The notes under the pieces were generated by a model. That model saw only the letters and a program-made list of their open reading frames with translations, was not told where the DNA came from and did not search any database. Shown here in pieces: positions 1 through 64,000 of a DNA stretch of 64,000 bases. Each line of letters starts with the position of its first letter. Within the stretch, counting starts at the first letter, position 1. The stretch is from a virus (lineage: Duplodnaviria > Heunggongvirae > Uroviricota > Caudoviricetes), in the IMG/VR virus record IMGVR_UViG_2576861193_000004, positions 32,001 through 96,000 of that record. One strand, written 5' to 3'. The position numbers and the translations under genes were made by a program.

Positions 1-176
1 TTGAAAACAGCCACGAAGCCAGCCGGAATATCTGGCGGTGCAATATCGGTACTGTTTGCAGGCAGACCTGTATGAGGTGGAATATATGCGTCACCGTCAC
101 CAATAAATTCATTAGTTCCGGACAACAGATTATAAATTTTTATGGTCCGTGCTTGTTCACTCATTCTGAATGCCAT
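1..176 (-). CDS. tfa: tail fibre assembly protein, N-terminal part (gene runs off window start)
   Basis: Minus-strand ATG at 176 overlaps the stf stop (TAATG). Translation [58 protein letters not shown] matches the conserved N-terminus of lambda-type Tfa as recalled. Confidence 0.75.
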
Positions 177-3100
177 TATGCAAGCCTCACAATATAGTTA
201 AATGCGATGTTTTTGACGGTGTTTTCCGCGTTACCAGCAGCGTTAACGGTGATGGTGTGTCCATGTGAGCCAATCGCAACCGAGTGCGTATGCGCACCAA
301 TACCTACAGTATGTGCATGTGCGCCAGAACTTGCTGCAGTACCAGACAGCGAGTGGGTATGAGCACCTGCTGACTGTGTCTGAATACGTTGATAATACGA
401 TCTACTGGAAGAAGTCCCCGGGCTTACTTGATACTGTGAATCCTGGACATAAGTGAACCCACCGCCATCATAAAATGCTAACGCAGAACCGCCGCCTCCT
501 GGCCAACGAATACCATTACCATGAGTATGAGCACCGGCAGCCCCCGTAGAGCCACTCAGACTGTGCGTATGCGCCCCGGTGTTATTCGTGGATTTAGTGC
601 CGTAATCAAACGACGATGTGGTTTTCGTCCCCAAATCCGTACTGGATGCGCTGGCGCTGTGGGTGTGCGATTTAATGCCGTCCTGTTCCTGAGACAATAC
701 GGCGCGACCACTGGCAGGTTTGCCCTTAATCGTCCAGCCACGCATATCAGGGATCACGCCTGACGGATAAGCGGCTGCAAGTTTCGGGTAAGCAGATTTG
801 TCAAAAGTCTGCCCCTGCATCAGGGCATAGCCAGACGGAACGGTATCTGATGGCCACGGGATTGGTGCACCGACTGGATAAAACTCTGCAGGAGGATGAG
901 CCGAGGTGTAAAGCTGCGCCCACGGCGACCAGTTTGCGTCGGTCGTATCCCGTCGTGAACGAATAAATGCCGGAGCATGAGCACCGCTTGTACCACTCCA
1001 GCCAATTAGCAACTCTCCCTCACCAGCAACTCTCGCACCTTTCATGTGCAATACGTTGCCATACGTGGTCGGGTAGCTATTGTTGTACGCCTCGTACATT
1101 TGAATGCCAGCAGTGCCTTGAGTAGAGCCGCTTAACGCCGTAACTTGGCCACGAGATACCAATGTATTAATGTTGATATCGCCTGAGCCATCAAACTTAA
1201 CACCATTGATGTTTCTCGCTGTTTGCAACTTCGTAGCTGTTGAAGCATTACCGTTCAAACTACCATTTACGCCACCAGTCACATTTAGTCCATTACCGAT
1301 CGTAACAGCACCATTGGCATTGTTAATGATAAGCGGCCTTAAACTATTCCATGATCCAAGATTGTCACCCGAGGCGGTCAACATGAAGTATGTGTTTGAA
1401 CCATCGTTTCGGATAAAGAATCCGTAGTTTCCGCAGACAATGCGCAGACCATTCGCCGATTTTGAAATGATCTCACCAGAAGATGTCAAACCTCCAGATA
1501 ATGTACCACCGGTAAGAGGTAATGCACCGACATCAGAGGCTGTTGGTTTGTTTTTCGTGTTATATACTCTTCGCCATCCTGGAGAATAATCTGTGCCATT
1601 AAATACATAGATAAACTCCGCATTAGTGAGAGCACCAGAGACACTCGTCGTTGTGGCCGTTGTTATACGGATCGTATAATTGTTTGAGCTACTACCGTTA
1701 TTAAATACCTCTATAACAGCTCCTGCCAATGGAATAACGCCACAACCAGTTTCACTATTTGGTATGGTTGCACTATTGGCATAGGCCCACGCACATCGAG
1801 CAATCCATGACCTTGTGGTAAACGCGCCGTTATTTTGCAATAACGTCACTAACTGTGCTGTTGTTATTGCTCCGCCATTACTTCCTGTAGTTAACCAACC
1901 AGTAGGAGATGCCGGGCAACCTATATCGGCAGGCCCCAACGATATATTTCTTGTGCCATCAAACGCAATACCGTTGATGGTTCTTGCGGTTTGCAACTTC
2001 GTAGCAGTAGCCGCGTTGCCCGTTGTATTCTGATTACCAGTCGTATTAACACCTGGCAAATTAATATTCGCAGTACCATCAAAGCTCACGCCGCCGATAG
2101 TTCTTGCCGTCTGAAGTTTTGTAGCAGTTGCAGCATTACCAGTGGTGTTCTGATTACCCGTAGTATTTACACCTGGAAGGTTGATATTTGCAGAACCGTC
2201 GAAACCAACTCCACCGATAGATCTTGCCGTCTGCAATTTCGTTGCTGTACTTGCATTACCATTTAATGTTCCGGTGATCCCACCAGTAACAGACAACGGA
2301 CCTGAAACTGTTCCTCCGGTTGTTGGCAGTGCACCAATATCTAACGGCGTCGGTTTCTTATGTGTGCTATACATCGTATAAACAACACCATCGGTAACGC
2401 TGGAAGGCTTACTCGCTGAATATGTTGGCGATGTATAAATAGAAACTGTCGCATTTGCAGTACAATCCCAATGGATATTTACACTAGTCGCATAATTGCC
2501 AATCTCAACGTAAATATCATATGTATCGCCGGATGTGTTGATCCAGGCGAAATTCGTTAATCCGACGGCTGTACGCTTCCACAAAGCCCCGGTAATTCCT
2601 TTGGGCATTCCATTGCCTGCTCGTAGAACCAGTTCTGAAATGCCTGCCTGTTGAGGTGACCCCACGTTAAATCCCGCGCCACCAATCAATGCGATGTAAA
2701 CGATGGAACTATTTTGTGGCATGGTAACCGTAGCCAGTTTGAACCACCCAGCCCCGCCAGAGAAAGACATCGTTATTGAATTTAAAGTACCAATATCTTT
2801 CGGCGTTAATGTGATATCCGCAGTCAGTGCTTTCCCGTTAATTTTTCGGTTAGATGGCACCCTGCTGTTCGCATTGTCATTGACTACTTTAACTGCTTTT
2901 GGCGTTGCGGCCAGCGATTCACTGGTGCTGTCGACAGCACTGCTAAGTTTCACAACACCTTTAGTTGTAAGGCTTGCGTCTTCCATCGCAACTGCACCGG
3001 CAATCTCTTCAGCACGATCAGCAGCAGCTTCCGCACGGGTCGCAGCGGATTCAGCAGCAGTTTTGCTCTGAGATGCTGCCGTCGCACTGCCAGCTGCCTC

Positions 3101-4348
3101 TGTCGCCTTCGTGGATGCCGTCGTGGCGCTGCTCTTCGCTGCTGACGCCTGTCTGGTCGCCTCATCTTTTGAAGCAGACGCCGATGATGCCGATGACGCC
3201 GCCGAACTGGCGGACGATGCGGCTGCCGTTTTTGAGGATTCTGCACGGGTTTCCGACGCTTTCGCGTTCGTTTCGGATGTCTTCGCTGCGGAAGCAGACC
3301 TCGCTGCTGCGCTGGCCTGTTCAGTGGCTTGGCCAGCCTTCGTTGTGGCAGTTGAAGCAGACGATGCGGCACTTTCTGCCGATTTTCCGGCGGCGGTGGC
3401 ACTGGCTGAGGCCTGCCCGGCACTTGTTGACGCGGCACTGGCAGACGACGCAGCCGCTGTTTTTGAGCCTGCCGCAGCCGAGGCGCTCTGTCCCGCTGCC
3501 GTTTCAGAAGACCTGGCGTTCGTCTCGGACGTTTTTGCCGCCTTCGCGGAATTTCCTGCCGCCGTTGCCGAGGAAGCGGCATTACTGGCGCTCGAGGCTG
3601 CGCTCGTTTCTGATGATTTCGCTGCCTCTTTTGAGGCCGCCGCATCCCGGGCTGAGGTGGCAGCTTCTGACGCCTTCGTGGTCGCGGTGGATGCAGAAGT
3701 GGCTGCAGATTTTTGTGACGCTGCAGCATTCGTTTCAGATTTTTTCGCATCAGTTGCACTCGCACTTGCGGCACTTTGTGAGGATGCCGCAGCGGATGCA
3801 CTTTGAGACGCTTGAGAGGCTTTTTCTCCAGCGGCATTGGCGCTTTTTGCTGCTGCGGCAGCACTGGCCGCCGCCTCACGAGCTTTGTCGCCAGCAGCAT
3901 CAATCGCGTCAGTGTTATTTTTATACCACTCAACGTTTTCGTTGTGCTCGTTGACGATCTGCATTAGCGGCTTAACGGTCACTTCTGTACCGTCTTCACG
4001 CTCGATTGTCACCTCATCCAGCGCAGTCAACCAACTGCGTATGGACTTGGAATCAGCCGACATACGCGACATTAGCGCAGTAAAGCGCGCGCTAAACTGT
4101 GTTAAGTCGCCTTCATAGGTCGTAATGATTCGGCACGGAACTTCAGACTGAGTTTCGCCGGTATAAGGTTCTGAGAGAACAATGTTCGTATCACTGGTTA
4201 CGCGCTTGATCTCATACAGCTTATTGTCGGGGCCAATGACGATCATCCCCGGCAACACACCATTAGCTGTTACGTTCCAGGCTGTCCCTGCCCCAACCAG
4301 AGTATTGCTGCCCTGTGTAAATGTGATAGTACCTTCCCTGTACCACAT
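176..4348 (-). CDS. stf: side tail fibre protein (Stf-like), 1390 aa
   Basis: Position between J-like gene and tfa. Long Ala/Ser/Thr-rich shaft, three tandem ~36-aa fibre repeats ([13 protein letters not shown]...[19 protein letters not shown]), His-rich C-terminus (GAHTHS repeats) as in lambda Stf / T4 gp37-type fibres. Confidence 0.8.
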
Positions 4349-4440
4349 GTTGAATATGCTCCTTGATTTGGCGGGCTATCCTTGCCCGCCATTAAGTATA
4401 TACTTACCTATTTTTACCGATATAAAATTTTTTTCCACCA

Positions 4441-7400
4441 TCACAGACGGCCAATTCTTACTCGTAAGACGTTGTTATCGTCATAAACGTCAATCCGCTG
4501 ACCATTTATAACCAATCGCCCATTGCCGCCGCTATTACCGTTGATCTCCAGCGTTCCATTTTTGCCGAACCGCCATCCAGATCTACCGCTAACAAAATTG
4601 GTAGATTGCAGATCGCCTACTTTTGCATTGGTGATTGTGCCATCCTTGATATACGCTCCATTCATATAGGCGATACTGTTTTCGATAACAAATGGCGTTG
4701 TGATCTTCCCGTTAACAGAGTTGACCAAACCAAACCTGTCCGCCTGAACCAAAAACTGAGATAGCCCAGTGGTGTCAATACCAAGCGCAATACCGGCAAC
4801 ATACTTCTGCCCTCCGCTCGTTGAAGTCTCCATTTTCAACGTCCACGCGGTTGATACTTTTTTGTTGGTATCAGCAATAGCTGTTGCCTGCTGTTGAATT
4901 GTCGCGGTATTTCCATCCACCTCTGCTTTCAGAGTATCGATTCGCCCACTCAGAGCATTATCTGCCTGCGTTCTCGCTGTCGTTTCAGTTGTTACCGCCG
5001 CGGAAATGTTGGCTGCCGTTTGAGACTCTAAGTTTGTGATTTGAGTCGCCAATGCAGCATCTTGCTCTGTACGCGTTTTCGTTTCGGTTGCTACAGCCGC
5101 TTTAATATCCTCTTTGTATTGAGAGGTCAGCTTGGTGATCTGAGACGACAACGCCGAGTCAGCATCAGTTCGAGCCTGCGTTTCAACTGCAACGGCCGCA
5201 CTAATATCTTTCGCTGTCTGTGCTTTTAAACTTGAAACCTCTTTTGTTAAAGCGGTATCACCATCTGCACGAGCCGTTGTTTCTCTGGCAAGAGACGCCT
5301 CGAGATCATTAGCTTTTGCTGTAAGAGACGTAATCTGGGTAGACAATGCACTATCGGCATCAGTCCTTGCTTTTGTCTCTACAGCAACCGCTGCGGCAAT
5401 ATCAGTTCCGGTTTGTGCTCGCAGGCTGTTAATTTCTCGTGAGAGCGCCTGGTCAGCACTTGCCCTGGCCTCCTGCTCCTGAGTGATGGCAGCGGATATA
5501 TCACCGTCAACCTTTGACTGAAGCTGGTTTATTTGTTTGGCTAACGCAGAGTCCCCGCTTGCTCGAGCCTCCTGCTCACTACGTATTGCAGCAGAAATAT
5601 CATCATCAACCTTTGCCTGAAGTTGGGTGATCTGGCTTGCCAGAGCCGAATCTTCCGTTGCTCGGGCTTCTTGCTCTTCCTTAATAGCTGCGACGATATC
5701 GTTGCTTACTTTCGACTCAAGCTGAGTGATCTGTGTCGTCAGAGCTTCATCGGCAGATGTACGAGCCTCCTGCTCTGTACTAATCGCCGCGCTGATATCT
5801 CCTTCAAACTTAGATTGCAGCTGAGTGACACGCTTTGCCAACGCTTCATCGCCATCGGCACGAGCGGTGGACTCTTCCAGAATACTGGCCTTAATGTCTT
5901 CGCCAATTTCTACGCGAATTTCCTCAACCTTCGTGGCCATTGCAGACATATCATCAGCAAAGGTTTTCTGTGTTGTTGCGATCTTCGCGTTATTGACCAT
6001 CTGCTTGTGCTGGTCTTCATCTTGACGAAGAGCCAGGTCAATATTTGTTTTGGCTAACGCCTCAATGTTCGTAGTCAGTTCTGCACTGGCACGATCGACC
6101 TCTGCAACCGTCTTTTTCATTTCTTCAACGGCAGCGGAGCTTTCCTCTACCGTTGACTGCAACACTTCCAGTTGTTTAGCGTTTGCAGCATCGCCTTCAA
6201 CACGAGCCTCGCTTTCCTTAGCAATAAGAGCCGCCGCTTCATCTCTTGCAGCCTTTATTGCCTCGACTGTATTAGCGAGAGCTTTATCGTGTTCAGATAC
6301 GGTGTTTTCGATTTCAACAATTGCAGCATCAGTAGCATCAATTTTTTCAAACGCTTCATTGACCTTGTCGATCGTTGCCGAAACCTCACCTTTAAGCTCG
6401 GTTTGTGCGTTCTCCAAAGCATCGCTACGCTCGTTGAATTTTATTTCAAAATCCGCGAGGTTATCGCTGAACTGCTTATCTAATTCAGCTATATCTTCCT
6501 TAACGTCGTTTACCGACCCCTCCAAAGATTCGACGCTCTGGTTGATATGCTCATTTAACTCGTCAACTGCTTCTTGAGAGGCTTTGCTGTTGATGTCCTC
6601 AAGCAGAGCCTGACCAAGCTCGGAAGATGTAATTTTGCCAGTCAGGAACGACAGTACATCGCGAGTTGTCGCCTCTGTACCCAAGTTTGAGTTCGGAGGA
6701 CTTAACATACCTCGCTTGTTCGATGCTCGAACCCAGTAATACCACGTTTCGCTATCCCCAAGACCAGCATGTGTAAAGGTGGTGCTTGCAGACTCTGCGA
6801 TCAGTTTCGCCGTATCCAGATTGTTGGTCTGGGATGCGTAAACATTAATGTGATCAAGGTCTACCGAATCTGGATTAACCCAATTCAGTATCACATTACG
6901 ATAGTCTCCAACGGCCGTTAATGACGTTGGGGAATCCGGCGGTGTCATTGTGCCCAACACCTGATAAACGGTACTGATAATCTCTGTTTTTTTACCGTTG
7001 AATGAAACCGCATACAGCTGGAAGTCGTAGCGTCCATTCTCCGCGACATTAACGATTTCGTATTGCTCTTCGGTTACACGCGCCGATTGCCAGTTCGATA
7101 CATTGTTTTCATCAGAACGTCGCCAACTGATCCAATACTCTGGAGATTTCCCTTCCCATGTTGCAGTCAGTTTTACTGACAGGTTGCCAGGGCTTGAGAG
7201 ATAAGTCCCTTCGGTGATTTGCAAATTAGACGGCTTGGAGTAAGTCGGGTCCAATACCGTCGTATTCTGCGGGATAAGCGTTGCACCATTGTCGATTGCC
7301 TCATATTTAGACGGATTGTTCTCAACAGCGGTGATGTCAAAGCTACCCGGCGTTTCCCCCTGCGCGATGTTAACGATGCGAACGCGCATAGGTTCGAGAT

Positions 7401-9174
7401 CTGGTTCTGTAATAGTCCAGACGCCGTTCAAAACAGGCGTTTCAGCCGAAGACAGGGATTTTGAAAACGTAACTTTTGTTATATTTTCGCCAGTTTCAAG
7501 AACATCGCGTTCAACGATTTTGCCTTCATGATTCAGTATTCGAATAAAGCAGCCGCCTTTGGCTAACGACACCGGCGCATCGAGTGTGACGCTGTTTTTG
7601 GTAAACGCCACAATTCGACCTGAGTTACGTTTGCCTGCGCGATATTTGTTCTGAATCAGAACGGTTTCACCAGGCATCAGAAATGACGCGTCTAAGCCGG
7701 CAGTAAATGTAATTACATCCGACTCCATTCTGGCGGTATATAAAAGCCACAAACCAACTCGGTGAGCCTGCCCTCGGCTTGTACAGCCAAATGCTACGAC
7801 TTCTGTCTTACGCTCACCATAACGGCGCATTGCGTCCTGATCTTCAACGTACTCGATGTTTTGCTTATAACCGTCCTCCTTGTTGTTGTAGGTTACGAGC
7901 GCAACGGATGGGCGATCTTTACGCGCAGAACCTTTATAGGTAAACAATCCATCTTTGACGTTAGAGTTGGTAAACATCATTACCGGATCTGATGGGCTAT
8001 CCTGCATGATGTTAACCATGCCACCAGCCCAAAACACCATACCGCGGAATGCACCGGCAATATCCTGAATTAGTCGGTATGCGTCCTGTCGACTGGTGAT
8101 CTGCGTATTGATTGCAAAGCGTTTCTCTTTGCCACCAAAGCCATCATCGACCTCTTCGTCACAATATCGACCAATCTGGTACAACTGGCCAAGGTCAATC
8201 ATAGATTCCGACACATACTGACCAAGGCCATATCGAGCATTGGTCAGCAAATCAAAGAGAATCCACGCGGGGTTCGAAGAAGACAACAGCTTAAAAGTGC
8301 CATCCCATACCCCAGCGTAAGTGTTACTGGACTCGTTATAGTTTGAAGGTACTCGAATTTTTAGGCCACGCACCAGATAAGAGCGAGATGGCATGGTGCT
8401 GCCGAATTGCTCAGAGTTTACCTTCAATCCAACTAAAACAGAGTTTGGATAGTTCATCGGTGTATCGACAATTTCCCCGATTGAATCCACCCATGTATCG
8501 TTATAGAGATACTGGCTACTGTTATCATCGGTAATACGGACTACACGAACCTTGTATGCGCGTCCAGGCTTAGGCAGCTTCAGCTCGTAGCTACGGTAAT
8601 AAACGCCGGTCTTCTTTGCTGTTAGCTTAATGCCAACGCTTTTTTCACCTTCCGCGACCACATCTACAAATGTTGAGTCGCCATTTGCTATCTGGAACTT
8701 GTACTCAACAGTCGTACCGTTCGTGTCACCAGTTTTTTTATCTATGCTTCGCAAAGAAGGAAACTTCATGATGACACGAACCCGATCAGCTTCATCGTTA
8801 TCGATTGAAACCGTTACATAATGTGTTTTTTTTAACTGGATATTGACGGATTTAGGCGTTTCAACGAAATCAAAGCCAGACATTGGAGTCTGGTCTTGTG
8901 AACCGTCGCGAAAATCCCATGTGATTCCGCTGAAGTTGGAGGAACCGTCTTCATTTACAATCGGCAGATCGTCGATAAAAATAGATCTTGCGCCATTTAC
9001 TAAGCCGCCAATTACCCCTTCCCCAAGAAGATCGAGGATAGCGGCCATTGCACGAGAATTTACGGTATCGTCGGCTTCAACCGGTGTACGGCTGGAGCTT
9101 TTGCTGCTTTTTTTACCACCCGCACCGGCAATAAACAGCGGTAGCTTTTTCTTCTTGAACTGTTCCATGTTCAA
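4441..9174 (-). CDS. host specificity / central tail fibre protein, lambda J-like, 1577 aa
   Basis: N-terminal and central regions align by eye with lambda J (e.g. YPNSVLVGLKVNSEQFGS...VPSNYN; AFGCTSRGQAHRVGLWL; KYVAGIALGIDTTGLSQFLV). Contains a long inserted alanine-rich tandem-repeat coiled coil. Confidence 0.85.
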   Translation of the reverse strand: MNMEQFKKKKLPLFIAGAGGKKSSKSSSRTPVEADDTVNSRAMAAILDLLGEGVIGGLVNGARSIFIDDLPIVNEDGSSNFSGITWDFRDGSQDQTPMSGFDFVETPKSVNIQLKKTHYVTVSIDNDEADRVRVIMKFPSLRSIDKKTGDTNGTTVEYKFQIANGDSTFVDVVAEGEKSVGIKLTAKKTGVYYRSYELKLPKPGRAYKVRVVRITDDNSSQYLYNDTWVDSIGEIVDTPMNYPNSVLVGLKVNSEQFGSTMPSRSYLVRGLKIRVPSNYNESSNTYAGVWDGTFKLLSSSNPAWILFDLLTNARYGLGQYVSESMIDLGQLYQIGRYCDEEVDDGFGGKEKRFAINTQITSRQDAYRLIQDIAGAFRGMVFWAGGMVNIMQDSPSDPVMMFTNSNVKDGLFTYKGSARKDRPSVALVTYNNKEDGYKQNIEYVEDQDAMRRYGERKTEVVAFGCTSRGQAHRVGLWLLYTARMESDVITFTAGLDASFLMPGETVLIQNKYRAGKRNSGRIVAFTKNSVTLDAPVSLAKGGCFIRILNHEGKIVERDVLETGENITKVTFSKSLSSAETPVLNGVWTITEPDLEPMRVRIVNIAQGETPGSFDITAVENNPSKYEAIDNGATLIPQNTTVLDPTYSKPSNLQITEGTYLSSPGNLSVKLTATWEGKSPEYWISWRRSDENNVSNWQSARVTEEQYEIVNVAENGRYDFQLYAVSFNGKKTEIISTVYQVLGTMTPPDSPTSLTAVGDYRNVILNWVNPDSVDLDHINVYASQTNNLDTAKLIAESASTTFTHAGLGDSETWYYWVRASNKRGMLSPPNSNLGTEATTRDVLSFLTGKITSSELGQALLEDINSKASQEAVDELNEHINQSVESLEGSVNDVKEDIAELDKQFSDNLADFEIKFNERSDALENAQTELKGEVSATIDKVNEAFEKIDATDAAIVEIENTVSEHDKALANTVEAIKAARDEAAALIAKESEARVEGDAANAKQLEVLQSTVEESSAAVEEMKKTVAEVDRASAELTTNIEALAKTNIDLALRQDEDQHKQMVNNAKIATTQKTFADDMSAMATKVEEIRVEIGEDIKASILEESTARADGDEALAKRVTQLQSKFEGDISAAISTEQEARTSADEALTTQITQLESKVSNDIVAAIKEEQEARATEDSALASQITQLQAKVDDDISAAIRSEQEARASGDSALAKQINQLQSKVDGDISAAITQEQEARASADQALSREINSLRAQTGTDIAAAVAVETKARTDADSALSTQITSLTAKANDLEASLARETTARADGDTALTKEVSSLKAQTAKDISAAVAVETQARTDADSALSSQITKLTSQYKEDIKAAVATETKTRTEQDAALATQITNLESQTAANISAAVTTETTARTQADNALSGRIDTLKAEVDGNTATIQQQATAIADTNKKVSTAWTLKMETSTSGGQKYVAGIALGIDTTGLSQFLVQADRFGLVNSVNGKITTPFVIENSIAYMNGAYIKDGTITNAKVGDLQSTNFVSGRSGWRFGKNGTLEINGNSGGNGRLVINGQRIDVYDDNNVLRVRIGRL

Positions 9175-9185
9175 AAAATCCTTGT

Positions 9186-9779
9186 TTACATTAGCTGGTC
9201 AATCGTGATTGAAGAACTCACAACCTGTGAGCCAACCAGAATTTCCTCGCCATAGATAAGTTGTACTGGGTTGCCCTGGTTTTCTGTATTTTGAGGGCCG
9301 TCGAAATAATAAGAGTTCGAGTTATCTGCCTGTCTCACACTTTCGTTAGTGGCTTGCGGCGATATGATTTGTGATATGCCGCCCATCATCAGTGACAAAC
9401 CGAGAGGTGCTAAAGCAGGCATCACTACCGCCGATACAACCAACAAAGCGGCCCCTACTACCGTCTGAAACCACCCAAAAGCAGATCCACCGCTTCCTCG
9501 CGGAACAGGTGTAATGCGGATTTTGGCAATGTTGTCAGACTGCCCCATCATCTGATATTCACTTTCGTCAACAGACCACTTGTGGCCCTGTTTATTGGTG
9601 ATCTGGATGTGGTAACGGTCATAGGTTTTGATATTGCGCTTCATCCATGCTTTAAACCCAGGCTTGTTGGCCTCAATTAAATCCAGAGCCTGTTTTGTAT
9701 TGCGCACCTTTAGATGCCAGTGGCGGCCAAAATGTTTGGCCATAGGGCCGCCAAGCTGCACATGAACTAACTCAGACAC
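9186..9779 (-). CDS. tail assembly protein, lambda I-like
   Basis: Position between K-like and J-like genes, size about 200 aa, hydrophobic C-terminal segment. Confidence 0.55.
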   Translation of the reverse strand: MSELVHVQLGGPMAKHFGRHWHLKVRNTKQALDLIEANKPGFKAWMKRNIKTYDRYHIQITNKQGHKWSVDESEYQMMGQSDNIAKIRITPVPRGSGGSAFGWFQTVVGAALLVVSAVVMPALAPLGLSLMMGGISQIISPQATNESVRQADNSNSYYFDGPQNTENQGNPVQLIYGEEILVGSQVVSSSITIDQLM

Positions 9780-10591
9780 GTCTCATCTCCCTTGAGCAAG
9801 TCTCTGTGACGCAAGTGATGCGTCGTATGTTTCTGATACATTCCGCCGTAATAAGCACGACAACTAAGACGGTCGATCTGGTGATGAAGAATCATTCCAT
9901 CGCCGATATAAACCGCGCAGTGATCTGGCATTTTCCCGTATTGAATAAAGAAGACGTCCCCACGTTGAGGCTCTGTTCCAGGCGCAAGCCGTACCAATCC
10001 TTCGTTTCGGTAGTTCTGGTCGAGAATGTCGTTATCGCCGGTGTACCACGATGGAATATGCAGGTGTGCGTTCGGGTTTAGTTCGACGTTAAACTCACGC
10101 TTCAAATAGTCCCGACACAACATCCAGCAATCAAATACGCCAAATACATACGGTCTGCCCAGGTATGGCATTTCGAAACCATCAGGTGTGATCACATTCA
10201 TCTCGCTAAAATGGAAAGGGGCATCTCCCTCAACATTCTTGCGAATAGCCAGAATCATCCACGGAACTTCCGTCGTTTCGCAGCCTGCACGATCGGCATA
10301 AGATGCTTCTGCTGATTCATCAGTATGTGAATGCCAGATTGCGATAACATCACCCGCATCCTCTGCCGCCATAATGTCGTCAACGTGCATTACAAAAGTG
10401 TTCTGCGGGTTCTCCGAAACATTCCGCGCTTCCATAAAGCGATATTTGTCGCCATTAGTTCTAACCAGAAAGCCACACGCTTCATTAGGGTAGCGATTTA
10501 TGGCGCAGAGATAGATTTGCTGCATAACGTCAGAGCCAAGCTCAGGGATTGCTTTATTACCCATACCGCGTAGCTCCAATAAATCCGCCAA
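9767..10591 (-). CDS. tail assembly protein, lambda K-like (JAMM/MPN plus NlpC/P60 domains)
   Basis: JAMM metalloprotease motif HSHTDESAEASYAD (HxH-x7-S-x2-D), C-terminal Cys/His region, position after L-like gene. Confidence 0.8.
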   Translation of the reverse strand: MADLLELRGMGNKAIPELGSDVMQQIYLCAINRYPNEACGFLVRTNGDKYRFMEARNVSENPQNTFVMHVDDIMAAEDAGDVIAIWHSHTDESAEASYADRAGCETTEVPWMILAIRKNVEGDAPFHFSEMNVITPDGFEMPYLGRPYVFGVFDCWMLCRDYLKREFNVELNPNAHLHIPSWYTGDNDILDQNYRNEGLVRLAPGTEPQRGDVFFIQYGKMPDHCAVYIGDGMILHHQIDRLSCRAYYGGMYQKHTTHHLRHRDLLKGDETCLS

Positions 10592-11288
10592 AATGGATCA
10601 CACCGTCGGCAAAATAATTCCGACGCGCATTACAGGCGTCATAACGTTTTGTGCAGTAATCCGCACCAGACATAGACGTCTGCTGGTTATTTTTGTCGAA
10701 ATATGGACCGGTATAGCCGCATTCTGGCCCTCGGTATTTCCACGGGCAGGTGTTTTTAATGATCTGACGATACGGCAGTTGCACCCCCATCAAATCGAAC
10801 ACACTGGACAATTCAAACTCGACAACCTGATGAGTTTCGAGAGTTTTCTGTTCGATAAACCACATTTCATCCGGGAAATGTTGGTTTGGATCTGCTGTTG
10901 GGTTGCCGTCTTTAAAATTAACGGCATCGAGGAAGCGAGCCAGCGTCATCTTGCGAATAATGCGGCAGCCAACAAGATCGTCGTTCGCCTGAACTTCCGC
11001 AGAGACGGTTCCGGCAAAGTTCGATACCTGAATTTTTGGACGTGGCAACGTTCCCTGGCCAGTTTTGTCAAAGCCTGATGCTTTGATTGGCCACGGCTCG
11101 TATGTCACTCCTTGCCAGACGACCGGTTGCATCAGTTCGTTTGTTCCGGCGTGGAAGAATAGCTTCCCCCCTGAAGTTGTGTTCGACATATCCAATACGA
11201 ACAACTCAATGAGTGCAGAGGGAGATAAGCTCTGAATATCAGCTTTAATTCCCATTGTTTCATCCTTGAAATAAGTAGGCGCTAACAT
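10557..11288 (-). CDS. minor tail protein, lambda L-like
   Basis: Conserved L motifs (ARFLDAVNF, NTCPWKYRGPECGYTGP) and Cys-rich C-terminus. Real start probably the internal MGIKAD near 11255. Confidence 0.85.
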   Translation of the reverse strand: MLAPTYFKDETMGIKADIQSLSPSALIELFVLDMSNTTSGGKLFFHAGTNELMQPVVWQGVTYEPWPIKASGFDKTGQGTLPRPKIQVSNFAGTVSAEVQANDDLVGCRIIRKMTLARFLDAVNFKDGNPTADPNQHFPDEMWFIEQKTLETHQVVEFELSSVFDLMGVQLPYRQIIKNTCPWKYRGPECGYTGPYFDKNNQQTSMSGADYCTKRYDACNARRNYFADGVIHFGGFIGATRYG

Positions 11289-11337
11289 CCTGTCAGCGCC
11301 ACAATGATAGTAAATTAGTACTTACTTATCCAGATGC

Positions 11338-11673
11338 TTAAGCCTCAAATACTTGTCTGAATGTAGCAGTTAAGACACAGTACCCCTGATATCGCTTGAC
11401 CGTATGACTGTCACATACAACTACAATCTGCTTGCCTCTTGGATTAACCCAATAGAACGATTCAACACCTGATCGCTCAGTCAGGAAGTCATCGATTGCA
11501 TTAATTTCGTTGTATGATCTGGTAAAGGTTAACGACCATTCTTCTTTAATACGATTAAGACCTTGAGCCTGTCGCTGCTCGTAGTCATCACCAAAATTAA
11601 GTACCGTTACATTCGGTTTTACGCTCTTTTCAGATTCGTAATCTGGATACCAATTAAACGTTTGTCTTTCCAT
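11338..11673 (-). CDS. minor tail protein, lambda M-like
   Basis: 111 aa, directly downstream of tape measure gene, pattern resembling lambda M (FGDDYEQR...SFYW). Confidence 0.7.
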   Translation of the reverse strand: MERQTFNWYPDYESEKSVKPNVTVLNFGDDYEQRQAQGLNRIKEEWSLTFTRSYNEINAIDDFLTERSGVESFYWVNPRGKQIVVVCDSHTVKRYQGYCVLTATFRQVFEA

Positions 11674-11715
11674 CTCACATCCTTGTGAGACTGCCCCGGT
11701 CGGGGCAGTCGATAG

Positions 11716-14700
11716 TTAGTTACGTTGAGTGTTTGGGTTGAGTGATCCGCCAGGGCGTTTCTCTTGAGCGATAGTCTCAAGCGCGATTGCTTTCATCCGT
11801 TGAGCGGCATTGTTCCATATGCTTTCTGTATCGCCGGATTCTGTCGTGCTACCGTCACTATGGACGTTGATCTCAATTGATACAGGAGAAAGAACATTTC
11901 CGCCTCCACTCATACCATCGGTACTGAGCGTTACAGGGATTGTTCGGCCATCAGGCAATGGAACATACGCCTCATTCATAGAACCTTCCCCAAACAACGC
12001 TAATTGAGGCGAGTTAGCAATACCGCCTTTCTGGTATGCCCGGAGCGGGATCACGCCGTCTTTTCCGAATATTCCTCCATTTGCAAACTTCGGGATTGCA
12101 GGAATGCCTTTAGTTCCGTCAGCCACACTGCTGGTTGCGGTTTTAGCAGAGCTTGATGTCACGCTGTCGAAACCACCGCCAGCCCAAGCTGAAACAAGAC
12201 CAGATGCAACCGTTGCTCCAAAACTCAACCACTTATTACCAGAGCCGGAAGCATTAGCTCCAAGCATTGCAAACGCGGCAGACAGCGCGCCGGTAACAGA
12301 GCTTAGGTTCTGCATCGAGAAGATGGAGTCCTTCACTGCTTTTGTCTCAGCATCTTTGGCTTCAGTGCTATCAAATAGCCCTGATACCCAGCTACCAATC
12401 GCATTTGTTGCTGTGCCAATTGCGCTGGTGGTCTGCTGTGTTGTTTGCCCCAATCCAGTTACCGAACTGGACGTCTCCTTCGTGGCTTCTCCTACTGACT
12501 TGTCGCCGTTAACAGTGTTACCCATTCGTACACCTTGATTGGCAACTGCGGAAGCAACCCCGGTGAGCAAATTACCACTCTGTAAACTACCAGCTGCGGT
12601 GGTTCCCATCCCCAACATGTTCATTAGAGGCAGCGTGATCTGCGACTTCACGACCATATTGGTGATATCTTTCAAAATGGACTGAGATAGGCTGGAGAAG
12701 CTCATCTTCCCGTTAATAACGAAATCAGTCAGGACATCAGTTAAGCCACTAAACAAATCAGTCCAGGTGCTTTCGATCTGCTCTGCCAGGTTTTCGTATT
12801 CCAGTGCCAACTTCTGCGTCGCAGTCCCCGTCTCTTTAATAAGCGCGGTATTGCCAGCAGCAATCAGTTGATTGATTTTCTTTGTATAAAGCGCCACAAC
12901 TTTAGGATCAGACGCCTTATCACGAAGTTCTATCAACGCTTTGAGATTGCGGTTGTAGGTGTCTTCGAAATCAGCAACTTTCTCTTCACGAGACGGCGTA
13001 TAGCCAGCACTAATAATGGAATCCGACTCCGGTGCCCAGGTGGAGATCATTTGCTCAACATTGCGGCGATTAAACATCTCGCGATATTCAGGTGTCGCAT
13101 TTTTGAGGTCTTCAAGACGTTTTTTCGCCTTGTCGATCATCTCTTGAGTGATGAACTCGTTAGGAACCGCATTAGCCAAATCAGTCAGCGATTTCGTTGT
13201 ATCGCGAAGAGACTGATCAAACGATACCGTAGCCTTAGAGCTTTCACCCATTTGCCCCATAAGCTGATCGGCTTTGTCCAGAGCCTTCTGGTATCCGGCT
13301 GCCAGTTTCTGTTGCGCTGCCTGTTCCTTCTTGGCCGCACGCTGCGAGGCGTTAGCTGATCGTTGGGCTGCTTTCTCGGCTGCTGCTGCATCCTGTTCAC
13401 GAGCTTTAGTCAGTGCGGCAATGGCTGCGGCACGCTCTTCATCGCTCATTTTCTCCAGAGAGCTGGCACTGGATGCTTTCTGCAAATTAAGCTGCGTCTT
13501 GAGTTGTTTAGGCCCAATAATCGGCTTACCTTCGAAGTCCATCATCGGAGTGCCGTCAGGCAAAGTACGTTGATAAGTCGCAGAATCCATCTGGTTTCGC
13601 ATATATTGCGCCAGCGCCTTCTGAGCTGCTTTATCAGTTGTACCTAACCCCAGAACAGTCCCCTGGTTTGACATTACGCCCTTACCAGTTTTGGCCGCGT
13701 TATCTCTCTCGAACTCTGCCTGAGTCAGTTCCTGAGCGACGACTTCCAAATTCTCCTGATAACCACGAATACTGCCTTGCAGTTTCTTGATCTGCTCGGT
13801 GTTTCCTTCCTTTTTCGCTTTTTCAAGCTGATCATTAAGAGTGGCTATTTGCCCCTCGACAGCATTCTTACGAGAAGAAAGTGAATCAACCAGTTTTTGC
13901 GCAGGCTCCAGATAGCTTTTGTTTACCGTTTCACGTAACGGTGCCAATAGTTTGTTCTTTTCGTCATCAGAAAGTGAATCGTCATCATTGATTTTTTGGA
14001 TCTTCTCCAGAGCCTCTTGACGAGCTTTAGCGAATGTTGCCGCAAAGTCTCTATTCTCTTCCCGTATTTTCTCTATCTGTGATTCTGCCGCATCTTTTGC
14101 AAGACGTTTGGCTACAGCAATGTCTCCGCGTTCAATTGCCCCAGTAGTTTTATCGCGTTTCTTACGAAGGTCATTTAGCTCATTTTCTATACGCTTACGT
14201 TCATCCTGATTAATCTTTACTGTAGTTCCGGCCATACCCGGCCCATAAACCACCTTTTCGCCAGATTTTAACTCTTGTTCCTTTTGCGTGATTTGTTGCT
14301 CAAGACGCGCTTTATACTCCGCCATTTGTGCACGTTTGGCCGCTGTCATCGCTTCTGGTATTTTCCTAATCTCGTCAACGACCTTTGAAGTTTCGCTGCG
14401 GAGCATGGTCATGTACGTGATTAGGCCAGCAACAGCTACAGTGGCAACTGTAAATGCTGCCCCTATAGGGTTTGCTGCAATGAACGCCGTTAATCCAGCA
14501 AAAGCGCCTTTAAGCCCCGTAATCGCCCCACGGATGGCGAAAATAAGAGAGGGGATCGGAGCCAGCCCCATACGTGCCGCACGATTGAATCGAGTTACTG
14601 CTGTAGCGCCGAGGTTAAATGGAGTCTGTATGGCGGTCGCCATCGTGGCAAAGGTGCTAACCATCTGGCTGCCTGCGCCAACTACCCCCATGATCCCTGC

Positions 14701-16296
14701 TCGCATCAGTTTGAACGCAACCATCGCGGCCACGACCTTACCGAGATTAATTACCAGCTCTTGGTTCTTTGCTAACCATTGAGCAAGCTGACGCAACCCA
14801 TCGATTGCCGTCGTTAACCCCGAACCTAAAGAATTGGCAAACGAAATCCCTTCGGCGCTATTCATGATTGAAGCCAGTTCTTTCATCCCCTTCGATAGAG
14901 AATCCAGATATCCGGCCTGACCAACCCGATCAGCAAATAACGTGAATGACGTCTGAAGTTGCGCCAGCGCACCTGTGTAGGTTTGCATCATGTCTTTCGC
15001 TGCGTTCTCATTCTCCGCACGCAGACCAACAAACATCAGAGACAACGCCTGTTTTGCCTCAACCGTACCGCTGGCAACGGCTTTAGTCAGTTCCCCCATA
15101 GTGATGCCTGCGGCGTCTGCCATTGCCTGCATCGCGTTAGGAACGGCTTCACCTAATTGCTGACGTAGCTCTTCCATTGACACAACGCCCTTACCGGACA
15201 TCTGCTGAACGGCCACAGCCGCACGTTTCAACAGCTCACTATCACCACCAAAACGAGCAACGGAGTCCACCAGCGCCTTCAGAGAACCATCGGTTGGATC
15301 TAAGCCAGCAGAACGAAACTTCACGAAGGAGTCTGTTAACGCCTGCATCGCGAACGGCGCATTTTGAGCCATGTCTACGATGTACTTCATATCATCAGCG
15401 GCAGCCTGGCCCGGGTTGGACTTCTCCTTATTCAACCCTCGAAGCATCACCCGCATACGTTCCATTTCGGCCGCAGCTTCAACAATAGGCTTCTGCCACC
15501 CAAACATGATGTCAGTAACCGTTCTGGCTGCATCTCCGATCTCGCCAAGCAGGAAAATGTTGCCACGAAGGCCAGAGAACATACCTCCTTCGTTACTTTT
15601 ACCGCTATGGCCAGAAGCGCCGCTACGCCGCCCGCTACCACCATCGCCACTTCCAGATGTACGAACGCGTACCGGCTTGCTAATCAGTTGCTGACGTCCG
15701 ATAACTTCGTCCATCTGCTCACGAACCTTTTTCAGTCCCTCGGCAGCCTGACTCGTTGTGACACCCCAATTACTGAGTCGCTTCGTCGTGGTATTAAGGC
15801 GCGTATTCATGCCACTCACGGACGCAGAGGCTTCTTTGACCTCCGTACCAAAGCGGCTTGCGCTTTTGCTTGCATAGGTCGCCCAATCAGAGAAATCATT
15901 TAGCTCTGATTGCACTTTACGTAATGACGCGGTGAGTTTATCTACTGAAGAAGTTGTCGTATCGACGCGCTCAATCAGGGCTTTAAGACCAGAATTGAGG
16001 CTGGTGATGTTGCCACGCATTTTACGCGTAGCATCTGAAGCAAGCTCAAAACCGGCAGCTACATCCTGTAGTTTATCTGCCGTAGAATCGAGCTTGCTTT
16101 CCAGAACGCCAATGATACGGGCGACCGAACCCAAAGAGCGTTCAAAGGTTTGGATTTTTTGAGCAGGCTTTGTTACCTGCTCACCAAATCGAGTAAGCAG
16201 TTTCCCCGCACGATCGATTGACGCTGTAAACTGTTTGTCTTCCAGCGACAGGATAAACTCTACGTTTTGTGACATTCCCTTGTCATCCTCTGCCAA
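11716..16296 (-). CDS. tail tape measure protein, 1526 aa
   Basis: Very long alpha-helical/coiled-coil protein with a hydrophobic central segment, between G/T chaperone genes and M/L/K/I/J. Confidence 0.85.
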   Translation of the reverse strand: MAEDDKGMSQNVEFILSLEDKQFTASIDRAGKLLTRFGEQVTKPAQKIQTFERSLGSVARIIGVLESKLDSTADKLQDVAAGFELASDATRKMRGNITSLNSGLKALIERVDTTTSSVDKLTASLRKVQSELNDFSDWATYASKSASRFGTEVKEASASVSGMNTRLNTTTKRLSNWGVTTSQAAEGLKKVREQMDEVIGRQQLISKPVRVRTSGSGDGGSGRRSGASGHSGKSNEGGMFSGLRGNIFLLGEIGDAARTVTDIMFGWQKPIVEAAAEMERMRVMLRGLNKEKSNPGQAAADDMKYIVDMAQNAPFAMQALTDSFVKFRSAGLDPTDGSLKALVDSVARFGGDSELLKRAAVAVQQMSGKGVVSMEELRQQLGEAVPNAMQAMADAAGITMGELTKAVASGTVEAKQALSLMFVGLRAENENAAKDMMQTYTGALAQLQTSFTLFADRVGQAGYLDSLSKGMKELASIMNSAEGISFANSLGSGLTTAIDGLRQLAQWLAKNQELVINLGKVVAAMVAFKLMRAGIMGVVGAGSQMVSTFATMATAIQTPFNLGATAVTRFNRAARMGLAPIPSLIFAIRGAITGLKGAFAGLTAFIAANPIGAAFTVATVAVAGLITYMTMLRSETSKVVDEIRKIPEAMTAAKRAQMAEYKARLEQQITQKEQELKSGEKVVYGPGMAGTTVKINQDERKRIENELNDLRKKRDKTTGAIERGDIAVAKRLAKDAAESQIEKIREENRDFAATFAKARQEALEKIQKINDDDSLSDDEKNKLLAPLRETVNKSYLEPAQKLVDSLSSRKNAVEGQIATLNDQLEKAKKEGNTEQIKKLQGSIRGYQENLEVVAQELTQAEFERDNAAKTGKGVMSNQGTVLGLGTTDKAAQKALAQYMRNQMDSATYQRTLPDGTPMMDFEGKPIIGPKQLKTQLNLQKASSASSLEKMSDEERAAAIAALTKAREQDAAAAEKAAQRSANASQRAAKKEQAAQQKLAAGYQKALDKADQLMGQMGESSKATVSFDQSLRDTTKSLTDLANAVPNEFITQEMIDKAKKRLEDLKNATPEYREMFNRRNVEQMISTWAPESDSIISAGYTPSREEKVADFEDTYNRNLKALIELRDKASDPKVVALYTKKINQLIAAGNTALIKETGTATQKLALEYENLAEQIESTWTDLFSGLTDVLTDFVINGKMSFSSLSQSILKDITNMVVKSQITLPLMNMLGMGTTAAGSLQSGNLLTGVASAVANQGVRMGNTVNGDKSVGEATKETSSSVTGLGQTTQQTTSAIGTATNAIGSWVSGLFDSTEAKDAETKAVKDSIFSMQNLSSVTGALSAAFAMLGANASGSGNKWLSFGATVASGLVSAWAGGGFDSVTSSSAKTATSSVADGTKGIPAIPKFANGGIFGKDGVIPLRAYQKGGIANSPQLALFGEGSMNEAYVPLPDGRTIPVTLSTDGMSGGGNVLSPVSIEINVHSDGSTTESGDTESIWNNAAQRMKAIALETIAQEKRPGGSLNPNTQRN

Positions 16297-16552
16297 ATAT
16301 TTGCATCAGTTGCTCTTTGGCGTCAGGGTCTGCCTTATCCTGGCTTGGATCGTAGACTTTATCTGTTACGACTGGTCTTCCAATCCTGAGTTGCAAACCC
16401 TCCATGAACGCCTTCACAGCCTCGCCATCCGCCTGGGACGCACGAGCGACTTGTAAGTTGCGGACATCCTCTTCCGCACGCAGACGGTCTATATTGCGAC
16501 TGAGCATCCAGAACATCGTGAGAGGAACGTTCAGTAGCTCTAATGGCGACAC
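16283..16552 (-). CDS. tail assembly chaperone, T-frame segment (possible G-T frameshift product)
   Basis: Small ORF between G-like gene and tape measure gene, overlapping the tape measure start. Arrangement as in lambda G/GT. Confidence 0.4.
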   Translation of the reverse strand: MSPLELLNVPLTMFWMLSRNIDRLRAEEDVRNLQVARASQADGEAVKAFMEGLQLRIGRPVVTDKVYDPSQDKADPDAKEQLMQIFGRG

Positions 16553-16632
16553 GGCGTAGTGAGCAACTACACGACTGAAATAGAATCCGAGATCTATTGA
16601 GACGGTCCTTGTCCCGGATTCATCGCGGGAAA

Positions 16633-16950
16633 TTACTTTGCCCCTTCGCCAGCCGCTTTTTCGTTTTCTTCATCAATCACTTCCATAGCGAAGGTGAAGA
16701 TCTGCTGGAGTTGCGGAACAGTCAGTTTTTCAAGAACTTCGTCAGGTACTGAAGGGATAACCTTACGAACCAGATCTGCATAAGCTGTCACTTGCTCAAC
16801 AGGAGACATGTTCTTGAGATCTTTGCCTTCCATCTGCTTGATGGAAACAAAGAGGCCGACGGTCATTTCAACGATGGGATATTCTTTGCCACCAAATTTG
16901 ATGCTTTTTTTCGGCGGCAGAATGGAGTCGAGATCGAGTAATTTGGTCAT
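16633..16950 (-). CDS. tail assembly chaperone, lambda G-like
   Basis: 105-aa acidic protein immediately downstream of major tail gene. Confidence 0.55.
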   Translation of the reverse strand: MTKLLDLDSILPPKKSIKFGGKEYPIVEMTVGLFVSIKQMEGKDLKNMSPVEQVTAYADLVRKVIPSVPDEVLEKLTVPQLQQIFTFAMEVIDEENEKAAGEGAK

Positions 16951-17011
16951 GGTTTAAATCCTTTTAAACTCATACAGAGGCCCATCCATGGGCCTCTTGG
17001 GTTATCACAAT

Positions 17012-17794
17012 TTAGCTTGCGGCAGTTACAGAGACGGCTTTGGTCGCCTTCTTGGCACCGTCATTAGTTGTGAAGGTGATATTGGCTGAACCGACAGCTT
17101 TACCAGTTACCAGTCCGTTCTGATCTACGGTCGCTTTATCAGTCGCATCAGAGCTCCACACGCCAGTCTTATTGGTTGCATCGGCCGGGGTGAAGGTTGC
17201 GCTCAATTGAACTTTAGTGCCCACTTTTACGGTCGGTGAAGACGGGGTCAGCGTGACGCTCTCAACCGGCTTTGGGAGGCTCATTTTCCCCAACACGCCA
17301 GCGTCGTCCGGGTAAGCGGAAAACTCAACTGAGAACACGCGAACGTCGTCAGACTGGTAGGTCATGGTGAAGTTACCCGCGGTTGCTGCTTTAGGGATGG
17401 TCAGAACATAATCCGTCGCATCCTGCGGGGTCAGCACCAACTCTTTCGCAACGTCGATCAGGTTCACTCCCTGCGCAGACGTGATGGTTACGGTATCTTC
17501 GCCAGAACTCAGCGTGGAACCTGGCATCAGATCGACCATGTTTTTCAACACGGATTCAGCCAGCGGCGCAGTAATGGTGATGTTGCGGCCCTGGATCAGC
17601 TCGGAGATCGTGGTCTGGCCCAGCTGGTCTACGGTCACTTTCAGCGTTTCGGTTGCGATTTCAACCTGAACACCACCTTTGGTGTAACCCAAATCCACAC
17701 CACCAAACGACACCTTACAGGCACCAAGTTTGATGTTTTTTACATGGGTATTAGACATTGATGGAAAACTCCTTTTTCCGTTAATTCTACGCAT
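17012..17794 (-). CDS. major tail protein with C-terminal Ig-like (Big_2-type) domain
   Basis: Position, size, and C-terminal Ig-like repeat similar to those in the 20418-21338 protein. Likely true start MSNTHVK near 17758. Confidence 0.7.
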   Translation of the reverse strand: MRRINGKRSFPSMSNTHVKNIKLGACKVSFGGVDLGYTKGGVQVEIATETLKVTVDQLGQTTISELIQGRNITITAPLAESVLKNMVDLMPGSTLSSGEDTVTITSAQGVNLIDVAKELVLTPQDATDYVLTIPKAATAGNFTMTYQSDDVRVFSVEFSAYPDDAGVLGKMSLPKPVESVTLTPSSPTVKVGTKVQLSATFTPADATNKTGVWSSDATDKATVDQNGLVTGKAVGSANITFTTNDGAKKATKAVSVTAAS

Positions 17795-17832
17795 TCATTG
17801 CGCTAATAGTAAGTATATACTTACCAATTGAG

Positions 17833-18339
17833 TTAATTCAATAAATAGCCAGCAAATTCAACAGGAATGCCTGCTTCTATTAATGCCCCATCATTTTTGG
17901 GATAAATGATTGGCATCGCCATCGGTCGTACAAGTCGAAAATACACACCACCAGATTCCGTTTCCTCTACTGGAAACATCTCAATGATTTTATTGGCTTT
18001 CTCAACCGTCGTAGTAATTGACGAACCACGCACAATGATTGTGAATGATTCGTGATAAAAGCCCTGTAGCTCATGATCGATGCTGATGCCGGTATTTGGA
18101 TTAATAAGCAGGACGCCAGATTTCACATTGGCAGGCAAGTAGTGACAGAAAATGTCAGTCCCGACCGTGCCAATCTTTGCCTTCTGCATCAAACTTGCAA
18201 ACGCTTCAATAAACACATTAACCTCTCGTAAATCCGGCTTTTCTGGCAGCCTCAAGAATCGCTTCTGAGAACTGCTTCTCGCTAATTTCCACCGCTCTTT
18301 CCAGAAAGTGTGGCCCAACACGGGGTTTAACACCGGCAA
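17833..18339 (-). CDS. tail terminator/completion protein (U-like); real start probably internal (~18189)
   Basis: Position in head-tail joining region. Track ORF overlaps the upstream gene by about 120 nt. Confidence 0.45.
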   Translation of the reverse strand: MPVLNPVLGHTFWKERWKLARSSSQKRFLRLPEKPDLREVNVFIEAFASLMQKAKIGTVGTDIFCHYLPANVKSGVLLINPNTGISIDHELQGFYHESFTIIVRGSSITTTVEKANKIIEMFPVEETESGGVYFRLVRPMAMPIIYPKNDGALIEAGIPVEFAGYLLN

Positions 18340-18691
18340 TTGGTGGGTTTGTCACGTTCTTCATTCGAGAAAGATAACCGAGTCGGTATTTACCCAGCTC
18401 CATGTACTTAGCATAGTCACCTACTTCTACACCCGGATGCCCCTGACGTGGTTTTGCTCCAGACACAGAAAGCTCAATGCGCAGCCCTGAATAACCTTCT
18501 TTAATCACCCTGGCAAAGATAGCTGTCTCCAGAGATCCGGTTTCCAGCGGGGCCATTGCACGGCTGAGGCGCTCAACCAAACGCGCCAGCTTTTCCATGT
18601 CCCGAATAAGATATCGCTTAAATGCTTTCTGGCTGTTATTGAGTCTATTCCCCGCACGTTTGAACTGATGCGCATCGTATTTCAGACCCAT
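18218..18691 (-). CDS. head-tail joining / tail completion protein (Z-like)
   Basis: Position between connector genes and U-like gene. Confidence 0.4.
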   Translation of the reverse strand: MGLKYDAHQFKRAGNRLNNSQKAFKRYLIRDMEKLARLVERLSRAMAPLETGSLETAIFARVIKEGYSGLRIELSVSGAKPRQGHPGVEVGDYAKYMELGKYRLGYLSRMKNVTNPPIAGVKPRVGPHFLERAVEISEKQFSEAILEAARKAGFTRG

Positions 18692-19122
18692 ATATTCGCC
18701 CCTACTTCAAGATGCCCAGGTCTTCCTCGTAGCCCCCAGCGGCGATGAACACTGGACACCTTTAATTTTTGACCTTCAAGGATCAGTACATCATCAAGTT
18801 GTACAGCCGCTTCTAAAGGGACAACTAACACAGCATCAAACAGCTCCAGACTCGCCTTACCACGACTACCAGAGCTATCAGCACGAACTGACGATTTCTC
18901 ATTACTCTGTTCGAACTTAACCACGCCGACATTCGTCTTCCTGACGAATTGTAATTGCGCCTCACCGTAAACGTTCTTTGCGCCAAAGCGGTAGATCGCA
19001 ATTTCTGTTTGCCATGAAATATTCATGCTCTCTCCCTGTTGTTGTCGGTCGCTCTCATTACTGGCCAAAAACCCTTTAGACCAAAAGTAAATAATGCGAC
19101 TGGCGTTACGCACGGCGAACAA
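18682..19122 (-). CDS. head-tail connector protein (hypothetical structural)
   Basis: Gene order within morphogenesis operon, tight overlaps with neighbours. Confidence 0.4.
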   Translation of the reverse strand: MFAVRNASRIIYFWSKGFLASNESDRQQQGESMNISWQTEIAIYRFGAKNVYGEAQLQFVRKTNVGVVKFEQSNEKSSVRADSSGSRGKASLELFDAVLVVPLEAAVQLDDVLILEGQKLKVSSVHRRWGLRGRPGHLEVGANIWV

Positions 19123-19939
19123 TCATACGGTTGTTGATGTAACTGACCAGCAAGCGCCAGGTGCTACGAGCCACATGCACGTTTGCAGCTTTACCGGTAC
19201 GGTACATGTTGGTTGTTTCACCGATGGACTCTGACAAAATGCCATCCTCTCGTGCTGCGGCTACATCATTGCCATTTGCGATCTCACACGCTTCGTTGAC
19301 AACGGCAAGCATCAACGCTTCTTTGAAGTAGTCAGGGAACTCTTCAAACTTCTCCTGCGTCATCTTTTCCCAATCGACTAAATCATGCCGGTACGCTCCA
19401 TCTGCTCCCCACGGAATATCATACACATTCAGCATATTTTGAGGGCGATCGTATCGGTCAAAGTCGATACGTAGAATTTTGCGGATTGAGAACGGTAAAG
19501 TTTTAATTCGTCTGGTAGCCTCAATGAGACGCTTGCGCATTAAGCCTTCACCATCCGACAGCAAAGTGTCCCCATTCAGCATATCGATCGCCTGCATTTG
19601 AGCATCAGCGACAGTTGCAAACGACTGTTCTGGTATCGACAGTTCAAAACTATTCAGCAGAACATACATTTGCCGCTCTTCATGCGTCAGACCCGATGCA
19701 ACAGCCTTCACAATGACGTACCGCAGATCTCGCTCTTTCTCAGAGAGCTGGTTATATTCAGCCGACACGACAACCGGAATCGACATTTGACCGTTGGTAA
19801 TTTCTAGCGGCTCGCCATCAACGAGAATAGCCCCGGTGCTGTCCTTTACTGTGTAGGTGGCAGATTCGATATCCAGCACGTTGAAGGCAAATGAAAGAGA
19901 AACAGCTTCACCGCTACGATACGAGTCGATCTGCGCCAT
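19106..19939 (-). CDS. hypothetical structural protein (head completion region)
   Basis: Gene order only. Confidence 0.4.
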   Translation of the reverse strand: MAQIDSYRSGEAVSLSFAFNVLDIESATYTVKDSTGAILVDGEPLEITNGQMSIPVVVSAEYNQLSEKERDLRYVIVKAVASGLTHEERQMYVLLNSFELSIPEQSFATVADAQMQAIDMLNGDTLLSDGEGLMRKRLIEATRRIKTLPFSIRKILRIDFDRYDRPQNMLNVYDIPWGADGAYRHDLVDWEKMTQEKFEEFPDYFKEALMLAVVNEACEIANGNDVAAAREDGILSESIGETTNMYRTGKAANVHVARSTWRLLVSYINNRMIVRRA

Positions 19940-20373
19940 TACTCACCACCTTGTGCTTTCAGGATGCCGTCAATCATTTCGACAATTCCTTTCGCTTTGA
20001 CACCAACCTGATTACCAATAACTCGTAGACCGGCAATACCTTCGTTGTCTGCAATTGACTCCAGTTCTTCTCGTGTGAAAGTCTGGATCTGTTTGGCCGG
20101 TTCATCTGGTGTCCCACGTTTCATTGGCACAATGTCAGGCGCTGCTGGCTCGGTAATCAGGTCTGCTGTCAATTCACCACGATCACTGTATGCGGCAGAC
20201 GGAGAAACATTTTTGCCCTCTACTGTTGACGCTCGCATTGAAGCACAAATCCTCTGCTGATCGATAAAAGGCAACTCCGCTACGGATACCCCGTTCTCGA
20301 ACTGAACGCCACACAGCATTCCCGAATAACCGGAAAATTGCGGTTCTAATAAAACAATTTTTGCTGGTTTCAT
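19939..20373 (-). CDS. hypothetical structural protein
   Basis: Gene order, overlapping start/stop with neighbour. Confidence 0.4.
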   Translation of the reverse strand: MKPAKIVLLEPQFSGYSGMLCGVQFENGVSVAELPFIDQQRICASMRASTVEGKNVSPSAAYSDRGELTADLITEPAAPDIVPMKRGTPDEPAKQIQTFTREELESIADNEGIAGLRVIGNQVGVKAKGIVEMIDGILKAQGGE

Positions 20374-20417
20374 AACGCTTTCTCTCCACTTGGGCGGCGA
20401 AAGCCGCCCAATATCGG

Positions 20418-21338
20418 TTATTCCTGTGCGGCAGTAACTTCTACAGTTGCTGTCGCTTTGTGGCTACCATCTTGGGTAGTAACCTCGATTGTGGCAGTAC
20501 CAGCCGCAACGCCAGTTACAACACCGGTTTCGCTATCCACCGTTGCAAACTCGGTATTTTTGGATTCCCAAGTAACGGTTTTATTTGTGGCTCCTGCCGG
20601 CTCGACATTTGCGGTCAGCTGAACAGTTTTGTTTGCCTCAACGGTTGTGCTATTTGGGTCGATTTCGACGGCGGTAACAGCCACAACAGGCGCAGTTACT
20701 TCCACCGTTGCAGTTGCCTTTTTGCTGCCATCTTGGGAAACGATCTCAATCGTCGCAGTGCCAACTTCTACACCAGTAACGTTCCCGCTCTGGTCTACCG
20801 TTGCCTTATCTTCATTTTTGGAAGACCAGGTAACAGCCTTATTCGTCGCATTTGACGGCTGAACATTCGCTTTCAGACTGACTGATTTCCCTTTCTCAAC
20901 AGACGTTGATTCTGGCGTTACCGTTACGGATTGAACGGCTACCGGATTTACGGTGACTTCCACTGAAGCGGAAAGCTGGGTTTCCTGATCAGTTGCAGTA
21001 ATTTTTACTTTGCCTGGTGCTACGCCAGTTACTAATCCAGTGCCGTTAACGGTTGCAATTTGGTCATTTGCTGACTTCCAGGTGAATGAACTGGCACTCT
21101 TACCCATACTAATACCTGCACTAAGTTGAACAGTTTTCCCAACCAAAACTGACGGTGAAGCCGGGGTTATGTTTACGGATTGGGAGAGGGGAACCGCCTG
21201 CAAACAAGCAGATAGCTGACTTTGTTGCCGCTCGGTTAAAGGTTCATCGGAGATAGAATTGGTAAATCCGGCACGGCACATATGCCCCGTAAAATCCGAA
21301 AATGCCTCTTCCGTAATCTTCATCTTTTGTTCTGGCAT
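20418..21338 (-). CDS. Ig-like (Big_2) repeat protein, probable head decoration protein
   Basis: Three tandem Ig-like repeats (VTVTPESTSVEKGKSV...ATNKAVTW...TATIEIVSQDGSKKATATVEVTA), directly downstream of capsid gene. Confidence 0.6.
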   Translation of the reverse strand: MPEQKMKITEEAFSDFTGHMCRAGFTNSISDEPLTERQQSQLSACLQAVPLSQSVNITPASPSVLVGKTVQLSAGISMGKSASSFTWKSANDQIATVNGTGLVTGVAPGKVKITATDQETQLSASVEVTVNPVAVQSVTVTPESTSVEKGKSVSLKANVQPSNATNKAVTWSSKNEDKATVDQSGNVTGVEVGTATIEIVSQDGSKKATATVEVTAPVVAVTAVEIDPNSTTVEANKTVQLTANVEPAGATNKTVTWESKNTEFATVDSETGVVTGVAAGTATIEVTTQDGSHKATATVEVTAAQE

Positions 21339-21411
21339 TTCTCGCTCCTACAAAAAGGGTGGGCGTATAGCCCACCCTTTAACATAGATAACTACTTATC
21401 TACTACACTGA

Positions 21412-22287
21412 TTAAATTTTTACATTGGTCAGTGCAGCGATAGCCTTATCGTGCTTATTCGCCAGAGAGCAGTACCACTTCACACGGGTACGTACTGCGT
21501 CTTTGTTCTGTACAGTACCAATGTTTTCAACAACGATACCTGCGTTGTCGCCGCCATACAGACCAGTAACGCCGTTCTCTTCTGACAGATGCAGGCAGTA
21601 GATGCTTGCTTTGCCAGAATCGGTCGGGATGAAGTCGTTGATGATGAACGGAACGCCGTTATGACACAGCATCGGACGACCGAAGTTCTCCATCATGATT
21701 TCAGACGGACCTACGTTTACTGTACGCAGCAGCGCACGGTAAGCACGCAGGTGCTCTGAACGCATCATGATGCAGTCAGCACCAAGATCTTTCACCGCAT
21801 CGACCAGTTCGTCGAACATAGAGAAAGTCATAGATGCACCGGCGATATCGATCTTCTGATCTGCGTGCATCAGGCGTGGAATGCCGTCAAACGCCTTGTT
21901 GTTGGAGCTGGAGTCACCCAAAATCAGGTTGCGACGGAACGCACGAGCCAGACCTTTAACTTTCTGACGAACCTGAATAGCCAACTGGTTGTTGGTGTCG
22001 GCCATAGTGGTCGCCAGGAATTTATCAACGTCTACGTCACCAGCCAGAATACGCAGTTTCGCAACGCATTCTTCGAAGGTTGCTGCACCTTCAGGGATGG
22101 TGTCGTTAACGTCGATGAAGGTAGCTTCACTCAGCGTTTTTTCACGGTTGTACAGATATGCCTTTGAATTAATTTTCATAAAAGGCAGGATGGCAAACAG
22201 GTCATCGCGATCGATGATAGTTTCGATCACACCCTGTTCAAGTTCGTTGTTAGACAGCTTTTCAGCTTCTTCACGCAGTAATGGCAT
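21412..22287 (-). CDS. major capsid protein (putative)
   Basis: 291 aa, position between scaffold and decoration genes. Confidence 0.6.
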   Translation of the reverse strand: MPLLREEAEKLSNNELEQGVIETIIDRDDLFAILPFMKINSKAYLYNREKTLSEATFIDVNDTIPEGAATFEECVAKLRILAGDVDVDKFLATTMADTNNQLAIQVRQKVKGLARAFRRNLILGDSSSNNKAFDGIPRLMHADQKIDIAGASMTFSMFDELVDAVKDLGADCIMMRSEHLRAYRALLRTVNVGPSEIMMENFGRPMLCHNGVPFIINDFIPTDSGKASIYCLHLSEENGVTGLYGGDNAGIVVENIGTVQNKDAVRTRVKWYCSLANKHDKAIAALTNVKI

Positions 22288-22312
22288 CTATCAATTCCCT
22301 TTGATTTAGATG

Positions 22313-23200
22313 TTACTTAAGTCCAATTTTCCCCAGACCGGAGGCCAACTTATCCATAGTCGACTTGTTCTTCGGTTGGGATATTGTGTAGGTCGATTTG
22401 GAATGTGAGCCTACACCCTGCTTGGCTTCGCTACGCATCAATGCGTCAGCTTCCGGATCTGCCCGCACAATGCGTTCAATCGCGGATTCAAACGGCAACG
22501 GCTTACCTTCACCGTCAACCAGAACAGCTCGTTCTTTGTGACCTGCCGGTTTGTCATAACCCACTACGCTACCGTCTTCACCCACTTCAAAATGAGAACC
22601 GTAGATCACGCGGGCTTTTGCCGGGGTCATCAGAACTTTGTCACGTAGGAAGAGAGAGTTACTGAAGGAAGCGCCCACGGTCATCTCGACTAATTGAGAT
22701 TTCAGTGATGCGTTTTCACTTTCCAGTGCTGCATAACGTTCGTCACGCTGTGCCAGCTCTGCCTGGTGTGCTTCGATCATCTGTTTTTTAACAGCATCGA
22801 ACTCACCACGACGCTCCAGTTCAGCTTGCTCCGCCTCACGACGTGCGTTTTCTGCGGCCTGTTCAGCTTCTAAAAGCTGGCGAGCACGAGCCGGATCGAT
22901 ATCACCGTACTGAGCAAGCTGATCGGCCAATGTGCGCTCTTTCTCTTTGCGCTTCATGTTCTCCTTCAGCAGTTCAGCACCAGCTTTCTTGGTTTTACGA
23001 AGTTCGGCCAGTAACTCTTCCTGAGTCATGCCAGCGTATTCGTCATCGCCCTTCGGCTGCTCTTTTTGTTCACCCTGTTTGTCAGGATCTTGTGTACTCT
23101 GCTCATTATCAGCAGCTACACCGCCAGCGCCTCCACGCTCATGCGCTTCAGCAACATCCATCAGACCACGACGGGCCAAAAGCATTTGCCACAGATTCAT
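22313..23200 (-). CDS. scaffolding protein (putative)
   Basis: Highly charged coiled-coil protein (EAEQAAENARREAEQAELERR...) between portal and capsid genes. Confidence 0.6.
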   Translation of the reverse strand: MNLWQMLLARRGLMDVAEAHERGGAGGVAADNEQSTQDPDKQGEQKEQPKGDDEYAGMTQEELLAELRKTKKAGAELLKENMKRKEKERTLADQLAQYGDIDPARARQLLEAEQAAENARREAEQAELERRGEFDAVKKQMIEAHQAELAQRDERYAALESENASLKSQLVEMTVGASFSNSLFLRDKVLMTPAKARVIYGSHFEVGEDGSVVGYDKPAGHKERAVLVDGEGKPLPFESAIERIVRADPEADALMRSEAKQGVGSHSKSTYTISQPKNKSTMDKLASGLGKIGLK

Positions 23201-23221
23201 AAAAATTCCTTTTGTTACTTA

Positions 23222-24796
23222 TCACTCGTTCTCTTGAGTAGATGAGTCCCCATTCCCTCGGGGTTGATCTTGCCCGCTTTCTTGGGCCGCACCACGATCA
23301 TAAGTAAGTACTGACTTATTTTCAAGGGTATTTAGATCATTTTTTGGAGGAAAATTCAAGAGATCTTTATCAAATTCCTTTTTCATCGCCTCAGTAATGT
23401 TCGGGAAAATCTTCTCAATAAGCATTTCCATCTGGTGACGACGTACAGAGTCCGGTGCCTGAAGTAATGACAGTTTCTCGGCAACAGAAAATTCATCAGT
23501 AAGGCCACGAATATCGAAACTTTCTGGATACGCAATTAAAGAGTGGTCTTCGTCCAGATCTACCCCCATCCATTTCGCAACCAGTAGCATGATTTGGCGT
23601 TCAGCCCTTTCCAGACGCTCTGCTTTTGTGACAAGCAAGCTATTTACACGCTGGAAGTCATACATTTTTGCGGCACCAGATGAATTATCGATTCCCTGTG
23701 CGTTGTCCTGCTTCGTTCGCTCACCAGCTACACCAACTGAATGGTAGATTTCGTTAATCACCGTCTTAATCGTAGTGATGATCATCTGAGCTTGTTTCGG
23801 GTCTGGTGACAGATAAAACGGCTGGTTTCCACCTTCAGAATCGTAGGTGAAGACTCGCTTTGTGCCCATTTCAAGCACTTTAGTGTGGTTTTCATCACCA
23901 GGTAAAAGCGACTGTACCGGTATAGCCAACTGGCTAAATGTCTGATCCTGAATAATGGCATCAAGGTTTGACAGATAGTTTGCAACCGCACGATCAAGAT
24001 AAGCAATATCATCGATCAACGATGGGCTGAAATACGGTGATTCACTTTCTCCAATACAATCAACAGGAAACACAGGAACTACGCCGAGATTATGCGCGCC
24101 GCTGTCCTCTAAAATAACTTTTGCCTGACGACGACCTGCTCCACCAGCCCCCTTCTTCACTTCCTCACGGAACAGATACCACTCGTTTTGTGTCCACAGA
24201 CGATAACGTTGGTATTCCTGACCTGTAGAAGTAAAAGGATCTGCGTCATCGCGAGCGACTTCCACAATTAACGCCCATAACATATTCCCGTCGTCGTCCC
24301 ATGCCACATCCAGCATTTGCTGAGGTGAAATCCAGTAGGCGTAGGCGCGAGCATCTTTCTTTTTCTCGTCAGCTACTGACTCAACATCACCACTCATCGT
24401 GCTATCGACAACAACCCATATGCGACCGTAAATAGACGACTGCAAATCAATAGCGGCCATAAATGAGTCAATAGAGGCATTCTGGCGAGTCGCACGTTTC
24501 CAGAAATTGCGGATCTGCTCTGGTGCCTCTTCGATATTTCTATGAATGTCTTCTTTAAAGAGATATTTGTTGATGAGGTTTACCACCTCACGAGTGTGGT
24601 TGAAGCGATAAGCACGCTCAACTCGCTCCTTAAACTCCTGATCTCCCTCTTTAAAGTAACGAAAGATATTGTCTGTAAACCAACCACGCCCGCCAGCGTA
24701 AGTGCTGGCGAGGAAGTCCCAATGTTCTTTTTTCTTTTCGTATTCCGGGTGGCGTCGCGCCACCAGATCCTTAATTTGTTTGTCGTTCAATTCCAT
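23222..24796 (-). CDS. portal protein (putative)
   Basis: 524 aa, immediately downstream of terminase large subunit gene. Confidence 0.6.
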   Translation of the reverse strand: MELNDKQIKDLVARRHPEYEKKKEHWDFLASTYAGGRGWFTDNIFRYFKEGDQEFKERVERAYRFNHTREVVNLINKYLFKEDIHRNIEEAPEQIRNFWKRATRQNASIDSFMAAIDLQSSIYGRIWVVVDSTMSGDVESVADEKKKDARAYAYWISPQQMLDVAWDDDGNMLWALIVEVARDDADPFTSTGQEYQRYRLWTQNEWYLFREEVKKGAGGAGRRQAKVILEDSGAHNLGVVPVFPVDCIGESESPYFSPSLIDDIAYLDRAVANYLSNLDAIIQDQTFSQLAIPVQSLLPGDENHTKVLEMGTKRVFTYDSEGGNQPFYLSPDPKQAQMIITTIKTVINEIYHSVGVAGERTKQDNAQGIDNSSGAAKMYDFQRVNSLLVTKAERLERAERQIMLLVAKWMGVDLDEDHSLIAYPESFDIRGLTDEFSVAEKLSLLQAPDSVRRHQMEMLIEKIFPNITEAMKKEFDKDLLNFPPKNDLNTLENKSVLTYDRGAAQESGQDQPRGNGDSSTQENE

Positions 24797-24822
24797 TTGA
24801 ATAACCTTAGATAATTACTTAC

Positions 24823-26079
24823 CTATCTAGAACCACCAAGAATAACACGGTTTTTGACTGGATACCTACGATGTACTGGATAGCCCAATGCGTCTGCACT
24901 ATGCTCAATGCCACCTGTCTTATCCATATCTCGTGTTCCAGGCTTGTAGATGACTTTTTCCAATGAATCAATCAAATGCTTGCACTTCGGATCGATATAC
25001 AGCCGGATATCTCCAGATGCGGTCATCAGCATTCGGTTAACAGCATTAACACGATCCGCAATTGGCGGGTGCTTTTTCGAATAATCGACACGTAAGAATC
25101 CCTTCTCTTTGAATATGTCGACGTCAGACTCCCCGCGAGCATGTTGGCGATAAGCACCTGCCGGATCTGGAAATACCGTTATCTGTGATTTCCAGCGCCA
25201 GAAGCGTCTCTCAAGCTCATCACAAACCTCTGCCGTGTTAGAGGAAAAGAGCACCAATTCATCAATTGCCCATAGCTCACCATTTGGCTGAGGTTGCAAA
25301 ATTACTGAAGACATCGGGTCAATGTTGAAGTCCTGCCCTACCCATATAGGCAACCGAGGGTTGAACTGAAGCGGTTTTACATGCACGTTACGATCGAACG
25401 GGTAGTAAACGCGCCCGGACATGTTCTCAAAGCTCGCCAGGTACTCCTGAGCGAACGATTTCGGGTCCATATCGTTCTTAGCAGCTTCAATTTCCGCCGT
25501 AGGCACAAACGGAGAATCGGCAGTTACAAACTGCCAGCTCTTCCACTGTCCCTTTCTTTGCAGCTCTACGTTCTGGCCTATAGTCCACAGTTTGTGAAAT
25601 TCCGAGAAGCCTTTTGGCGTACCAATGATCAGTGCACCGCCGCGTGTCGATGAAAGAGTAGGTCGTAACACCTTGTACCAGGTGTCAGCCTTCATATCCT
25701 GAAATTCATCAAGCACTACAAAATGCAACGCTACGCCGCGCAGAGTGTCAGGCTTATCAGCACCTTTGAGGGCGATCTCCGAACCGTTCTTCAACACGAT
25801 TGTCATCGTGGTGTCGTTCTTTTTCCTAACCCACTTACGAGGCAGAACTTCCTGTAGATCGTCCCACAAAATCTGGCGAGCCATCTGGTAAGTAGGAGCG
25901 ACATACCAGACCCTTTGCTTTTTTTCCTTTGCCGCCGCACGAATAATAGTGGAGATCGACAACCGGGATTTTCCCCAGCGTCGACCAGCACAAACAACTT
26001 TAAATCGATGCGGAGACTGGAAGACTTTCATCTGTCCAGAATGCAGTTGCACAAGACTGAGCGAGGACGGGATTGCCAT
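24823..26079 (-). CDS. terminase large subunit
   Basis: Walker A (CAGRRWGKS) and Walker B-like (VVLDEFQDM) motifs, nuclease-type C-terminus. Start overlaps terS stop. Confidence 0.8.
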   Translation of the reverse strand: MAIPSSLSLVQLHSGQMKVFQSPHRFKVVCAGRRWGKSRLSISTIIRAAAKEKKQRVWYVAPTYQMARQILWDDLQEVLPRKWVRKKNDTTMTIVLKNGSEIALKGADKPDTLRGVALHFVVLDEFQDMKADTWYKVLRPTLSSTRGGALIIGTPKGFSEFHKLWTIGQNVELQRKGQWKSWQFVTADSPFVPTAEIEAAKNDMDPKSFAQEYLASFENMSGRVYYPFDRNVHVKPLQFNPRLPIWVGQDFNIDPMSSVILQPQPNGELWAIDELVLFSSNTAEVCDELERRFWRWKSQITVFPDPAGAYRQHARGESDVDIFKEKGFLRVDYSKKHPPIADRVNAVNRMLMTASGDIRLYIDPKCKHLIDSLEKVIYKPGTRDMDKTGGIEHSADALGYPVHRRYPVKNRVILGGSR

Positions 26080-26711
26080 TATTCGTCCTCCCCTTCACTT
26101 CCATCATCTGTCGCATCAAATTCGCTTAGAGCTTCTTCTTCCAACGTCTCAAGCAATTCGTCATCGATGATTTCAGGCTCGTCGTCTTCCTGACGTAATT
26201 TCGCCACCTGGGAAGGCGTAAGCTCACCAAATACCAGGTTCGGAATTTCTTCCTCGTCATTTTCCGCATGATCCATGCCCAATGCTTTGGACGAAACTTC
26301 AAAGCATTTTGCAAGGGTATTACTGGCTCTCTGTAAGCTCTTGAGAGAATCCTCAATCGCCCCTAAAGGCCTACCCTCACGTTTGGCCGTAGTGACTTCG
26401 ACCATCACCATCTGCCCCAACGCATACGCCCAGCCGTCATAACGTGTACGACGTTCTTCTATCTTTTCCGCACGGGCTTTAGCGCGAAGCTCTGCGTCAG
26501 ATTTAAGAGACTCACGAACCATCTTCCCAACAGAGTCCGCGCCTTTCTCTAATCCTCGCTTTTTGAAATGTCTGGAGAGTGTTTCACGACGAATGCCGTA
26601 CTCTTCCTCCAGCTTTGAGAGTGTATATTCGCCTGACGTCCATTTGGCTTCAGCTTCGGCCCACTCCGCTGGTGTCAGGCGAGTTTTTACCTCGTCTTTT
26701 TCGACCGTCAT
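26079..26711 (-). CDS. terminase small subunit (putative)
   Basis: 210 aa with N-terminal HTH-like region and very acidic C-terminus, translationally coupled to terL. Confidence 0.6.
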   Translation of the reverse strand: MTVEKDEVKTRLTPAEWAEAEAKWTSGEYTLSKLEEEYGIRRETLSRHFKKRGLEKGADSVGKMVRESLKSDAELRAKARAEKIEERRTRYDGWAYALGQMVMVEVTTAKREGRPLGAIEDSLKSLQRASNTLAKCFEVSSKALGMDHAENDEEEIPNLVFGELTPSQVAKLRQEDDEPEIIDDELLETLEEEALSEFDATDDGSEGEDE

Positions 26712-26807
26712 AGATCCCTCTAAAACACACAGAGCGCGTCCATGCGCTCTAAAACAACTTGTTTACTGCATCTGCTAACCAACTTGTTTTCTGGGGTGTT
26801 TAATTAG

Positions 26808-26904
26808 GTCTGGGCATGTCTTATTAAGCCTGCTTCCGTATATATTTAATAAGTTACTTATTATTTATATATACAGAAGCAGGTCTTTAAATAAGCTCCC
26901 AGAC
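26808..26904. promoter_or_regulatory. compound inverted-repeat element upstream of terS (copy 1)
   Basis: Nested inverted repeats GTCTGGG...CCCAGAC and CTTCCGTATATAT...ATATATACAGAAG around TAATAAGTTACTTATTA. Near-identical copy at 58432-58535. Confidence 0.65.
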
Positions 26905-26907
26905 CGA

Positions 26908-27174
26908 TTACATCACCAGTAACTTCGCTTTGGCTCGACCTAAAGTGGTTAACCCAAGAGTTCGGCGGTGATAGCGATTGTCACTGCGTTGGCGCGTATG
27001 CCCTTTCTCCACCAGCCCCTTTTTTATCAGAGCGCGAATTGAGAACTGGATACTTTGCTTGGTTGTCTTGTACGGCAAAACTTCAAGCAATTCGTCCAGA
27101 TCAAGTAAATGACCTCGCTCATAACCGAGATTGAGCGTTTTGATGATGTCCTTTTGTTTATCGGTTAACGTCAT
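26908..27174 (-). CDS. small winged-helix DNA-binding protein (putative regulator)
   Basis: 88 aa, helix-turn-helix-like pattern, sits just upstream of the compound inverted-repeat element preceding terS. Confidence 0.4.
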   Translation of the reverse strand: MTLTDKQKDIIKTLNLGYERGHLLDLDELLEVLPYKTTKQSIQFSIRALIKKGLVEKGHTRQRSDNRYHRRTLGLTTLGRAKAKLLVM

Positions 27175-27183
27175 GGCAAATCC

Positions 27184-28074
27184 TTATGCCGGTAAAGCAA
27201 TTTCTAACGGTTTATCCAAAGGTTGTTTGTCGAATGCCAGCAGTGGCAGCGTGTCAGGCAGTCGACGACCAAAGTCAGGGTTTCGGTACACACCATACAA
27301 CGGAGACGTAAAGCTCAGGTTGTGAATGTCCTTGAGCAGCTTCACAATGCTGGCCTCGTCCACCAGACTGTCGGCAATGTCCTGAATCGTCGTGCCACGA
27401 TTCCGCCCAGCTTTTGCCAGGGAACTGTTCTTGTGGTAGTCCGCCACCAGATCACGCAGTGCACGGCGACGACGAGACTCGCTCATTGCGAACAACTCTT
27501 TGACGATCGCCTCGTTATCACCAGGGTCGGAACGGAAATGGCGCTGGAATACACGCAGTGCACTTTCATAGCTCTTCGGTCGCTCAGGGCGGATGAACTT
27601 AAACCCTGCTTTCATGGCGAAGGGATTGTATTTGCTCATCGAGGACTGGATCTCAATGATTGGCCGGTCATGCATCCTGCTAACCAGGTTAATCATTCGA
27701 TAAGAGACGCCTACGCCACGATACTGAGTATCCACAACTGAGCGACTGATCACCGCAAAGTTGTTATTCACGTACCGACCCCAGTACTGGTTAGCCACGG
27801 TGGTATTAGTGGTTGGTTTCAACTTAGGAAACATGCGGTGGCGAGGTGCCAGCAGTAGTTTCGGGTAAGCCATAACCACGACGCCCACCAGACGGTCATC
27901 AAGTTCGCAGCGATAGTAAGTTGGCGCGAAAGGTTTGCCGTCTGTTTTGTAGTGAAGCGACTTAAGAGCGTGCCAGTCCTCTACAGTTCCCTTTGTGACA
28001 GTCATTCGCTCCAGAAAGTCCAGATGACGCGGAAACTCTTCAGGGCGGTAGCGTTTAATGATGATGTCCGTCAT
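27184..28074 (-). CDS. hypothetical protein, possible GNAT-fold acyltransferase
   Basis: RGVGVS motif resembling the acetyl-CoA binding motif (R/Q-x-x-G-x-G/A). Last gene of a tightly overlapping four-gene cluster. Confidence 0.35.
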   Translation of the reverse strand: MTDIIIKRYRPEEFPRHLDFLERMTVTKGTVEDWHALKSLHYKTDGKPFAPTYYRCELDDRLVGVVVMAYPKLLLAPRHRMFPKLKPTTNTTVANQYWGRYVNNNFAVISRSVVDTQYRGVGVSYRMINLVSRMHDRPIIEIQSSMSKYNPFAMKAGFKFIRPERPKSYESALRVFQRHFRSDPGDNEAIVKELFAMSESRRRRALRDLVADYHKNSSLAKAGRNRGTTIQDIADSLVDEASIVKLLKDIHNLSFTSPLYGVYRNPDFGRRLPDTLPLLAFDKQPLDKPLEIALPA

Positions 28075-28736
28075 AAATGAACCTCATCATGACTACCATT
28101 GTGATATTCCACCTTCACGCGTTCTTTGTAGTGCTTGGTGATCTGCATATCCGGGCGCAGCGCGTTCTTCAGGTCTTCGTGAGTCGTCGCCACCATTACC
28201 GTCGCACCAACCTTTCGAGCGGCACGCTGGAGGTTAGATGCCACAACCTGAGCGGTTACACGGTCTAGAACAGCACCGAACTCGTCAGCAGCCCACACTT
28301 TAGCGCCTGACTCAATCAGTTTGGCAATCTTGAGACGATATTTCTGACCGTCTGACATTTCAGAAGGCTTGCGAACAAACAGATATGCATCGTTCAGACC
28401 AGCCATAGATAACAACCCAAGCGCATCGCTGGTCGTTTTGCCCAACTGATCGATGACGTTAACCTCATTATCGAAGGTAAAATCATCGATGGAGGCTACA
28501 GACAGCCCTTCATCCTTCATCTGTCGTTGCAACTCGCGCAGCACAACGGATTTGCCGGAACCGGATTGGCCGGTGATGTACACCACATCGCCCTGCTTCA
28601 CTTCCAGCTCCAGATTGTCGTAAAGCGTCCACTCTTTTTCGTCCAGGCCAAGCCCGAACGACTCAGCGATTTCCAACGTGCGCGTGGTTTTATTTACGCG
28701 TGTCTGAAACGATACGTTGATGATGTATTTGCTCAT
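28071..28736 (-). CDS. ABC-type ATPase (P-loop NTPase)
   Basis: Walker A GQSGSGKS, ABC-signature-like MSDGQKYR, Walker B VWAADEF. Overlaps both neighbours by 4 nt. Confidence 0.6.
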   Translation of the reverse strand: MSKYIINVSFQTRVNKTTRTLEIAESFGLGLDEKEWTLYDNLELEVKQGDVVYITGQSGSGKSVVLRELQRQMKDEGLSVASIDDFTFDNEVNVIDQLGKTTSDALGLLSMAGLNDAYLFVRKPSEMSDGQKYRLKIAKLIESGAKVWAADEFGAVLDRVTAQVVASNLQRAARKVGATVMVATTHEDLKNALRPDMQITKHYKERVKVEYHNGSHDEVHL

Positions 28737-29434
28737 GCAGCCATCTCCCCGGAAGAGATCTTCTCCGCATATGCCACAAATGCGTCTACACCGCTTTCTC
28801 CCGTCATTTCTTCCATATGGGCAAGCAAATCACCAACAACAATGGCAGAGCCAGCAGGGAGCGTTTTAAAGCCCAATACGTCGACAACACGTACTTCTTC
28901 CGCTGCAACTTCATGACTGATCTCGGTGTGTTCATCCTTCTGTCGTTTAGTTTCTTCGCCAAGATCGATAACTAGCGAGTCGGTGTCCATTTCTTCTGTC
29001 ATGCTGCCAACGAGAACATTCAACTCACGCTCTTCAAAGCCGAAAACCTCGATATCGTCCAGAACAAGCGACTCAAGCTCTTTCTGTAGCTTAATTGCAT
29101 CGTAATCAATGCTGGCAAGTCGGTTATCTTCAAGACGCTTCGCACGAACCTCGTCATCACTGAGATCATCGCGAACAATAACCGGTACGCGCTCAAGTCC
29201 AGCAAAAATTGCAGCCTCACGGCGGCCGTGGCCAGTAATAATTACGTCGTTCTTATCGACCGTAATTGGCTGGTCAAATCCGCGCTTTTTAATGGCTGCG
29301 GCCAGATCTCGGATCTGCTGTTCATCATGCTTTTTGGCATTCATCTCATAGGGAATAAGATCTGCCGGGTCGCGATATACGATTTCAAACTTTTTGGTCA
29401 TTACATACGCTCCTTGTAGTAGTCGACCAGCCAC
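28733..29434 (-). CDS. ParB/Srx-like nuclease-domain protein
   Basis: ParB N-terminal domain motif IITGHGRREAA, acidic C-terminal half. Confidence 0.6.
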   Translation of the reverse strand: MAGRLLQGAYVMTKKFEIVYRDPADLIPYEMNAKKHDEQQIRDLAAAIKKRGFDQPITVDKNDVIITGHGRREAAIFAGLERVPVIVRDDLSDDEVRAKRLEDNRLASIDYDAIKLQKELESLVLDDIEVFGFEERELNVLVGSMTEEMDTDSLVIDLGEETKRQKDEHTEISHEVAAEEVRVVDVLGFKTLPAGSAIVVGDLLAHMEEMTGESGVDAFVAYAEKISSGEMAA

Positions 29435-30099
29435 ACCAGAGCCTCACCAGCGTTTTCCATTTCATTGCCAGTATTAATTGCCTGGTCTTTGATGATGTTT
29501 TTTATGGTTTCTGCAACGCGATCTGACGCATCGAAAGTTACTTTGAAGCGCATGGTCTGATGTTCCGCACCGACACGTTCGGTTTTCTCTCGTTTGTCGG
29601 TATCGACAGGCTCATCACTACCACGAGACAACGCCTCCAGTGCTTCAAGGTCGATTGCCGCCTCTTTTGCTAAAACCATCGAGATTTCGTCGTCATACGG
29701 GGCGATTTCAGACAGTTGATAGTCAAGTTCTGACTGAATTTCTTCAATGAAGCGCTGCAATGCGATTTGGTCGTCTTCACCGTATCGCTCGTTGTCCACC
29801 AGTGACATCTGTTTAGCTACGACATCGCTAATTTTGCCCACAGAAAGCACCGGAACCGTTGAAATTCCTTGCTCAATAGCAGCACGCCAGCGATGTTCGC
29901 CGCCGAGGATTTCAAAAAATCCATCTTCAAGTTCACGAGCCAAAATTGGCTTAAAAAAGCCCAATTTTTCGATAGAACCTTTCAGTTTTTCAAAATTCTG
30001 CGCACCAACCGAATTGGTGTTCCAGGTATTCGGGCGAAGGTTGGCAACATCAACCTGCAAAATCGTGATTTTTACATCCATTTTATTGCTACAATCCAC
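29401..30099 (-). CDS. ParB/Srx-like nuclease-domain protein
   Basis: ParB box motif FEILGGEHRWRAA. Confidence 0.65.
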   Translation of the reverse strand: MDCSNKMDVKITILQVDVANLRPNTWNTNSVGAQNFEKLKGSIEKLGFFKPILARELEDGFFEILGGEHRWRAAIEQGISTVPVLSVGKISDVVAKQMSLVDNERYGEDDQIALQRFIEEIQSELDYQLSEIAPYDDEISMVLAKEAAIDLEALEALSRGSDEPVDTDKREKTERVGAEHQTMRFKVTFDASDRVAETIKNIIKDQAINTGNEMENAGEALVWLVDYYKERM

Positions 30100-30163
30100 T
30101 ATGTAATCACTTACTTATTATAATAGCCAAATAACATACAAAAGGCACTAAGGAAAGAGGTTT

Positions 30164-31723
30164 ATGACTGTTCGGATTGTATCTAACGCAGTAAATGCAC
30201 TTATTTCTGGCGCAGATGACAAGGTAAAGCAACTGGTGCAACAGATGTTGAGCTACGAAGTCGAGACTGGCGACTGGAAGGGCACAAGCACGATGTTCAA
30301 CTGGAGTAAAAACTCGTTCCCTGCTGGCTTTGCCAAGCCTGTAGCGGCGAACTTGAACAAGGCGGGCATCAAATGTGTTCATATCCGCAAAGACAAAGCC
30401 CCGGCGCTTGGAAAGCCAAATCCGGCGGTCAACCCATTCCCATACAATCCTGATTATGCATATCAGGATCAGACTGTGGAAACACTGGTTCGAGAGGGAA
30501 TGATGATTGCGCAGATCGCTACTGGTGGCGGGAAATCTAATGTTGCCTGCAAAGCAGCTGCACGTATCGGTCGAATGACATTATTTTTAACAACCCGCTC
30601 TGTTCTGATGTTTCAGATGGCCGAAAACTTCCAGAGATCCATCGACTACCGCGCCGAAAATGGCGAACCGTGGTTAAAAGACCAAAAGGTTGGAGTCATT
30701 GGCTCGGGTGAGTTCCAGGTATCACGACATATCAACGTCGCTACAGTTCAAACTCTGGCAAGTTTCCTTGAAGAACCACCACGCGATGCAACTCCAGATA
30801 AGAAGAGCTACCACCTCAAACGTCGGGACTTGGTGAAACGCTTCCTTTCAAGTGTGTCTCTTCTTATTCTGGAAGAGGCGCATGAGTCTTCAGGCTCTAA
30901 TTTCTATGACATCGCCAGATTATGTGCGAACGCAGACTATCGCCTGGCGCTTACGGCAACGCCGTTCATGAAGGATTCTACGGAAGCCAACATGCGTCTG
31001 ATGGCAGTGGCCGGGCGAATTGAAATAAAAGTCACGGAAAAGTATCTGATTGATAGAGGCATTCTGGCAAAGCCATACTTCCTTTATCATAAAGTTGCCT
31101 ACAAGCCGGACGAGGCCAGAATCAAGGCAGAACTTGCCAACAAACACCTCAATTTTAGAGTAGGTATGAGCACTGCCTACCAAAAGGCTTATCAGTTGGG
31201 GATCGTGTATAATTTGGGACGTAATGAGGCCATTGTTCGCGAAGCATTGCTCTATAAGCAACATTCTCTCAATTGTATGACTCTGGTTCGTCTTAAACGC
31301 CACGGGCAAATCCTGATGGAAATGATGAAAGAGTCCGGCCTTAGAGTTGACTTCATTTATGGGGAATCGAACCAGTCGACAAGGCAAGCAAAGCTGAACA
31401 GTTTAGCGTCTGGCGACATAGATGTTTTAATAGGCTCGACTATTCTGGATGTCGGTGTTGATGTGCCAAACGTTGGTGCGGTCATTCTTGCTGGTGGTGG
31501 GAAAGCAGAAGTTGAAATGAGACAACGTGTCGGTCGTGGCTTACGAGCCAAGAAGAATCAGGCAAACGTGTGTTTTGTCACTGATTTCATTGACATTAGC
31601 AACAAATACCTGTTGTCTCACTCTTATGAGCGAAAACACATCATCGACACCACACCTGGCTTTGCAGAAGGTGTATTGCCTGTTGATGGCGCATTCGATT
31701 TTGGAGTTCTGAAACGAGATTAG
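30164..31723 (+). CDS. SF2 DNA helicase (DEAH-type)
   Basis: Walker A ATGGGKS, motif II LEEAH, motif III TATP, motif VI-like QRVGRGLR. Confidence 0.8.
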   Translation: MTVRIVSNAVNALISGADDKVKQLVQQMLSYEVETGDWKGTSTMFNWSKNSFPAGFAKPVAANLNKAGIKCVHIRKDKAPALGKPNPAVNPFPYNPDYAYQDQTVETLVREGMMIAQIATGGGKSNVACKAAARIGRMTLFLTTRSVLMFQMAENFQRSIDYRAENGEPWLKDQKVGVIGSGEFQVSRHINVATVQTLASFLEEPPRDATPDKKSYHLKRRDLVKRFLSSVSLLILEEAHESSGSNFYDIARLCANADYRLALTATPFMKDSTEANMRLMAVAGRIEIKVTEKYLIDRGILAKPYFLYHKVAYKPDEARIKAELANKHLNFRVGMSTAYQKAYQLGIVYNLGRNEAIVREALLYKQHSLNCMTLVRLKRHGQILMEMMKESGLRVDFIYGESNQSTRQAKLNSLASGDIDVLIGSTILDVGVDVPNVGAVILAGGGKAEVEMRQRVGRGLRAKKNQANVCFVTDFIDISNKYLLSHSYERKHIIDTTPGFAEGVLPVDGAFDFGVLKRD

Positions 31724-31725
31724 TT

Positions 31726-32004
31726 ATGAGCGAAAAGAAAACAACTTATTGCCAAGTGGCATTGTCTGATAAGGCCAATGAAAAACTTGGAAAATTTCAA
31801 ATAAAACTCAAAGAGAAAAAAATCAAGATGTCTAAGGCTGAAGTTATCAATGCCATTCTGGAGACGATGACTATGGCTGAATTTGACAAAGTCACATCTG
31901 CCGTTGGGGTTTCCGCTAAGACGCGTGAGAAAATCATGCGCATCTATGAGAACTCCAATATGACAAAAAAAGATCTAGAGGAAATACTGAGCAGGTTGCC
32001 GTAA
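31726..32004 (+). CDS. hypothetical protein
   Basis: 92-aa ORF starting 3 nt after the helicase stop. Confidence 0.45.
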   Translation: MSEKKTTYCQVALSDKANEKLGKFQIKLKEKKIKMSKAEVINAILETMTMAEFDKVTSAVGVSAKTREKIMRIYENSNMTKKDLEEILSRLP

Positions 32005-32036
32005 CATTTCATATTTACCCCCTATCTACTAATTCT

Positions 32037-32636
32037 ATGATGTGCTCACTTGTTAGAAAGGAGCACATCATGAGTTGGTTAAAAGAATTATCATTTGTTG
32101 ACACCACTGGCGCTAAGAAAAATCATTCTTTCTGGAAAGTCAGCGATCCTTCTGATTTTCTTGTTGGTGCTAATGCTGCTTTTGAATTGCTTAACTTTTA
32201 TCAACGTTATCCTGAAATGAAACACAGTCCACTCCTGTACAGAATAACAAACGATATGAATAGGTCTGGTTTATTATCAAGTGAGTCAGCGAAAGGCTTT
32301 TTTAGCAAAATTACGCCACACATATCATTCGATTCAGCAAACGAAATTGATTATCTACCCACGAAACCTCAAGAACAATTATCTGTACCACCTGAGAAAA
32401 AAGAAAGACGAATTTCCAGCATTGAAAATATATCGAAAGAGCTTCGCACAACAACGTTGAGGCTGCTGAACTTTCTTACGCTACTTAATTGGATAGATGA
32501 TCAAACATTGATTCCATCAACCGATGCGTTGGATAACAGAGTCCTTAGGCTGAACAAAAAATCGCAATTTGGTTTTGTGTTCACCAAAAAAGGTGAAGAT
32601 TTAATCAAAAGAAAATATAGATTATTGAATGATTAA
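32037..32636 (+). CDS. hypothetical protein (probable start at ATG 32070)
   Basis: AT-rich ORF. SD AGGAG before ATG 32070. Start region lies inside an 11-bp-stem hairpin. Confidence 0.45.
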   Translation: MMCSLVRKEHIMSWLKELSFVDTTGAKKNHSFWKVSDPSDFLVGANAAFELLNFYQRYPEMKHSPLLYRITNDMNRSGLLSSESAKGFFSKITPHISFDSANEIDYLPTKPQEQLSVPPEKKERRISSIENISKELRTTTLRLLNFLTLLNWIDDQTLIPSTDALDNRVLRLNKKSQFGFVFTKKGEDLIKRKYRLLND

Positions 32637-32781
32637 TAGTCTACATGCAGGTGTATGAGAGCACCTGCATGTGACACTCATCACATTTTTTGAAGCACAC
32701 ACCTCCGGCTGAAAAAATTTCTTGATTGGCTGAACGATATTTGTAGGCTTTTCAATTGATAACTAAGGTCGGATACTGTAG

Positions 32782-33270
32782 ATGAGTATTTCTATAAACA
32801 AAATAATTAACTCTTTACGACATAAAATATCACATGGAAAAGATGTTCTTTTTAAAGAAAAATATTATCTATTCAACTTAGAGCCGTACAAATGTACAAA
32901 ATTTTATATCACTCGGAACCGTAAATATTCAGTTTCAATCACAAAAGACATGAAGAAAATCTCTTCAGAAGAGTACTTCATATCACATATTTATATCTAC
33001 CCATTTAAATTAGAACCATTAAATATAATTCTTCCTACAATAAAAGGGGTTGAACTTGAAGGTTATACTTTAAGCTCTAACTTTAATGATATGGGTGTAC
33101 AAAAACCAGGGACAAGGTCATACTACGCCTACAAAGTAAAATGCAATAACTACAACGCACTTAACATGCTAATCAGCAAACTTGAAACGGAGATAGTCGA
33201 AGGAAATCTAAATGATGATCATGAAAAATTAGAACAAATAGAAAAACTTAGAAAGTGTGATGTTAAATAA
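32782..33270 (+). CDS. hypothetical protein, first gene of AT-rich three-gene operon
   Basis: ORF with 1-nt gap to next gene, strongly AT-rich codon usage. Confidence 0.5.
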   Translation: MSISINKIINSLRHKISHGKDVLFKEKYYLFNLEPYKCTKFYITRNRKYSVSITKDMKKISSEEYFISHIYIYPFKLEPLNIILPTIKGVELEGYTLSSNFNDMGVQKPGTRSYYAYKVKCNNYNALNMLISKLETEIVEGNLNDDHEKLEQIEKLRKCDVK

Positions 33271-33885
33271 TTGGATTATCATGATATGAAAATGAAACTT
33301 TCGTTACTCCTTGCTTGTATATACCTCCCGGCGTTTCCCGCCAACGCATTATCAGATTTCGTCTCTGACATGCAAAAAACGTACAGCATGTTTACCTCCG
33401 AAGACGTAGTAGAATACAAATCACGAGGTCTGAATCAGCCAGTTTGGTTCAGATTCTCAGACAACGCAGAAGAAACAATACTTAATGGAGGAAAAGAAAG
33501 ATTACGGTTGCAAATTAACGGGACCGCTGTACCAGAAAACGTTAATGTAAGCTCTGACGAAGCCATGAAGCCATCTGGAATTGTTTTAGAAGTTCAAGAC
33601 GGCACACTTTACTGTGATGAAATGGCTACAACAGGTTGCCAAGTAAACATTAGGGTTGGCAATGAAGAGCCTATCGTTACTTACGCCAAGGCTGAAGGGA
33701 ATACAAGTGGAAAGGTATTGTTTATCGATGAAAATATCTCAAAACGTATCGTTCGTGACATACAGAAAACAGCTAACTCTAAATCCGTCGATAAAAAAAT
33801 CTATGTTGAGGTTCCCTTCTTTGTCGTTGGTAACAAAGAATTTAAATTTGGGTTGCTGAAAACACCTCTAAGAGTATCAGAATGA
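33271..33885 (+). CDS. hypothetical exported protein
   Basis: N-terminal signal-peptide-like segment MKMKLSLLLACIYLPAFPANA (AxA site or lipobox-like LLAC). Confidence 0.5.
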   Translation: MDYHDMKMKLSLLLACIYLPAFPANALSDFVSDMQKTYSMFTSEDVVEYKSRGLNQPVWFRFSDNAEETILNGGKERLRLQINGTAVPENVNVSSDEAMKPSGIVLEVQDGTLYCDEMATTGCQVNIRVGNEEPIVTYAKAEGNTSGKVLFIDENISKRIVRDIQKTANSKSVDKKIYVEVPFFVVGNKEFKFGLLKTPLRVSE

Positions 33886-34406
33886 GAACATTGGACATCA
33901 CCTACGGCATACCGGCTGAAGTCTGGCCGCGAGACTACGAACATGCTGAGAACATACTTATGTTCTGGCGGAAGAACAACATTCCTGTAAGAGTCACGCT
34001 TGAAGACGGTCAGGTGTTTTGCATGTACGTTCAGGGGACAATGCCTTCACGCAATAAGCTAGATTTATGCCCGATTCCATATGATAAAGAAAATCGTATA
34101 AGACTCCCACTTGAGCGCATTAGCACAATTGAATCAGGTGTAATCGATGGCATTGCTCGCGAGTTCAAAGGTAGGCTAACAATACATCCAGACTATGTTG
34201 ACAATCAGCCATCACGCCGTGACTTTTTTGCGATATGTCGCAAGGCTTATCAAAACGACCAATCTATAAGGGTCTACATGACAGACGGTCGTGAAATAGA
34301 AGGGGTGTCAAGAGGCGTTGATGCTTGCCAGGTCACTCTTAAGTTAGAAGACGGCAGAAAAATACTTGTTTTCTTCGATTGGGTTGAACGAATCCTTCCA
34401 TTTTAA
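33882..34406 (+). CDS. tandem Rof (YaeO)-like domain protein, candidate Rho antagonist
   Basis: Two repeats resembling the E. coli Rof pattern as recalled (VRVTLEDGQ...RIRLPLERISTIE and VTLKLEDGRKILVFFDWVERI). Overlaps previous gene by ATGA. Confidence 0.4.
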   Translation: MRTLDITYGIPAEVWPRDYEHAENILMFWRKNNIPVRVTLEDGQVFCMYVQGTMPSRNKLDLCPIPYDKENRIRLPLERISTIESGVIDGIAREFKGRLTIHPDYVDNQPSRRDFFAICRKAYQNDQSIRVYMTDGREIEGVSRGVDACQVTLKLEDGRKILVFFDWVERILPF

Positions 34407-34417
34407 ATCTATAAGGG

Positions 34418-34447
34418 TAATAACCGGCTAAGTCCGGTTATTATTTT
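34418..34447 (+). terminator. rho-independent terminator
   Basis: Hairpin AACCGGCTAAGTCCGGTT followed by T-run, 12 bp after the stop at 34406. Confidence 0.65.
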
Positions 34448-34599
34448 ACATGCCATTCATTTAAAACTCTTTCAATGCCACCCCGTATAAATATATAAGG
34501 TTAAAGGCCCGAATTGATTATTTATTTAGGGAACACCTTCGACGATCTCGCTTTTATTTCTAGGACTTTCATCCCTGCAGAAAATTTAAAAAAAAACAC

Positions 34600-34628
34600 T
34601 TGCAATCTTTTTTCACGTATTGATAATT
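34600..34628 (+). promoter_or_regulatory. sigma70-type promoter
   Basis: TTGCAA-17 bp-ATAATT upstream of the 34693 gene. Confidence 0.5.
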
Positions 34629-34692
34629 GAACTCGTCGAAAGCGAGCTGGCTAACGACAGTAAAAATAAATTCATTTTAATTTTTCGTAAGG

Positions 34693-35352
34693 ATGTCCAT
34701 CATGGCTAACATTATCATTTCTAAAAAGTCCATCATTGAAGCTGCTGCCATTGTATCCGACGAGCTGCGCGAAAAAGCAGATCTGGCAACTCAAACATAT
34801 AACGAACATTATAAAAATGGTACGCACACAAAAGCAGACAAAGCAAACATGCAAGCTGCGACCACTAAACTTGCTTACTTCATCAACAACGTTGTGAACG
34901 CAGTAGAAGACGAAAAATTATGCTCTGTTTTCTACTATGCGATTAAAGCAAGCAAACAAGCGCCAGAAGTATTTTTCCGTGATGCAATGACTAATAGTTA
35001 TTCTCTGGAAAAACTGGTTTATCTGGTTAAATCAATTAAATCTGGTAAATGCGTTTACTCCATCGCTGATATGTCTGGATCTCGTGTATTCGCTTTAATC
35101 GATATGATTAACGACGAGATCGACACGTTCACCAATGGCGCTGTTTTCGATTTAATGAATGAAGCTAAAAAAGCGTGCGAAATTAAATTGGACGCTGGCT
35201 ATACTCAAGCCAACCAGTTGATCAATCTTTGCGAACGTCTTGGACTTGTTGAGAAAGTCAAAGGAATGGGAAGCGCAAAAGCTGGTACGCAGCAATATCG
35301 CTTTATTAAAAATGATTTCTATAACTATCTGGCTGATGCTTTCAAAGCGTAA
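34693..35352 (+). CDS. hypothetical protein
   Basis: ORF preceded by a sigma70-like promoter (TTGCAA-17-ATAATT at 34600-34628) and SD AAGGA. Alternative start ATG 34702. Confidence 0.5.
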   Translation: MSIMANIIISKKSIIEAAAIVSDELREKADLATQTYNEHYKNGTHTKADKANMQAATTKLAYFINNVVNAVEDEKLCSVFYYAIKASKQAPEVFFRDAMTNSYSLEKLVYLVKSIKSGKCVYSIADMSGSRVFALIDMINDEIDTFTNGAVFDLMNEAKKACEIKLDAGYTQANQLINLCERLGLVEKVKGMGSAKAGTQQYRFIKNDFYNYLADAFKA

Positions 35353-35365
35353 TTAATGGAATCTT

Positions 35366-35386
35366 GCGCCCACTATGGGCGCTTTT
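35366..35386 (+). terminator. rho-independent terminator (copy 1 of repeated hairpin)
   Basis: GCGCCCACTATGGGCGC followed by TTTT. Confidence 0.6.
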
Positions 35387-35399
35387 AAGGAGCTTAATC

Positions 35400-35630
35400 A
35401 TGTTTATTCTTATCGCTGGCGTTAACGTGCGCAATGAATATTTTGTTAATCGCATCGCTGGGATCGCTGGTTACGCTGGGCGCGCAGTCGAGTTCATAAA
35501 TGAAACAACGCGAAGAATTGACTTATTGAACGACCAGGAGCGAAAAAAAGCAGACGTGAATGACGCTGATATATTTTTAATGTTGAAAGCGTTTGTAGAA
35601 ATGGGATTCAAAATTAGTTTACACAAATAA
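35400..35630 (+). CDS. hypothetical small protein (76 aa)
   Basis: ATG 35400 with SD AAGGAG. Flanked on both sides by copies of the same terminator hairpin. Confidence 0.45.
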   Translation: MFILIAGVNVRNEYFVNRIAGIAGYAGRAVEFINETTRRIDLLNDQERKKADVNDADIFLMLKAFVEMGFKISLHK

Positions 35631-35635
35631 AATCG

Positions 35636-35660
35636 AGCGCCCACTATGGGCGCTTTTTTC
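35636..35660 (+). terminator. rho-independent terminator (copy 2)
   Basis: GCGCCCACTATGGGCGC followed by T6, followed at 35683-35706 by a second hairpin GCGCCATCATTGGCGC plus T6. Confidence 0.65.
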
Positions 35661-36114
35661 GTTTCCAATACTCCCACCATAACGCGCCATCATTGGCGCG
35701 TTTTTTATTGTCTTTAACTCGCTCCAACAACATAAAAATAAGCACCAAAATAACGCCATAGACGCGCTTTTATATCCTTGTCAGTACATACCCATTACTT
35801 AACACATTAACGCGCTTAAAACGCGTTATATTGCGCTATAGAGTATGGTTAATCATTGGCTTTTAGTCTTGCTATGTGATCCGCGTTTATTTGTCGGCGC
35901 GGATCGGCTCTTTGTGTTGTTTTGTATCCGCTCGCGTATTATGTGCGCGTGATTTTTCACATAATCACACCACTTAATCACATATGTGATTACGCTACGA
36001 AAGAAATCTGGATGTCTCAGGCGACGAAAGTCATCATAATTTTCCCCGCTCACCTGTCCGACAACCGCTGGTTGGATTCCACCAGCTTCCCGATGTTTTT
36101 TCTACATAAAGGCG

Positions 36115-36240
36115 AATGCAGCCGTTTCCCGAAAAAATCCTGGCCGTTTCCCGTCGGCTCATGAATGCGTTCCTCGCCGTTTCTGAAAATTTCCCTGCGG
36201 CAGCTGGTGGCTATAGAGAAAGGGCCGTTTCTGGCCCTCT
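36115..36240. repeat. iteron cluster 1 (four GCCGTTTCC-type direct repeats)
   Basis: Copies at about 36121, 36143, 36176, 36224 (spacings 22, 33, 48 bp). Contains GCTGGTGG (Chi sequence) at 36203-36210. Confidence 0.7.
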
Positions 36241-36246
36241 TCTCAG

Positions 36247-36729
36247 TTACACGCCATCAAGGATGTGGATGCGGTTGCTTGCGTATACATTCAGCATAAA
36301 GTTAGCGCAAAACAGTTTCCATGTATCAACGCCAGCGGTATACGTAATGTTTTTGCATTTAATTGCATTGTTGGCGATCCGCATCCCCTGCGATACTGCT
36401 TCATCGTCGGAAAATTTGAACGACGATTGAGTTTTAATCCAGACAGAAATCTGCGTAGCGAACTCAATCAGCTTGGACTGGCAGAATCGCCCGGAGCGCA
36501 CCGGAAAGACGAACGTTCCGAATCCAGAATTTACCACATACGCTTTCTCAAATACCCGCGAGTAACGACGATTGCCAATGATGTCGCGTGCAATAATGCA
36601 TTTTTCTTGTGCTGACAGTTCTACCGTCTCATTGTCGCGCCATGCACCAAGTACTCGTTTTTCAATGTCAGAGAACGTTACAGCGATATTGCCATGTGCG
36701 GGTGCGTTTACAGTAGCGATAAAATTCAT
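36247..36729 (-). CDS. hypothetical protein (early-type cassette gene)
   Basis: ORF with the conserved promoter-palindrome cassette upstream. 3' end abuts iteron cluster 1. Confidence 0.5.
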   Translation of the reverse strand: MNFIATVNAPAHGNIAVTFSDIEKRVLGAWRDNETVELSAQEKCIIARDIIGNRRYSRVFEKAYVVNSGFGTFVFPVRSGRFCQSKLIEFATQISVWIKTQSSFKFSDDEAVSQGMRIANNAIKCKNITYTAGVDTWKLFCANFMLNVYASNRIHILDGV

Positions 36730-37079
36730 GATTAATTCCTTATCGTAAATAACAAATTGTTTTCTTGTTGGTGTTAATTATCGTTGTACGAATAAGGCGT
36801 CAAAGTGGAAAGTTGCGGTAGCCGGACGGGAACAGGTGGGTTTGTCGGTTGCCTGGAGGTAAGAGGTTGGTGTTTTTAGCCTGCGGGAAACAGGATGGTC
36901 ATTTAAGGCCACCAATGCTGATGGCCTTAATAATTATCGCCCTATTACGCTAAGGATCTTTTCCTCAACTGATTTGTTGTTGCGACTAAACTGCCTTGCG
37001 TATCTGATGACAGAAGAGGCGTTTTGCTTTCTGACCAATTCGACTCTTTCCTTCAGGGTTTTCTTGAAATCGCCCATAT

Positions 37080-37454
37080 TTACCACCAGGCGCAGAAGGT
37101 CAGTCTGTTATTGTGAAAGTCGTGGTTCCTGATCAGGTCTTCCACAAGTTTTTTCAGCTTATCCACGTCATGCCAGTAACCTTCGTCGTACTCCTGACTG
37201 CCGAAGAAAAAACCTTCCCGAGTAGGCAAGTACTCTTCGCAATTGCTTTCGTTTATGTGCATCAAATGAGCTTTCAGAAGACAAATGTCATTCATCGTTA
37301 ATTCTAAAAGCTCACAATTTTCGACTTCACCTACGTTGCGCTCCATCCACCCAACGAGCGCATTGAACTTACGGAAGTAAGCAACCTGCTTTCTGGATGC
37401 CTCGTTATTCAGATCGTTTTTAGGCTGTGTCTCGATATAGATATCAAGTCCCAT
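37080..37454 (-). CDS. hypothetical acidic protein
   Basis: ATG 37454 with SD AAGGAAA, conserved palindrome cassette upstream at about 37512-37528. Confidence 0.5.
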   Translation of the reverse strand: MGLDIYIETQPKNDLNNEASRKQVAYFRKFNALVGWMERNVGEVENCELLELTMNDICLLKAHLMHINESNCEEYLPTREGFFFGSQEYDEGYWHDVDKLKKLVEDLIRNHDFHNNRLTFCAWW

Positions 37455-37531
37455 GATGGTTTCCTTATTAAGTTGCTTCAGTGAAATCATTTTCACAAAT
37501 CAGATAAGGCAGAAAACAAATTGTTATCGGG

Positions 37532-37560
37532 CATAATAAAATGGCGCGGTTTACGCGCCA
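37532..37560 (-). terminator. rho-independent terminator
   Basis: Hairpin TGGCGCG-GTT-TACGCGCCA with T-run on minus strand, directly after the stop at 37572. Confidence 0.55.
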
Positions 37561-37571
37561 TTTAAAGAGGA

Positions 37572-37968
37572 TTAAGCGAATACGCTTTCAGGGATTAAGG
37601 TGTCGGCAGGAATGCCAGAGGTAATGCGCAGACCGTACTGGCCAATCCAGGTGGTGCTGGTGTTCAGGCTGGAGGCGAATACGGTGTTAACCATATTCAT
37701 CATGGTTTCAAACACCTCTTCATCAACCTGGCGGAAGTAGTTCTCGATTTTCAGCAGCAGCGGGTCAGTTGCATCGAGAATGGACTGGTATTGAGTCGCG
37801 TACTCGCCGCCGGAGGCATCACCTTTACGCACGATCGTACTGGCCTGGACTTCGGCACCAGTTTCGGTGTTGTACGTAACAACGGTAATTTTTGCCACAT
37901 TCTTACCTTCGGCGGTTTCAGAGGCATAGTAAACATCAACTGTCAGTTTTTCGCGTTTAACGGTCATT
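37572..37968 (-). CDS. hypothetical protein
   Basis: ATG about 37968 (MTVKREKL) with SD GGAGAG. Promoter-like TTGTAA-17-TAGAAT containing the GTAAGTATGTACTTAC palindrome upstream. Confidence 0.5.
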
Positions 37969-38030
37969 TCACTCTCCGTAGTGTCTTGGTTATTTTTATA
38001 TTCTATGATCGTAAGTATGTACTTACAATA

Positions 38031-38059
38031 CAAAAAAGCCCCGTAAGGATGGCGGGGCT
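38031..38059 (-). terminator. rho-independent terminator
   Basis: Minus strand AGCCCCGCCATCCTTACGGGGCTTTTTT, about 35 bp after the stop at 38094. Confidence 0.65.
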
Positions 38060-38093
38060 GTCGTACGGTCGACTAATTACCACTTGCACATTA

Positions 38094-38405
38094 TCAGGCT
38101 ATTGCCATCACTGATGCTCTCTGAATCTCTTGCTGGGCCACGCGGTTAACTTCCATCAAAGCCAGTTCGAGCTGATGTTCCGGCCACATTCTTTGAAATG
38201 CCACCCAGCCTTTTCCACGCTGGCGACGAACATTCATTACATAACGAGTAAAGGTGTTTTTATCGAAAGACACCGCTGTTTCACGGAACAGACGAATAGA
38301 GGTTCCATTGGCAACGATGTCCAGCAAAGTTAATTGAGCAACCAGCGCAGGCTTCTCTTTTCTCTTCTGGTCTTTGTCCAGACCAAGAACCAATGATTTT
38401 TTCAT
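38094..38405 (-). CDS. hypothetical basic protein (possible DNA-binding regulator)
   Basis: ATG 38405 (MKKSLVLG) with SD GGAG, conserved palindrome cassette immediately upstream, terminator downstream. Confidence 0.5.
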   Translation of the reverse strand: MKKSLVLGLDKDQKRKEKPALVAQLTLLDIVANGTSIRLFRETAVSFDKNTFTRYVMNVRRQRGKGWVAFQRMWPEHQLELALMEVNRVAQQEIQRASVMAIA

Positions 38406-38558
38406 CACAACTCCGTAAACAACTTGTTTTCTCAATGGCGTAAATAATACCAGTAAGAAAACGGCTACAAAGCATATTGATCAGGTGCATGAGCGATATG
38501 CAGGTTCTTCCCTGCGGCTATAGAGAAATTAAGCCAGCAATGCTGGCTTTGGTTGGGG

Positions 38559-38888
38559 TTACTCGAATACTTCAAGAAACTCCTGAACGTCCCAATGCTG
38601 GACGAGGTGAAGATAGACCTTAGAAATCACGTCATTTTCGCTATCGCATGTGAAGTAGTACTTCTGGCTGCGGTTGTATGTGTCCACACAAAATTCGCTC
38701 ATATCCATAAAGTCAGCATCTTCACCCATGTCGCAAATCATCAAAGCAGGTGCGTCATCACGAGTCATCAGCTCCAGCACCCATCTTGAATTAATCAGAG
38801 TGGAAGACCAACCTTCCAGCTCATAGAACTGGTCAAACTCTTTTTGAGTCAATTTCTTGATTTGGTTGATGTCGATATTTGCAAACAT
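38559..38888 (-). CDS. hypothetical highly acidic protein (candidate DNA mimic / anti-restriction)
   Basis: 109 aa with about 25 Asp/Glu against 8 Lys/Arg. ATG 38888 with SD AAGGA, conserved palindrome cassette upstream. Confidence 0.5.
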   Translation of the reverse strand: MFANIDINQIKKLTQKEFDQFYELEGWSSTLINSRWVLELMTRDDAPALMICDMGEDADFMDMSEFCVDTYNRSQKYYFTCDSENDVISKVYLHLVQHWDVQEFLEVFE

Positions 38889-39244
38889 AAAGCAATCCTT
38901 AAACAACATGTTTTCTTGATGGTGTTATTATCGCAATAACGCACAGGCGAAAAAGGATTTTATTCCGGTGAATGTGGTTTTGGCAGTGAGTTTTCAGGTT
39001 CAGTACCGAGTACACTTTTTACATTATTCTGATTTAGTGGCCGAAGGTGGCTGGTGGGCAGAATAATCATCTCCCCGAAAACCTACTGAAATCGATTGTG
39101 ACCCGCTGACTGTCTGGCACAATTACGCTGTAGTTGGGCATTCAGAGGGAATCCAGCGGTAAGTAAGTTCGCCTGCACGTGAGCGCCTCTCTTCTTCCCG
39201 CACATTACAGGTGGGTAGCCGCAACTCTCCCTATCGCTATACCG

Positions 39245-39385
39245 GTACGCCGCCGTTCCTGAACCGGCATCGAGCCTTTTCCCGAAATCCACACAGGCAA
39301 CTCGACCGTTTCCCTGAAAACCTCCAGCCGTTCCCCGAAGGCAACCCAGCCGTTTCTGTAGCGGGATGCAGCCTTTTCCCTGTAT
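39245..39385. repeat. iteron cluster 2 (six (A)GCCGTTTCCC-type direct repeats, 22-bp periodicity)
   Basis: Copies at about 39252, 39274, 39305, 39327, 39349, 39371; the last four form an uninterrupted 22-bp tandem array. Confidence 0.75.
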
Positions 39386-39419
39386 GGACCTAAGGCTGAC
39401 CGTAGGGGTGTTACGGGGG

Positions 39420-40330
39420 ATAAAATCAGGAGTTGATTAAATACGAAAAAGGAGGCGACACCCCTCCTTCCCTCCCCACTTATACATACCTGTCTTGTTC
39501 GCTATACATGTTGTGTTTTCTTCGTGTTTTATCTGTCTCAACCTCTCTATAGGCGTTAATGCTCACTCCTTCCAGAATGTTCTATACGGCGACTATTTCT
39601 GTTGGTGAATTGGGTGTGTTGTTTTCTCTGTCGGTGTATGTGGTTTCGTTCGTTTTGCGGTGGTTCTTCTATGGGGTGTTCTCGTCGTTTTGGTGATTGT
39701 TCTTCTCCGTGTATGGAGTAATGGCAGGTGGGCGATTCCTTTCGTTATTGTGTTTGAGTTGTTTGTCTGGAGTGTGAAAGGCTTTTGTAGTTATTCGTGT
39801 ATTGGGTAATGGCGTTTCCCGTGATTGTTATGTTTCGTGTCTTTTGGGATTGAGAGAAACCTTGCGGTTACAGGCTTCGTTGGGGTTTCAGTGATTCTGG
39901 TGTTTCTTCGCTGTTTGGGTAATGGCGTGTCGTGGGTATCGCGCGTATGAATGTTTTCGGATTGCCTGTGAAAGTTAGGTTGGTTGTCCGGTAGCCTGGG
40001 GAGAAGAGGTGGGTCTTTTCGGTAGCCTGCCATAAAGAGGTTGGTTGTTTTGGGGAATGGCATGTGTGTTATTTAGTTGTTTTGTTATGCCTGAAAATAA
40101 GTTGTTTATATGGTTGTGTAACGCAACGGGAACGATTTTGAGCGTGTGTTTTTGTTGGTGGTGTGTTGGGTCGTCTGTGGTGAAAATTGGACGCTGTGGC
40201 GCTGTCTGCTGCGTAGAATTACGGGTATAAGAAGTGATGTGTGAATACGTCAATTTTTTAGACCAAATCGGGTGAAAGCGTTGACGTTTCGTTGATCTGT
40301 TATTCAGTTGTTTTCTTATTGGTATAAACA
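39420..40330. other. ORF-poor, strongly G+T-skewed segment with periodic GGGTAATGGCG-like motifs
   Basis: Plus strand is almost only G and T over about 0.9 kb. Repeated motif at about 39712, 39800, 39918, 40052 and tandem CGGTAGCCTG / GGTTGGTTGT pairs. Track ORFs here have implausible composition. Confidence 0.6.
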
Positions 40331-40450
40331 ACGTTAACCTATTGATATTTAAAGGTGTGATTGCAGGTATGGAAGGAGAGTAGTGGCGATCAACAGATTC
40401 TTATAGAAAAGAATCAAATTGTGACCGCCATTATCAATAAGTTGCAACCG

Positions 40451-41020
40451 TTAGTTGTTCAGATAAACATTTGGAACACGGACGTAGAAGTTCCTGTCGC
40501 CGGTAAGTTCCAGAGTAATGTTAATGTCATTACCATTGTCTAGTGTAGCCGTTGCTCTATAGAACTTATCCGTCACCTTGTCCTCTATTGTCACCTTCAT
40601 ACATTTTGGTGCAGTCGAACCGTTATTCTCTTTCAGAATAGTTGTCACGAGAGGGCAGGCTGCTTCTTCAAGAGCAACCTCGTCCTTGTGTGGGATGCCG
40701 ATGAAGATAATCCAAGCCAGCGACGCAACGATTATGATAAATGGCACTCTGCTGCCTTTTGTAATAGTCGCGCGCTTCCAGAGATAGACAGGCAGGAGGA
40801 ATACCCCCCATAGAATTGAAGGTGGTTCACAGCCAGACTCCGATAGAGCCATTCTGTCAGCTACTAACAAACCGATGGTAGTTACACCCCCAATTATAAT
40901 AGCGTAATTGGTATACTCTTCCGGCGATACTCCAAAGAAGAAAGGCATGAACGCTAGAATCCACGCATAAATGTTATTCAGAGGTTTTGTTTGTTGGTTC
41001 TGGGTTTCCATCACATCCAT
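40451..41020 (-). CDS. integral membrane protein (about 4 TM helices)
   Basis: Hydrophobic segments (IYAWILAFMPFFFG, IIIGGVTTIGLLV, ILWGVFLLPVYLW, FIIIVASLAWIIFIGI) plus soluble C-terminal domain. Confidence 0.55.
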   Translation of the reverse strand: MDVMETQNQQTKPLNNIYAWILAFMPFFFGVSPEEYTNYAIIIGGVTTIGLLVADRMALSESGCEPPSILWGVFLLPVYLWKRATITKGSRVPFIIIVASLAWIIFIGIPHKDEVALEEAACPLVTTILKENNGSTAPKCMKVTIEDKVTDKFYRATATLDNGNDINITLELTGDRNFYVRVPNVYLNN

Positions 41021-41172
41021 TCCATCACATAAAAATCGCGTTTATATATTATCAATTTTCTCACTTGTATAACCTAAATACGCATCCGTTTATCAATCCA
41101 CCTTCCACAAACATCAGCTTTAGCTATGAAAAATAACAATCTCAAAGTGAAAACCATTATCATAGGAAACGA

Positions 41173-41358
41173 TTAGATGAGATGGTCTAATTCATCATCT
41201 ATCATTGCTTTAACACTTGAGTCATTAACCCCGTATTGATTTATGAGCCGTTTCAGCTCCGGTGAAAACTGAAGGTAGATATCGTGAGCGTTTTTCACTG
41301 TAGGTTCAACGCCACGCATTTCAAGCGCCTTTAGTAGATATGAGTCTTCTTTAAGCAT
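41173..41358 (-). CDS. hypothetical small protein
   Basis: 61-aa ORF between two early-type genes. Confidence 0.3.
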   Translation of the reverse strand: MLKEDSYLLKALEMRGVEPTVKNAHDIYLQFSPELKRLINQYGVNDSSVKAMIDDELDHLI

Positions 41359-41394
41359 AAATTCTCCGTTATCTAGTATGAAGCGATTGCCGGA

Positions 41395-41694
41395 TTACCA
41401 TTGCCAGCACTCTAGCCCTTCAACGACCGGTGCACCACAATCAAAATGTACAGAGTCAAAGCCTACATCAAGTACTTTCTGAATGTTAGCAATCGCGCCT
41501 TCGGATATACCATATCGACGCAAGTCATCTTTCCAGACATCATCCTGTAACCCGGCGTGGACAATACAACCGCCATCAATTTGTGAAACCCAATCCAGCT
41601 CATTGCTTGCGATCATGAATCGGCGAGCATCTTCCTCTGATGTATGAGATGAACTGATCAATGCCACCTGGTAGGCTTGGGTAATGTTCAACAT
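41395..41694 (-). CDS. hypothetical protein (early-type cassette gene)
   Basis: ORF preceded by two copies of the AACAAnTTGTT palindrome flanking a GATAAT -10-like hexamer. Starts about 160 bp downstream of the metG terminator. Confidence 0.5.
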   Translation of the reverse strand: MLNITQAYQVALISSSHTSEEDARRFMIASNELDWVSQIDGGCIVHAGLQDDVWKDDLRRYGISEGAIANIQKVLDVGFDSVHFDCGAPVVEGLECWQW

Positions 41695-41702
41695 TTCAAC
41701 AA

Positions 41703-41780
41703 CTCCGAAACAATTTGTTTTCTTATGTGGCTTATTATCTCAATCAACAAAAGGTAGAAAACAAATTGTTTTAGGGTTTG
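41703..41780 (-). promoter_or_regulatory. conserved promoter-palindrome cassette (two AACAAnTTGTT sites flanking GATAAT)
   Basis: GAAACAATTTGTTTTC (41707-41722) and GAAAACAAATTGTTTTA (41757-41773) around a minus-strand GATAAT hexamer. The same cassette is upstream of genes starting at 36729, 37454, 38405, 38888, 55263, 55986 and terS. Confidence 0.6.
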
Positions 41781-41807
41781 TTAAAGTCAGAAGGGGTTGT
41801 GTCTATA

Positions 41808-41836
41808 TGAAAATGCCCAGCGTGTTGCCGGGCATT
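41808..41836 (-). terminator. metG terminator
   Basis: Hairpin ATGCCC...GGGCAT followed by T-run on minus strand, 20 bp after the metG stop. Confidence 0.6.
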
Positions 41837-41855
41837 GCGAACAGAGGTTGTTTAA

Positions 41856-43889
41856 TTACTTAACCTGGTGGCCTGGTTTAGCACCAGCATCCGGGCTTAA
41901 CAGGAAGATATCTTTCCCGCCGGGGCCAGCAGCCATCACCATGCCTTCGGAGATACCGAAGCGCATTTTACGCGGAGCCAGGTTAGCCACCATAATGGTG
42001 TGACGACCAATCAGTGCCTGTGGGTCTGGATAAGCAGAACGGATGCCTGAGAAGACATTACGCTTTTCACCACCGAGATCCAGTGTCAGACGCAGCAGTT
42101 TGTCAGAACCTTCGACAAACTCCGCGTTTTCAATCAGCGCCACACGCAGGTCAACTTTGGCGAAGTCGTCAAAGGTGATGGTTTCCTGAATCGGGTCGTC
42201 AGCCAGTGGGCCAGTTACCGGTGCAGCTGTGGCTTTCACTTCTTCTTTGGATGCTTCCACCAGTGCTTCCACCTGTTTCATATCGATACGGTTATACAGT
42301 GCCTTGAACGGATTCACTTTATGGCCCAGCAGCGGTTGCTGGATACCATCCCAGGTCAGTTCTGTATTCAGGAATGCTTCTGCACGTTCAGTCAGTTTCG
42401 GCAGTACCGGTTTCAGGTACGTCATCAGCACGCGGAACAGGTTAATGCCCATAGAGCAAATCGCCTGCAGGTCGGCATCGCGGCCTTCCTGCTTCGCCAC
42501 CACCCACGGAGCCTGTTCATCAACATAGCGGTTAGCCAGGTCAGCCAGTGACATGATTTCACGGATAGCTTTGCCAAATTCGCGGCTTTCCCACGCTTCA
42601 CCAATCACTTCAGCGGCATCAGTGAAGGTTTTGTACAGTTGCGGGTCAGCCAGTTCGCTTGCCAGCACGCCGTCAAAACGTTTGTTGATAAAACCTGCAT
42701 TACGGGAGGCCAGGTTAACCACTTTGTTCACGATATCGGCATTCACGCGCTGAACAAAATCTTCCAGGTTGAGATCGATATCATCAATGCGCGAAGAGAG
42801 TTTCGCAGTGTAGTAGTAACGCAGGCTGTCGGCGTCAAAATGATTCAGCCAGGTGCTGGCTTTAATAAAGGTGCCGCGAGACTTGGACATCTTCGCGCCG
42901 TTCACCGTCACATAGCCGTGAACAAACAGGTTGGTCGGCTTGCGGAAGTTGCTGCCTTCCAGCATGGCAGGCCAGAACAGGCTGTGGAAGTAAACGATAT
43001 CTTTACCGATGAAGTGGTACAGCTCGGCGGTGGAGTCTTTCTTCCAGTATTCGTCGAAGCTGGTAGTGTCGCCGCGTTTGTCGCACAGATTCTTGAAGGA
43101 ACCCATGTAGCCAATCGGCGCGTCCAGCCAGACGTAGAAATATTTGCCCGGTGCGTTCGGAATTTCAAAACCGAAGTACGGCGCATCGCGGGAGATATCC
43201 CACTGTTGCAGGCCAGATTCAAACCACTCCTGCATTTTGTTTGCCACCTGCTCCTGCAACGCACCGCTGCGGGTCCATGCCTGCAACATTTCGCTGAAAG
43301 AGGGCAGATCAAAGAAGAAGTGTTCAGAATCACGCATTACCGGCGTAGCGCCAGAAACCACCGATTTCGGCTCGATCAATTCAGTCGGGCTATATGTTGC
43401 GCCGCAGACTTCACAGTTATCGCCGTATTGATCTGGCGCTTTACATTTAGGACAGGTGCCTTTTACAAAACGGTCCGGCAGGAACATGCCTTTTTCCGGG
43501 TCGTACAACTGAGAGATAGTGCGGTTTTTAATAAAACCGTTCTCTTTCAGGCGAGTATAGATAAGCTCAGACAACTGACGGTTCTCTTCGCTGTGCGTCG
43601 AGTGATAGTTGTCATAGCTGATGTTAAAGCCTGCGAAATCAGTCTGGTGTTCCTGACTCATTTCGCCAATCATCTGCTCCGGTGTGATACCAAGCTGCTG
43701 TGCTTTCAGCATGATCGGCGTACCGTGGGCATCGTCGGCACAGATGAAATTAACCTCGTGGCCGCGCATTCGCTGGTAACGAACCCAGACATCAGCCTGG
43801 ATGTGCTCCAGCATATGGCCGAGGTGGATTGAGCCGTTAGCGTACGGCAGCGCGCACGTCACCAGAATTTTCTTCGCGACTTGGGTCAT
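41856..43889 (-). CDS. metG: methionine--tRNA ligase
   Basis: 677-aa product essentially identical by eye to E. coli MetG ([29 protein letters not shown]...KMSKS...). Track ORF begins at an upstream in-frame start; true ATG at 43889. Confidence 0.95.
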
Positions 43890-44046
43890 AGTAGGCATTA
43901 CTTCTTTGTAGTGAAAAGGGGCTTGATAGTAACAAAATGGCCTTATGTCTGCCATGTGATAACAGCATTTCTCATAAATGATTAAATGTCGTAGCTGGAG
44001 TACACTACAAGGCGACAATTGCGCAAATTAAAATAAAGGAGACGGG

Positions 44047-45147
44047 ATGAGCGAGTCCAAATCGCCGGATGCCCTGAGAGCAATGGTAGCCGGTACGCTG
44101 GCTAATTTTCAGCACCCAACCCTGAAACACAACCTGACTACGCTTAAAGCGTTACACCATGTTGCGTTGATGGATGACACACTGCATGTCGAACTAATCA
44201 TGCCTTTCGTGTGGAATAAGCCTTTTGAAGACCTGAAAGAGCAATGTAGTGGTGATCTGCTCCGTATCACTGGCGCAAAGGCTATTGACTGGAAGCTGTC
44301 GTACAACATTGCCACGCTTAAGCGCGTCAAAAACCAACCAGGCATTAATGGCGTTAAGAACATTATCGCCGTCAGCTCAGGCAAGGGCGGCGTGGGTAAA
44401 TCCTCCACGGCGGTAAACCTGGCACTGGCGTTGGCTGCTGAAGGTGCGAAAGTTGGTATTTTGGATGCCGATATCTATGGTCCATCAATTCCAACCATGC
44501 TGGGCGCGGAAAACCAACGTCCAACCTCACCTGACGGTACTCACATGGCACCTATCATGTCTCATGGCCTGGCAACCAACTCTATTGGTTATCTGGTCAC
44601 CGACGACAATGCAATGGTGTGGCGTGGACCGATGGCCAGCAAGGCGCTGATGCAGATGTTGCAGGAAACTCTATGGCCTGATCTGGACTATCTCGTTCTC
44701 GATATGCCGCCGGGCACTGGTGATATTCAGTTGACGCTGGCGCAGAACATTCCTGTAACTGGTGCGGTTGTGGTAACTACGCCGCAAGACATCGCGCTGA
44801 TCGATGCGAAGAAAGGCATTGTGATGTTCGAAAAAGTCGAAGTGCCGGTACTGGGTATCGTCGAAAACATGAGTGTGCATATTTGCAGTAACTGCGGTCA
44901 TCACGAGCCAATTTTTGGCACCGGTGGCGCACAGAAACTGGCCGAGAAATACAACACGCAGTTGTTAGGCCAAATGCCACTTCATATCTCTCTTCGTGAA
45001 GATCTGGATAACGGAACACCAACCGTTATTAGTCGTCCAGATAGCGAATTTACGGCTATTTATCGTGACCTCGCAGATCGCGTTGCTGCCCAAATGTATT
45101 GGCAAGGTGAAGTAATACCTGGCGAAATCGCATTCCGCGCAGTGTGA
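44047..45147 (+). CDS. apbC: iron-sulfur cluster carrier protein ApbC/Mrp
   Basis: P-loop GKGGVGKSSTAVNLA, CxxC motif (CSNCGHHEP), divergent from metG as in E. coli. Confidence 0.95.
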   Translation: MSESKSPDALRAMVAGTLANFQHPTLKHNLTTLKALHHVALMDDTLHVELIMPFVWNKPFEDLKEQCSGDLLRITGAKAIDWKLSYNIATLKRVKNQPGINGVKNIIAVSSGKGGVGKSSTAVNLALALAAEGAKVGILDADIYGPSIPTMLGAENQRPTSPDGTHMAPIMSHGLATNSIGYLVTDDNAMVWRGPMASKALMQMLQETLWPDLDYLVLDMPPGTGDIQLTLAQNIPVTGAVVVTTPQDIALIDAKKGIVMFEKVEVPVLGIVENMSVHICSNCGHHEPIFGTGGAQKLAEKYNTQLLGQMPLHISLREDLDNGTPTVISRPDSEFTAIYRDLADRVAAQMYWQGEVIPGEIAFRAV

Positions 45148-45176
45148 TAAAAAGGCGGTGCATTGCACCGCCTAAT
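45148..45176 (-). terminator. hairpin terminator between apbC and the umuD'-like gene
   Basis: Perfect hairpin GGCGGTGCA-T-TGCACCGCC. The T-run lies on the minus-strand side, so it is oriented for the umuD'-like gene. Confidence 0.55.
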
Positions 45177-45184
45177 CAGTTCTC

Positions 45185-45574
45185 CTACATCACGGGACAA
45201 TCATCAAACTCGCCACTTCTTGCGTCGTTGATAATGTGAGTGATCACACCAAACACGGCATTGCTGCCCGTGCATCCATCGTCATCCTTTGGCAATGCTT
45301 CCTTCTTACCGGTTCTTAAATCCTCCAGATGCTGACGTGGGTACTTCCGGTATCTTTTTACGCGATATTCCCCATCCAGAGCGCATACAAGCAGAGAACC
45401 ATCAACCGGGGTAAGTGAGGAATCGACCACCAGCAATGCACCCTGTAATATTCCCTCACGATGATGACTATCAGCTGCCCTCATGAAGTAGGTCGCTGAA
45501 GGATGTCTAATTATCTGCTGATCAAGAGAAATACGGCTCTCAGCATAATCCGCCGCAGGAGAAGGGAAGCCCAT
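45185..45574 (-). CDS. UmuD'-like (HumD-like) S24 peptidase-fold protein lacking the N-terminal cleavable arm
   Basis: Aligns with UmuD from about residue 25 (GFPSPAADY...HPSATYF). Ser (DSH) and Lys (RVKRY) positions retained. In-frame stop 5 codons upstream of ATG, SD GAGGTG. Confidence 0.8.
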   Translation of the reverse strand: MGFPSPAADYAESRISLDQQIIRHPSATYFMRAADSHHREGILQGALLVVDSSLTPVDGSLLVCALDGEYRVKRYRKYPRQHLEDLRTGKKEALPKDDDGCTGSNAVFGVITHIINDARSGEFDDCPVM

Positions 45575-45592
45575 AGCGTTTTCACCTCAGAG

Positions 45593-45612
45593 TACTGTTT
45601 ATCCATACAGTA
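45593..45612 (-). promoter_or_regulatory. LexA (SOS) box
   Basis: TACTGTTTATCCATACAGTA matches CTGT-N8-ACAG; located about 20 bp upstream of the umuD'-like ATG. Confidence 0.75.
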
Positions 45613-45672
45613 TACATTAAAGATGCTTGAAGTGTGCAATAGCGCGATGCTTTGCGCTCGCCTGGTGGCGCG

Positions 45673-45936
45673 TTATTTTTTGGCTATATCTTCTTTCTGA
45701 TATACCGGATCGTTTCCTTTTGGCAGCAGGAGGCTTAACTGCCGGTAGTGCCGTAGCCGTTCCATGAAATAGGTGCGCAGGTTCTCAGGTTGCTCACGGG
45801 CTACCTGTTCCGCTATGACGGGTATGTTCAATCGCTCTTTGTAGGCAACCCCCCTGGCAGCCAGGTCAACGTTAACTTTATTCCTTTCTTCCTGGCTTTT
45901 AGCTGCTATGTTCCATTCGTTCATATTAAATCCCAT
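45673..45936 (-). CDS. hypothetical protein
   Basis: 87-aa ORF upstream of the LexA box and umuD'-like gene. Start uncertain (ATG 45936 or 45924), weak SD. Confidence 0.35.
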
Positions 45937-46392
45937 CCAGAATAATTGAATAACGGCTATTATTTAGTCGCCGCAATATCTTCAAAGTTTTTTTTCTCAC
46001 CCCATTGCTTTTTGCGCACAGCTTATCTGGCTTGCGGTGCGCGAAATGTAAATTCGCCTTCAGAGTTATCCACAAAGTTATGCACTTGCAACGGGGCCAT
46101 TTTCCTCATACCGTGTTTGCACACACAGGAAATGGATATTTTATTAATTGAATTTTATTAAATAATAATGATAAGGAGAAAATTTGAGATGTAATCATGA
46201 CATTAATAGATAGGGCCTGCATTACAGGCCCCAACTACATCAAGGAATTCACAGTTCCCTGATTTTTATACCGAAAACATGTGCCGTAAGTTCACGTTAA
46301 CGACTTTCTTTCACCGAATCCAACTATATAGAGGTTGGGTTTCTACGTCAACGTGAGAGCACGCAGCTTTACATTAGACGAGGATTACCCTG

Positions 46393-46530
46393 ATGATTGT
46401 ATTTTTTCAGTTTCTAAGTGCATTTTTAAATGCGCCTGTTCTTAGCCAAGTGCTGGCGATTGTCTTCATCGTGGTTCTGATATGGTTTTTCAAGTCAGTG
46501 ATAAACAGAGGCGTGCGCTGGCTTATTTAA
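46393..46530 (+). CDS. small hydrophobic peptide (45 aa, single predicted TM helix)
   Basis: ATG 46393 preceded by SD GAGGA at 9 nt. Sequence MIVFFQFLSAFLNAPVLSQVLAIVFIVVLIWFFKSVINRGVRWLI. Below the ORF-track size cutoff. Confidence 0.3.
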   Translation: MIVFFQFLSAFLNAPVLSQVLAIVFIVVLIWFFKSVINRGVRWLI

Positions 46531-47062
46531 TGTCGCGATGAGATATTAATTCCCTTGCTGTTTAACCATTTTTTGTGTGTGCTGGTGAGCGTGTGAAGGC
46601 TCAATTTGTTGCCCACCAGTATTTACTATTTCTAAGCTCCACAGTGTCACTTCCGCACAAACAACTTAGCGCGGAATCAGTATTCGGCCCAAGATGTAAA
46701 AAGCCAACCTGCGTTATGGTTCGCATTTCCAAATAGTGTTCTGAACGCCCTTGCCGGGCGCGAGATGTAGATTAGCGTTCACGCTATGCTGATATACGGC
46801 TTTAGACTTTCCATATTGCTGACAGGCTTTATCTGCGGTTTTTTGCAGGCTATCCAGCCCATACCAGCCATCAGACTGGATGCTTACCTTTTCACCGTCA
46901 TTGTATTGCACCATCGCGCACCCAAACATGGCTATCATCGCACCGACAATACCACTTTTCCAAAAAGCTCTAATTAGGTCATTCGTTACCTAATGTCCGA
47001 ACTGCTAAAGCATCCAAGTTGCTGTAGAATCACCGCCAATTACATAAGCCTGAAATAAGTGG

Positions 47063-48625
47063 ATGAAAATGACAAGTATTCAACAACGTGCAGAGCTTCA
47101 TCGTCAAATCTGGCAAATTGCTAACGATGTCAGGGGTTCGGTCGATGGATGGGATTTTAAGCAATACGTTCTGGGCGCACTTTTCTACCGTTTTATCAGC
47201 GAAAATTTTTCCAGTTATATTGAAGCCGGTGATGACAGTATCTGTTATGCGAAACTGGATGACAGCGTAATTACTGATGACATTAAAGACGATGCCATCA
47301 AAACTAAAGGCTACTTCATCTACCCCAGTCAGCTTTTCTGCAACGTAGCTGCGAAAGCAAATACTAATGACAGACTGAATGCAGATTTAAACAGCATCTT
47401 CGTTGCTATCGAAAGTTCTGCTTACGGTTATCCTTCAGAAGCAGACATCAAAGGTTTGTTTGCTGATTTCGATACCACCAGTAACCGCCTGGGTAACACC
47501 GTTAAAGATAAAAATGCCCGCCTGGCTGCGGTTCTGAAAGGGGTTGAAGGGTTAAAACTTGGTGACTTCAACGAACATCAGATTGACCTGTTCGGTGATG
47601 CCTATGAGTTCCTGATTTCTAACTATGCGGCAAATGCCGGTAAGTCAGGCGGTGAGTTCTTTACACCGCAGCACGTCTCCAGGCTGATTGCACAACTGGC
47701 AATGCATGGCCAGACCCACGTTAACAAAATCTACGACCCGGCAGCGGGTTCCGGCTCACTGTTGTTGCAGGCGAAAAAACAGTTTGATAACCACATCATC
47801 GAAGAAGGCTTTTTCGGTCAGGAAATCAACCATACGACCTATAACCTGGCGCGTATGAACATGTTTTTGCACAATATCAACTACGACAAGTTTGATATCA
47901 AGCTGGGTAATACACTGACTGAGCCGCACTTCAGAGATGAAAAACCGTTTGACGCCATCGTATCTAACCCACCGTATTCGGTGAAATGGATTGGCAGCGA
48001 TGACCCGACGCTGATTAACGATGAGCGTTTTGCCCCGGCTGGCGTTCTGGCCCCCAAATCCAAAGCTGACTTTGCGTTTGTATTACATGCACTGAACTAT
48101 CTTTCTGCCAAAGGTCGTGCTGCGATTGTCTGCTTCCCGGGTATTTTTTACCGTGGCGGCGCGGAGCAGAAAATCCGTCAGTATCTGGTCGATAATAACT
48201 ATGTCGAAACCGTGATTTCACTGGCACCGAACCTGTTCTTTGGCACCACCATTGCAGTAAACATTCTGGTGCTGTCTAAACATAAAACGGATACCAACGT
48301 TCAGTTTATTGACGCCAGCGAACTGTTCAAAAAAGAGACTAACAACAATATCCTGACCGATGCCCATATCGAACAGATTATGCAGGTATTTGCCAGCAAG
48401 GAAGATGTTGCTCATCTGGCGAAATCTGTCACGTTTGAGACCGTTGTCGCGAATGACTATAACCTGTCGGTAAGCAGCTATGTGGAAGCGAAAGATACTC
48501 GCGAAATTATCGATATCGCTGAGTTGAATGCAGAACTGAAAACCACGGTCAGCAAAATCGACCAGTTGCGTAAAGATATTGATGCGATTGTGGCTGAAAT
48601 TGAAGGCTGCGAGGTGCAGAAATGA
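47063..48625 (+). CDS. hsdM: type I restriction-modification methyltransferase subunit
   Basis: N-terminal HsdM pattern ([10 protein letters not shown]...[17 protein letters not shown]), N6-adenine MTase motif NPPYS, 520 aa as recalled for EcoR124I HsdM. Confidence 0.9.
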
Positions 48626-49857
48626 GCGAGTTGAGTTATCTGGAAAAATTGCTGGATGGGGTTGAGGTTGAGTGGTTGCCATTGGGGAAACTAGGTGAAT
48701 TAGTTCGTGGAAATGGATTGCCTAAGTCTGATTTTACCGAATCTGGGGTTCCTGCCATACACTATGGTCAGATATATACTTTTTACGGATTATCTACTGA
48801 AACAACAAAGTCATTTGTTTCCCATGAAACGGCGAAGAAGCTTAAAAAGGTTAACTCTGGTGATGTTGTTATTACTAACACAAGCGAAAATTTTACTGAT
48901 GTTGGTAAGGCGCTTGTTTATCTAGGTAAAGAGCAAGCTGTTACTGGTGGCCATGCAACTATTTTCAAGCCAAATAGCACTATTATTGGGAAATACTTTG
49001 CCTATTTCACGCAAACGGATTCTTTTGCAAATGAGAAAAGGAAATACTCCAAGGGAACTAAAGTAATTGATGTGTCTGCATCGGATATGGCGAAAATTAT
49101 TATCCCTATCCCCTGTCCGGAAAATCCCAAAAAATCCCTTGCTATCCAGTCTGAAATCGTTCGGATTCTGGACAAATTTACTGCACTTACCGCTGAGCTT
49201 ACCGCTGAGCTTACCATGCGTAAAAAACAGTACAACTACTATCGCGACCAATTGCTGAGTTTTAAAGAAGGTGAGGTTGAGTGGAAAACTTTGGGAGAAG
49301 TGGCTCAATACTCGAAAACAAGAATTAGTTTCGAACTACTTGATGAAAGGAATTATGTTGGCGTAGATAATCTGCTGCAAAACAGAGCAGGAAAATCATT
49401 ATCTAATCATGTACCCACATCAGGTAAATTAACGGAGTTTATACCTAACGATATACTGATTGGGAATATCCGCCCATATTTGAAAAAAATTTGGCAAGCA
49501 GATTGTATCGGTGGAACAAATGGCGATGTATTGGTTATTCGTTGCATAGATAGCTCAATAAATACCAGATATCTATATCAGATTTTGGCAGATGACAAAT
49601 TCTTTGAATACAACATGCAGCATGCTAAAGGAGCAAAAATGCCGCGTGGCAGTAAAGAGGATATAATGAAATACCCAATCCCTGTACCGCCACTCACCTT
49701 GCAAGCTCGCATTGTCGAAATACTCAACAAATTCGATACCCTGACAAACTCCATCACTGAAGGTCTTCCGCGTGAAATCGAATTACGCCAGAAACAATAC
49801 GAATACTACCGTGATTTACTGTTCAGTTTCCCAAAACCTGAAACTGTCAGTAATTAA
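48622..49857 (+). CDS. hsdS: type I restriction-modification specificity subunit, type IC-like
   Basis: Two target-recognition domains separated by a central conserved region carrying the TAELTAEL repeat. C-terminal YYRDLL repeat of the conserved motif. Overlaps hsdM stop. Confidence 0.9.
49186..49209 (+). repeat. 2 x 12-bp tandem repeat CTTACCGCTGAG encoding TAEL-TAEL in HsdS
   Basis: Perfect tandem duplication inside the hsdS central conserved region. Confidence 0.9.
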
Positions 49858-49978
49858 TTGACCATTGCTACCGACCGGGCCACCTTAACACCCGGTCTGT
49901 ATATAGACTATTTTTTACGCGCCGGAAGTCACTCTTAACGCCCTTCCGGCCCTTGCCAGGCGGCACAAAGGATGCGCT

Positions 49979-52900
49979 ATGACTCATCAAACACACACCA
50001 TTGCTGAATCCAATAACTTTATCGTCCTTGATAAGTACATCAAAGCTGAGCAAACAAGCGACAGCTACCAGAGCGAATCGGACCTGGAACGTGAACTGAT
50101 TCAGGACCTGCGGAATCAGGGTTATGAATTTATTTCCGTAAAATCACAGTCGGCAATGCTGTCCAATGTTCGGGAACAGCTTCAGAGCCTCAATGGTGTG
50201 ATGTTTAATGACAGCGAGTGGCGGCGCTTCACGGAGCAGTATCTGGACAATCCCAGCGATGGTATTCTGGATAAGACCCGTAAAATCCATATCGACTATA
50301 TCTGCGACTTTATTTTTGACGACGGGCGTCTTGAGAACATCTATCTGATCGATAAAAAGAATCTCATGCGCAACAAAGTGCAGATTATCCAGCAGTTTGA
50401 ACAGGCAGGTTCTCATGCTAACCGTTATGACGTCACGATCCTGGTTAATGGCTTGCCTCTGGTGCAAATCGAACTGAAAAAGCGCGGCGTGGCGATTCGT
50501 GAGGCTTTCAACCAGATACATCGTTACAGCAAAGAGAGTTTTAACAGCGAAAATTCCCTGTTTAAGTATCTGCAACTGTTTGTCATTTCTAACGGCACCG
50601 ATACCCGTTATTTTGCCAACACCACAAAGCGCGATAAAAACAGTTTTGACTTCACCATGAACTGGGCGAAATCAGACAACACGCTGATTAAAGACCTCAA
50701 AGACTTTACCGCTACCTTTTTCCAGAAACATACCCTGCTTAATGTTCTGGTGAACTACAGCGTGTTTGACAGTAGTCAGACGCTACTGGTGATGCGACCG
50801 TACCAGATTGCAGCTACCGAACGGATCTTATGGAAAATCAACAGCTCCTATAAAGCGAAAAACTGGTCTAACCCCGAAAGCGGTGGCTTTATCTGGCACA
50901 CCACTGGTTCCGGTAAAACACTGACCAGCTTTAAAGCCGCGCGTCTGGCAACTGAACTGGACTTTATTGATAAAGTCTTCTTCGTGGTCGACAGGAAAGA
51001 CCTCGATTACCAGACCATGAAGGAATATCAGCGTTTTTCGCCAGACAGCGTCAACGGCTCGGAAAATACCGCAGGTCTTAAACGAAATCTGGATAAGGAC
51101 GATAACAAAATTATCGTCACCACTATTCAGAAACTTAATAACCTGATGAAAGCAGAAAGCGACCTGCCTGTATACAATCAGCAAGTGGTGTTTATATTTG
51201 ATGAATGCCACCGCAGCCAGTTTGGAGAAGCGCAGAAAAACCTGAAGAAGAAATTCAAACGCTATTATCAGTTTGGTTTTACCGGCACCCCTATTTTCCC
51301 GGAAAATGCCTTAGGCTCAGAAACGACCGCCAGCGTATTTGGTCGTGAATTGCATTCGTATGTAATTACCGATGCGATTCGTGACGAAAAAGTGCTCAAA
51401 TTCAAGGTGGACTACAACGATGTGCGGCCACAGTTTAAGTCTTTAGAGACAGAAACTGACGAGAAAAAACTGAGTGCGGCTGAAAATCAGCAGGCGTTTC
51501 TTCATCCCATGCGTATTCAGGAAATCACGCAATATATCCTGAACAACTTCCGCCAGAAGACTCACCGTACTTACCCCGGCTCCAAAGGTTTTAATGCCAT
51601 GCTGGCAGTAAGCAGCGTGGATGCCGCGAAAGCCTATTACGCGACGTTTAAACGGTTACAAGAGGAAGCCGCTAATAAATCTGCTACCTATAAACCACTG
51701 CGTGTTGCGACAATCTTCTCCTTTGCCGCCAATGAAGAACAAAATGCCATTGGTGAAATTTCCGATGAAACTTTTGATACCAGCGCAATGGACAGCAGTG
51801 CTAAAGAGTTTCTTGACGCTGCAATTCGTGAGTATAACAGCTATTTTAAAACTAACTTCAGCACCGACAGTAACGGTTTTCAGAACTACTATCGTGATTT
51901 AGCCCAACGGGTTAAAAATCAGGATATCGATCTGTTAATTGTCGTTGGGATGTTTTTAACCGGCTTCGACGCTCCAACATTGAACACGCTATTCGTCGAT
52001 AAAAACTTGCGTTTTCACGGCCTGATGCAGGCATTCTCCCGTACCAACCGCATTTATGACGCTACTAAAACCTTCGGTAACATCGTCACTTTTCGGGATC
52101 TGGAACGCTCAACCATTGATGCCATAACGCTGTTTGGTGATAAAAATACTAAAAATGTGGTGTTAGAAAAGAGTTATGCAGAGTATATGGAAGGCTTTAC
52201 TGATGCTGCTACAGGTGAAGCTAAACGCGGCTTTATGGCAGTAGTTTCAGAACTGGAACAACGGTTCCCTGACCCTGCCAGTATTGAAAGTGAAAAAGAG
52301 AAGAAAGACTTCGTTAAACTGTTTGGCGAATACCTGCGTGCCGAGAACATCCTGCAAAACTATGATGAATTTGCCACGCTGAAAGCCCTGCAACAAATCG
52401 ATCTTAGCGATCCTGTTGCGGTAGAAAAATTCAAAGAAGAACATTATGTGGATGATGAAAAGTTCGCTGAATTGCAAACGATTCGTCTCCCTGCTGAACG
52501 CAAGATTCAGGATTATCGTTCTGCCTATAACGATATTCGTGACTGGCAGCGCCGCGAGAAAGAAGCTGATAAAAAAGAAAAATCAACCACTGACTGGGAT
52601 GACGTGGTTTTTGAGGTCGATTTGCTGAAGTCTCAGGAAATAAACCTGGATTATATCCTTGGACTGATTTTCGAACACAACAGACAAAATAAAGGCAAGG
52701 GCGAAATGATCGAAGAGGTCAAACGCTTAATTCGTTCAAGCCTGGGGAACCGGGCGAAAGAGGGCCTGGTGGTCGATTTTATTCAGCAAACGAACCTGGA
52801 TGATTTACCAGACAAAGCCAGCATCATTGACGCGTTCTTTACCTTTGCTCAACACGAACAGCTACGTGAAGCAGAAGCGTTGATTAAAGAAGAAAATCTC

Positions 52901-53095
52901 AATGAAGAGGCGGCGAAACGCTATATTCGCACGTCTTTAAAACGCGAATACGCCACCGAAAATGGCACAGAATTAAACGAGACATTACCAAAACTTAGTC
53001 CGTTAAACCCGCAATATAAAACGAAAAAACAGACGGTTTTCCAGAAAATCGTCACGTTTATTGAAAAGTTCAAAGGAGTAGGTGGGCAGATATAG
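49979..53095 (+). CDS. hsdR: type I restriction enzyme endonuclease/translocase subunit
   Basis: 1038 aa with SF2 helicase motifs (TGSGKT, DECHRS, GFTGTP). Confidence 0.9.
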
Positions 53096-53153
53096 TGTAT
53101 TAATCTGAACCAGATCTGGCAGATATCTGTGCAAATTGCAGATAGCTGTCAGA

Positions 53154-53564
53154 TCAAGCCATCGTAGGGATGTCTGTATCCACTTTGAACTCCGGTACAC
53201 CAACGAACTCTTTAACCTTCATCTGATAGCCGGTTCTGTCAGTTTTGATGACTTCCTGCTTGCCCTCGATAAATTGCTCACGCCACTCGTCGCGACGGGA
53301 AGCTGGCATGATCAGCAAAACGTTAGTCATATCCGTGACCTTCCTCCAGTACTCGGCCCAAATATTCTGTTTCACCCATTCCAGATCGACTTTATCCAGC
53401 CAAGCTCGATTCAAACGTGAGCGATCTTCATCTGGTCGATGGTTTAGTCTCAGCAGGCGATTAATCATGTTGTGGCGTTCGTCGCCATAAACGAAGTCGT
53501 GTACCTGATACATGAAGGCGATCTCTTTCTCGCACTCGGCCACGATTTCGTGGATGACATTCAT
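53154..53564 (-). CDS. hypothetical protein
   Basis: 136-aa ORF convergent with hsdR, SD AGGAA before ATG 53564. Confidence 0.5.
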   Translation of the reverse strand: MNVIHEIVAECEKEIAFMYQVHDFVYGDERHNMINRLLRLNHRPDEDRSRLNRAWLDKVDLEWVKQNIWAEYWRKVTDMTNVLLIMPASRRDEWREQFIEGKQEVIKTDRTGYQMKVKEFVGVPEFKVDTDIPTMA

Positions 53565-53740
53565 TTCCTGCCGATAGTCGATAGTCGATAGCAGCGTTTG
53601 AGTTGGGATCGTCGATGATGGAAAGGGCTGTATTCATAATAGCACCATTAAGAAGTGATTTGTTTAATGGTGCTATTATTTCAAAAATGAAAAGGTACTA
53701 AATAGAAATAAACCGGCAATCCTTCAAATAAAGGCATTGT

Positions 53741-54355
53741 CTAATCATACTTGGAGGTATTTATCACCAGAATTTTGTTTGTATAAATCTTCTTAATATC
53801 CCATGTGACATTACCGGAATACCATTGGCCGTTATACACTTGGTTTCCAGTTGCACCTGTCATAGTTACATAGACAGGTCTGTCGTAATCGGTTCGTCTA
53901 TAGTTATATACCCCAACCATAGCAGGCATTACTGCGCACGGATACCCCATATCTATTGTAAATTGTGGGTCAGAAATAGTGATAAGTTTCGCATCAAGGG
54001 GCATCATCTCACCGTGATACACCATTGCGCCTGCGCTGTTATACATGGCAATGCCATAGCCAGAATGTGGTAACACCATATCAGAAAAAGCATAAACTGT
54101 TATTGTTCCGGGGCTACCATTTACCTGATGCAATCTGAGAGCATTGTATCCGTTACTATTTTCATGAATAAACATCATGTTCGCCTTATTACTGCTTTTT
54201 ATGAAGAAAAAGCATGATTTGTTTGATGGGATTGATGTTTTAAAAACAGAACCTTTAGATGCAGACATTGTCCCTTTATTAATCAGATTTTGCGGAGTAA
54301 ATTCTGGACTCATCCACAAACCTCCATCTGATTGAGTAATTGACATCCCGAACAT
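53741..54355 (-). CDS. hypothetical beta-rich protein (Asn/Tyr/Gly/Thr-rich)
   Basis: AT-rich ORF. Track start 54412 is TTG. ATG at 54355 lies 2 nt after the stop of the upstream 93-aa gene. Confidence 0.45.
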   Translation of the reverse strand: MFGMSITQSDGGLWMSPEFTPQNLINKGTMSASKGSVFKTSIPSNKSCFFFIKSSNKANMMFIHENSNGYNALRLHQVNGSPGTITVYAFSDMVLPHSGYGIAMYNSAGAMVYHGEMMPLDAKLITISDPQFTIDMGYPCAVMPAMVGVYNYRRTDYDRPVYVTMTGATGNQVYNGQWYSGNVTWDIKKIYTNKILVINTSKYD

Positions 54356-54357
54356 AA

Positions 54358-54639
54358 TTATCCCCAGTATGTGTATATGTAAGAACCAAGCCCCGTATAT
54401 AAATTTGACCAACTAACCGTATTTCCATTAATAGTAACTTTCGGAACAGGTAAATTGATGTAGTTGTCGTTGTTAAGAGGCATCAATGACCACACGGCAT
54501 GAAGTGATTTACCCGGTGGCGGATTAGAGTACGTCTTAGAGCCTGATGACGCCGTAAATCGATCAAGAAAAAAAATAGGTGTAAGGAAGCCAGTAACGTT
54601 AATTCCTTTATTGTTGTAAATCCCTGTACCGTATGCCAT
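54358..54639 (-). CDS. hypothetical protein (93 aa)
   Basis: ATG 54639 with SD AGGGTG, terminator-like hairpin upstream, coupled to the following gene. Confidence 0.45.
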   Translation of the reverse strand: MAYGTGIYNNKGINVTGFLTPIFFLDRFTASSGSKTYSNPPPGKSLHAVWSLMPLNNDNYINLPVPKVTINGNTVSWSNLYTGLGSYIYTYWG

Positions 54640-54693
54640 TTTTCACCCTTGTTTTTATCAACACAATATGGCCGATCATGCGGCCATATCAGA

Positions 54694-55263
54694 TCAATTA
54701 GAGCTTTGAAAGACTTTGTGTGGTTGTGTTGCGAGGTTATGTCGATGGCTTAACTCACGCATCATGTCTTCAAGGCGACTCTTTGTGTCGTCGAGTTGGT
54801 CGGCCATTGCTCCCAAAAGCTGACGAACGGCCATCGGATCATCGCTGTTTAGTGATGGCATTTTATAACCCGCCTGAGAAGACATAAGATTGAACGCAGA
54901 CATCAACATCGTTAGAGAGGATTTAAGCCCAGCAATTTCACGATCTTTGCTGGCAATAATCGCCTCACTCTTGTTAGTGTCATCAGTACGTTGAGTCTCG
55001 CTCACCATATCCAAAGTCGCCTGCAACTTATCAGCGAGCTCTTTTTCAGCAAGATAATGAACGCCGAAATGATGTGCTAAAGCTACAACCTGAGTTGGTT
55101 CTTCAAAGGTGGAATTAAAATTAAGTACTGTAAACAGTCTCTCAAATATGGAAACGTCTTCTGTTCCCCGAACAATACCTAACATTTTGACAAGTTCATT
55201 AGCATCCATTTCTTCGAATAGGGCGTTTTGTTCATCAGCTATTGCTTTGCATTTCTCGCACAT
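54694..55263 (-). CDS. hypothetical protein with N-terminal CxxC
   Basis: 189-aa ORF (MCEKCK...) preceded by the conserved promoter-palindrome cassette. Confidence 0.5.
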   Translation of the reverse strand: MCEKCKAIADEQNALFEEMDANELVKMLGIVRGTEDVSIFERLFTVLNFNSTFEEPTQVVALAHHFGVHYLAEKELADKLQATLDMVSETQRTDDTNKSEAIIASKDREIAGLKSSLTMLMSAFNLMSSQAGYKMPSLNSDDPMAVRQLLGAMADQLDDTKSRLEDMMRELSHRHNLATQPHKVFQSSN

Positions 55264-55560
55264 GTGTTTTCCTTAATTCTTAAACAAGTTGTTTTCTTAT
55301 TGGGTTTATTGTGATGTGGCATATAAGGGGAGCAAGCTAAACGTAAAGGTGCAAACTCTCTATTTTGGTCAACGAAACACAAGGGCCATTTGGCCCTTGC
55401 CATTAACACGTTGCTTTACGGACTAGCGGATAGGCGAAGTAGATCGCCAAACCAATGAGGACGCCATCAGAAATGACAGACATCATCTTTCCCGTAAAAT
55501 CCACCAACACCGCCATCACCAGAAGAGCAATGACGGTCACAAGCCGGAATCTCTCAAGCA

Positions 55561-55986
55561 TTAGAGATAAGCATCCAGTGACAACTGAAGCGCCTGGGCG
55601 ATCTTTTTCAGTGCCTGCTCTTCTTGTTCACCAATGCCGTCCTGGTCGGCAATATCAAGGCACAGACACAGAACATCGACCGCCTCTGGAGTGCCCGCAA
55701 TATCAGCCAGCTCACGCATAGCCTGCGCATTCGCAGAACGAGGGGACGCTTCGTAACGAGCACGGATATTGGCGCTCATTTGGGCAATTTCACCAGCAAA
55801 CGGAGAAAACGCAGGCAGAGCTGCAATTGTCTTCTCAAGAATGGCAATTTCTTTTGCGTCACATGTGCCGTCGGCATAGGAGATCATGTACGCGCCCCAC
55901 ACGGTGGCCTCAACCGCATCACGGTTCTCCATTTTTTTGACTTCGATAACAGCTTTACGAGTTTTCTTTTTGAAGAAACCTAACAT
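55561..55986 (-). CDS. TerB-like (tellurite-resistance TerB fold) protein
   Basis: 141 aa with a TerB-like helical pattern. Preceded by the conserved palindrome cassette. Confidence 0.5.
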   Translation of the reverse strand: MLGFFKKKTRKAVIEVKKMENRDAVEATVWGAYMISYADGTCDAKEIAILEKTIAALPAFSPFAGEIAQMSANIRARYEASPRSANAQAMRELADIAGTPEAVDVLCLCLDIADQDGIGEQEEQALKKIAQALQLSLDAYL

Positions 55987-56079
55987 GTGTTTTCCTTTTG
56001 TTATTTGTCAAAACAAGTTGTTTTATAGTTTCATAAATTGCTTACGCAAAGATGGTCAATGCATATGCACTAACAACCG

Positions 56080-56268
56080 TCAGAAATAACCAAGTACCGA
56101 ACCGACTGGAAAAACAAAAATCCCAACTACACGAGCCAAGGTCATGCCAGCCTGAAACTTGAGATCACCTGAGCAAACGAGTTTTATAATGTTGGATACC
56201 CAACCGGCGGCCATGAGAGCCAGAATTGCCAGCCAAATTTTCCCAAAGTGATTTGAAAGCCAGTTCAT
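56080..56268 (-). CDS. small membrane protein with two TM helices (holin-like)
   Basis: 62 aa with TM1 IWLAILALMAAGWV and TM2 VVGIFVFPVGSVLGYF. Start overlaps stop of upstream small ORF. Confidence 0.45.
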   Translation of the reverse strand: MNWLSNHFGKIWLAILALMAAGWVSNIIKLVCSGDLKFQAGMTLARVVGIFVFPVGSVLGYF

Positions 56269-56516
56269 ACAACCACCTTAGTCACAACATGATCCTGAGT
56301 AACTGGATGAACTTGAGGTATCGCATCCACCGTCATCCCATCCAGAGTGACAGGACGCTCTACTGTAGTGGTGGTAATTGTCGTCGACGGAGGTGTGGTG
56401 ATGGATGAATCCGGCATCAAAAGGCTCTGACCGGCTGGTACGGTAATCGCTGCCAGAGTTGCCAAAATCACTCCGTAGGCCATTGGCTTCAGTCGATTTC
56501 GTTGAAAATTTTCCAT
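56265..56516 (-). CDS. small protein with hydrophobic segment and Thr/Pro-rich linker
   Basis: ATG 56516 with SD AAGGA at 8 nt. Translationally coupled to the 2-TM gene. Lies inside a longer alternative-frame ORF (56278-56772). Confidence 0.35.
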   Translation of the reverse strand: MENFQRNRLKPMAYGVILATLAAITVPAGQSLLMPDSSITTPPSTTITTTTVERPVTLDGMTVDAIPQVHPVTQDHVVTKVVV

Positions 56517-56914
56517 GAGAACTGTCCTTGTGTGTCCGGGTTTCACGCAACACACGAGAAGCGACGCTATTACGCACCTTCTCCATGCCTACTGTCGTGC
56601 CCAGATTAGCTATGGCGGTAGCTTGCGCATTAATGCGCTTCTCCAGTTCAAACACTCGTTCTTCCAGTTCCGTAAGGCGTGCGGAAACACGACCACTAAA
56701 CAGCTCGGTCAGCACCAGGCGAATTGAACGGGGACGTTTATTGAAAGAAGTGAAAGACGTTTGACGGGCCATGTGGATTCCATTCAGTGTCAGAAAGAGT
56801 TGCGGCTGGCCAAGCCAGCCGCCTTTTGGCGTTCCATCCTGGAACCGTACCTAACCGGTACTTCGTCATCCTGACGATTTATAAGATACCTGATTTATTA
56901 TAGTGGGTAAATAC

Positions 56915-57523
56915 TTACTTATCTTTTTGTGACAAAAACCCAATGTCATGCTTGTGAGGCATATCAGCTGCGGAATAGGCGGCGATCTTCGCCAGACGGT
57001 CACACATTTCGTTCTCGCGATGACCTGCATGGCCTTTAACCCACTTCCAGCGGACATTATGACGACTGGCGGCCGCGTCGAGACGTTTCCAGAGATCCAC
57101 GTTTTTGACTGGCTTCTTCTCAGACGTGATCCATCCGTTACGCTTCCAGCCTTTCATCCAGAGCGTCATGCCGTTTTTAAGATACTGGCTGTCGGAATGC
57201 AGGATCACGTTGCAGGGGTACTTCAGACGCTCCAGCGCAATCAGGGCGCCCATCATCTCCATCCGATTGTTGGTCGTGCTGTGAAAGCCCTCAGAAAGCT
57301 CGCGCTCTTCGCCTCGATACTGGAGAACGATGCCGTAACCGCCCGGCCCGCCCGGATTTTTGAGGCAAGAGCCATCACTGAATACTTTTACGGTTTTGAG
57401 CTGGGGATTGAACTCGACTACGGGGGTTTTGAAGTTGGTACGGGATTGCTGGTGGGTTTGGTATCTGGCTTTGGACTTCGTGCGGCAGCCAGTATGTTGC
57501 CGGGCTGGGGTCTTGGTCGTCAT
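56915..57523 (-). CDS. ribonuclease H (RNase HI family) with N-terminal basic extension
   Basis: RNase HI core motifs ([53 protein letters not shown]). ATG 57523 with SD GGAG; track start 57580 is GTG. Confidence 0.85.
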
Positions 57524-57552
57524 TTTGGCTCCAGAATCGCGCGCCGCGACGA

Positions 57553-57591
57553 TTTTTTTTTCCCTCGCGCGTGTGCGCACGCGTGCGTGTA
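57553..57591. promoter_or_regulatory. T9 homopolymer followed by a 26-bp perfectly alternating pyrimidine-purine GC-rich tract
   Basis: Read directly: TTTTTTTTT then CGCGCGTGTGCGCACGCGTGCGTGTA, containing the 12-bp palindrome CGCACGCGTGCG. Lies 20-60 bp upstream of the RNase H ATG. Confidence 0.6.
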
Positions 57592-58117
57592 AATATTAAA
57601 AATTTTTTAGAAAAGAAAAATTACTTCCCAGAACAGGTTTTAATAAAACCTGAACTGAACGAACGAAGTGAGTGAAGTTCACCTCGAACGAAGTGAGAGG
57701 TTGTCTTTTCAGGTAATACTCTCCCAGGGAGGTGAGTACAAAATTACCTCACCAACCTGGTCGTTTCATAACCTGAAAAGTTATGACCTAAGTCTACTGC
57801 CAGCTTAGGCTTGGGAAGTTATGGATGACAGCACCCCAGAACCGAGATCTTCCCACACTTTATGAAGGGGAGTACTGGATTCAACCTCTCGAAACACTCC
57901 AGACTCGACAATCATAAAGTGACCCTTCTCTCTGCCCACTTTGGTTCCCCCTTCCCCAACCCCTAAACGGTGCCGGTTCTACGCTGGTAGTGAGCTTTTT
58001 TAAACCTGACGCCAGTGACGCTATCCCCCACCCATCAGGTCGAGCTGCCAAAAGTATCCGGAAGCGGATAGATTGTATCACTGGTTAGTGGTGTTTTGAA
58101 TGGTAAGTACTTACATA

Positions 58118-58348
58118 TTATATTGATTGATTAATTTCTCGCCCATGAAGCTGGACGTTCAGGGCAAACACCTCATTGATGAGTTCCCCTAACAGCTGCT
58201 CCACCAGCTCTTTGTGCTCGCCTGAATGAAGACATTTGAGCGACCATTCGTAGAGACTGAAAGCCTTATCGCGATCTTTCATCATGTCGCGCACTGTGGC
58301 CAGAAAATCGCTCTCAACGAGCGCTACGACGTTCGTCGGGTATACCAT
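58118..58348 (-). CDS. hypothetical protein
   Basis: 76-aa ORF downstream of the compound inverted-repeat element. Confidence 0.4.
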   Translation of the reverse strand: MVYPTNVVALVESDFLATVRDMMKDRDKAFSLYEWSLKCLHSGEHKELVEQLLGELINEVFALNVQLHGREINQSI

Positions 58349-58431
58349 GATAGTTTTCCTTACTGTGGTTCATAAAATCGATTCTAGAGCGTCTGGAGAG
58401 GGGCTCCAGTAGGTTCTGAAGGTGTAAAACG

Positions 58432-58535
58432 GTCTGGGAGTTGTTTGGAAATCACGTCTTAAAAAGCCTGCGTCTGTATATATTAATAATTAGTACTTAG
58501 TTATTTATATATACGGAAGCAGGTTCTCAAACTAA
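58432..58535. promoter_or_regulatory. compound inverted-repeat element (copy 2), upstream of the 58118-58348 gene
   Basis: Same nested architecture and about 80 percent identity by eye to the 26808-26904 element. Confidence 0.65.
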
Positions 58536-58550
58536 CTCCCAGACTGGTGT

Positions 58551-59144
58551 TTACGCTGCCTTTTTACGTGGTCTCTTCTTCCTGACAACATTGGCAGGGT
58601 CATAACCAACCAGCTTTTTCATCACCGCCAGCGGTATTTTACTGATGGTGTGCCCAGCTTCCTGACAGTAGCCACGGAAGATAAGCAACATGCTGCCACC
58701 AGGGTTGATGTCTACTTCCACCAGCCCAAGTTCAACATCCGGCTCAACAAATGCCACGCGGCCACCTGACAAGATGACTGTTTCGTTTGCGCACTCAGCC
58801 GCACGCTCATACCACCGCGTATCGAGGGATTGTGGTATCAGCATGATCGTCGTCACTCCACGCGTCTGCTCGCGAATGGCCGCTTCTATCCAGGGGGTGA
58901 TTTTGGAGTAAGGCGGGTTAAGGAACGCCACAGTGCCAGGTTCTCCCCAACTGCACTTGAGCGCATCACGCTCAACACCGATAAAGTTCGGCAGGAGAGC
59001 ATTATCTTTGTTGCAGGCGACGTCCACATCGAACTTTACGCCTATGTAACGTTGGATGGCGACAAACAACCACTGCGGTGTGCGCCAAAGGTCGCGAAGA
59101 GAGGCATCACGCTCTCGCTTTTTGATTTTTTCGGCTGCGATCAT
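58551..59144 (-). CDS. DNA N6-adenine methyltransferase (phage Dam-type)
   Basis: Motifs DLWRTPQWLF and FLNPPYS typical of small phage N6A methyltransferases. Confidence 0.8.
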   Translation of the reverse strand: MIAAEKIKKRERDASLRDLWRTPQWLFVAIQRYIGVKFDVDVACNKDNALLPNFIGVERDALKCSWGEPGTVAFLNPPYSKITPWIEAAIREQTRGVTTIMLIPQSLDTRWYERAAECANETVILSGGRVAFVEPDVELGLVEVDINPGGSMLLIFRGYCQEAGHTISKIPLAVMKKLVGYDPANVVRKKRPRKKAA

Positions 59145-59299
59145 TACTTTACTCTGATAGGTAAATACTTACCTATTTTTTCATTTAATCCAACGGATAG
59201 CAAACAAAGAAGAACGCGCCAGATTCGCAAACGGGAAGCTCTCTGGCGCGTTTTATCGATGCTGGGTATGCAATGAGCTTACCCAGCGTCCTAAAGCTC

Positions 59300-60256
59300 T
59301 CAGGGTGCTTTAGATCGCGCAGAGGAACATTGTTCAATGGAATACTCCGCTATGAATTTTTTGACGATCGGCGACTCTTTATTAAGCGTTAGATTTCCAC
59401 CTTCTCTGGTGGCAATGCCTGTGGCCGGAAACACAGCCATCATCTGGCCAGCCTGAGTCGAAGCCGTGTTAAGTGGATATGGTTTCTCCGGGTAGCTCAT
59501 TAGCGCCAGTTTAATGCTATTGCTGGTCGCCGTGTTCGTATCAAGAATATGGCGCATTGCGATTACCGTGTAGACGCTGATTTCCGGGCCACCACTAAAC
59601 CAGTTCAGGAGGTTTAAGATTTTGTCTTTCGCTTTGACCGGCGCGCCTTCAAATGCGGCAGTAAAGCGCTCACTATCCAGACCGGCTGTCACATAGAACG
59701 ATTCATCCTTACCCTCCAGCGTGAAGCGAGGTTTGGTCGGCGCACGCTTTGATTGTGCCTTCTGGTGTTTTGGCTGCTCTTCTTCAGGTTTAGGCCCAGA
59801 CTCCACTGAAGGTAAAAGCGTTGGAGCTATATCGGTGGTCTCAGCGCTTCGAGCATCAAGTTCAGGTGTTGGCTCGTCCACTATCTCCGCAATAGGGCCA
59901 CGCTCTGGCACCTCGACCTTCACCGATTCGTGTGCAATCTCAAGCTCTTCCAGAACGCCACTCAGATCGCCGGTAGAGCTGACATTCATGACTTCATCTG
60001 CCACCGCCTCGACTGGTTTTGCGATTGCATCATCCAGACCAGAAAGAAGATCGTCGATCTCGTCGACACCGCTCATTTTCGCAGCTTTCTGAACCGGTTC
60101 TTCGAGAGATTGCAGCATTGCAGTCAATTCATCCAGGTCATCGTTTTTAACAATGTTTGAAACTGCGCTCATTTTTAACTCCTTATGTTTTCGTTGGTGC
60201 ATTTCCGCGTTTTGGTTGAGCTTATTCTGGCAAAACCTATCAGGCAGAAAAGTCAT
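59300..60256 (-). CDS. hypothetical protein with acidic N-terminal region (start probably internal, ~60172)
   Basis: ORF. N-terminal half is Asp/Glu-rich low complexity. Confidence 0.45.
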   Translation of the reverse strand: MTFLPDRFCQNKLNQNAEMHQRKHKELKMSAVSNIVKNDDLDELTAMLQSLEEPVQKAAKMSGVDEIDDLLSGLDDAIAKPVEAVADEVMNVSSTGDLSGVLEELEIAHESVKVEVPERGPIAEIVDEPTPELDARSAETTDIAPTLLPSVESGPKPEEEQPKHQKAQSKRAPTKPRFTLEGKDESFYVTAGLDSERFTAAFEGAPVKAKDKILNLLNWFSGGPEISVYTVIAMRHILDTNTATSNSIKLALMSYPEKPYPLNTASTQAGQMMAVFPATGIATREGGNLTLNKESPIVKKFIAEYSIEQCSSARSKAP

Positions 60257-60300
60257 AACTACAGGCAGTTAAAGGAACTGGAGGCAAAGAAAAAGCGCCA

Positions 60301-60855
60301 TCAGGCGCTTTCGAATGGGAGTTTGAAGAAGCCGTATTTCTCTCGGGCTTTGAAGAAACACTGCATCATCAGATCAGTATCGTAGAGAGCACTGTGGGCT
60401 TTCTCACGGTCGTAAGTGAACCCAAGTGAGAATGCCAGCTCTTCCAGGCGTGGGCGCTTCCCATCCTCGGTAGCCCACAGGGAAAATAGAGTGTCAACCA
60501 GAGGGATTTCTGGCAATTTCACTCCATAGCTTCCGAACTCGTGGCGAATGAACGGAAGGTCAAAAGCCTCCCCGTTATGGGCGACTAACGCGCTACATGC
60601 CCCCATATATGCAGCAATCTTACCTGCGTGATCAGCCAACAGCGGTTCAGCAGCCAGTTCTTCCAGAGAGATACCATGTACAGCCTGCGCCTTCGGATCG
60701 ATGCTACGACGCGGGTTGAAGCGCATCTCAAGGCTGTCAATGCGCTTCTGGGTTTCCAGTTCATAACGAGATATCGCGATTTCGATAATTTTGTGGCCGG
60801 ATGTGAAGTCCAGCCCCGTGGACTCAATATCGACGCCACCGACAATCGTGGTCAT
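60301..60855 (-). CDS. DnaQ-like 3'-5' exonuclease (DEDDh)
   Basis: Exo I VDIESTGLD, Exo II HNGEAFDLPF, Exo III HSALYDTD. Confidence 0.75.
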   Translation of the reverse strand: MTTIVGGVDIESTGLDFTSGHKIIEIAISRYELETQKRIDSLEMRFNPRRSIDPKAQAVHGISLEELAAEPLLADHAGKIAAYMGACSALVAHNGEAFDLPFIRHEFGSYGVKLPEIPLVDTLFSLWATEDGKRPRLEELAFSLGFTYDREKAHSALYDTDLMMQCFFKAREKYGFFKLPFESA

Positions 60856-60864
60856 TGGTACTCC

Positions 60865-61299
60865 TTACAGCTTCTTCGCGCCTTTCAGCAGTGCGCCACG
60901 CACAAACTGAGCAGCCTTTTTTAGTGCGTCCTCGCCGCTTTCGCAGACGACCGGCTCACGCCATTCGCCCGTTGACGTGTTGAGGAGCTGGATTTGGTTA
61001 GTCTCCAGGCAAACGGACACATACAAAACCGTACCGCCCGAGAGTTTGAGATGCATAGGAAACAGAGAGCGCTTGGTGCCGCCATTGAATTGCGACATCG
61101 CCGCATTAATGGCTTCACCAACCTCTTCCCCAACAAGACCTTGAACGGACTCAAACACTGCTCGGATAGCCAGACGTGCTTCACGTTCACTCATTAAGGA
61201 ACGGGATTGTTCGTCAGCAATACGGATCAGTGCTTCAATCGCTTTGCGATCTAATTCATCCGACAGGGGAAGTTCATCTATCATTCTGTTTTTCCTCAA
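60865..61299 (-). CDS. hypothetical protein
   Basis: 144-aa ORF in operon context. Confidence 0.45.
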   Translation of the reverse strand: MRKNRMIDELPLSDELDRKAIEALIRIADEQSRSLMSEREARLAIRAVFESVQGLVGEEVGEAINAAMSQFNGGTKRSLFPMHLKLSGGTVLYVSVCLETNQIQLLNTSTGEWREPVVCESGEDALKKAAQFVRGALLKGAKKL

Positions 61300-61347
61300 T
61301 TCATTTCGCGTGTCTTATTGTCACACTGCCCAACAGGGGAACAACAT

Positions 61348-61992
61348 TCAGTGGAAGGTCACTCGTCCTGTTATACGGCTCTCGATGTTTTCAGTGGCTC
61401 TTTCCAGCACACGCAATACCGATCTGGCTCGCGCCTCAACCGTGCGGCACTTTTCAGAGATAATGAAAACCTGCAAATCGCCGGTATGGGGAAGGGCACT
61501 AATTTTCGTCAGCTCGCCACACATAAGTGCATCGATGCGAGCAACATAGAGACGGTCAAGCGATCCTCGCTGGGGACGCGCGAGATCTTTGCCGGAAAGA
61601 TCAACGCCCGGGCGAAGACCCGCTATAGCATTAAAGTTGGAAATGGCCGCTTTGTGGCAAAACTGCTCAATGTCGAGAGCCAGCTCGATGCAGCGGTCTT
61701 CGTTGGTCTGGCCGACCAGGTCAAGCGTATAAGCCATGACATCGGCTGGCGTGCGGTCGATGACAAAACCTTCAACGCCGCGGGTGATCATCTCGATGTG
61801 TCTGGCAATCTCCATCTGAACCTGAAGACGCTCGTAAAGGGGCAAACGCTCGCCAACCTTCACCCCCAGACTGCTCATCAGCTTGCCAACACCGGCATCC
61901 ACATACGGAATGCCATAGTGCGCATCGATGTACCTTGCCAGGGTTGTTTTCCCACTGCCCTGTGCGCCAGTGATTCCAATCCGGTAATCCAT
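61348..61992 (-). CDS. P-loop nucleotide kinase (putative dNMP kinase)
   Basis: Walker A GITGAQGSGKTT at N-terminus. Next to DHFR and ThyA genes. Confidence 0.55.
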   Translation of the reverse strand: MDYRIGITGAQGSGKTTLARYIDAHYGIPYVDAGVGKLMSSLGVKVGERLPLYERLQVQMEIARHIEMITRGVEGFVIDRTPADVMAYTLDLVGQTNEDRCIELALDIEQFCHKAAISNFNAIAGLRPGVDLSGKDLARPQRGSLDRLYVARIDALMCGELTKISALPHTGDLQVFIISEKCRTVEARARSVLRVLERATENIESRITGRVTFH

Positions 61993-62468
61993 TACGACCT
62001 TCTGTATACGATCTGCAAAAAGCCAGGCTCATCCTCATTTGCACGTTGGGTATAAGCCGTTTCGACTGGTACGAACCCTAAAGAACGCATCATTGGCGCC
62101 GGGAAGAACGCATCCGCGCACGGCACATCCACGCCAATATGCGATAGCCAGATCTCTTCTACGTATGGCAGAAATAGCGAATAAATCTGCCCGCCACCAA
62201 TCACCCAGACCGGAGCTGGTAGTTTCAAAACGTCATCGATGCCAGCGGGGTAGAAACCATTGGGGATATAGCCACGAGAGCGCGTCAAAATGAGGTTATG
62301 GCGCTCTGGCAGCGGGCGTTTGAGACTTTCCATCGTCTTACGTCCCATCACGACAGTGGCGTTTTTGGTGAGTTGTTTGAACAGTTTCAGATCGGTCGGG
62401 CAACGCCAGGGAAGTTCGTTGCCAATGCCGATTTCATAGTTGCGGCCGACAGCTGCAATCATCTTCAT
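61992..62468 (-). CDS. dihydrofolate reductase
   Basis: DHFR pattern MIAAVGRNYEIGIGNELPW...LKLFKQLTKNATVVMGRKT, 158 aa. Coupled to kinase gene (ATGA). Confidence 0.85.
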   Translation of the reverse strand: MKMIAAVGRNYEIGIGNELPWRCPTDLKLFKQLTKNATVVMGRKTMESLKRPLPERHNLILTRSRGYIPNGFYPAGIDDVLKLPAPVWVIGGGQIYSLFLPYVEEIWLSHIGVDVPCADAFFPAPMMRSLGFVPVETAYTQRANEDEPGFLQIVYRRS

Positions 62469-62974
62469 TGGCTTACCTCATAGATGGTTGGTCGCTGGTG
62501 AGAATCTGCCAGCGCAGAACGCAGACGCGGATCATGAACCAGTGCGGCGATAAGTAAGTCGCCTTTGTGCTCTGCCAGCGTGCGCTTGATATGGGTTTCA
62601 AAACTGACACCGCGCGGAACCAGGTGGAGCCAGTCATAATCAATGCCGAAGTCCTTCAGCCAGCGCTTGGTTGGGCCTTCGAGCGCTTCCGGACGACTAC
62701 TGATAAGCACCACTTCAGCACCGGAGCGAGCAAAACCACGCAACATGCGGCTGGTGGGAAAGATGAGTTCATCACCGGCAATGAGAGCGCCTGCATCCGC
62801 ATCAGGCACTGCTTTGCGATGGCTGGCTCTCGCCAGCACACCTTCAATTTCACACAACACATACATCCCTCTGGCCATATCACACCGCCACTGGAACCTT
62901 GATCCACGGAAGAGGGCTGTAGCCGCACACCTGCACACCTTCCCATTTGAAGTCGTCCAGTTCGGCCCATTCAT
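62465..62974 (-). CDS. hypothetical protein (start likely internal ATG ~62878)
   Basis: ORF overlapping the ThyA 3' end. Shorter version starting MARGMYV would overlap by only a few nt. Confidence 0.35.
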   Translation of the reverse strand: MNGPNWTTSNGKVCRCAATALFRGSRFQWRCDMARGMYVLCEIEGVLARASHRKAVPDADAGALIAGDELIFPTSRMLRGFARSGAEVVLISSRPEALEGPTKRWLKDFGIDYDWLHLVPRGVSFETHIKRTLAEHKGDLLIAALVHDPRLRSALADSHQRPTIYEVSQ

Positions 62975-63995
62975 GCGGGAAGATGACTACCGGGTCGGAC
63001 TCTTTGGGCGGCTCGCGCTTCATCAGTTCCTCAACGCCTTCCATGTGGTTGTCGTAGAGATGAACGTCAAAGCCAAAATGCACGAATGCGCCAGCCATGT
63101 GGCCGGTGATCTTCGCGAGGAAGTGGGTGAGAATGCCGTAACCGGCGATGTTGAACGGCATACCAACAAAGGTATCGACACTGCGTTGAACCAGGCATGA
63201 GTTCAGAATGCGTTTCGGGATGCCCAGCTCGTCCAGCATGTTCTCAGTAATGCCGCCATCTCTTTCCAGAAGACACAGCATCTGGGTGTAAATGGACTCG
63301 TGGCCGTGGCGGTTGTGCTGTATGCCAATGTCGGTGGCCATAGTCAGTCGGGTCTCAAAGTCCAGCTCGCGACTCCACAGTGAAAACACGAAATGGCATG
63401 GCGGCAGCTTCATATCTTCCAGTTCGCCAACATTCCAGGCATTCAGCAGGATGCGACGATCTGTAGGGTTGGTGCGAAGCGTGTCAACGATACGCTGTAG
63501 CTGGTCAATTTCACGGGACAACACAACGCGATCTTCACTTACGCCCAGATACCCCTCGACCTTGTACCCGCGCTCACGGAACGTGTCGATTTTGCGCAGA
63601 TACTCGCTATGGCTCACGATGCGAGTGTCTTCCCACCGACGCCATTGCTTGCCATAGACCGGGCCTAAATCGCCATTTTCATCGGCCCAGGCATCCCAGA
63701 TTTTGACGCCATTGTCTTTCAGGAACTGGATGTTGCCTGTTCCTTTGAGATACCACTCCAGCTCAACCAGTAACGGCTTCAGATTGACGGCTTTTCCGGA
63801 GATAAGTGGAACAGATCCGCCCGTCAGCATGTAGCAGGAAGGGACATATGAAACACTTTTTGTGCCGGTTCCGGTGCGATCACCCGCGTGAACGCCAGTG
63901 TTGAGCACCGTTTCAACCACTTTGGCATACGAACCACTGGCAAACTGACCGTTCGTAAAGTCTCGATTCAGTAGGATAGACAAAATCAACCTCAC
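62880..63995 (-). CDS. thymidylate synthase with insertions
   Basis: ThyA motifs DRTGTGT, WADENGDLGPVYGKQWR, NAWNVGELEDMKLPPCH, GMPFNIAGY; about 100 aa longer than E. coli ThyA. Confidence 0.8.
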   Translation of the reverse strand: MRLILSILLNRDFTNGQFASGSYAKVVETVLNTGVHAGDRTGTGTKSVSYVPSCYMLTGGSVPLISGKAVNLKPLLVELEWYLKGTGNIQFLKDNGVKIWDAWADENGDLGPVYGKQWRRWEDTRIVSHSEYLRKIDTFRERGYKVEGYLGVSEDRVVLSREIDQLQRIVDTLRTNPTDRRILLNAWNVGELEDMKLPPCHFVFSLWSRELDFETRLTMATDIGIQHNRHGHESIYTQMLCLLERDGGITENMLDELGIPKRILNSCLVQRSVDTFVGMPFNIAGYGILTHFLAKITGHMAGAFVHFGFDVHLYDNHMEGVEELMKREPPKESDPVVIFPHEWAELDDFKWEGVQVCGYSPLPWIKVPVAV

Positions 63996-64000
63996 ACAAG

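Follow-up and report, generated by a model that had tools for sequence, protein, structure and literature searches.

A split ABC ATPase-GNAT module with two ParB-like proteins ahead of the terminase genes of an SSU5-like phage, and its possible role in DNA acylation

The nearest proven mechanistic analogue for an ATPase and a GNAT domain working together on nucleic acid is TmcA/NAT10, an ATP-dependent RNA cytidine acetyltransferase (TmcA makes ac4C) in which ATP serves base presentation. Mom of phage Mu is a GNAT-fold adenine N6 methylcarbamoylase (PDB 8bv8). COG2401 is described as an [quoted passage not shown] and a pair formed by an ABC ATPase and a GNAT protein was predicted to acylate a DNA base (Iyer, Zhang, Burroughs & Aravind, NAR 2013), as restated in Viruses in 2021 (PMC7824862). 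Phage T-dioxygenases require a co-expressed ParB-like protein that has NTP-binding and C-terminal domains and no DNA-binding domain, and in 19% of contigs their genes are accompanied by terminases (bioRxiv 10.1101/2025.08.14.668559). DpdB is a ParB-like ATPase that assists DpdA (PMC12839542), and a ParB fold fused to an acetyltransferase binds GTP (PMC12704722). In the Dnd system (PMC10853773), the modifying enzyme is accompanied by an ABC ATPase, a member of the ParB superfamily, and a small DNA-binding protein.

Here, we examined a stretch of 64,000 nt (hereafter, the window; positions 32,001 to 96,000 of the IMG/VR record IMGVR_UViG_2576861193_000004) and found that one of its gene clusters is a split form of a widespread phage module, which consists of a ParB-like protein, an ABC ATPase, and a GNAT protein located just ahead of the terminase genes. 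The features are as follows, in window coordinates:

29401-30099, minus strand: ParB1; the ORF starts from a GTG, and the likely start is the ATG at 30081, giving 226 aa
28733-29401, minus strand: ParB2, 222 aa from its ATG; the listed ORF begins at GTG 29434
28071-28736, minus strand: ABC ATPase, 221 aa
27184-28074, minus strand: GNAT-like protein, 296 aa
26908-27174, minus strand: small basic protein, 88 aa, pI 10.2
26712-26907, no strand assigned: structured intergenic region of 196 nt between the module and terS
26079-26711, minus strand: terS (context, outside the module), 210 aa, with an N-terminal HTH and an acidic tail; phrog_867, E 4e-100
24823-26079, minus strand: terL (context, outside the module), matching Terminase_6N (E 3.1e-9) and Terminase_6C
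30164-31723, plus strand: UvsW-like SF2 helicase (context), with ResIII, DEAD, and Helicase_C matches, divergent from ParB1

A previous sequence-only reading of this DNA had called the five ORFs of the cluster, and all of them are real and located on the minus strand as listed. The comparison of gene neighborhoods that it had proposed showed that the order is kept in distant phages with orthologues of about 40-55% identity, such that the five ORFs are genuine genes rather than chance occurrences. As it had claimed, the cluster is transcribed towards the late operon, in the same direction as terS, terL, and the portal gene. The 4-nt overlaps that it had reported throughout are present at ParB2/ABC and ABC/GNAT (both ATGA) but not at the remaining junctions; ParB1 and ParB2 overlap by 1 nt given the ATG start (TAATG), and a 9-nt gap separates the GNAT gene from the small gene. 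ATG 30081 is the ParB1 start as annotated in PhiR41_1. The UvsW-like helicase is found at the equivalent position in L003, L004, nickie, and RHph_N1_15, and its presence beside the module is constant within the SSU5 supergroup only.

The ABC-type motifs noticed earlier in the ATPase are all present, namely, Walker A (GQSGSGKS at 56), signature (MSDGQ at 127), Walker B (VWAADE at 147), and H-loop (TTH at 184), and the ABC_tran match (E 5.8e-13; 50.1 bits vs. a cut-off of 25) places the protein in the ABC ATPase superfamily. Judged by sequence comparison, it is a stand-alone nucleotide-binding domain homologous to the N-terminal half of ABC-GNAT fusions: phmmer matches to fused archaeal and bacterial ORFs have E-values of 1e-51 to 1e-63, the shared motifs include FGLG, GDxxYITGxSGSGKS, SDGQKYR, DEFxxxLDR, and ATTHxDL, and tblastn recovered fused genes in phages Jace (2e-19), pT24 (2e-11), and SL25 (3e-10). 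The nearest kin of the domain are nucleotide-binding domains of the transporter type, and the clade of SMC, Rad50, and DndD, whose members handle DNA, is less close. An identity as ABC transporter was rejected, as there is no fused membrane domain, no permease partner in the cluster or annotated in the inspected neighborhoods of relatives, and no NCBIfam transporter model at cut-off.

The 296-aa protein is strongly basic and has a GNAT fold into which a helical segment (about residues 169-254) is inserted; its C-terminal strand and tail are conserved. The RGVGVS motif pointed out earlier occupies residues 119-124 of a conserved segment, in which none of 34 homologues departs from R119 or G122. 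The R-x-x-G-x-S CoA-binding loop is intact and the core residues are conserved; the fold and the beta4-alpha3 R/Q-x-x-G-x-G/A acyl-CoA pyrophosphate-binding loop place the protein in the GNAT superfamily. Going by its phmmer matches to the fused ORFs (E 1e-10 to 1e-21), it is homologous to the C-terminal half of the ABC-GNAT fusions, and this part is basic in all three subfamilies (median pI 9.4, 9.7, and 10.7). Searches of Pfam, NCBIfam, and PDB sequences found no match to Mom or any other family. The viral structural neighbors of the protein include a Mom protein, and many non-DNA acetyltransferases match it equally well or better. Membership in the Mom family was rejected because there is no sequence-level homology to Mu Mom. 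No PADLOC defence model matched the GNAT protein, and there was no specific match to these models otherwise; those found were generic, namely, to P-loop ATPases (mad3, PtuA, and others) and to the ParB N domain that occurs in type II methylases.

The small basic protein (phrog_900, E 1.9e-45) is kept 3' of the GNAT gene across the SSU5 supergroup, and its orthologues (19-45% identity) have KQ and LPY motifs in common. Its earlier assignment as a winged-helix protein agrees with weak profile matches to such families, but all matches are sub-threshold (LexA_DNA_bind, E 0.072; Lrs14/Sta1, E 0.003-0.004; a PADLOC CARF-family model, E 4.5e-5). It is probably a winged helix and may act in DNA-site recognition or regulation.

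Both proteins assigned earlier to the ParB/Srx fold match ParB_N above the Pfam cut-off (E 3.4e-13 for ParB1 and 1.4e-8 for ParB2), and their N fold, box II (GxxR), and box III (xN) place them in the ParB-CTPase clade. The two are 28% identical. ParB1 (phrog_723, E 2.7e-79), a paralogue found in the SSU5 supergroup alone, combines a CTPase-type N domain with a conserved C-terminal domain, and its closest solved structures are Spo0J, ParB, and Noc. Its box II is GGEHRWRAA and its box III is VDNER; N21, G61, and N97 are invariant among homologues, and R64 is nearly invariant. The protein has a pI of 4.55, with an acidic C-terminal half. In ParB2 (phrog_930, E 2.6e-112), the NTP-binding domain is followed by a truncated middle region and then by an acidic linker that leads to a helical C-terminal domain; GHGR, DN, and N21 are invariant in 33 homologues. 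In the AF2 model of ParB2 (pLDDT 81; residues 1-96 and 172-221 confident, 137-167 poor), just two short helices take the place of a DNA-binding domain between the NTP-binding domain and the acidic linker, and Foldseek ranked structures of ParB, Noc, and KorB with bound CDP or CTPgammaS highest, in alignments of about 130 columns. ParB2 is the counterpart of the single ParB adjoining fused ABC-GNAT genes in other phages. The ParA-binding motif [LFI]G[KR]G[LFI] (LG[KR]GL) is absent from both proteins. As the sequence-only reading had observed, there is no ParA-type ATPase gene within or beside the cluster; the deviant Walker A motif KGGxGK[ST] occurs in only one ORF of the window (44047-45147), which is Mrp/ApbC-like and located beside MetRS, 14 kb off.

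The gene order of the cluster recurs in virulent ~110-kb siphophages of Pseudomonas, Rhizobium, Stenotrophomonas, and Xanthomonas. The virulent phages with the five-gene core are nickie and its relatives, the Rhizobium RHEph10/RHph phages, ANB28, and Stenotrophomonas and Xanthomonas phages, and the ParB/ABC-GNAT core is also found in 34-50-kb phages that are not known as plasmids. In thousands of other phages and proviruses, the ABC and GNAT parts form a single polypeptide, which argues that the two proteins act together. The domain order of the fusions is that of the window genes, with motifs common to both halves, and the window ABC and GNAT proteins both match the same fused ORFs in 80 of 80 loci (phmmer). 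Being adjacent, in fusion order, and joined by the ATGA overlap, the two window genes constitute a COG2401-type unit. The short fused form accounts for >7,192 metagenomic protein clusters, and fusions also occur in archaeal proviruses. A ParB-CTPase-fold protein is a near-constant partner, being directly upstream of ABC-GNAT in 65 of 76 cases (from a sample of 80 IMG/VR loci), and is at times fused, as in the ParB_N-ABC-GNAT triple fusions of three Bathyarchaeia loci. Phages that are unrelated to one another have the module directly ahead of their terminase genes. Other neighbors differ among lineages. Phage Jace has the order ParB, ABC/GNAT, aspartate decarboxylase (PanD), and CoA-transferase III; Firmicutes prophages have a Dam-like methylase, ABC/GNAT, and Amidoligase_2; and one archaeal ABC/GNAT copy is adjoined by DndB and DndC.

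The 196-nt region between the module and terS contains an AT-rich palindrome centered near 26855 with inverted repeats on its flanks, two AAACAAGTTGTTT-type palindromes (26752-26768 and 26777-26793), and a terminator-like hairpin with a T-run (26751-26730) directly ahead of the terS ribosome-binding site. The linear records of SSU5 and Cyrano both terminate at about window position 26846. This region is a candidate genome end (cos), protein-loading site, or regulated terminator.

The sequence-only reading had suggested DNA modification, anti-restriction, or a packaging accessory as the function. DNA modification is the best supported of the three, though unproven; the fusions, the acyl-donor and modification genes among the neighbors, the basic GNAT part, and the precedents of ParB-like helpers all point to it, and it is the gene context that suggests DNA as the acyl acceptor. 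We put the chances as evenly balanced that the module is a ParB-assisted, ATP-dependent enzyme of several subunits that attaches acyl groups covalently to phage DNA, either ahead of packaging or in its course. ParB1 and ParB2, which retain the NTP-binding residues, would bind NTP, dimerise, and tether the enzyme to DNA or activate it there, in the manner of the ParB-like partners of phage thymine dioxygenases and of DpdB with DpdA. ATP-driven closure of an ABC dimer would position or open the DNA, and the basic GNAT domain would move an acyl group from acyl-CoA onto the exocyclic amine of a base, with the small basic protein as a possible supplier of site recognition or regulation. No acyl-donor synthesis genes were found in the cluster of this window, and the donor would probably be acetyl-CoA or another acyl-CoA of the host. 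In phage Jace, the donor may be beta-alanyl-CoA; the PanD and CoA-transferase genes beside the homologue provide indirect support for an acyl-CoA-dependent transferase activity. The expected gain would be virion DNA shielded from host restriction. The idea of DNA acylation by an ABC-GNAT enzyme is not new and was already predicted by Iyer et al. (2013), and no modified base in SSU5-like, nickie-like, or related phages was reported in the literature searched.

A broader proposal can be put forward only tentatively, and we lean somewhat against it. ATP-driven ABC-GNAT enzymes may put an undescribed acyl mark on DNA bases in SSU5-like phage-plasmids, thousands of tailed phages, and archaeal proviruses. 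NTP-gated ParB clamps would load or activate the enzyme beside the packaging signal, such that the virion-bound DNA alone is marked, and the acyl group would vary by lineage (for example, beta-alanyl in Jace-like phages and amide-extended with an amidoligase). Phage DNA hypermodification would thereby gain a chemical class not described before, and the ParB clamp would be put to a new use.

An unlikely but viable alternative is a packaging accessory, in which the ParBs load at or near cos/pac and, with ABC-GNAT, act on the packaging substrate or on the terminase itself by preparing, marking, or regulating it, for example by acylation of TerS, TerL, or portal or by organising concatemer DNA. 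The module would in that case work as a component of the packaging machine. It stays viable because the link to terminase genes is very strong: TerL is downstream on the same strand in 51 of 65 IMG/VR loci, separated by a median of 370 nt (room for one small gene), SL25 and three metagenomic contigs have the order ParB, ABC/GNAT, terS, terL, and portal, and in Bathyarchaeia proviruses ABC/GNAT comes directly after TerL in 50 of 80 loci, the two ORFs abutting or overlapping in those inspected. The window module itself abuts the structured region, inside which the records of SSU5 and Cyrano stop. However, the module pairs with different terminase (Terminase_6, Terminase_3, and T7-like TerL) and portal (DUF4055, Phage_portal_3, and SPP1) families, which argues against co-evolution with one packaging machine. 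Moreover, the terminase link is not obligatory, as pT24, Jace, and EastWest have intervening genes or no adjacent terminase; proven DNA-modification genes (5mYOX with ParB) cluster with terminases too; and the PanD and CoA-transferase, amidoligase, Dam, and DndBC neighbors suggest DNA chemistry.

It is also rather improbable that the acyltransferase acts on a substrate other than DNA, such as a protein, tRNA or other RNA, or a small molecule (e.g., polyamine), for host takeover or counter-defence and with the ParBs as NTP-sensing regulators. GNAT enzymes are highly versatile, phage Rac acetylates RNA polymerase, and the ATPase-GNAT fusion TmcA/NAT10 provides a precedent on RNA; the MetRS gene of the phage-plasmid and a tRNA-Met near the module in nickie are a weak lead. 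Nevertheless, the constant partner is a ParB of the DNA-clamp type that is sometimes fused to the enzyme, the context genes are DNA methylase and Dnd rather than translation or transcription factors, no RNA-binding domain was found, and most phages express the module from the side of the genome devoted to packaging. A non-canonical partition or maintenance system of the prophage-plasmid, with the ParBs as centromere binders and the ABC ATPase as motor, has very little to recommend it despite two ParB-fold proteins on a plasmid-living element and the database label "ParB-like partition protein," because the same gene order is found in virulent ~110-kb siphophages, the core occurs in small phages, ParA and its binding motif are lacking, ParB2 has no full DNA-binding domain, and a GNAT enzyme has no role there.

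If the prediction of acylation holds, the module writes a base acylation other than that of Mom, a DNA mark never chemically seen, although thousands of phage genomes and archaeal proviruses encode the module. Confirmation would add a further case to an emerging rule, by which ParB-fold NTPases are loaders or activators of DNA-modifying enzymes; it would also bear on restriction evasion by phage-plasmids that carry resistance genes and possibly provide new reagents for labelling DNA. A negative result would be useful too, as attention would move to another role, linked to the terminase, of a gene pair this common, and the labels "ABC transporter" and "partition protein," now widespread in annotations, would be corrected. 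The closest relatives are PhiR41_1 (host E. coli K-12 MG1655) and SSU5 (host Salmonella LT2), both propagated on standard laboratory strains, which makes the 2013 prediction practical to test; if lysogens do not express the module, the plasmid prophage may serve as a control that lacks the modification.

Compared with known systems, the module shares with ParABS, including those of the prophage-plasmids P1 and N15, the ParB N-terminal CTPase fold, the box II arginine, and the box III asparagine. However, it differs in having no ParA or ParA-binding motif, a truncated DNA-binding region, an occurrence in virulent phages, and a link to an acyltransferase. These differences agree with the earlier view that the cluster is unlike a classical partition system, and an identity as ParABS was rejected. 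The Dnd system has the same cast (DndB of the ParB superfamily, the ABC ATPase DndD, the small DNA binder DndE, and the DndA/C enzymes), but DndD is a coiled-coil ABC ATPase rather than a minimal transporter-like domain, and its chemistry is that of backbone sulfur, in contrast to the base acylation predicted here. The window components resemble Dnd at the superfamily level at most, and the sole PADLOC Dnd match was ABC-DndF (E 0.0022). The 5mYOX clade E and the DpdA/DpdB (7-deazaguanine) systems likewise place a ParB-fold NTPase without a full DNA-binding domain beside a DNA-modifying enzyme; the ParB is needed for activity there, and the genes are often near a terminase, but the enzyme is a dioxygenase or transglycosylase rather than a GNAT, and there is no ABC ATPase. 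Mu Mom resembles the window GNAT at the fold level only, with no sequence-level relationship, and works alone, without an ABC ATPase or ParB. TmcA/NAT10 is similar in that an NTPase is coupled to a GNAT domain whose target for acetylation is the amine of a nucleobase. In the COG2401-type system, the published function of which is a prediction, the enzyme is a single protein, whereas that of the window is split over two genes and accompanied by two ParB paralogues and an extra small basic protein. The window GNAT is of the long form with the helical insertion, as in the archaeal fusions of ~465-500 aa, and the abundant phage form of ~356 aa is shorter. Both window halves are homologous to the COG2401-type system, in the same order, with common motifs and a ParB partner, and its published example, phage pT24, was recovered with the window ABC protein by tblastn.

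Five ORFs on the minus strand separate the divergent UvsW-like helicase gene (30164-31723, plus strand) from the packaging genes terS and terL, and they are present where the sequence-only reading placed them. Pfam searches assigned ParB_N to both 5′ proteins and ABC_tran to the third, and gave no more than a sub-threshold GNAT match for the fourth.

29401-30099, minus strand: ParB1 (phrog 723)
28733-29401, minus strand: ParB2 (phrog 930)
28071-28736, minus strand: ABC ATPase (phrog 293)
27184-28074, minus strand: GNAT protein, 296 aa (phrog 886)
26908-27174, minus strand: small protein, 88 aa (phrog 900)

The full set of ABC-type motifs proposed earlier was found in the ABC protein, and the RGVGVS motif occupies residues 119-124 of the GNAT protein, in the segment with the highest conservation across the family. 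The small protein had been taken for a winged-helix protein, for which Pfam offers only a sub-threshold LexA-type match. Across positions 26700-30200, identity is 98.4-99.2% with the Escherichia phages CMS-2020a, PhiR41_1, and Cyrano, 85% with Salmonella phage SSU5, and about 81% with phage-plasmids of Klebsiella, which places the window within an SSU5-like phage-plasmid. Its tail, head, and packaging genes (~176 to 26711) are all on the minus strand.

Overlaps of 4 nt had been reported for every junction. These are present for ParB2/ABC and ABC/GNAT (ATGA) but not for the other two: ParB1/ParB2 is a TAATG junction that, counted from the ATG start, overlaps by 1 nt, and the GNAT and small genes are spaced by 9 nt. 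The genes are still tightly packed. An extra 84-aa ORF lies between ABC and GNAT in SSU5 and the Klebsiella relatives, and other small ORFs are inserted at cluster junctions in more distant relatives, such that translational coupling is not a fixed feature. Because a sigma-70 promoter scan returned 3 sites compared to 4.9 expected by chance (i.e., no excess), we claim no transcript structure.

Judged by sequence, the ABC and GNAT proteins are the two halves of one enzyme. A search of 1.84 billion representatives with the GNAT family profile found 898 proteins, many of which are 450-500 aa long, with the GNAT match in the C-terminal half and ABC_tran in the N-terminal half. An alignment of 32 such fusions has FGLG, GDxxYITGxSGSGKS, SDGQKYR, DEFxxxLDR, and ATTHxDL in common with the ABC protein of the window, and HY, SRVVxxPxYRGxGxG, NPF, and Y..W.NP in common with its GNAT protein. 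When both window proteins were used as phmmer queries, they matched the same ORF in all 80 fetched loci. The fusion corresponds to COG2401, and the GenBank annotation of Cyrano gives this gene the name of that COG. A short fused form (~356 aa) was found in Pseudoalteromonas phage SL25, Rhodococcus phage Jace, and Arthrobacter phage EastWest, with more than 7,192 relatives (E<=1e-10) in a collection of 5.8 billion proteins. The profile-profile match between the long GNAT family and the short Jace form is weak (probability 29%, E 5.8e-4), and the two subfamilies are linked mainly through the ABC half, the shared DW...HY and YxGxG motifs, and the identical context. Four representatives (P0177, P0204, P0164, and P0154) carry predicted additions: some are fused to a family B DNA polymerase, one has its ABC domain interrupted by an intein with a LAGLIDADG domain, and another has a TFIIB repeat at its end. 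All of these additions could be gene-calling read-throughs.

None of the 341 homologues of the GNAT protein has a Pfam domain, and several are named "ABC-type ATPase with predicted acetyltransferase domain" by JGI. NCBIfam gave no match for this protein or for terS, and a PDB sequence search with the family profile gave nothing beyond one coiled-coil match (E 0.2). The family alignment (34 sequences) has 37 invariant columns, and AlphaFold2 modeled the protein with confidence (pLDDT 88.1, pTM 0.80), placing the GNAT core at ~24-160, a helical insertion at ~169-254, and terminal strands at 259-277. In a viral structure library, a phage Mom protein ranked fourth among the matches of this model. 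Membership in the Mom family was rejected, as the likeness is at the fold level only. Several ~550-aa "endonuclease-like" myovirus proteins from the same library align to the model over 250-270 columns; these may correspond to the fusions of Mom with a nuclease in Iyer et al. 2021. With a pI of 9.8 and a net charge of +15, the GNAT protein is strongly basic, and all three subfamilies have a basic GNAT part.

ParB is the constant partner of ABC-GNAT. Three Bathyarchaeia loci encode ParB_N-ABC-GNAT in a single ORF; a ~180-aa ParB_N gene overlaps the start of the fused gene in SL25, Jace, EastWest, and three metagenomic contigs; and among 80 sampled IMG/VR loci, a ParB ORF lies directly upstream of the fused gene in 65 of the 76 with room for it. 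ParB2 is the counterpart of this single ParB, with the LIPYxxNxxxH and GHGR motifs common to both, and only the SSU5 supergroup has ParB1 as an additional paralogue. ParB1 and ParB2 share 28% identity, and neither has lost the box II arginine or the box III asparagine. In the ParB2 model, the NTP-binding domain and the helical C-terminal domain are predicted with confidence and an acidic stretch poorly, with just two short helices in place of the canonical ParB DNA-binding domain; structurally, the model comes closest to ParB, Noc, and KorB in nucleotide-bound form.

The neighbors of ABC-GNAT in other lineages bear on its chemistry. In phage Jace (Rhodococcus/Gordonia), a tight same-strand run at 3447-6212 contains four genes:

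gp85: ParB
gp86: fused ABC-GNAT
gp87: aspartate 1-decarboxylase
gp88: CoA-transferase family III

Aspartate 1-decarboxylase is the enzyme making beta-alanine, and the presence of this PanD-type enzyme and a CoA-transferase in the run suggests that the acyl group in the Jace lineage could be derived from beta-alanine. In two Firmicutes prophages, of Thermincola (L007, 5102-8344) and Fredinandcohnia (L008, 5977-8397), the fused gene is followed by Amidoligase_2, and in Thermincola a gene for a Dam-like methylase precedes ABC-GNAT and overlaps it. DndB and DndC come after one archaeal copy. Together with the odd fusions and the basic GNAT part, these neighbors favor an acyl-CoA-dependent reaction on DNA. 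Genes for dCMP deaminase are also found near the module in two distant relatives (L003 and L004).

The module is also found beside the terminase genes. The order in the SSU5 supergroup is helicase (divergent), ParB, ParB, ABC, GNAT, small protein, terS, terL, and portal, and the neighborhood comparison called for earlier found this order conserved in virulent phages, namely nickie of Pseudomonas and RHph_N1_15 of Rhizobium, as well as in an Ectothiorhodospira contig and a chromosome contig of 3.3 Mb, with proteins that are 40-55% identical. The GNAT protein was found by tblastn in 31 phage records, including those of Stenotrophomonas and Xanthomonas phages. For the short fused form, at least 51 of 65 IMG/VR loci have TerL downstream on the same strand, with a median gap of 370 nt that leaves room for one small gene, and the terminase and portal families vary among these loci. 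The Fredinandcohnia prophage has the order ABC/GNAT, Amidoligase_2, small gene, TerL, and SPP1-type portal. In Bathyarchaeia, a Terminase_6-type TerL lies directly upstream of ABC/GNAT in 50 of 80 loci, within a tailed-provirus cassette. Across the archaeal MAG loci (L010-L086; Bathyarchaeia and others), the conserved cassette ends with a GcrA-like HTH protein, the Terminase_6-type TerL, and ABC-GNAT; a single MAG can hold several copies (at least seven contigs of binchicken_co43_159), and conservation stops directly after ABC-GNAT, where a portal gene normally comes after TerL. The terminase link is thus strong, yet neither bound to one packaging machine nor universal, the exceptions being pT24, Jace, and EastWest. 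Within the window, a highly structured intergenic region lies between the small gene and terS:

26712-26907: intergenic region, small gene to terS
centre ~26855: AT-rich near-palindrome flanked by CTGCTTC(C/T)GTATATAT inverted repeats
26752-26768 and 26777-26793: two AAACAAGTTGTTT-type palindromes
26751-26730: GC hairpin and T-run, directly before the terS ribosome-binding site

In GenBank, the linear SSU5 and Cyrano records both terminate at ~26846, and this region may be a physical genome end (cos), a ParB/terS loading site, or a regulated terminator. A packaging-linked function, to which this position beside terS and terL would point, is the main rival explanation for the module; the independence from terminase family and the DNA-modification neighbors both weaken it, and we regard it as unlikely.

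Taken as a whole, ParB-assisted, ATP-dependent acylation of DNA is a reading to which we give about an even chance. The substrate would be DNA and the donor an acyl-CoA, ParB would act as an NTP-gated loader or activator, ATP would drive closure of the ABC dimer to present the DNA, and the purpose may be restriction evasion. That the enzyme instead acts on a substrate other than DNA seems improbable to us. Partition is essentially excluded: a motif search found the ParA-binding motif in neither ParB1 nor ParB2, and the earlier observation that ParA is lacking holds, as the sole KGGxGKS ORF in the window (44047-45147) was rejected as the missing ParA, being an Mrp/ApbC-like protein beside the methionyl-tRNA synthetase (MetRS) gene.

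The evidence on this module also shows that its "partition" and "ABC transporter" labels are wrong. The transporter label of GenBank and PHROGs was rejected because there is no permease. Although the GNAT protein is without any ABC domain, it widely bears the label "ABC transporter ATP-binding subunit", as in phrog_886 and the RefSeq entries for SSU5, nickie, and RHEph10. This name was apparently inherited from COG2401, in which one polypeptide holds both the ABC ATPase and the acetyltransferase. PhiR41_1 and nickie have their ParB2 orthologues labeled "DNA methyltransferase", and the probable reason is that in profile searches these orthologues come closest to the ParB N-domains found in fusions with methylases. 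A known defence or anti-defence system was also rejected, with generic matches only in PADLOC.

Several other genes were identified in the window:

41856-44018, minus strand: full-length MetRS
44047-45147, divergent from the MetRS gene: Mrp/ApbC-like P-loop NTPase
47063-48625: hsdM
48622-49857: hsdS
49979-53095: hsdR
62880-63995: thymidylate-synthase-like protein, 371 aa, with Pfam Thymidylat_synt in two stretches

The three hsd genes form a complete type I restriction-modification system within the element (47063-53095), which bears on any test of self-protection by DNA modification. The MetRS and Mrp genes resemble the chromosomal metG-mrp pair and are also found in CMS-2020a, Cyrano, and PhiR41_1 (96-98% identity). 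The adjacent segment 45185-46500, a Peptidase_S24 (UmuD/HumD-like) gene and its flanks, has about 84% identity to humD-lxr-hot of P1 and P1-like phages, which suggests exchange between the SSU5-like and P1-like phage-plasmid families. Escherichia coli ThyA, at about 264 aa, is shorter than the thymidylate-synthase-like protein, which may be an ordinary ThyA or a pyrimidine hydroxymethylase.

This kind of system has been recognized computationally since 2013, as an ABC-GNAT pair predicted to acylate a DNA base, and its genes are in PHROGs and GenBank under wrong names. A passage of Iyer et al. 2021 (PMC7824862) cites the authors' own 2013 NAR paper and names phage pT24, in which tblastn matched the ABC protein of the window. 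Our literature searches found no papers on COG2401 or the fusion name, nothing functional for SSU5 or Nickievirus with modification or restriction, and no experimental work on the ABC-GNAT module. What sets this instance apart is its architecture, with a split enzyme, two ParB paralogues, an additional small basic protein, and a GNAT of the long form. Its value is mainly practical, namely, an experimentally tractable E. coli/Salmonella model for a prediction on a very common phage module.

The role proposed here for ParB has experimental precedents. One clade of phage thymine dioxygenases is inactive in E. coli unless its cognate ParB-like protein is co-expressed; this partner has NTP-binding and C-terminal domains but no DNA-binding domain, and the dioxygenase/ParB genes co-occur with terminase in 19% of contigs (bioRxiv 10.1101/2025.08.14.668559). 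DpdB is described as a ParB-like ATPase that drives preQ0 insertion by DpdA (PMC12839542), and an acetyltransferase-fused ParB fold binds GTP (PMC12704722). The Dnd system has the same set of part types as the module described here (PMC10853773).

Follow-up and report, generated by a model that had tools for sequence, protein, structure and literature searches.

The 64,000-nt stretch of DNA analysed here (the window) derives from an Escherichia coli phage-plasmid of the SSU5/pHCM2/pLF82 (Cyrano) type. A UvsW-like helicase gene ends at 31721-31723, and directly 3′ of it lie seven plus-strand genes (g1-g7, Table 1), at the positions given by an initial annotation of this DNA. As that annotation also held, the block is AT-rich: its GC content is 0.380 versus 0.470 for the window, with 1-kb bins of 0.34-0.40 within the block versus 0.47-0.50 in the flanks. 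Likely true start codons are found at 33286 for g4, 34702 for g6, 32070 for g2 (also used by RefSeq; the earlier choice of 32037 is probably too early) and 35400 for g7, where an AAGGAG ribosome-binding site precedes the ATG and the earlier choice of 35364 is too early.

Table 1. Genes and control elements of the block 3′ of the helicase gene (positions within the window; fold energies in kcal/mol)
Feature	Position	Strand	Details
g1, 92 aa, small core protein	31726..32004	+	phrog_1466, E 1e-45
Hairpin 5′ of g2	32039..32069	+	−16.4, z −4.4; 0/200 shuffles fold as well
g2, 188 aa, accessory cytoplasmic protein	32070..32636	+	phrog_13473, over residues 12-199 of the longer ORF
Strong hairpin 3′ of g2	32639..32675	+	−24.7, z −4.7
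g3, 162 aa, rare accessory protein	32782..33270	+	phrog_25050, full length (residues 1-162)
g4, 199 aa, beta-rich orphan	33286..33885	+	Predicted Sec signal peptide, cleavage ANA/LSD
g5, 174 aa, FljA family, core gene	33882..34406	+	PF03614, E 9e-81, 270 bits, full length
Terminator-like hairpin 3′ of g5	34414..34447	+	−15.3, z −3.8; followed by a U-rich tract
g6 control region	34461..34701	+	Promoter −35 34600-34605, −10 34622-34627; RBS TAAGGA
g6, 216 aa, most conserved protein of the block	34702..35352	+	
GC hairpin GCGCCCACTATGGGCGC between g6 and g7	35366..35382	+	−13.3, z −1.7
g7, 76 aa, small semi-core protein	35400..35630	+	phrog_1585, over residues 13-88 of the longer ORF
Double intrinsic terminator at the end of the g6-g7 unit	35635..35702	+	−31.2, z −6.5

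The genes had been described as punctuated by hairpins, terminators and a clear sigma70-like promoter, and this description holds: fold energies beat those of shuffled controls at several junctions, and terminator-like sites number 12, versus 5.9 ± 2.9 in shuffles. Promoter-like sites overall are not enriched in the block (17 versus 15.8 ± 4.2); the one 5′ of g6, TTGCAA-16-GATAAT, is kept across genera, reading TTGCAA/TTGATT-16-GATAAT among the aligned elements. It lies in a control region with a mean identity of 80% and invariant upstream blocks; g6 and g7 form a separate unit with a highly conserved promoter and control region of their own. The terminator-like hairpin 3′ of g5 is nearly invariant in nine elements (from E. 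coli, Salmonella, Klebsiella, Yersinia and Buttiauxella), and the terminator that closes the g6-g7 unit consists of two 9-pair stems with a T-run after each, the first of which repeats the hairpin sequence found between g6 and g7. The Shine-Dalgarno sequence of g2 (AAGGAG) sits in the 3′ arm of the hairpin preceding this gene, which possibly exerts translational control. The hairpin 3′ of g2 has its T-run about 14 nt downstream and is not a canonical terminator.

The order helicase-g1-g5-g6-downstream minus-strand gene recurs in every element examined, a set that covers E. coli, Salmonella SSU5, Y. pestis pMT1, Kluyvera, Buttiauxella and three divergent Klebsiella lineages. Genes g1, g5 and g6 are found in every SSU5-type element examined, whereas g7 is found in most but not all of them, and is duplicated in one (L004). 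The g1 protein, 34-100% identical across all syntenic loci, has no Pfam or PDB match, and its gene is translationally coupled to that of the helicase. Among known elements, SSU5 (SSU5_119-123), pMT1 and Cyrano/pLF82 (CYRAN_112-117) share the order helicase-g1-[slot]-FljA-like gene-g6-g7; the Cyrano proteins match g1 and g5 of the window at 100% and 99.4% identity, and outside the slot the Cyrano block is 97% identical. This slot separates g1 from g5 and is exchangeable: its content is the lineage-specific g2/g3/g4 set, an unrelated lipoprotein or nothing. In the window it comprises g2-g3-g4 (32005-33893), with junctions exactly at gene boundaries; in SSU5 and pMT1 it holds a 140-aa lipoprotein, and in Cyrano g2 together with a 266-aa lipoprotein encoded on the other strand. 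The alternative fillings have no sequence kinship, yet each has an export signal. The exported-protein slot is empty in three elements (L012, L017 and L018), and thus is not essential. By sequence comparison, the core of the phage-plasmid lineage as a whole includes g1, g5, g6 and largely g7, and only g2-g3-g4 are accessory. We therefore favour, with some reservation, a reading of the block as a conserved module of the SSU5-supercommunity phage-plasmids, located 3′ of the helicase gene and containing one replaceable slot.

Of the slot genes, g2 has homologues with 40% identity in L004, L005 and L011 and with 27% identity (E 3e-12) in the distant element L014; SSU5, pMT1 and the E. coli D4 plasmid lack it, and it has no PDB or Pfam match. 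The most AT-rich gene of the block, g3 (GC 0.288), lacks an export signal and is present in only 23 plasmids, all SSU5-type. Its sole divergent copy (55% identity) again adjoins a g4 homologue, and L014 carries a weak g3 homologue (30% over 94 aa, E 6e-6) directly 5′ of the FljA-like gene. The g4 family is confined to SSU5-type elements. The initial annotation had placed an exported protein here, in agreement with the g4 signal peptide, whose ANA/LSD site is retained in homologues of 52-58% identity; judged by these features, g4 is predicted to be Sec-exported, and to be periplasmic or secreted. Phages often deploy exported proteins of this type at the envelope. Its structure model is of low confidence.

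Some of these ORFs, above all g3 with its high AT content, or g3 and g4 in their long forms, could in principle be chance ORFs in an AT-rich spacer, since RefSeq has shorter versions of both (32950-33270 and 33388-33885) and g3 lacks a clear Shine-Dalgarno sequence. We regard this as very improbable: the full-length translations are conserved from residues 1-7 onward in homologues of 51-58% identity, a PHROG profile spans all of g3, synonymous sites are saturated (g4 pS ~0.8 versus pN ~0.3), and the signal-peptide features of g4 are conserved.

The block had also been proposed to be, as a whole, acquired cargo (morons) for superinfection exclusion, anti-phage defence or host takeover, with a single three-gene system encoded at 32782-34406. 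We consider this unlikely, although several features agree with it: the low GC content, the units bounded by hairpins and terminators, the variation of g2-g4 among close relatives, and the presence of an exported protein in the slot of most elements. However, four of the seven belong to the lineage core, and what stands of the acquisition claim concerns g2-g4 only, which are variable and GC-poor with gene-boundary junctions. Both g6 and the g5-g6 spacer (GC 0.31-0.37) are GC-poor in all elements, which is therefore not evidence of recent import, and slot GC is normal where the slot holds the SSU5-type lipoprotein. Even g2-g4 do not behave as imports: diverged homologues of all three occupy the same gap in the very distant L014, and the families, which have diverged in place, occur essentially nowhere else, so that the set is old in the lineage rather than recent cargo. 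Searches of the block with PADLOC, Pfam and NCBIfam gave no defence match, in line with the earlier statement that no named system is recognisable; a real type I restriction-modification system lies elsewhere, at 47-53 kb of the window. The 'tightly coupled three-gene operon' holds as to packing, as g3 stops at 33270 and the g4 ATG lies at 33286, and g4 and g5 overlap in ATGA (33882-33885) and are translationally coupled. It is composite, in that an accessory pair (g3/g4) is joined to a core FljA-family gene. The linkage of g3, g4 and g5 even in L014 hints at a functional tie; set against this, most of the 835 plasmids with g5 lack g3 and g4. Taken as a whole, the block is probably neither a single cargo island nor a freshly imported defence island.

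The identity of g5 contradicts the description of all seven genes as of unknown function, because it belongs to a named family, FljA/PF03614. It is 36% identical (E 5e-34) to a FljA encoded 3′ of a flagellin gene, and is present in 835 plasmids (345 from Klebsiella and 62 from Yersinia) and in all SSU5-like phages of the phage collection. With an omega of 0.08-0.18 and no internal stops, in comparisons that include an E. coli/Klebsiella pair, the gene is, by these estimates, under purifying selection. The earlier designation of g5 as tandem Rof-like is unsupported at the sequence level (hhalign probabilities of 0.6-5%): Pfam Rof gives no match, and neither the comparison of the g5 profile with a verified Rof sequence nor that of the two g5 halves with each other is significant. 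Its C-terminal half has a sub-threshold Hfq/LSM match (E 5.6e-4, 19.9 bits versus a cut-off of 27).

If g5 were a true FljA orthologue, it would block translation of host fliC and leave lysogens less flagellated or non-flagellated, perhaps conditionally (e.g. inside host cells), which would protect against flagellotropic phages and host flagellin sensing. FljA is an RNA-binding protein that blocks translation of fliC mRNA, and plasmid-borne fljA also stops this translation, a plasmid of this kind making motile E. coli non-motile (PMC2652032). The full-length family match, the motifs in common with bona fide FljA and the mostly flagellated host genera fit such a role, as does the rise of the Cyrano orthologue by ~8-16-fold (log2 4.2 to 7-8.1) from stationary LB to B1/B6 and macrophage samples (PMC9928086). 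Nevertheless, we find flagellar conversion improbable. At only 36% identity RNA binding is not guaranteed; g5 lacks a companion flagellin gene, unlike every characterised fljA; and purifying selection conserves it both in Y. pestis pMT1 and in the 345 plasmids from Klebsiella. Of these hosts, K. pneumoniae has no flagella, and Y. pestis is not motile. Moreover, LF82, which carries a 99.4% identical copy, is hyper-flagellated and hyper-motile, with fliC-dependent filaments and greater motility than K-12 (PMC10809763; plasmid retention was unchecked in that study), making a constitutive flagellin shut-off unlikely. A search for a fliC-leader-like target of g5 found none above chance in the 64 kb covered of the ~110-kb element.

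Alternatively, g1, g5 and g6 might form an element-intrinsic cassette controlling lysis-lysogeny or replication/copy number, with the slot genes as incidental passengers, a reading to which we give less than even chances. It accords with the strict synteny with the helicase gene, the deep conservation, and the retention of g5 whether or not hosts are flagellated. RNA-seq of the Cyrano lysogen, an element without g3 and g4, shows transcription of g1, the slot gene and the FljA-like gene, with g6 and g7 nearly silent (PMC9928086 Table 1, S1 Table); the g1 orthologue (CYRAN_117) reaches 12x the prophage background (PMC9928086). The g6 protein, modelled as an N-terminal helical hairpin or bundle followed by a C-terminal winged-helix-like domain, is probably a DNA-binding regulator, and its gene adjoins an iteron-like repeat region. 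On the other hand, no known repressor, antirepressor or Rep protein turned up as a homologue, repA lies outside the window part of the element, Misson et al. assign the putative Cyrano lysogeny repressor to a different gene, CYRAN_45 (PMC9928086), and the recurring exported proteins in the slot would stay unexplained.

Within the conserved module with its replaceable slot, we propose that g5 acts in the lysogen as a small, FljA-like RNA-binding protein that would bind an mRNA leader and block its translation. Its target would more probably be a transcript shared by all hosts, or one of the element itself, than only host fliC, because purifying selection maintains g5 in non-flagellated Klebsiella and because LF82, which carries it, shows strong motility. 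The exported slot proteins would act at the envelope, most likely in superinfection exclusion or receptor masking. The putative winged-helix regulator g6, off in lysogeny, may serve the lytic programme or that of replication; its sites could be the conserved blocks 5′ of g6 itself or the downstream repeat region.

Envelope-acting superinfection-exclusion proteins include Cor (phi80/N15), Llp (T5) and SieA (P22). Exclusion is a plausible candidate role for g4 only. The likeness of g2-g4 to such proteins and to phage morons lies in variable presence, hairpin bounds, low GC, an exported slot product and, in Cyrano, a slot gene that is on in the lysogen. In contrast, the slot products (g4 included) resemble no known exclusion protein in sequence or fold, g4 is not a lipoprotein, and the g2-g4 families are old residents of the lineage rather than imports. 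Rof/YaeO is a Rho inhibitor with an Sm-like fold; g5 resembles it, and Hfq/LSm, at the motif level ([D/R]DY, a hydrophobic strand and L-x-DG). A further known relationship is to Salmonella FljA (fljBA; Flag1_repress) and the plasmid fljA of pBSSB1 and pLG25p2, which belong to the same family; the FljA encoded beside a flagellin gene aligns with g5 end to end and shares with it the motifs DIxYG..AExWPRDY, PSRRDxFxIC and FDWVxRI; like the plasmid-borne fljA, g5 resides on a mobile element. Unlike FljA, g5 has no flagellin or invertase gene beside it, and upstream lies an exported non-flagellin protein or nothing. It is a phage-plasmid core gene, present also in elements of non-flagellated hosts, and a natural host of the g5-type gene, LF82, stays motile. 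In a simple NJ tree, flagellar FljA is nested within the phage-plasmid diversity.

The 3,981-bp block shares 99.5% identity with the E. coli plasmid p15ODDR. It matches two phages, SSU5 and Cyrano (pLF82), and about 770 plasmids of ~105-125 kb, nearly all of them non-mobilizable; the window therefore belongs to an SSU5/pHCM2-type phage-plasmid. In annotated relatives, the left neighbour of the block is a UvsW-like DEAD-box helicase, transcribed divergently from ParB-like genes and from the packaging and head genes, the right neighbours are a set of small minus-strand genes, and repA lies elsewhere in the element rather than beside the block. The block sequence is already present in databases many times, as 'hypothetical proteins' and a 'transcriptional regulator'. 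It forms a conserved regulatory module, specific to the lineage and expressed in lysogeny, with one replaceable slot (the gap between its first and fifth genes, g1 and g5), the usual products of which are exported, and the g2-g3-g4 filling seen in the window is one old variant of that slot.

What the initial annotation observed here is largely right, and its interpretation is right in part. The seven plus-strand ORFs (g1 to g7) are present, four of them with corrected starts, and GC is low (0.380 versus 0.470 for the window). The described punctuation by hairpins and terminators is real and stronger than in shuffled controls, with terminator-like sites enriched (12 versus 5.9 +/- 2.9 in shuffles) and promoter-like sites at expectation (17 versus 15.8 +/- 4.2). 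The stable hairpin over the g2 Shine-Dalgarno suggests translational control of g2 or coupling to an upstream event. Packing of g3-g4-g5 is as tight as proposed, with g3 ending 15 nt before the g4 ATG and g4 and g5 overlapping by ATGA. Searches for known RNA families and tRNAs found none in the block; PADLOC, NCBIfam and Pfam gave no match for g1, g2, g3, g4, g6 or g7, and PDB sequence and profile searches with g1, g2, g4, g5 and g6 returned nothing meaningful. It had also been stated that no named defence system is recognisable, and indeed the PADLOC-DB models match none of the seven proteins beyond a spurious match of g2 to SspC (E 0.024, 10 bits). A defence-island reading of the block was rejected because PADLOC finds nothing in it.

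Positions of features in the block and elsewhere in the window
Feature	Positions	Strand	Remarks
Compositional outlier	3001-4000		GC 0.594, AT skew -0.33
Helicase	30164-31723		
Block	31726-35706		
g1	31726-32004	+	
g2-g3 segment	32009-33284		missing from E. coli D4 plasmid
Hairpin burying g2 Shine-Dalgarno	32039-32069		z -4.4
g2	32070-32636	+	start corrected
Strong hairpin after g2			z -4.7
g3-g4 segment	32751-33893		replaced in Cyrano
g3	32782-33270	+	
g4	33286-33885	+	start corrected
g5	33882-34406	+	FljA family
Terminator-like hairpin after g5			z -3.8
Invariant blocks before g6 promoter	34461-34600		
g6	34702-35352	+	start corrected
Hairpin GCGCCCACTATGGGCGC after g6	35366-35382		
g7	35400-35630	+	start corrected
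Hairpin GCGCCCACTATGGGCGC after g7	35637-35653		same hairpin as after g6
Double terminator after g7			z -6.5
Iteron-like direct repeats	36114-36235		just downstream of block
Compositional outlier	39001-40000		AT skew -0.30
Host-like housekeeping genes	41856-45147		local GC 0.50-0.52
metG-like ORF	~41856-43890	-	
apbC	44047-45147		NUBPL/ParA-type P-loop NTPase
Type I restriction-modification system	47063-53095	+	complete; hsdM (520 aa), hsdS (411 aa), hsdR (1038 aa)

To separate core from accessory genes, the proteins of the block were compared by tblastn with 17 fetched loci. Synteny of the helicase, g1, g5, g6 and the 160-aa minus-strand gene that lies downstream holds in E. coli, Salmonella SSU5, Y. 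pestis pMT1, Kluyvera, Buttiauxella, two MAGs and three deeply divergent Klebsiella lineages, the latter retaining 66-71% identity in the helicase, 48-53% in g6 and 25-42% in g5. Fewer plasmids carry g4 (65) or g3 (23). In DNA alignments, the swap junctions of the slot coincide exactly with gene boundaries, as in Cyrano and the D4 plasmid (see table), while SSU5 and pMT1 differ from g1 codon 4 through g5 codon 5. The slot is filled with g2/g3/g4-type genes, with a 140-aa lipoprotein (SSU5, pMT1, Kluyvera and Buttiauxella; lipobox LLITAC or LLLSAC), with a 266-aa lipoprotein on the opposite strand (Cyrano; lipobox LLLTGC) or with nothing (three related loci, L012, L017 and L018). These fillings are mutually unrelated in sequence, and export signals occur in all of them but g2 and g3. 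Immediately upstream of g5 lies g4, a lipoprotein or nothing, depending on the element; a rule that an exported protein always precedes g5 was rejected because of the empty slot in the three loci.

The block had been interpreted as horizontally acquired cargo; g2-g4 are indeed accessory but not recent imports, g1, g5 and g6 are core, and low GC is not diagnostic of import. Variable presence, own punctuation and atypical composition, the marks of a moron, coincide in g2-g4 only (boundary junctions, flanking hairpins, GC 0.29-0.40) and do not do so in g1, g5 or g6. The same gap in the very distant K. quasipneumoniae plasmid pKqq_SB1124_3 (L014) holds a g2 homologue (27% identity, E 3e-12), a g3 homologue (30% over 94 aa, E 6e-6) that immediately precedes the FljA-like gene of this plasmid and, on the opposite strand, a g4 homologue (hhalign probability 95.5%). 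The g2-g3-g4 set therefore stayed in place and diverged as the lineage did, and some branches lost or replaced it. At positions 3158-4492 of that locus, the g4 homologue runs opposite to the g3 homologue and the FljA-like gene; linkage of g3, g4 and g5 thus outlasts rearrangement, which may mean that the three are functionally tied. Low GC was rejected as evidence of recent horizontal transfer because all elements are poor in GC in g6 (0.39-0.41) and in the g5-g6 spacer (0.31-0.37); slot GC is normal (0.51-0.53) when an SSU5-type lipoprotein fills it.

Expression in a lysogen can be read from the LF82 RNA-seq data that Misson et al. re-analysed on Cyrano (PMC9928086). The g1 protein of Cyrano is 100% identical to that of the window and its g5, the LF82 copy, 99.4%; g3 and g4 are absent from Cyrano, and slot expression there is that of its lipoprotein. 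In the values given for stationary LB (BLB), with a Cyrano median of 9.8, g1 reaches 114 (12x) and is listed as a moron, followed by the helicase (46), the slot lipoprotein (28.6, or 2.9x background), the FljA-like gene (18), g2 (9, about background), g6 (5.9) and g7 at the floor (PMC9928086). The values from the same source for B1/B6 and macrophages (MB1/MB6, MB6 being 6 h after macrophage infection), expressed as log2(FPKM+5), are 7.1-8.1 for the FljA-like gene, 7.9-9.4 for the lipoprotein and 2.8-5.7 for g6 (PMC9928086). In these data, g1, the slot gene and g5 are thus lysogen-expressed, and g6 and g7 are essentially off.

The initial annotation placed an exported product in the operon, and g4 indeed has a predicted canonical Sec signal, MKMKLSLLLACIYLPAFPANA followed by LSD. 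This signal peptide is of the SPase-I type, with ANA before and LSD after the site, and its features, not its sequence, are kept in homologues at 52-58% identity. Its signal-peptide Cys is not conserved, so that g4 does not qualify as a lipoprotein; the mature protein has two invariant Cys. The family is an orphan, with 14 clusters in 5.8 billion proteins and nine representatives in 1.84 billion by exhaustive profile search, and the AF2 model of g4 is poor (pLDDT 54.7), yielding weak beta-sandwich matches only.

All seven genes had been considered of unknown function, which does not hold for g5, a member of the named family PF03614 (Flag1_repress), 'repressor of phase-1 flagellin' (FljA). It scores 270.1 bits against this profile (cut-off 24; E 9e-81), with residues 5-171 aligned to positions 1-170 of 170, the full length, and corresponds to phrog_1444 'transcriptional repressor' (E 6e-98). 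The bona fide FljA used as reference, the fljA product of the Salmonella plasmid pLG25p2, where fljA sits directly downstream of a FliC/FljB flagellin gene, is 36% identical to g5 over 169 aa (E 5e-34). Back-translated patterns returned phage-plasmid loci only and did not recover chromosomal fljBA loci. The former description of g5 as a tandem Rof-like protein is not borne out at the sequence or profile level: the Pfam Rof family gives no match at E <= 1, hhalign against a Rof reference verified with PDB 8w8d/1sg5 gives probabilities of 4.9% for the N-terminal half and 0.6% for the C-terminal half, and aligning the two halves with each other reveals no significant internal duplication (2%). 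A sub-threshold match to Hfq/LSM is the sole hint of a possible Sm-like fold.

The g5 family is found in every SSU5-like phage record and in 835 PLSDB plasmids, including 345 from Klebsiella, 229 from Escherichia, 92 from Enterobacter, 62 from Yersinia and 60 from Salmonella. The gene is intact everywhere, with an omega of 0.08-0.18 where dS is unsaturated, including an E. coli/Klebsiella pair. FljA blocks translation of fliC mRNA, and an fljA-bearing plasmid turns motile E. coli non-motile (PMC2652032). Our best reading is that g5 would act in the manner of FljA, as a small RNA-binding translational repressor with a target not restricted to fliC. Klebsiella is non-flagellated, and the gene is kept under selection in Klebsiella elements, which argues against constitutive shut-off of host flagellin. 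So does the motility of LF82, the natural host of Cyrano, which has long flagella that depend on fliC and is a better swimmer than K-12 (PMC10809763), an observation that bears on g5 if the strain kept the plasmid. A fliC-leader-like target inside the element was rejected, since the best local alignment in the window scores 27, as expected from shuffled sequence (26.2 +/- 1.9). An effect on flagellin could instead be conditional; we consider this unlikely, and our literature search found no report linking SSU5, pHCM2 or pLF82 to fljA or motility. Were g5 to silence the flagellin of its host in certain conditions, it would count as a widespread lysogenic-conversion factor, with effects on motility, on expression of the H antigen, on sensing by innate immunity and on sensitivity to flagellotropic phages. 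If the target is something else, g5 would represent a new role for an RNA-binding family that, to our knowledge, has been described in a single system.

The best-conserved protein of the block is g6 (82-87% identity across genera). The 295-bp g5-g6 spacer is 80% identical in nine elements, even though synonymous sites of the flanking genes are saturated, and comprises a nearly invariant post-g5 terminator, invariant upstream blocks, a TAAGGA RBS and the conserved promoter TTGCAA/TTGATT-16-GATAAT, the clear promoter already noticed in the initial annotation. The invariant blocks, kept from E. coli to Yersinia and Klebsiella, contain a repeated TATAAGGGT(A/G)AT motif, ATTTATTTAGGnAACACCTTCGA and TTTATTTCTAAGACTTT, and are probably operator sites for a regulator. 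Fold searches with the g6 model gave mostly non-specific helical hairpins, a putative winged helix being the one interpretable match. The iteron-like repeats just downstream of the block carry GCCGTTTC(C/T) in at least four copies, 22-48 bp apart, and repA is not near them; candidate binders are g6, as a putative winged-helix protein, or the adjacent 160-aa minus-strand gene. Compared with SSU5/pMT1-type elements, the helicase is saturated at synonymous sites (pS ~0.77, pN ~0.05) and g6 is far less diverged (pS 0.37-0.59), which suggests either that the nucleotide sequence of g6 is under additional constraint or that its segment was exchanged more recently. The hairpin GCGCCCACTATGGGCGC follows both g6 and g7, and a second g7-like gene (43% identity) stands in tandem at 7145-7645 of the related locus L004; together, these suggest that small gene-plus-terminator cassettes duplicate at this spot.

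Elsewhere in the window, the type I restriction-modification system is the real defence cargo; it is missing from the corresponding Cyrano region as listed in the LF82 expression table. The housekeeping cargo (metG-like and apbC) has also been noted in ST648 phage-plasmids (PMC12429562).

Clinical Enterobacterales very commonly carry SSU5-type phage-plasmids, and pHCM2-type plasmids (S. Typhi), pMT1 (Y. pestis), pLF82 (AIEC) and hundreds of Klebsiella plasmids carry a FljA homologue. A flagellin-repressor homologue is kept as a lysogen-expressed core gene unlinked to a flagellin gene. Its role in so common a family is the one really testable point and appears not to have been asked about before. 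The exported-protein slot, in turn, offers a compact candidate site at which superinfection exclusion by phage-plasmids could be tested. Exclusion lipoproteins of the Cor/Llp type have a lipobox signal peptide, as do the slot genes of SSU5 and Cyrano, whereas g4 lacks a lipobox and resembles no known Cor/Llp member in Pfam, PDB or fold comparisons. FljA systems, for their part, combine a linked alternative flagellin (fljB) with an invertible promoter or invertase, whereas g5 is without such linkage, flagellin and invertase genes being absent from the block and from 47 kb of the nearest plasmid. In a midpoint-rooted simple NJ tree, flagellar FljA is nested within phage-plasmid protein diversity, a placement that is suggestive only. 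It is conceivable, if doubtful, that the main role of the FljA family is that of a core post-transcriptional regulator in SSU5-type phage-plasmids, and that Salmonella and E. coli domesticated an offshoot of it as their flagellar-phase FljA; the target would then be non-flagellar, and, as part of the same doubtful proposal, either an RNA of the element itself or a host transcript common to all Enterobacterales. The Hin invertase, which is related to phage invertases, offers a parallel for such domestication. In fljB-fljA, a surface product is co-expressed with a repressor of the competing product, and under the offshoot proposal the exported-protein gene recurrently found directly upstream of g5 would mirror this order.

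Follow-up and report, generated by a model that had tools for sequence, protein, structure and literature searches.

What do two arrays of short direct repeats do in an element that already carries a complete replicon elsewhere? The window analysed here, a 64,000-nt stretch of a tailed-virus record, belongs to an E. coli phage-plasmid of the SSU5/pHCM2-like group. Apart from the RepA replicon, no conserved cis-elements of this element are as conspicuous as the two arrays. In the literature we found no account of how SSU5/pHCM2-type phage-plasmids are partitioned or where their lytic replication starts, and searches for iterons, origins and centromeres of SSU5, pHCM2 and pMT1, and for the motif string itself, returned nothing about these arrays. 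At least 80% of the 17-kb stretch around them is found in 177 complete E. coli genomes. NZ_JCANNN010000002.1, an annotated plasmid near-identical to the element, was used to locate the replicon. A 62-kb defective derivative, p3RM15115, has lost all virion genes and retains both arrays, repA and the par operon. The features referred to below are as follows.

34693..35352, plus strand: 219-aa conserved orphan (phrog_1513), a candidate binder; its operon ends just left of array A
35635..35702, plus strand: two intrinsic terminators closing the upstream operon
36079..36210: inverted pair of Chi sites (36079-36086, minus; 36203-36210, plus) around copies 1-3 of array A
36121..36185, plus strand: array A, three copies of GCCGTTTC(C/T)(C/G) at 36121, 36143 and 36176, spaced 22 and 33 bp
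36221..36238, minus strand: intrinsic terminator hairpin of g160, seen in the sequence and in minimum-free-energy and centroid folds, conserved in relatives
36247..36729, minus strand: g160, 160-aa basic orphan (phrog_1641), always adjoining array A
36934..38888, minus strand: variable cargo, comprising g47 (36934-37077), g124 (37080-37454), g131 (37572-37967), g103 and g109 (38559-38888)
38094..38405, minus strand: g103, 103-aa basic orphan (phrog_5125)
39252..39380, plus strand: array B, six copies at 39252, 39274, 39305, 39327, 39349 and 39371
39446..39472, minus strand: terminator-like hairpin directly right of array B

Two arrays of phased repeats outside transcription units

The arrays are built from a direct repeat of 9-10 bp, (A/G)CC(G/T)TT(T/C)CC, which occurs in ten copies, all on the plus strand, with spacers of 12-13 nt. 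The core is degenerate at positions 4 (G or T) and 7 (T or C), starts with A in one copy, and is asymmetric, with merely weak partial dyads. Six same-strand matches fall in the best 130-bp interval, compared with at most two in 300 dinucleotide shuffles, and neighbour spacings of 21-23 bp occur five times here and never in 300 such shuffles. The sequence-only reading had counted four repeats at 36.12-36.23 kb and six at 39.25-39.38 kb. The right-hand count stands. On the left, the fourth copy (36224-36233) extends the cluster to 36121-36233 with spacings of 22/33/48 bp, but its membership is open to doubt, as it forms part of a terminator hairpin on the minus strand (loop and 3' arm). The strict 22-bp phasing ascribed to the right cluster does not hold either, the actual spacings being 22/31/22/22/22 bp. 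Most copies are nevertheless spaced by whole helical turns, and the arrays are genuine iteron-like, helically phased direct repeats.

Each array is located just beyond an intrinsic terminator (a terminator-like hairpin for array B) and outside transcription units. The noncoding DNA of array A is enclosed by the facing terminators at 35635..35702 (plus) and 36221..36238 (minus), and no promoter-like box comes closer than about 300 bp to either array. A role at the RNA level was rejected: on either strand, neither array is predicted to fold more strongly than shuffled controls (z from -1.3 to +0.7), and an Rfam search gave no match at the gathering threshold and none meaningful at E<=1.

A second recurring motif, GCTATAGAG, had been listed at five places. 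Exact copies are present at 36210 and 38517, and the copy placed near 35780 is 55 bp away at 35835; the sites near 39545 and 40555 match at eight of nine positions and lie on the other strand. Although three exact copies exceed the 0.32 expected, the motif is not enriched when one mismatch is allowed (13 versus 8.4). The copies at 36210 (36210-36218) and 38517 form the U-tails of minus-strand terminators, and the one compared with relatives, at 36210, is not conserved. We therefore discarded GCTATAGAG as a functional motif.

Conservation of the arrays and of their neighbours

The earlier reading had named absence of the repeats from related elements among the outcomes that would tell against it. 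Both arrays are instead present at the same syntenic places across genera, in Salmonella SSU5, in Klebsiella relatives and in 76 IMG/VR loci. Array A lies 3' of g160 in every untruncated locus examined, and its bases are about 76% conserved in divergent relatives, compared with 14% in the adjoining noncoding DNA. Array B has three to six copies at its syntenic place in relatives; it is missing within 6 kb in one lineage (L080) and lost in Y. pestis pMT1. The segment flanking it (39386-39480) is 74% conserved in divergent relatives. A scan of genome contigs with a 17-base gapped pattern returned mostly chance matches in unrelated bacteria.

The core motif is common to Escherichia, Salmonella, Klebsiella, Yersinia and a very distant relative. 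In the latter, g160 and g131 are 31% and 30% identical to their counterparts here, and the spacings are 24/12/37 and 26/10/25 bp; exact 22-bp phasing is thus specific to some lineages. The arrays are conserved at the DNA level as one asymmetric site of 9-10 bp in a single orientation, which suggests that a conserved, element-encoded DNA-binding protein coats each of them. As the motif is unchanged while neighbouring orphan proteins are only about 30% identical, the DNA-contacting residues of its reader should be strongly conserved.

The same invariance of the motif across these hosts would fit control by a conserved regulator of the host, such as YpdB, BtsR or another LytTR-type response regulator, which would couple the phage-plasmid to host physiology. 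LytTR sites are repeats of 9-11 nt placed 11-13 nt apart, and YpdB binds GGCATTTCAT-N11-GGCATTTCAT (PMC4847170). The arrays share this geometry, but the match to the YpdB motif, which comes from one paper, extends to only six of ten bases, and LytTR sites have no common consensus. Known LytTR sites are pairs just upstream of a promoter, whereas the arrays have three to six copies and lie past terminators. We consider a host regulator very unlikely.

Proteins encoded next to the arrays are further candidates. The sequence-only reading spoke of a five-gene block between the arrays; we count six open reading frames, and five are present in the PGAP annotation of a relative. Across 79 loci the cargo genes vary in presence and absence, and in p3RM15115 a RelE/ParE toxin-antitoxin pair has been inserted among them. 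It is conceivable that g160, g103 or the 219-aa protein binds the arrays and that pairing or looping of the two, or a roadblock or insulator, controls the bracketed early/accessory block. Array A is adjoined by g160 in every locus, g103 lies between the arrays in 73 of the 79 loci, and the minimal block, in lineages L077 and L081, consists of these two genes alone. Both proteins are basic (pI 10.5 for g103, 9.2 for g160). The structure model of g103 has a predicted disordered basic N-terminal tail, a four-stranded sheet and a C-terminal helix, and weakly resembles the AP2 and integrase arm-binding folds, both of which recognise asymmetric sites. Of the neighbours, the 219-aa protein is best conserved, with 82-87% identity across genera, 53% in the distant relative and a nearly invariant C-terminus. 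Block genes are mostly close to background expression in lysogeny, as such control would have it.

Several observations argue against a local binder. A relative with an unchanged motif encodes g160 and g103-like proteins that are only about 25-31% identical. For g160, which is present in 804 PLSDB plasmids, the structure model (pLDDT 85) has no fold match; the match of g103 is generic, and a profile search with its family found 17 relatives only, none of them informative. The 219-aa protein has neither a family nor a structure match. Neither array overlaps a promoter, and array A lies beyond the terminator of the block. Furthermore, expression of g103 and of the 219-aa gene does not rise above the detection floor in the plasmid state, yet the virion-less derivative retains the arrays. 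We regard a locally encoded binder as rather doubtful.

The RepA replicon and other origin readings

With two clusters of direct repeats of about 22-bp phasing in one orientation, the arrays share one feature of iteron replicons, whose phased repeats measure about 17-22 bp, and resemble oriR/incC-repA-incA of P1, also a phage-plasmid, in which two phased clusters of repeats of about 20 bp flank genes. They had accordingly been read as an origin or incA-like copy-control locus for a Rep protein. The element does contain a P1-like arrangement, but it is found at repA and has a different iteron. In NZ_JCANNN010000002.1 the RepB-family repA lies about 37 kb from the arrays, with DnaA boxes, a GATC cluster, and three upstream and twelve downstream iterons. 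These 15 copies of TATGCTGTCAGCGG are unrelated to the array repeat GCCGTTTCC. Its oriR region contains a TTATTCACA box and, by inspection of the sequence, a near-consensus TATCCACA, along with a GATC-rich segment.

In 15 relatives, the DNA up to 600 bp from either array (AT content 0.36-0.66) contains no conserved DnaA box, IHF site or AT-rich unwinding element. A GATC cluster is likewise lacking at the arrays, and none of these relatives has a Rep gene nearby. The earlier remark that no Rep-like initiator gene lies between the clusters was borne out: the block proteins have no Pfam match and belong to PHROGs of unknown function, and the models of g160 and g103 match no Rep or winged-helix fold. 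The arrays are not part of the RepA replicon. Cumulative GC skew also points at repA rather than at the array region, but gene orientation confounds both GC skew and Chi polarity, and we discarded them as origin markers.

The alternative in the same reading, a centromere for the ParB-like proteins encoded at 28.7-30.1 kb, fares no better. ParB-like N-terminal domains are indeed encoded there. In one of the proteins (232 aa), strong similarity to Spo0J is confined to the N-terminal domain, and the alignment shows no recognisable helix-turn-helix (HTH). Expression of these genes in the plasmid state lies at or close to the detection floor (CYRAN_119, 5.0; CYRAN_120, 9.5; background, 9.8), and their operon is deleted in p3RM15115 while both arrays stay. 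Moreover, the array site is asymmetric, whereas parS sites of HTH-type ParB proteins are palindromic. Taken together, an oriR/incA-like role or a centromere for these ParB-like proteins is extremely unlikely; a centromere role for a different partition pair, encoded outside the window, is plausible.

The arrays might also represent a second, lytic-phase origin or control locus at which a non-canonical initiator assembles the phage replisome. A 22-bp period is typical of iterons. The element brings replication proteins of its own (DnaE, DnaB-like helicase, primase, UvsW-like helicase), and no lytic origin has been mapped on it. Array B is adjoined by an 800-bp conserved noncoding region that is extremely strand-skewed, and array A is bracketed by the inverted Chi sites, of which the left is present in all four relatives read and the right in most. 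Two separate clusters of initiator repeats per genome occur in P4 (ori/crr; initiator P4 alpha) and SPP1 (oriL/oriR; initiator G38P), each with adjacent AT-rich DNA. The likeness is confined to the two clusters, since neither a Rep-like protein in the array block nor, in the 15 relatives, a DnaA box, IHF site or AT-rich element beside either array was found. An AT-rich palindrome that looks more suitable is found upstream of the helicase-primase operon, the GC skew, confounded as it is, favours repA, and p3RM15115 keeps both arrays although it is unable to complete a lytic cycle. A lytic origin at the arrays is therefore unlikely.

Other candidates were rejected. Transposase sites of Tn7 and Mu are 22 bp long; inverted end arrays would be expected for transposon ends of this type, and all ten copies share one orientation. 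A packaging site is disfavoured by the distance of 10-13 kb from terS/terL and by the persistence of the arrays in p3RM15115, from which the terminase is absent. Separately, RNAalifold on ten relatives found no covariation support on either strand of 40063-40328, and contig ends that cluster about 5 kb right of the arrays are most simply read as assembly breaks at a host-like metG.

A candidate partition pair encoded outside the window

We tentatively propose, from co-occurrence and conservation, that the arrays are dispersed centromere-like sites for a type Ib ParA and its 117-aa partner. Both proteins are encoded about 39 kb from the arrays, just outside the window. Dimers of the partner would bind the repeats cooperatively and build a segrosome on each array, and ParA would then position plasmid copies ahead of cell division. 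The partner-array complexes may also damp transcription of the bracketed gene block, as omega does in pSM19035.

ParA (222 aa in the near-identical relative) matches Pfam MipZ/CbiA and the PHROG 'ParA-like partition protein', and its gene lies about 2.5 kb outside the window. The partner, encoded after parA, starts with a basic, proline-rich segment, after which the sequence shows a beta-alpha-alpha pattern. We read it as a disordered basic tail with a putative ribbon-helix-helix (RHH) domain, a reading with which its position and size agree; it has no Pfam match even at E=10 and no PDB sequence match. Most of 797 plasmids from several genera encode the protein with 90% identity or more; in the distant relative, where overall identity drops to 35%, the presumed DNA-reading strand SRT(M/I)SLE is kept. 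Both genes are expressed in the plasmid state (ParA, 50; partner, 89; background, 9.8; PMC9928086, S1 table). As no repeat array was found beside the par operon, its centromere is unaccounted for. In pMT1, which has no match to the partner, array B is lost, a correlation that cannot tell the partner from g103, since g103 has the same pattern of presence and absence.

Repeat-array centromeres for RHH proteins have precedent, as do centromere sites scattered over a replicon, in pSM19035 and N15 (PMC5016525). TP228 (parH/ParG) and pSM19035 (parS1-3/omega) use arrays of short repeats, possibly all direct, and a small binder with a flexible basic N-terminal tail; pSM19035 distributes its arrays over several separate loci, where they double as operators (PMC5016525). 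These centromeres consist of contiguous boxes of 4-8 bp, whereas here a 22-bp unit contains one core of 9-10 bp, 39-42 kb separate the arrays from the par operon, and the partner, a candidate binder, has a putative RHH fold. In the phage-plasmid N15, as PMC5016525 reports from Ravin and Lane 1999, centromere sites are scattered away from the partition operon; they are single palindromes read by an HTH-type SopB (type Ia), in contrast to the asymmetric direct-repeat arrays described here. Phased direct repeats that an RHH ParR coats cooperatively are also found in parC of R1 (ten 11-bp repeats in two blocks) and of pSK41 (20-bp tandem repeats). Both sit directly at the par promoter and function together with an actin-like ParM, whereas here the two blocks are separated by 3 kb, bracket unrelated genes and would depend on a ParA-type ATPase.

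The arrays thus match a type Ib centromere in form only, as an array of direct repeats, and several features speak against the proposal. Type Ib centromeres normally adjoin the par operon, which is 39-42 kb away. Known RHH arrays are mostly contiguous, with units of 7-11 or 20 bp, and a single core of 9-10 bp every 22 bp is more typical of Rep iterons. The tight linkage of array A to g160 is not accounted for by partition, and the lack of array B within 6 kb in L080 also counts against the proposal.

Stated more broadly, the arrays and one or more orphan proteins (g160, g103, the 219-aa or the 117-aa protein) could constitute an undescribed maintenance module, either a split type Ib centromere or a set of lytic iterons not read by Rep; this, too, we put forward with reserve. 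If it is correct, the binder reads an asymmetric site of 9-10 bp that is fixed across Enterobacterales, and in the split-centromere version two remote arrays lie within the phage early region. Phage-plasmids of the SSU5/pHCM2 type occur frequently in clinical Enterobacterales. S. Typhi pHCM2 and the Y. pestis pMT1 lineage belong to this family, whose members can carry resistance genes. An identified array-binding protein would account for the position of the arrays on either side of a gene-cargo hotspot and would offer a testable handle on the stability and incompatibility of this family.

Repeat arrays and the intervening gene block

The core (A/G)CC(G/T)TT(T/C)CC occurs on the plus strand in two clusters, a left one (array A) with copies at 36121, 36143, 36176 and 36224, spaced 22/33/48 bp, and a right one (array B) with copies at 39252, 39274, 39305, 39327, 39349 and 39371. 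The four and six direct repeats described in the sequence-only reading are thus present on one strand, and they cluster beyond 300 dinucleotide shuffles: the densest 130-bp window holds six same-strand matches against at most two in shuffles, and neighbour spacings of 21-23 bp occur five times against none. The strict 22-bp phasing claimed for the right cluster does not hold, its actual spacing being 22/31/22/22/22 bp. Elsewhere in the plasmid, outside both arrays, the motif occurs at chance level only. The logo of 189 distinct units from 76 related loci approximates ACCCA-GCCGTTTCC-cGAA, with weak flanks and about 9-10 strong positions, several of which are imposed by the search pattern itself. 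The fourth left copy (36224) may be incidental, since it coincides with part of a hairpin, the loop and 3' arm of the terminator that ends g160, a gene for a 160-aa protein.

Features around the arrays
35635-35702, plus strand: two terminators, left boundary of the noncoding DNA of array A
36221-36238: terminator of g160, right boundary of the same noncoding DNA
g160, g47, g124, g131, g103 and g109, minus strand: small ORFs between the arrays, named by length in aa
39446-39472, minus strand: terminator-like hairpin with array B directly to its left

The gene block reported between the clusters exists, with six minus-strand ORFs by our count and not five. None of the six has a Pfam match; five fall into PHROGs without an assigned function and g47 matches no PHROG. 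Array B precedes the block's first promoter-like box by about 300 bp. Because predicted RNA folding of both arrays, on either strand, does not rise above shuffled controls (z -1.3 to +0.7) and the arrays match no Rfam family, we treat the repeats as DNA sites. We are fairly confident that they are protein-binding sites working at the DNA level.

The short motif GCTATAGAG, said to recur at five sites, has exact matches at 35835, 36210 and 38517 only. The copies at 36210 and 38517 form the U-tail of minus-strand terminators; that at 36210, the sole copy compared, is replaced by other sequence in relatives, and allowing one mismatch gave no enrichment. A second repeat family, GGTAGCC(T/G)G-N6-8-A(G/C)AGGT(G/T)GGT with about 30-bp spacing, is found in two places, with three copies upstream of the g160 promoter (36813-36905) and two in the right noncoding region (39986-40046); both sets are kept in SSU5, Klebsiella and one of the relatives with a minimal block.

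That right region (39600-40400) is about 800 bp of noncoding DNA with extreme strand asymmetry (plus strand G+T-rich, GC skew +0.3 to +0.6, AT skew down to -0.8) and repeated GGTAATGGC motifs. The part compared, 39600-40050, is 66% conserved in divergent relatives, against 47% for the g103 coding sequence. Some records annotate ORFs here; these are not kept from one annotation to the next, and their expression in the LF82 transcriptome is at background or close to it. At many minus-strand genes, among them a relative's parA, a conserved box, AACAANTTGTTTTCTT(N)TGG, follows -35/-10-like hexamers and stands 20-55 bp ahead of the start codon. It resembles an operator or 5' leader shared by a dispersed family of early promoters.

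Positions of the AACAANTTGTTTTCTT(N)TGG box
36751, 37515, 38418, 38902, 40304, 41715 and 55289: in the window
3218 and 34578: in NZ_JCANNN010000002.1, the near-identical PGAP-annotated plasmid that served as our map (window position 1 corresponds to about its position 36996)

An inverted pair of boxes is present at 40075-40110. Ten relatives share, at 40225-40300, a fully conserved GGTATAAGA followed by the inverted repeat ACGTCAAC-N25-GTTGAC and then TTGATGTGTTAT, with no RNA covariation there on either strand. The segment looks like a promoter/operator switch region, in which box-bearing promoters face each other about 250 bp apart. The 174-aa protein encoded at 33882-34406 (plus strand) has a Pfam match, at E=9e-81, to Flag1_repress (FljA, repressor of phase-1 flagellin); its C-terminus gives a faint Hfq-like match. 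Because FljA acts on the fliC mRNA leader, the phage-plasmid may repress host flagellin, or the FljA-like protein may bind the shared leader box.

Conservation among related phage-plasmids

Over 35.6-40.4 kb, identity to Escherichia phages Cyrano (pLF82), CMS-2020a and PhiR41_1 is 94-97%; Klebsiella phage-plasmids and Salmonella phage SSU5 match this segment more weakly. A total of 177 complete E. coli genomes match the 17-kb stretch 27-44 kb over 80% or more of its length, and the matches inspected were plasmids of about 110 kb. The window also carries a full-length metG (methionine-tRNA ligase; 41856-44018, minus strand), so similar to the host gene that every one of the 5426 E. coli genomes in the collection gave a match to the query, and this probably explains the many metagenomic contig ends about 5 kb to the right of g160.

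A check for absence of the repeats from related elements found them present in SSU5, in Klebsiella and in 76 IMG/VR loci anchored on g160 (protein identity 100% to 67%). Array A directly follows g160 in all untruncated loci of this set. A second array, with 3-6 copies in unchanged orientation, is present at a distance of 0.9-3.6 kb in nearly all of them; SSU5 and one Klebsiella phage show the same two-array layout. Across 11 divergent loci, 76% of bases are conserved in array A, 71% in the g160 coding sequence and 14% in the noncoding DNA just to the left. The gene cargo between the arrays differs among loci: the smallest version is g103 plus g160, and one plasmid carries an inserted RelE/ParE toxin-antitoxin pair. 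In the far more distant Klebsiella oxytoca plasmid CP056499.1 (g160 31% and g131 30% identical, g103 recognisable by a short motif only), both arrays keep the same core, with spacings of 24/12/37 and 26/10/25 bp. The core has thus changed less than the proteins encoded beside it, and a strict 22-bp phase is not universal.

In Y. pestis pMT1 (NZ_CP045146.1, 5500-8000), g160 is intact and the left noncoding region with array A is still there. Downstream of an IS1541-type (IS200/IS605 family) insertion, other sequence takes the place of g103 and the remaining block, of array B and of the skewed region. All virion genes are missing from the 62-kb defective derivative p3RM15115, as are the ParB-like operon and the helicase next to it; still present are repA and the par operon, the block, the long noncoding region, and both arrays at unchanged spacing.

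Replication origins

A RepB-family initiator straddles the record origin of NZ_JCANNN010000002.1, with DnaA-box sequences, a GATC-rich segment and three iterons upstream and 12 iterons downstream, all 15 of the TATGCTGTCAGCGG type and mostly at multiples of about 10 bp. The P1 oriR/incC-repA-incA layout to which the arrays had been likened is found around this repA, about 37 kb away, and its iteron sequence is unrelated to that of the arrays. Iterons also adjoin repA in related IncpKPHS1 plasmids (PMC6735626). Searches around the arrays found no Rep-like gene (Pfam and PHROG families; fold searches with g160 and g103), in keeping with the earlier remark that none lies between the clusters, and across 15 relatives no DnaA box, IHF site or AT-rich unwinding element is conserved there. 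The proposal of a plasmid origin or incA-type locus is thus abandoned, and we are very confident that the arrays are not RepA iterons.

Use of the arrays as a lytic-phase origin is improbable, as every canonical origin feature is missing from them and they are retained in the derivative devoid of virion genes. A more conventional candidate is the AT-rich 17-nt inverted repeat CCTGCTTCCGTATATAT / ATATATACAGAAGCAGG (32405-32688 of NZ_JCANNN010000002.1, outside the window), which has two CTGGTGG motifs nearby and precedes an operon encoding a 246-aa orphan, a DnaB-like helicase and a primase. Chi (GCTGGTGG) occurs 14 times in the 64 kb against 1.4 expected, a density about that of the E. coli chromosome. 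Three copies lie in noncoding DNA of the array region, at 36079 (minus), 36203 (plus) and 39050 (plus). The inverted pair flanking array A, kept in relatives, is oriented on both sides to stop RecBCD nearing the array.

Candidate array-binding proteins

The ParB-like proteins at 28.7-30.1 kb, suggested as partners of an array centromere, do have ParB N-terminal domains, but their operon is gone from p3RM15115, which keeps both arrays. The strong Spo0J similarity of the 232-aa member is confined to the N-terminal domain, with no HTH evident in the rest of that alignment. In the LF82 transcriptome (PMC9928086 S1 table), where background is 9.8, their Cyrano orthologues stand at the detection floor of 5.0 and at 9.5.

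The main rival to a partition role, that a locally encoded protein binds the arrays and loops or insulates the block, is in our view only slightly less likely than that role, itself a tentative reading. The model of basic g160 (pI 9.2) is confident (pLDDT 85), and neither PDB nor BFVD has a matching fold; for the g103 family, 17 relatives were found in a search of 1.8 billion representative proteins. Far better conserved is a 219-aa protein whose gene lies immediately to the left of array A (82-87% across genera; 53% in the distant relative, where the C-terminus is almost unchanged); it matches no family or structure. Binding by a host LytTR-type regulator is very unlikely; the sites of such regulators share the geometry of the arrays (PMC4847170) but little else.

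The single most coherent reading, held tentatively, is that the arrays are dispersed centromere-like sites for a partition pair encoded outside the window. The pair comprises a 222-aa ParA (Pfam MipZ/CbiA; PHROG 'ParA-like partition protein') and a following 117-aa protein, whose proline- and arginine-rich N-terminus precedes KSRTMSLEDEYFELLEMMKF...TRSDVIRAAIFHL. We read the latter as a putative ribbon-helix-helix, the usual fold of type Ib centromere-binding proteins (PMC5016525), which Pfam does not confirm. Most of 797 plasmids encode the 117-aa protein at 90% identity or more, and Yersinia plasmids, pMT1 included, gave no match to it; the distant relative keeps the strand SRT(M/I)SLE at 35% overall identity. 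In the plasmid state it is expressed at 89 and ParA at 50 (LF82 transcriptome, PMC9928086 S1 table). No repeat array was found beside their operon. Conservation, co-occurrence, expression and the lack of another candidate centromere favour this partition reading; it is weakened by the distance to the operon, a fold that Pfam does not confirm, a 22-bp unit that resembles iterons and a link to g160 that it does not explain. The same arrays might double as silencers of the block they bracket. The searchable literature yielded no description of them, and we regard them as phased protein-binding repeat arrays, a known kind of element, here previously undescribed, in a clinically widespread phage-plasmid family.

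Follow-up and report, generated by a model that had tools for sequence, protein, structure and literature searches.

A repeated intergenic cassette found in a 64,000-nucleotide stretch of viral DNA, from now on referred to as the window, most likely combines a promoter with an integral operator to which a protein binds. SSU5/pHCM2-type phage-plasmids, including E. coli, Salmonella, Klebsiella, Kluyvera and Buttiauxella relatives, have it as their standard gene header. We read its palindrome, with about as much confidence as doubt, as a duplex-DNA operator for a dimeric candidate regulator, probably a repressor, and the cassette as a header module of the family. The cassette would head early, replication and accessory transcription units, and each module would consist, in order, of the hairpin and T-tract that terminate the preceding gene, a sigma-70-type -10 element (GATAAT or a variant, sometimes with TGn, without a -35 consensus), a short initial transcribed region, the palindrome and the ribosome-binding site. 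The 13-bp AAACAA-N-TTGTTT would be read as duplex DNA by a dimeric protein, with the downstream operator centered at about +14 and, in many units, an added inverted copy 51 bp upstream (about -38) that would overlap the -35 region. A protein occupying either operator or the two together would block RNA polymerase and keep the units silent in the plasmid-prophage state. Lytic release would then turn on replication, nucleotide-metabolism and accessory genes together, plus the promoter before terS, which would carry two operators and a terminator.

Identity of the window

The top matches of the window are E. coli plasmids of 105-116 kb with 97-99% identity; identity is 97.7% to phage Cyrano and about 69% to SSU5. 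Judged by these alignments, the whole window belongs to a phage-plasmid of the SSU5/pHCM2 family, about 110 kb in size. The same matches rule out an E. coli chromosome or integrated prophage as flanking DNA. The preliminary description had placed the small genes on both sides of metG-apbC; a framing of this pair as chromosomal fails, as metG-apbC is cargo inside the phage-plasmid accessory region.

Enrichment and distribution of the cassette

Exact AAACAA-N(1-2)-TTGTTT palindromes occur six times in the window (26752, 38417, 41708, 41759, 55282 and 56011) against 0.03 expected from shuffles, and the 14-mer with at most two mismatches gives 25 strand-matches in the window against 4.4 expected. 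A 200-kb sample of the E. coli K-12 chromosome contains no exact palindrome and no AAGAAAACAA, while phage-plasmids carry the motif at 8-20 per 100 kb. Among 5,426 complete E. coli genomes, 246 contain the 52-nt consensus cassette, with 791 hits altogether; every hit is plasmid-borne, and no chromosome was matched. The repeated promoter-palindrome unit is thus real and non-random, and the similar density in E. coli DNA that had been named as evidence against it was not seen.

SSU5, pJN2-26 and Cyrano each contain about 20 cassette sites, whose information peaks at AAGAAAACAA.TTGTTTA while the flanks diverge. Kluyvera and Buttiauxella contigs have the same motif, as do two divergent lineages from Klebsiella, and all IMG/VR loci with more than one palindrome are SSU5-like. 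Rather than being limited to small uncharacterized genes, as initially thought, the regulon in complete relatives includes parA, a dnaB-like helicase gene, a cobT-like gene, nrdB, a DUF4942 methyltransferase-like gene and terS. One cis-element common to many separately transcribed units is supported. No description of the motif or of its binding protein was found in the literature searched.

Elements from E. coli, Salmonella, Klebsiella, Kluyvera and Buttiauxella share an unchanged motif, even where phage-encoded candidate readers diverge or are missing. This would fit an Enterobacterales-conserved DNA-binding protein of the host that reads the palindrome and couples phage-plasmid expression to host physiology, a reading that the lack of exact copies in the K-12 sample and of cassettes on E. 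coli chromosomes makes very improbable. We agree that the motif is unlike LexA, lambda, 434 and P1 C1 operators, and we know of no named E. coli regulator whose site it matches; from the IHF consensus WATCAANNNNTTR it differs at two of nine specified positions.

Cassettes in the window

The following cassettes and cassette pieces were located (SD, Shine-Dalgarno sequence).

26731-26808, minus strand: late-operon header of terS (26079-26711), with weak hexamer CCTAAT at 26803-26808, palindromes at 26777-26789 (one mismatch) and 26752-26764, 25 bp apart, and terminator-like hairpin AGAGCGC..GCGCTCT at 26731-26750, then a T-run and the SD
36750-36782, minus strand: cassette of gene 36247-36729, with GATAAT at 36777-36782, palindrome AAACAATTTGTTA (one mismatch) at 36750-36762, then SD and ATG at 36729
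37489-37526, minus strand: header of gene 37080-37454, with -10-like GAAAAT at 37489-37494, no leader palindrome, and an upstream-type (-38, class B) palindrome at 37514-37526, 19 bp upstream of GAAAAT
38417-38449, minus strand: cassette of gene 38094-38405, with TATTAT at 38444-38449, palindrome at 38417-38429, SD GGAG and ATG at 38405
38901-38935, minus strand: cassette of gene 38559-38888, with TGC-GATAAT at 38927-38935, palindrome AAACATGTTGTTT at 38901-38913, SD AAGGA and ATG at 38888
40095-40325, minus strand: degenerate cassette pieces, with a weak palindrome at 40095-40107 and half-site leader ACCAATAAGAAAACAAC at 40308-40322, which opens an A+C-rich, apparently non-coding stretch
41708-41771, minus strand: paired-operator cassette of gene 41395-41694 (DUF5983, Pfam), with upstream palindrome at 41759-41771 (about -38), TGA-GATAAT at 41734-41742 and leader palindrome at 41708-41720 (about +14)
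55282-55313, minus strand: cassette of gene 54694-55263, with CACAAT at 55308-55313, palindrome at 55282-55294, SD and ATG at 55263
56011-56042, minus strand: cassette of TerB-family gene 55561-55986, with AGCAAT at 56037-56042, 7+7 palindrome AAAACAAcTTGTTTT at 56011-56023, SD and ATG at 55986

The order first proposed for all units, a -10-like hexamer, about 9 nt, AAGAAAACAAnTTGTTT, SD and ATG, is seen before the genes with starts at 36729, 38405, 38888, 41694 and 55263. The unit at 55986 has the palindrome and SD but AGCAAT in place of GATAAT, and the terS unit (26711) has a weak hexamer, two palindromes and a terminator-like hairpin before the SD. At 37454 the palindrome lies upstream of GAAAAT and none is found in the leader, so that this unit is not near-identical to the others. 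Its palindrome adjoins the terminator hairpin of the preceding gene, and its 19-bp spacing to the -10 recurs in Klebsiella plasmid NZ_CP031578.1. Likewise, the 25-bp palindrome pair of the terS header recurs in eight unique family sequences, and the 36729 cassette has orthologs in SSU5 (94531), pJN2-26 (29088) and Cyrano (98431). The 41694 cassette, directly downstream of metG, has palindrome centers 51 bp apart, its upstream copy having been absent from the preliminary description.

Promoter geometry and expression in the lysogen

The start of the -10-like hexamer peaks at -25 from the palindrome center, with 143 of 287 sites at -25 or -26, whereas the distance from palindrome center to ATG varies between 15 and 55 nt. 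A hexamer starting 25 bp upstream would put the center near +14, and both this position and -38 assume that GATAAT is the -10 and that transcription starts accordingly. Of 47 unique pairs of neighboring palindromes, 28 have a distance of 51 bp, the second copy being inverted and near -38; a constant 19 bp separates the upstream copy from the -10 in NZ_CP031578.1.

In RNA-seq data of the Cyrano lysogen (PMC9928086, supplementary file 2), the 13 genes directly after a cassette have a median of 7.8 normalized counts compared with a prophage background of 9.8. The parA operon is cassette-headed, yet reaches 5-9 times background, which counts against the repressor reading. The silence of the cassette genes would also suit an activator-dependent, phage-specific promoter class similar to T4 MotA-type middle promoters or class II activator promoters. 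The palindrome would then be the box at which a positive factor, or an appropriator of RNA polymerase, acts, the factor being present only in the lytic state. We consider such an activator quite unlikely. No -35 consensus was seen in the cassettes and TGn is found at only 13 of 35 sites, the upstream copy at about -38 is close to class II activator positions, and the late operon carries the same header, all of which would fit a positive factor. However, in the window and in the E. coli/Salmonella lineages most sites lie only downstream of the -10, at about +14, and proteins bound at this position of bacterial promoters are known to repress. Expression of parA from a cassette header in the lysogen also stands against an activator.

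Palindrome symmetry and candidate readers

The palindrome had been proposed to act either through a binding factor or as an RNA hairpin in the 5' UTR. Among 468 unique sites, 65 have changes in the left half only and 150 in the right half only, the center base is random, and complementary double changes number three in all. Predicted cassette leaders are no more structured than shuffles (z -0.02 to +1.5) and have no match in Rfam. Because half-site changes are uncompensated and leaders unstructured, the hairpin is rejected. A binding factor is the best reading. Conservation is asymmetric, the left flank AAGAA being as conserved as the core, and in several leaders of NZ_CP031578.1 nothing but AAGAAAACAAC is left before the SD. 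Neither feature is accounted for by a symmetric operator, and both count against the operator reading.

Three candidate readers are encoded in the window.

33882-34406, plus strand: 174-aa FljA-family protein with a tandem pair of Sm/Hfq-like domains, candidate for reading the leader at the RNA level
26908-27174, minus strand: 88-aa protein (p88) with weak winged-helix matches, candidate DNA reader
31726-32004, plus strand: 92-aa protein with a ribbon-helix-helix-like sequence pattern and a poor structure model, weaker candidate DNA reader

Klebsiella and Yersinia hosts are mostly non-flagellated. The FljA-like gene is core to the family, being found on 835 plasmids (345 Klebsiella, 62 Yersinia), and given these hosts, a target other than fliC can be argued. 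Its product is the window's sole annotated regulator; it matches PF03614 over the full length (E 9e-81) and shares about 35% identity with a plasmid-borne phase-1 flagellin repressor. The gene is transcribed in the Cyrano lysogen. In Salmonella, the target on which FljA acts post-transcriptionally is fliC mRNA (PMC2652032, citing Bonifield & Hughes 2003; Yamamoto & Kutsukake 2006). By analogy, the conserved A-rich/U-rich leader AAGAAAACAAnUUGUUUAAGG, which adjoins the SD, might be bound on the mRNA by the FljA-like tandem-Sm protein, repressing translation and destabilizing the message. This RNA-level operator is the main rival explanation, though we regard it as unlikely. Unstructured leaders, half-site-only leaders and the stronger conservation of the left half and flank would all fit it. 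On the other hand, the element is fixed relative to the -10 and not to SD or ATG, and inverted -38 copies lie outside any 5' UTR, yet show exact 51-bp phasing. Cassette mRNAs are at background in the lysogen and not merely untranslated, the E. coli fliC leader has no motif match, and lineages that keep the motif unchanged have the FljA-like protein at only 42% and 25% identity. Further, reverse-complement symmetry has no reason under an RNA-binding protein.

The promoter-linked position of the palindrome instead points to binding at the DNA level, possibly by a dedicated regulator. p88 shows 74-89% conservation in all lineages examined. No expression of it is seen in the Cyrano lysogen, which would also suit an activator. 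CYRAN_117, the Cyrano ortholog of the 92-aa protein, is expressed in the lysogen. CYRAN_45, an HTH "putative repressor", is absent from SSU5 and has a different palindrome in its own promoter; annotation of the remaining candidates is weak. Genes for two ParB-domain proteins lie at 28733-30099. A separate, larger inverted-repeat element looks more like a centromere than the cassette palindromes do.

Terminators and recombination

A strict scan between 35.5 and 42 kb gave 16 terminator-like sites compared with 6.6 expected. Only four of these follow cassette units, and the claim of a terminator after "most units" is thus only partly supported. Composite terminator/promoter cassettes of T4-like phages are known as PeSLs (promoter-early stem-loops; PMC2839356, PMC4122927). 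Like the cassettes described here, PeSLs are very similar intergenic modules combining a stem-loop terminator and a sigma-70-type promoter, and both precede many small, functionally uncharacterized genes that lie in variable regions. With this precedent, the cassettes could be recombination modules only, kept similar by duplication and gene conversion, mainly providing homology for accessory-gene shuffling, with no dedicated palindrome-binding factor. Their composite architecture, their clustering in the variable accessory region and some homology breakpoints versus SSU5 and pJN2-26 at most 65 bp from a palindrome are in line with this explanation, which we nevertheless hold to be quite improbable. 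Of 11 and 19 breakpoints, three each are palindrome-near where about 1.2 and 2.1 would be expected, which is not clearly above chance, whereas a role at indel junctions is documented for PeSLs, for which no embedded palindromic operator has been described. Moreover, conservation centers on the two half-sites, the base between them being random, and it holds from genus to genus although the rest of the cassette diverges. This argues for a functional footprint and not simple shared ancestry. A role in recombination is compatible with the operator reading and could be an additional effect of the cassettes.

Comparison with known systems

The C1 repressor of P1 has more than 17 operators dispersed over the genome, each an asymmetric 17-mer, ATTGCTCTAATAAATTT. 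P1 resembles the element studied here in being a plasmid prophage with one short operator at many separate promoters, including those of replication, methylation and accessory functions, and with genes silent in lysogeny. It differs in that the cassettes have a 6-N-6 palindrome, which takes the fixed positions +14 and/or -38, and no C1 homolog was identified in the cassette phage-plasmid. Morons of lambdoid prophages are expressed from the prophage. Cassette genes are like morons (a term used in PMC9928086) in that each is a single gene of a phage genome with a promoter and a terminator of its own on either side, but are at background in the Cyrano lysogen. With Salmonella FljA-fliC (PMC2652032) the window shares an FljA-family homolog and a leader adjoining the ribosome-binding site, whereas the fliC leader is without the motif and the cassette element tracks the promoter and also occurs upstream of it.

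Scattered 13-bp 6-N-6 palindromes on a plasmid that encodes ParB-domain proteins are reminiscent of the operators of KorB (ParB family) on IncP plasmid RK2 and of the dispersed SopB sites of phage-plasmid N15. The KorB operator OB, TTTAGCSGCTAAA, is likewise a 13-bp 6-N-6 sequence, partly located at about -39/-40 of promoters, and mediates global repression. However, the OB sequence is unrelated to the cassette palindrome, and here the more centromere-like element is the separate inverted repeat.

Genomic context and distribution of the cassette

Sequence comparison showed that 30-46 kb of the window is 97-99% identical to circular E. coli plasmids of 105-116 kb that encode terminase, portal, capsid and tail genes. 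Escherichia phage Cyrano is 97.7% identical, while Salmonella phage SSU5 (~69%) and Klebsiella phage-plasmids represent more distant matches. These plasmid and phage similarities identify the window, at the level of sequence, as part of an SSU5/pHCM2-type phage-plasmid. Elements of this type occur commonly in Enterobacteriaceae, and the literature searched reports resistance genes on phage-plasmids. The preliminary description had treated metG-apbC as a frame with small genes arranged on either side, a view that is replaced here by the following assignment:

41857-45139 and 45185-53095, taken together with their neighbors: host-like metG and apbC with their native divergent intergenic region, cargo inside the accessory region of the phage-plasmid

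The genes located beside metG and apbC encode a HumD-like peptidase, a DNA polymerase III theta homologue and a complete type I restriction-modification system (hsdM, hsdS and hsdR). The motif flanks metG-apbC on both sides because both sides belong to one and the same element.

The cassette is a repeated gene header consisting of a -10-like hexamer (GATAAT), the palindrome AAACAA-N-TTGTTT, a Shine-Dalgarno sequence and the start codon. The repetition of the palindrome is real, with six exact copies found in the window compared with 0.03 expected, and looser matching yields 11-12 sites, all within 26.7-56.1 kb and none in the structural module. A 200-kb sample of the K-12 chromosome, analyzed for background motif density in E. 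coli DNA, contained neither exact palindromes nor AAGAAAACAA, compared with 8-20 sites per 100 kb in five phage-plasmid sequences. Further, the 52-nt consensus cassette had 791 hits among 5,426 complete E. coli genomes; these lie in 246 of the genomes (4.5%), exclusively on plasmids. Enrichment in the window, the K-12 sample and the plasmid-only matches together rule out a chance or general E. coli intergenic motif. Scanning IMG/VR for the exact 17-mer returned more than 119 loci; all loci with more than one palindrome are SSU5-like by blastn, and single-match loci without such similarity look like chance occurrences. Contigs from Kluyvera and Buttiauxella, and one contig labelled Y. pestis, likewise carry the cassette. 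So do two divergent Klebsiella lineages (NZ_CP031578.1 and LR890700.1), despite changes in their other regulatory features.

Each complete genome analyzed (SSU5, pJN2-26, Cyrano) contains about 20 sites, with one operator sequence at many dispersed promoters. Genes under the cassette include parA, a dnaB-like helicase gene, a cobT-like gene, nrdB, a DUF4942 methyltransferase-like gene, terS and many small genes. We conclude that the cassette is a genuine family-specific promoter-operator module defining a regulon of about 20 transcription units per genome. No description of the motif or of gene regulation in the SSU5 family was found in the searchable literature. The cassette defines a testable regulon, supplies a 21-bp bait for its regulator and can serve as a marker for annotating transcription units.

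Cassette anatomy

Eight minus-strand genes, named by their start positions, had been described as sharing one near-identical header. This description holds for five of them, while three deviate.

Headers of the eight genes
36729, 38405, 38888, 41694 and 55263 (-): header as described
55986 (-): palindrome present, AGCAAT in the position expected for GATAAT
37454 (-): palindrome located 5' of the -10-like hexamer, leader without palindrome
26711 (-), terS: palindrome pair spaced by 25 bp, then a terminator-like hairpin

When 35 gene-proximal sites of SSU5, pJN2-26 and Cyrano (all complete genomes) were aligned, AAGAAAACAA.TTGTTTA stood out as the most conserved block; the 21-mer of the cassette, as duplex, is AAGAAAACAAGTTGTTTAAGG. 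In this alignment the -10-like hexamer (GATAAT or a variant ending in AAT or TAT) begins 25 bp 5' of the palindrome center and is preceded by a T-rich tract (ccTTTTcTTAT), which in several units lies directly 3' of a terminator hairpin and reads as its T-tail. The aligned sites have no -35 consensus, and TGn precedes the hexamer in just 13 of 35. If the hexamer is a -10 element, the palindrome center would lie at about +14. In a second class of 15 sites, the 21-mer is inverted and adjoins a hairpin located where the preceding gene ends. If sites of both classes are present together, a distance of 51 bp separates their centers, so that the upstream copy would lie at about -38. Among the unique family sequences collected, 28 of 47 neighboring pairs are spaced by exactly 51 bp, three by 50 bp and eight by 25 bp, the last being the terS arrangement. 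In the same collection, the hexamer start peaks at -25 or -26 (143 of 287 sites), whereas the distance from palindrome center to start codon varies between 15 and 55 nt. The element is therefore placed by the promoter and not by translation initiation.

Recognition of the palindrome

An RNA hairpin in the 5' UTR, one of two modes of control initially proposed, does not agree with the data. Predicted leaders are unstructured (z of -0.02 to +1.5 relative to shuffled sequences), the palindrome alone does not fold and an Rfam search gave no matches. Across 468 unique sites, 65 carry changes in the left half only and 150 in the right half only; just nine are changed in both, three of these being still complementary, and the center base is random. 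Folding, covariation (three complementary double changes in 468 sites) and the Rfam result likewise eliminate a riboswitch or attenuator. Since the two halves vary independently, there is no selection for base pairing, as expected if a protein reads two half-sites. Three features of the geometry speak for recognition on duplex DNA: the spacing to the -10 is fixed, copies at -38 lie outside any leader, and the centers are phased by 51 bp (about five helical turns). A purely symmetric operator would not account for two features: the left flank AAGAA is conserved as strongly as the core, and several leaders in NZ_CP031578.1 retain just AAGAAAACAAC ahead of the Shine-Dalgarno sequence. Some of the conservation may thus reflect the leader as a transcribed sequence. 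With moderate confidence, we propose that a dimeric regulator, most likely a repressor, binds the palindrome as an operator on duplex DNA, at +14 and/or -38.

Expression in the lysogen

Per-gene RNA-seq data for the lysogen are available from the LF82/Cyrano study (supplementary file 2, PMC9928086), in which ciprofloxacin was found to induce Cyrano (PMC9928086). For the 13 genes directly 3' of a cassette, the median is 7.8 normalised counts, compared with 9.8 for the prophage; parA (49.8) is the exception. Genes expressed in the lysogen include the helix-turn-helix "putative repressor" CYRAN_45 (96), CYRAN_117 (114), toxin-antitoxin pairs and repA; the apbC copy is also expressed (92) and metG weakly so (16). 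Cassette units are thus off in lysogeny. This contradicts a role as morons, genes with a promoter and terminator of their own that are active in the prophage, as the cassette genes are absent from the lysogen-expressed genes (PMC9928086). It fits either repression or dependence on an activator. We infer repression to be the cause of the silence. If the regulator is a repressor, it would provide a way to approach the switch that governs lysis-lysogeny and plasmid maintenance in the family.

Candidate regulators

Proteins encoded in the window that were considered as candidate readers of the palindrome include:

33882-34406 (+): FljA-like protein, 174 aa
26908-27174 (-): p88, 88-aa protein
31726-32004 (+): p92, 92-aa protein, orthologue of CYRAN_117

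The FljA-like protein is the sole annotated regulator in the window, with a full-length PF03614 match (E 9e-81). Its confident structure model shows two tandem Sm/Hfq-like domains and no helix-turn-helix, and its gene is core to the family (835 PLSDB plasmids, 345 of them from Klebsiella, and including Y. pestis plasmids). The Salmonella phase-variation repressor FljA is reported, by secondary citation (PMC2652032), to block translation of fliC mRNA. Family membership, Hfq-like fold, core status and the activity ascribed to FljA make it attractive to assume that the cassette leader is read at the RNA level by this protein. However, its identity drops to 42% and 25% where the motif stays invariant, the fliC leader, when searched, did not contain the motif, and RNA-level reading leaves the promoter-locked geometry unexplained, namely the variable 15-55 nt to the ATG, the fixed distance to the -10 and the -38 copies. 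Co-occurrence of protein and motif is uninformative because both are core to the family. We consider it unlikely that the FljA-like protein is a global post-transcriptional regulator reading the A-rich/U-rich leader of about 20 mRNAs, with Salmonella FljA representing a domesticated copy of a phage-plasmid regulator.

For an operator read as duplex DNA, p88, which has weak winged-helix matches and is 74-89% conserved in all lineages, and two encoded ParB_N-domain proteins (61-90% conserved in all lineages) are compatible candidate readers. The Cyrano orthologue of p92 is expressed in the lysogen and p92 itself shows a ribbon-helix-helix-like pattern; its putative DNA-facing residues vary between lineages, profile searches with it returned nothing significant and its AF2 model (pLDDT 52) is too poor to use. 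Positions 31735-31751 could be a site of autoregulation by p92, but they lack conservation in both SSU5 and pJN2-26 and the match was treated as chance. CYRAN_45 was rejected as the cassette reader, being absent from SSU5 and carrying in its own promoter a different palindrome, GGTAAGTnCTTACC, the dispersed second palindrome described below. A host factor may also read the palindrome; we know of no IHF, Fis, PhoP, NrdR, GntR-type or LacI-type site that fits it.

Comparison with known systems

In kind, the cassette resembles the dispersed C1 operators of phage P1, where a single operator sequence likewise recurs at many promoters across a phage-plasmid genome; the silence of cassette genes in the Cyrano lysogen, parA excepted, is a further likeness. 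The P1 C1 operator consensus is the 17-mer ATTGCTCTAATAAATTT. The motif described here is a different one, AAACAA-N-TTGTTT, and none of the window proteins scanned matched a C1-like family. In architecture, the cassette resembles the composite terminator-promoter PeSL cassettes of T4-like phages, as the aligned sites combine a hairpin, a T-tract and a sigma-70-type -10, repeated with high similarity in intergenic positions. Between 35.5 and 42 kb of the window, terminator-like sites number 16, compared with 6.6 expected. The cassettes may also have a PeSL-like role in recombination. Homology boundaries between related genomes fall within 65 bp of a palindrome in 3 of 11 and 3 of 19 cases (about 1.2 and 2.1 expected), an excess of breakpoints that is not significant. 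The element shares with FljA-type control that it encodes a FljA-family (PF03614) protein, but its motif is not positioned by the translation start and is not like the fliC leader. A KorB/ParB-type global operator, in which a ParB-family protein of the element would bind the palindrome, is a possible model, with the two ParB_N proteins as candidate binders. Integron attC-like sites found no support in the one paper checked.

Second palindrome and other cis elements

A second palindrome, tAGGTAAGTACTTACCTa, matches loosely at seven places in the window (0.13 expected) and at 10-13 places in each of the SSU5, pJN2-26 and Cyrano genomes, with copies also located within the late operon:

24809-24824, 56905-56920, 58101-58116 and 59159-59174: second palindrome
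4394, 21386 and 23302: second palindrome, weaker matches
Cyrano 42606-42619: second palindrome, 32 nt 5' of CYRAN_45

It is largely lost in the two divergent Klebsiella lineages, where the AAACAA palindrome is unchanged. Its behavior therefore resembles that of an immunity operator specific to particular lineages, whereas the cassette palindrome behaves as an element of the whole family. The core of the second palindrome may resemble the SlmA-binding site GTGAGTACTCAC. In the 64-bp divergent region (30100-30163) between the ParB-like operon and the UvsW-helicase/p92/FljA-like operon, a variant of this palindrome, ATCACTTACTTAT, overlaps a TATAAT; the variant is conserved in SSU5, pJN2-26 and NZ_CP031578.1.

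A large inverted repeat, GACCTGCTTCTGTATATA ... TATATACAGAAGCAGGTC, with an AT-rich core was found at:

26810-26904
58432-58544
Cyrano (L008) 31157-31213

The ends of the linear Cyrano and SSU5 records fall on one copy (window 26845/26846), and another lies directly after the par operon. The repeat could be a cos or centromere-like element.

Four copies of a 36-nt repeat (GCCTG..GG..A.AGG.TGGT) form two tandem pairs (36842-36905 and 39985-40051), each located 5' of a cassette or cassette remnant. A terminator-like hairpin (GCGCCCACTATGGGCGC plus T-run) occurs twice with 88% identity (35355-35386 and 35626-35657), flanking a small ORF (35364-35630). Finally, about 700 nt at 39600-40300 (-) are A+C-rich and G-poor (A ~40%, C ~30%, G ~12%) without a convincing ORF. 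This stretch, which begins after a half cassette and stops at a strong terminator (39446-39472), may represent a long non-coding RNA; SSU5, pJN2-26 and NZ_CP031578.1 share this compositional feature.
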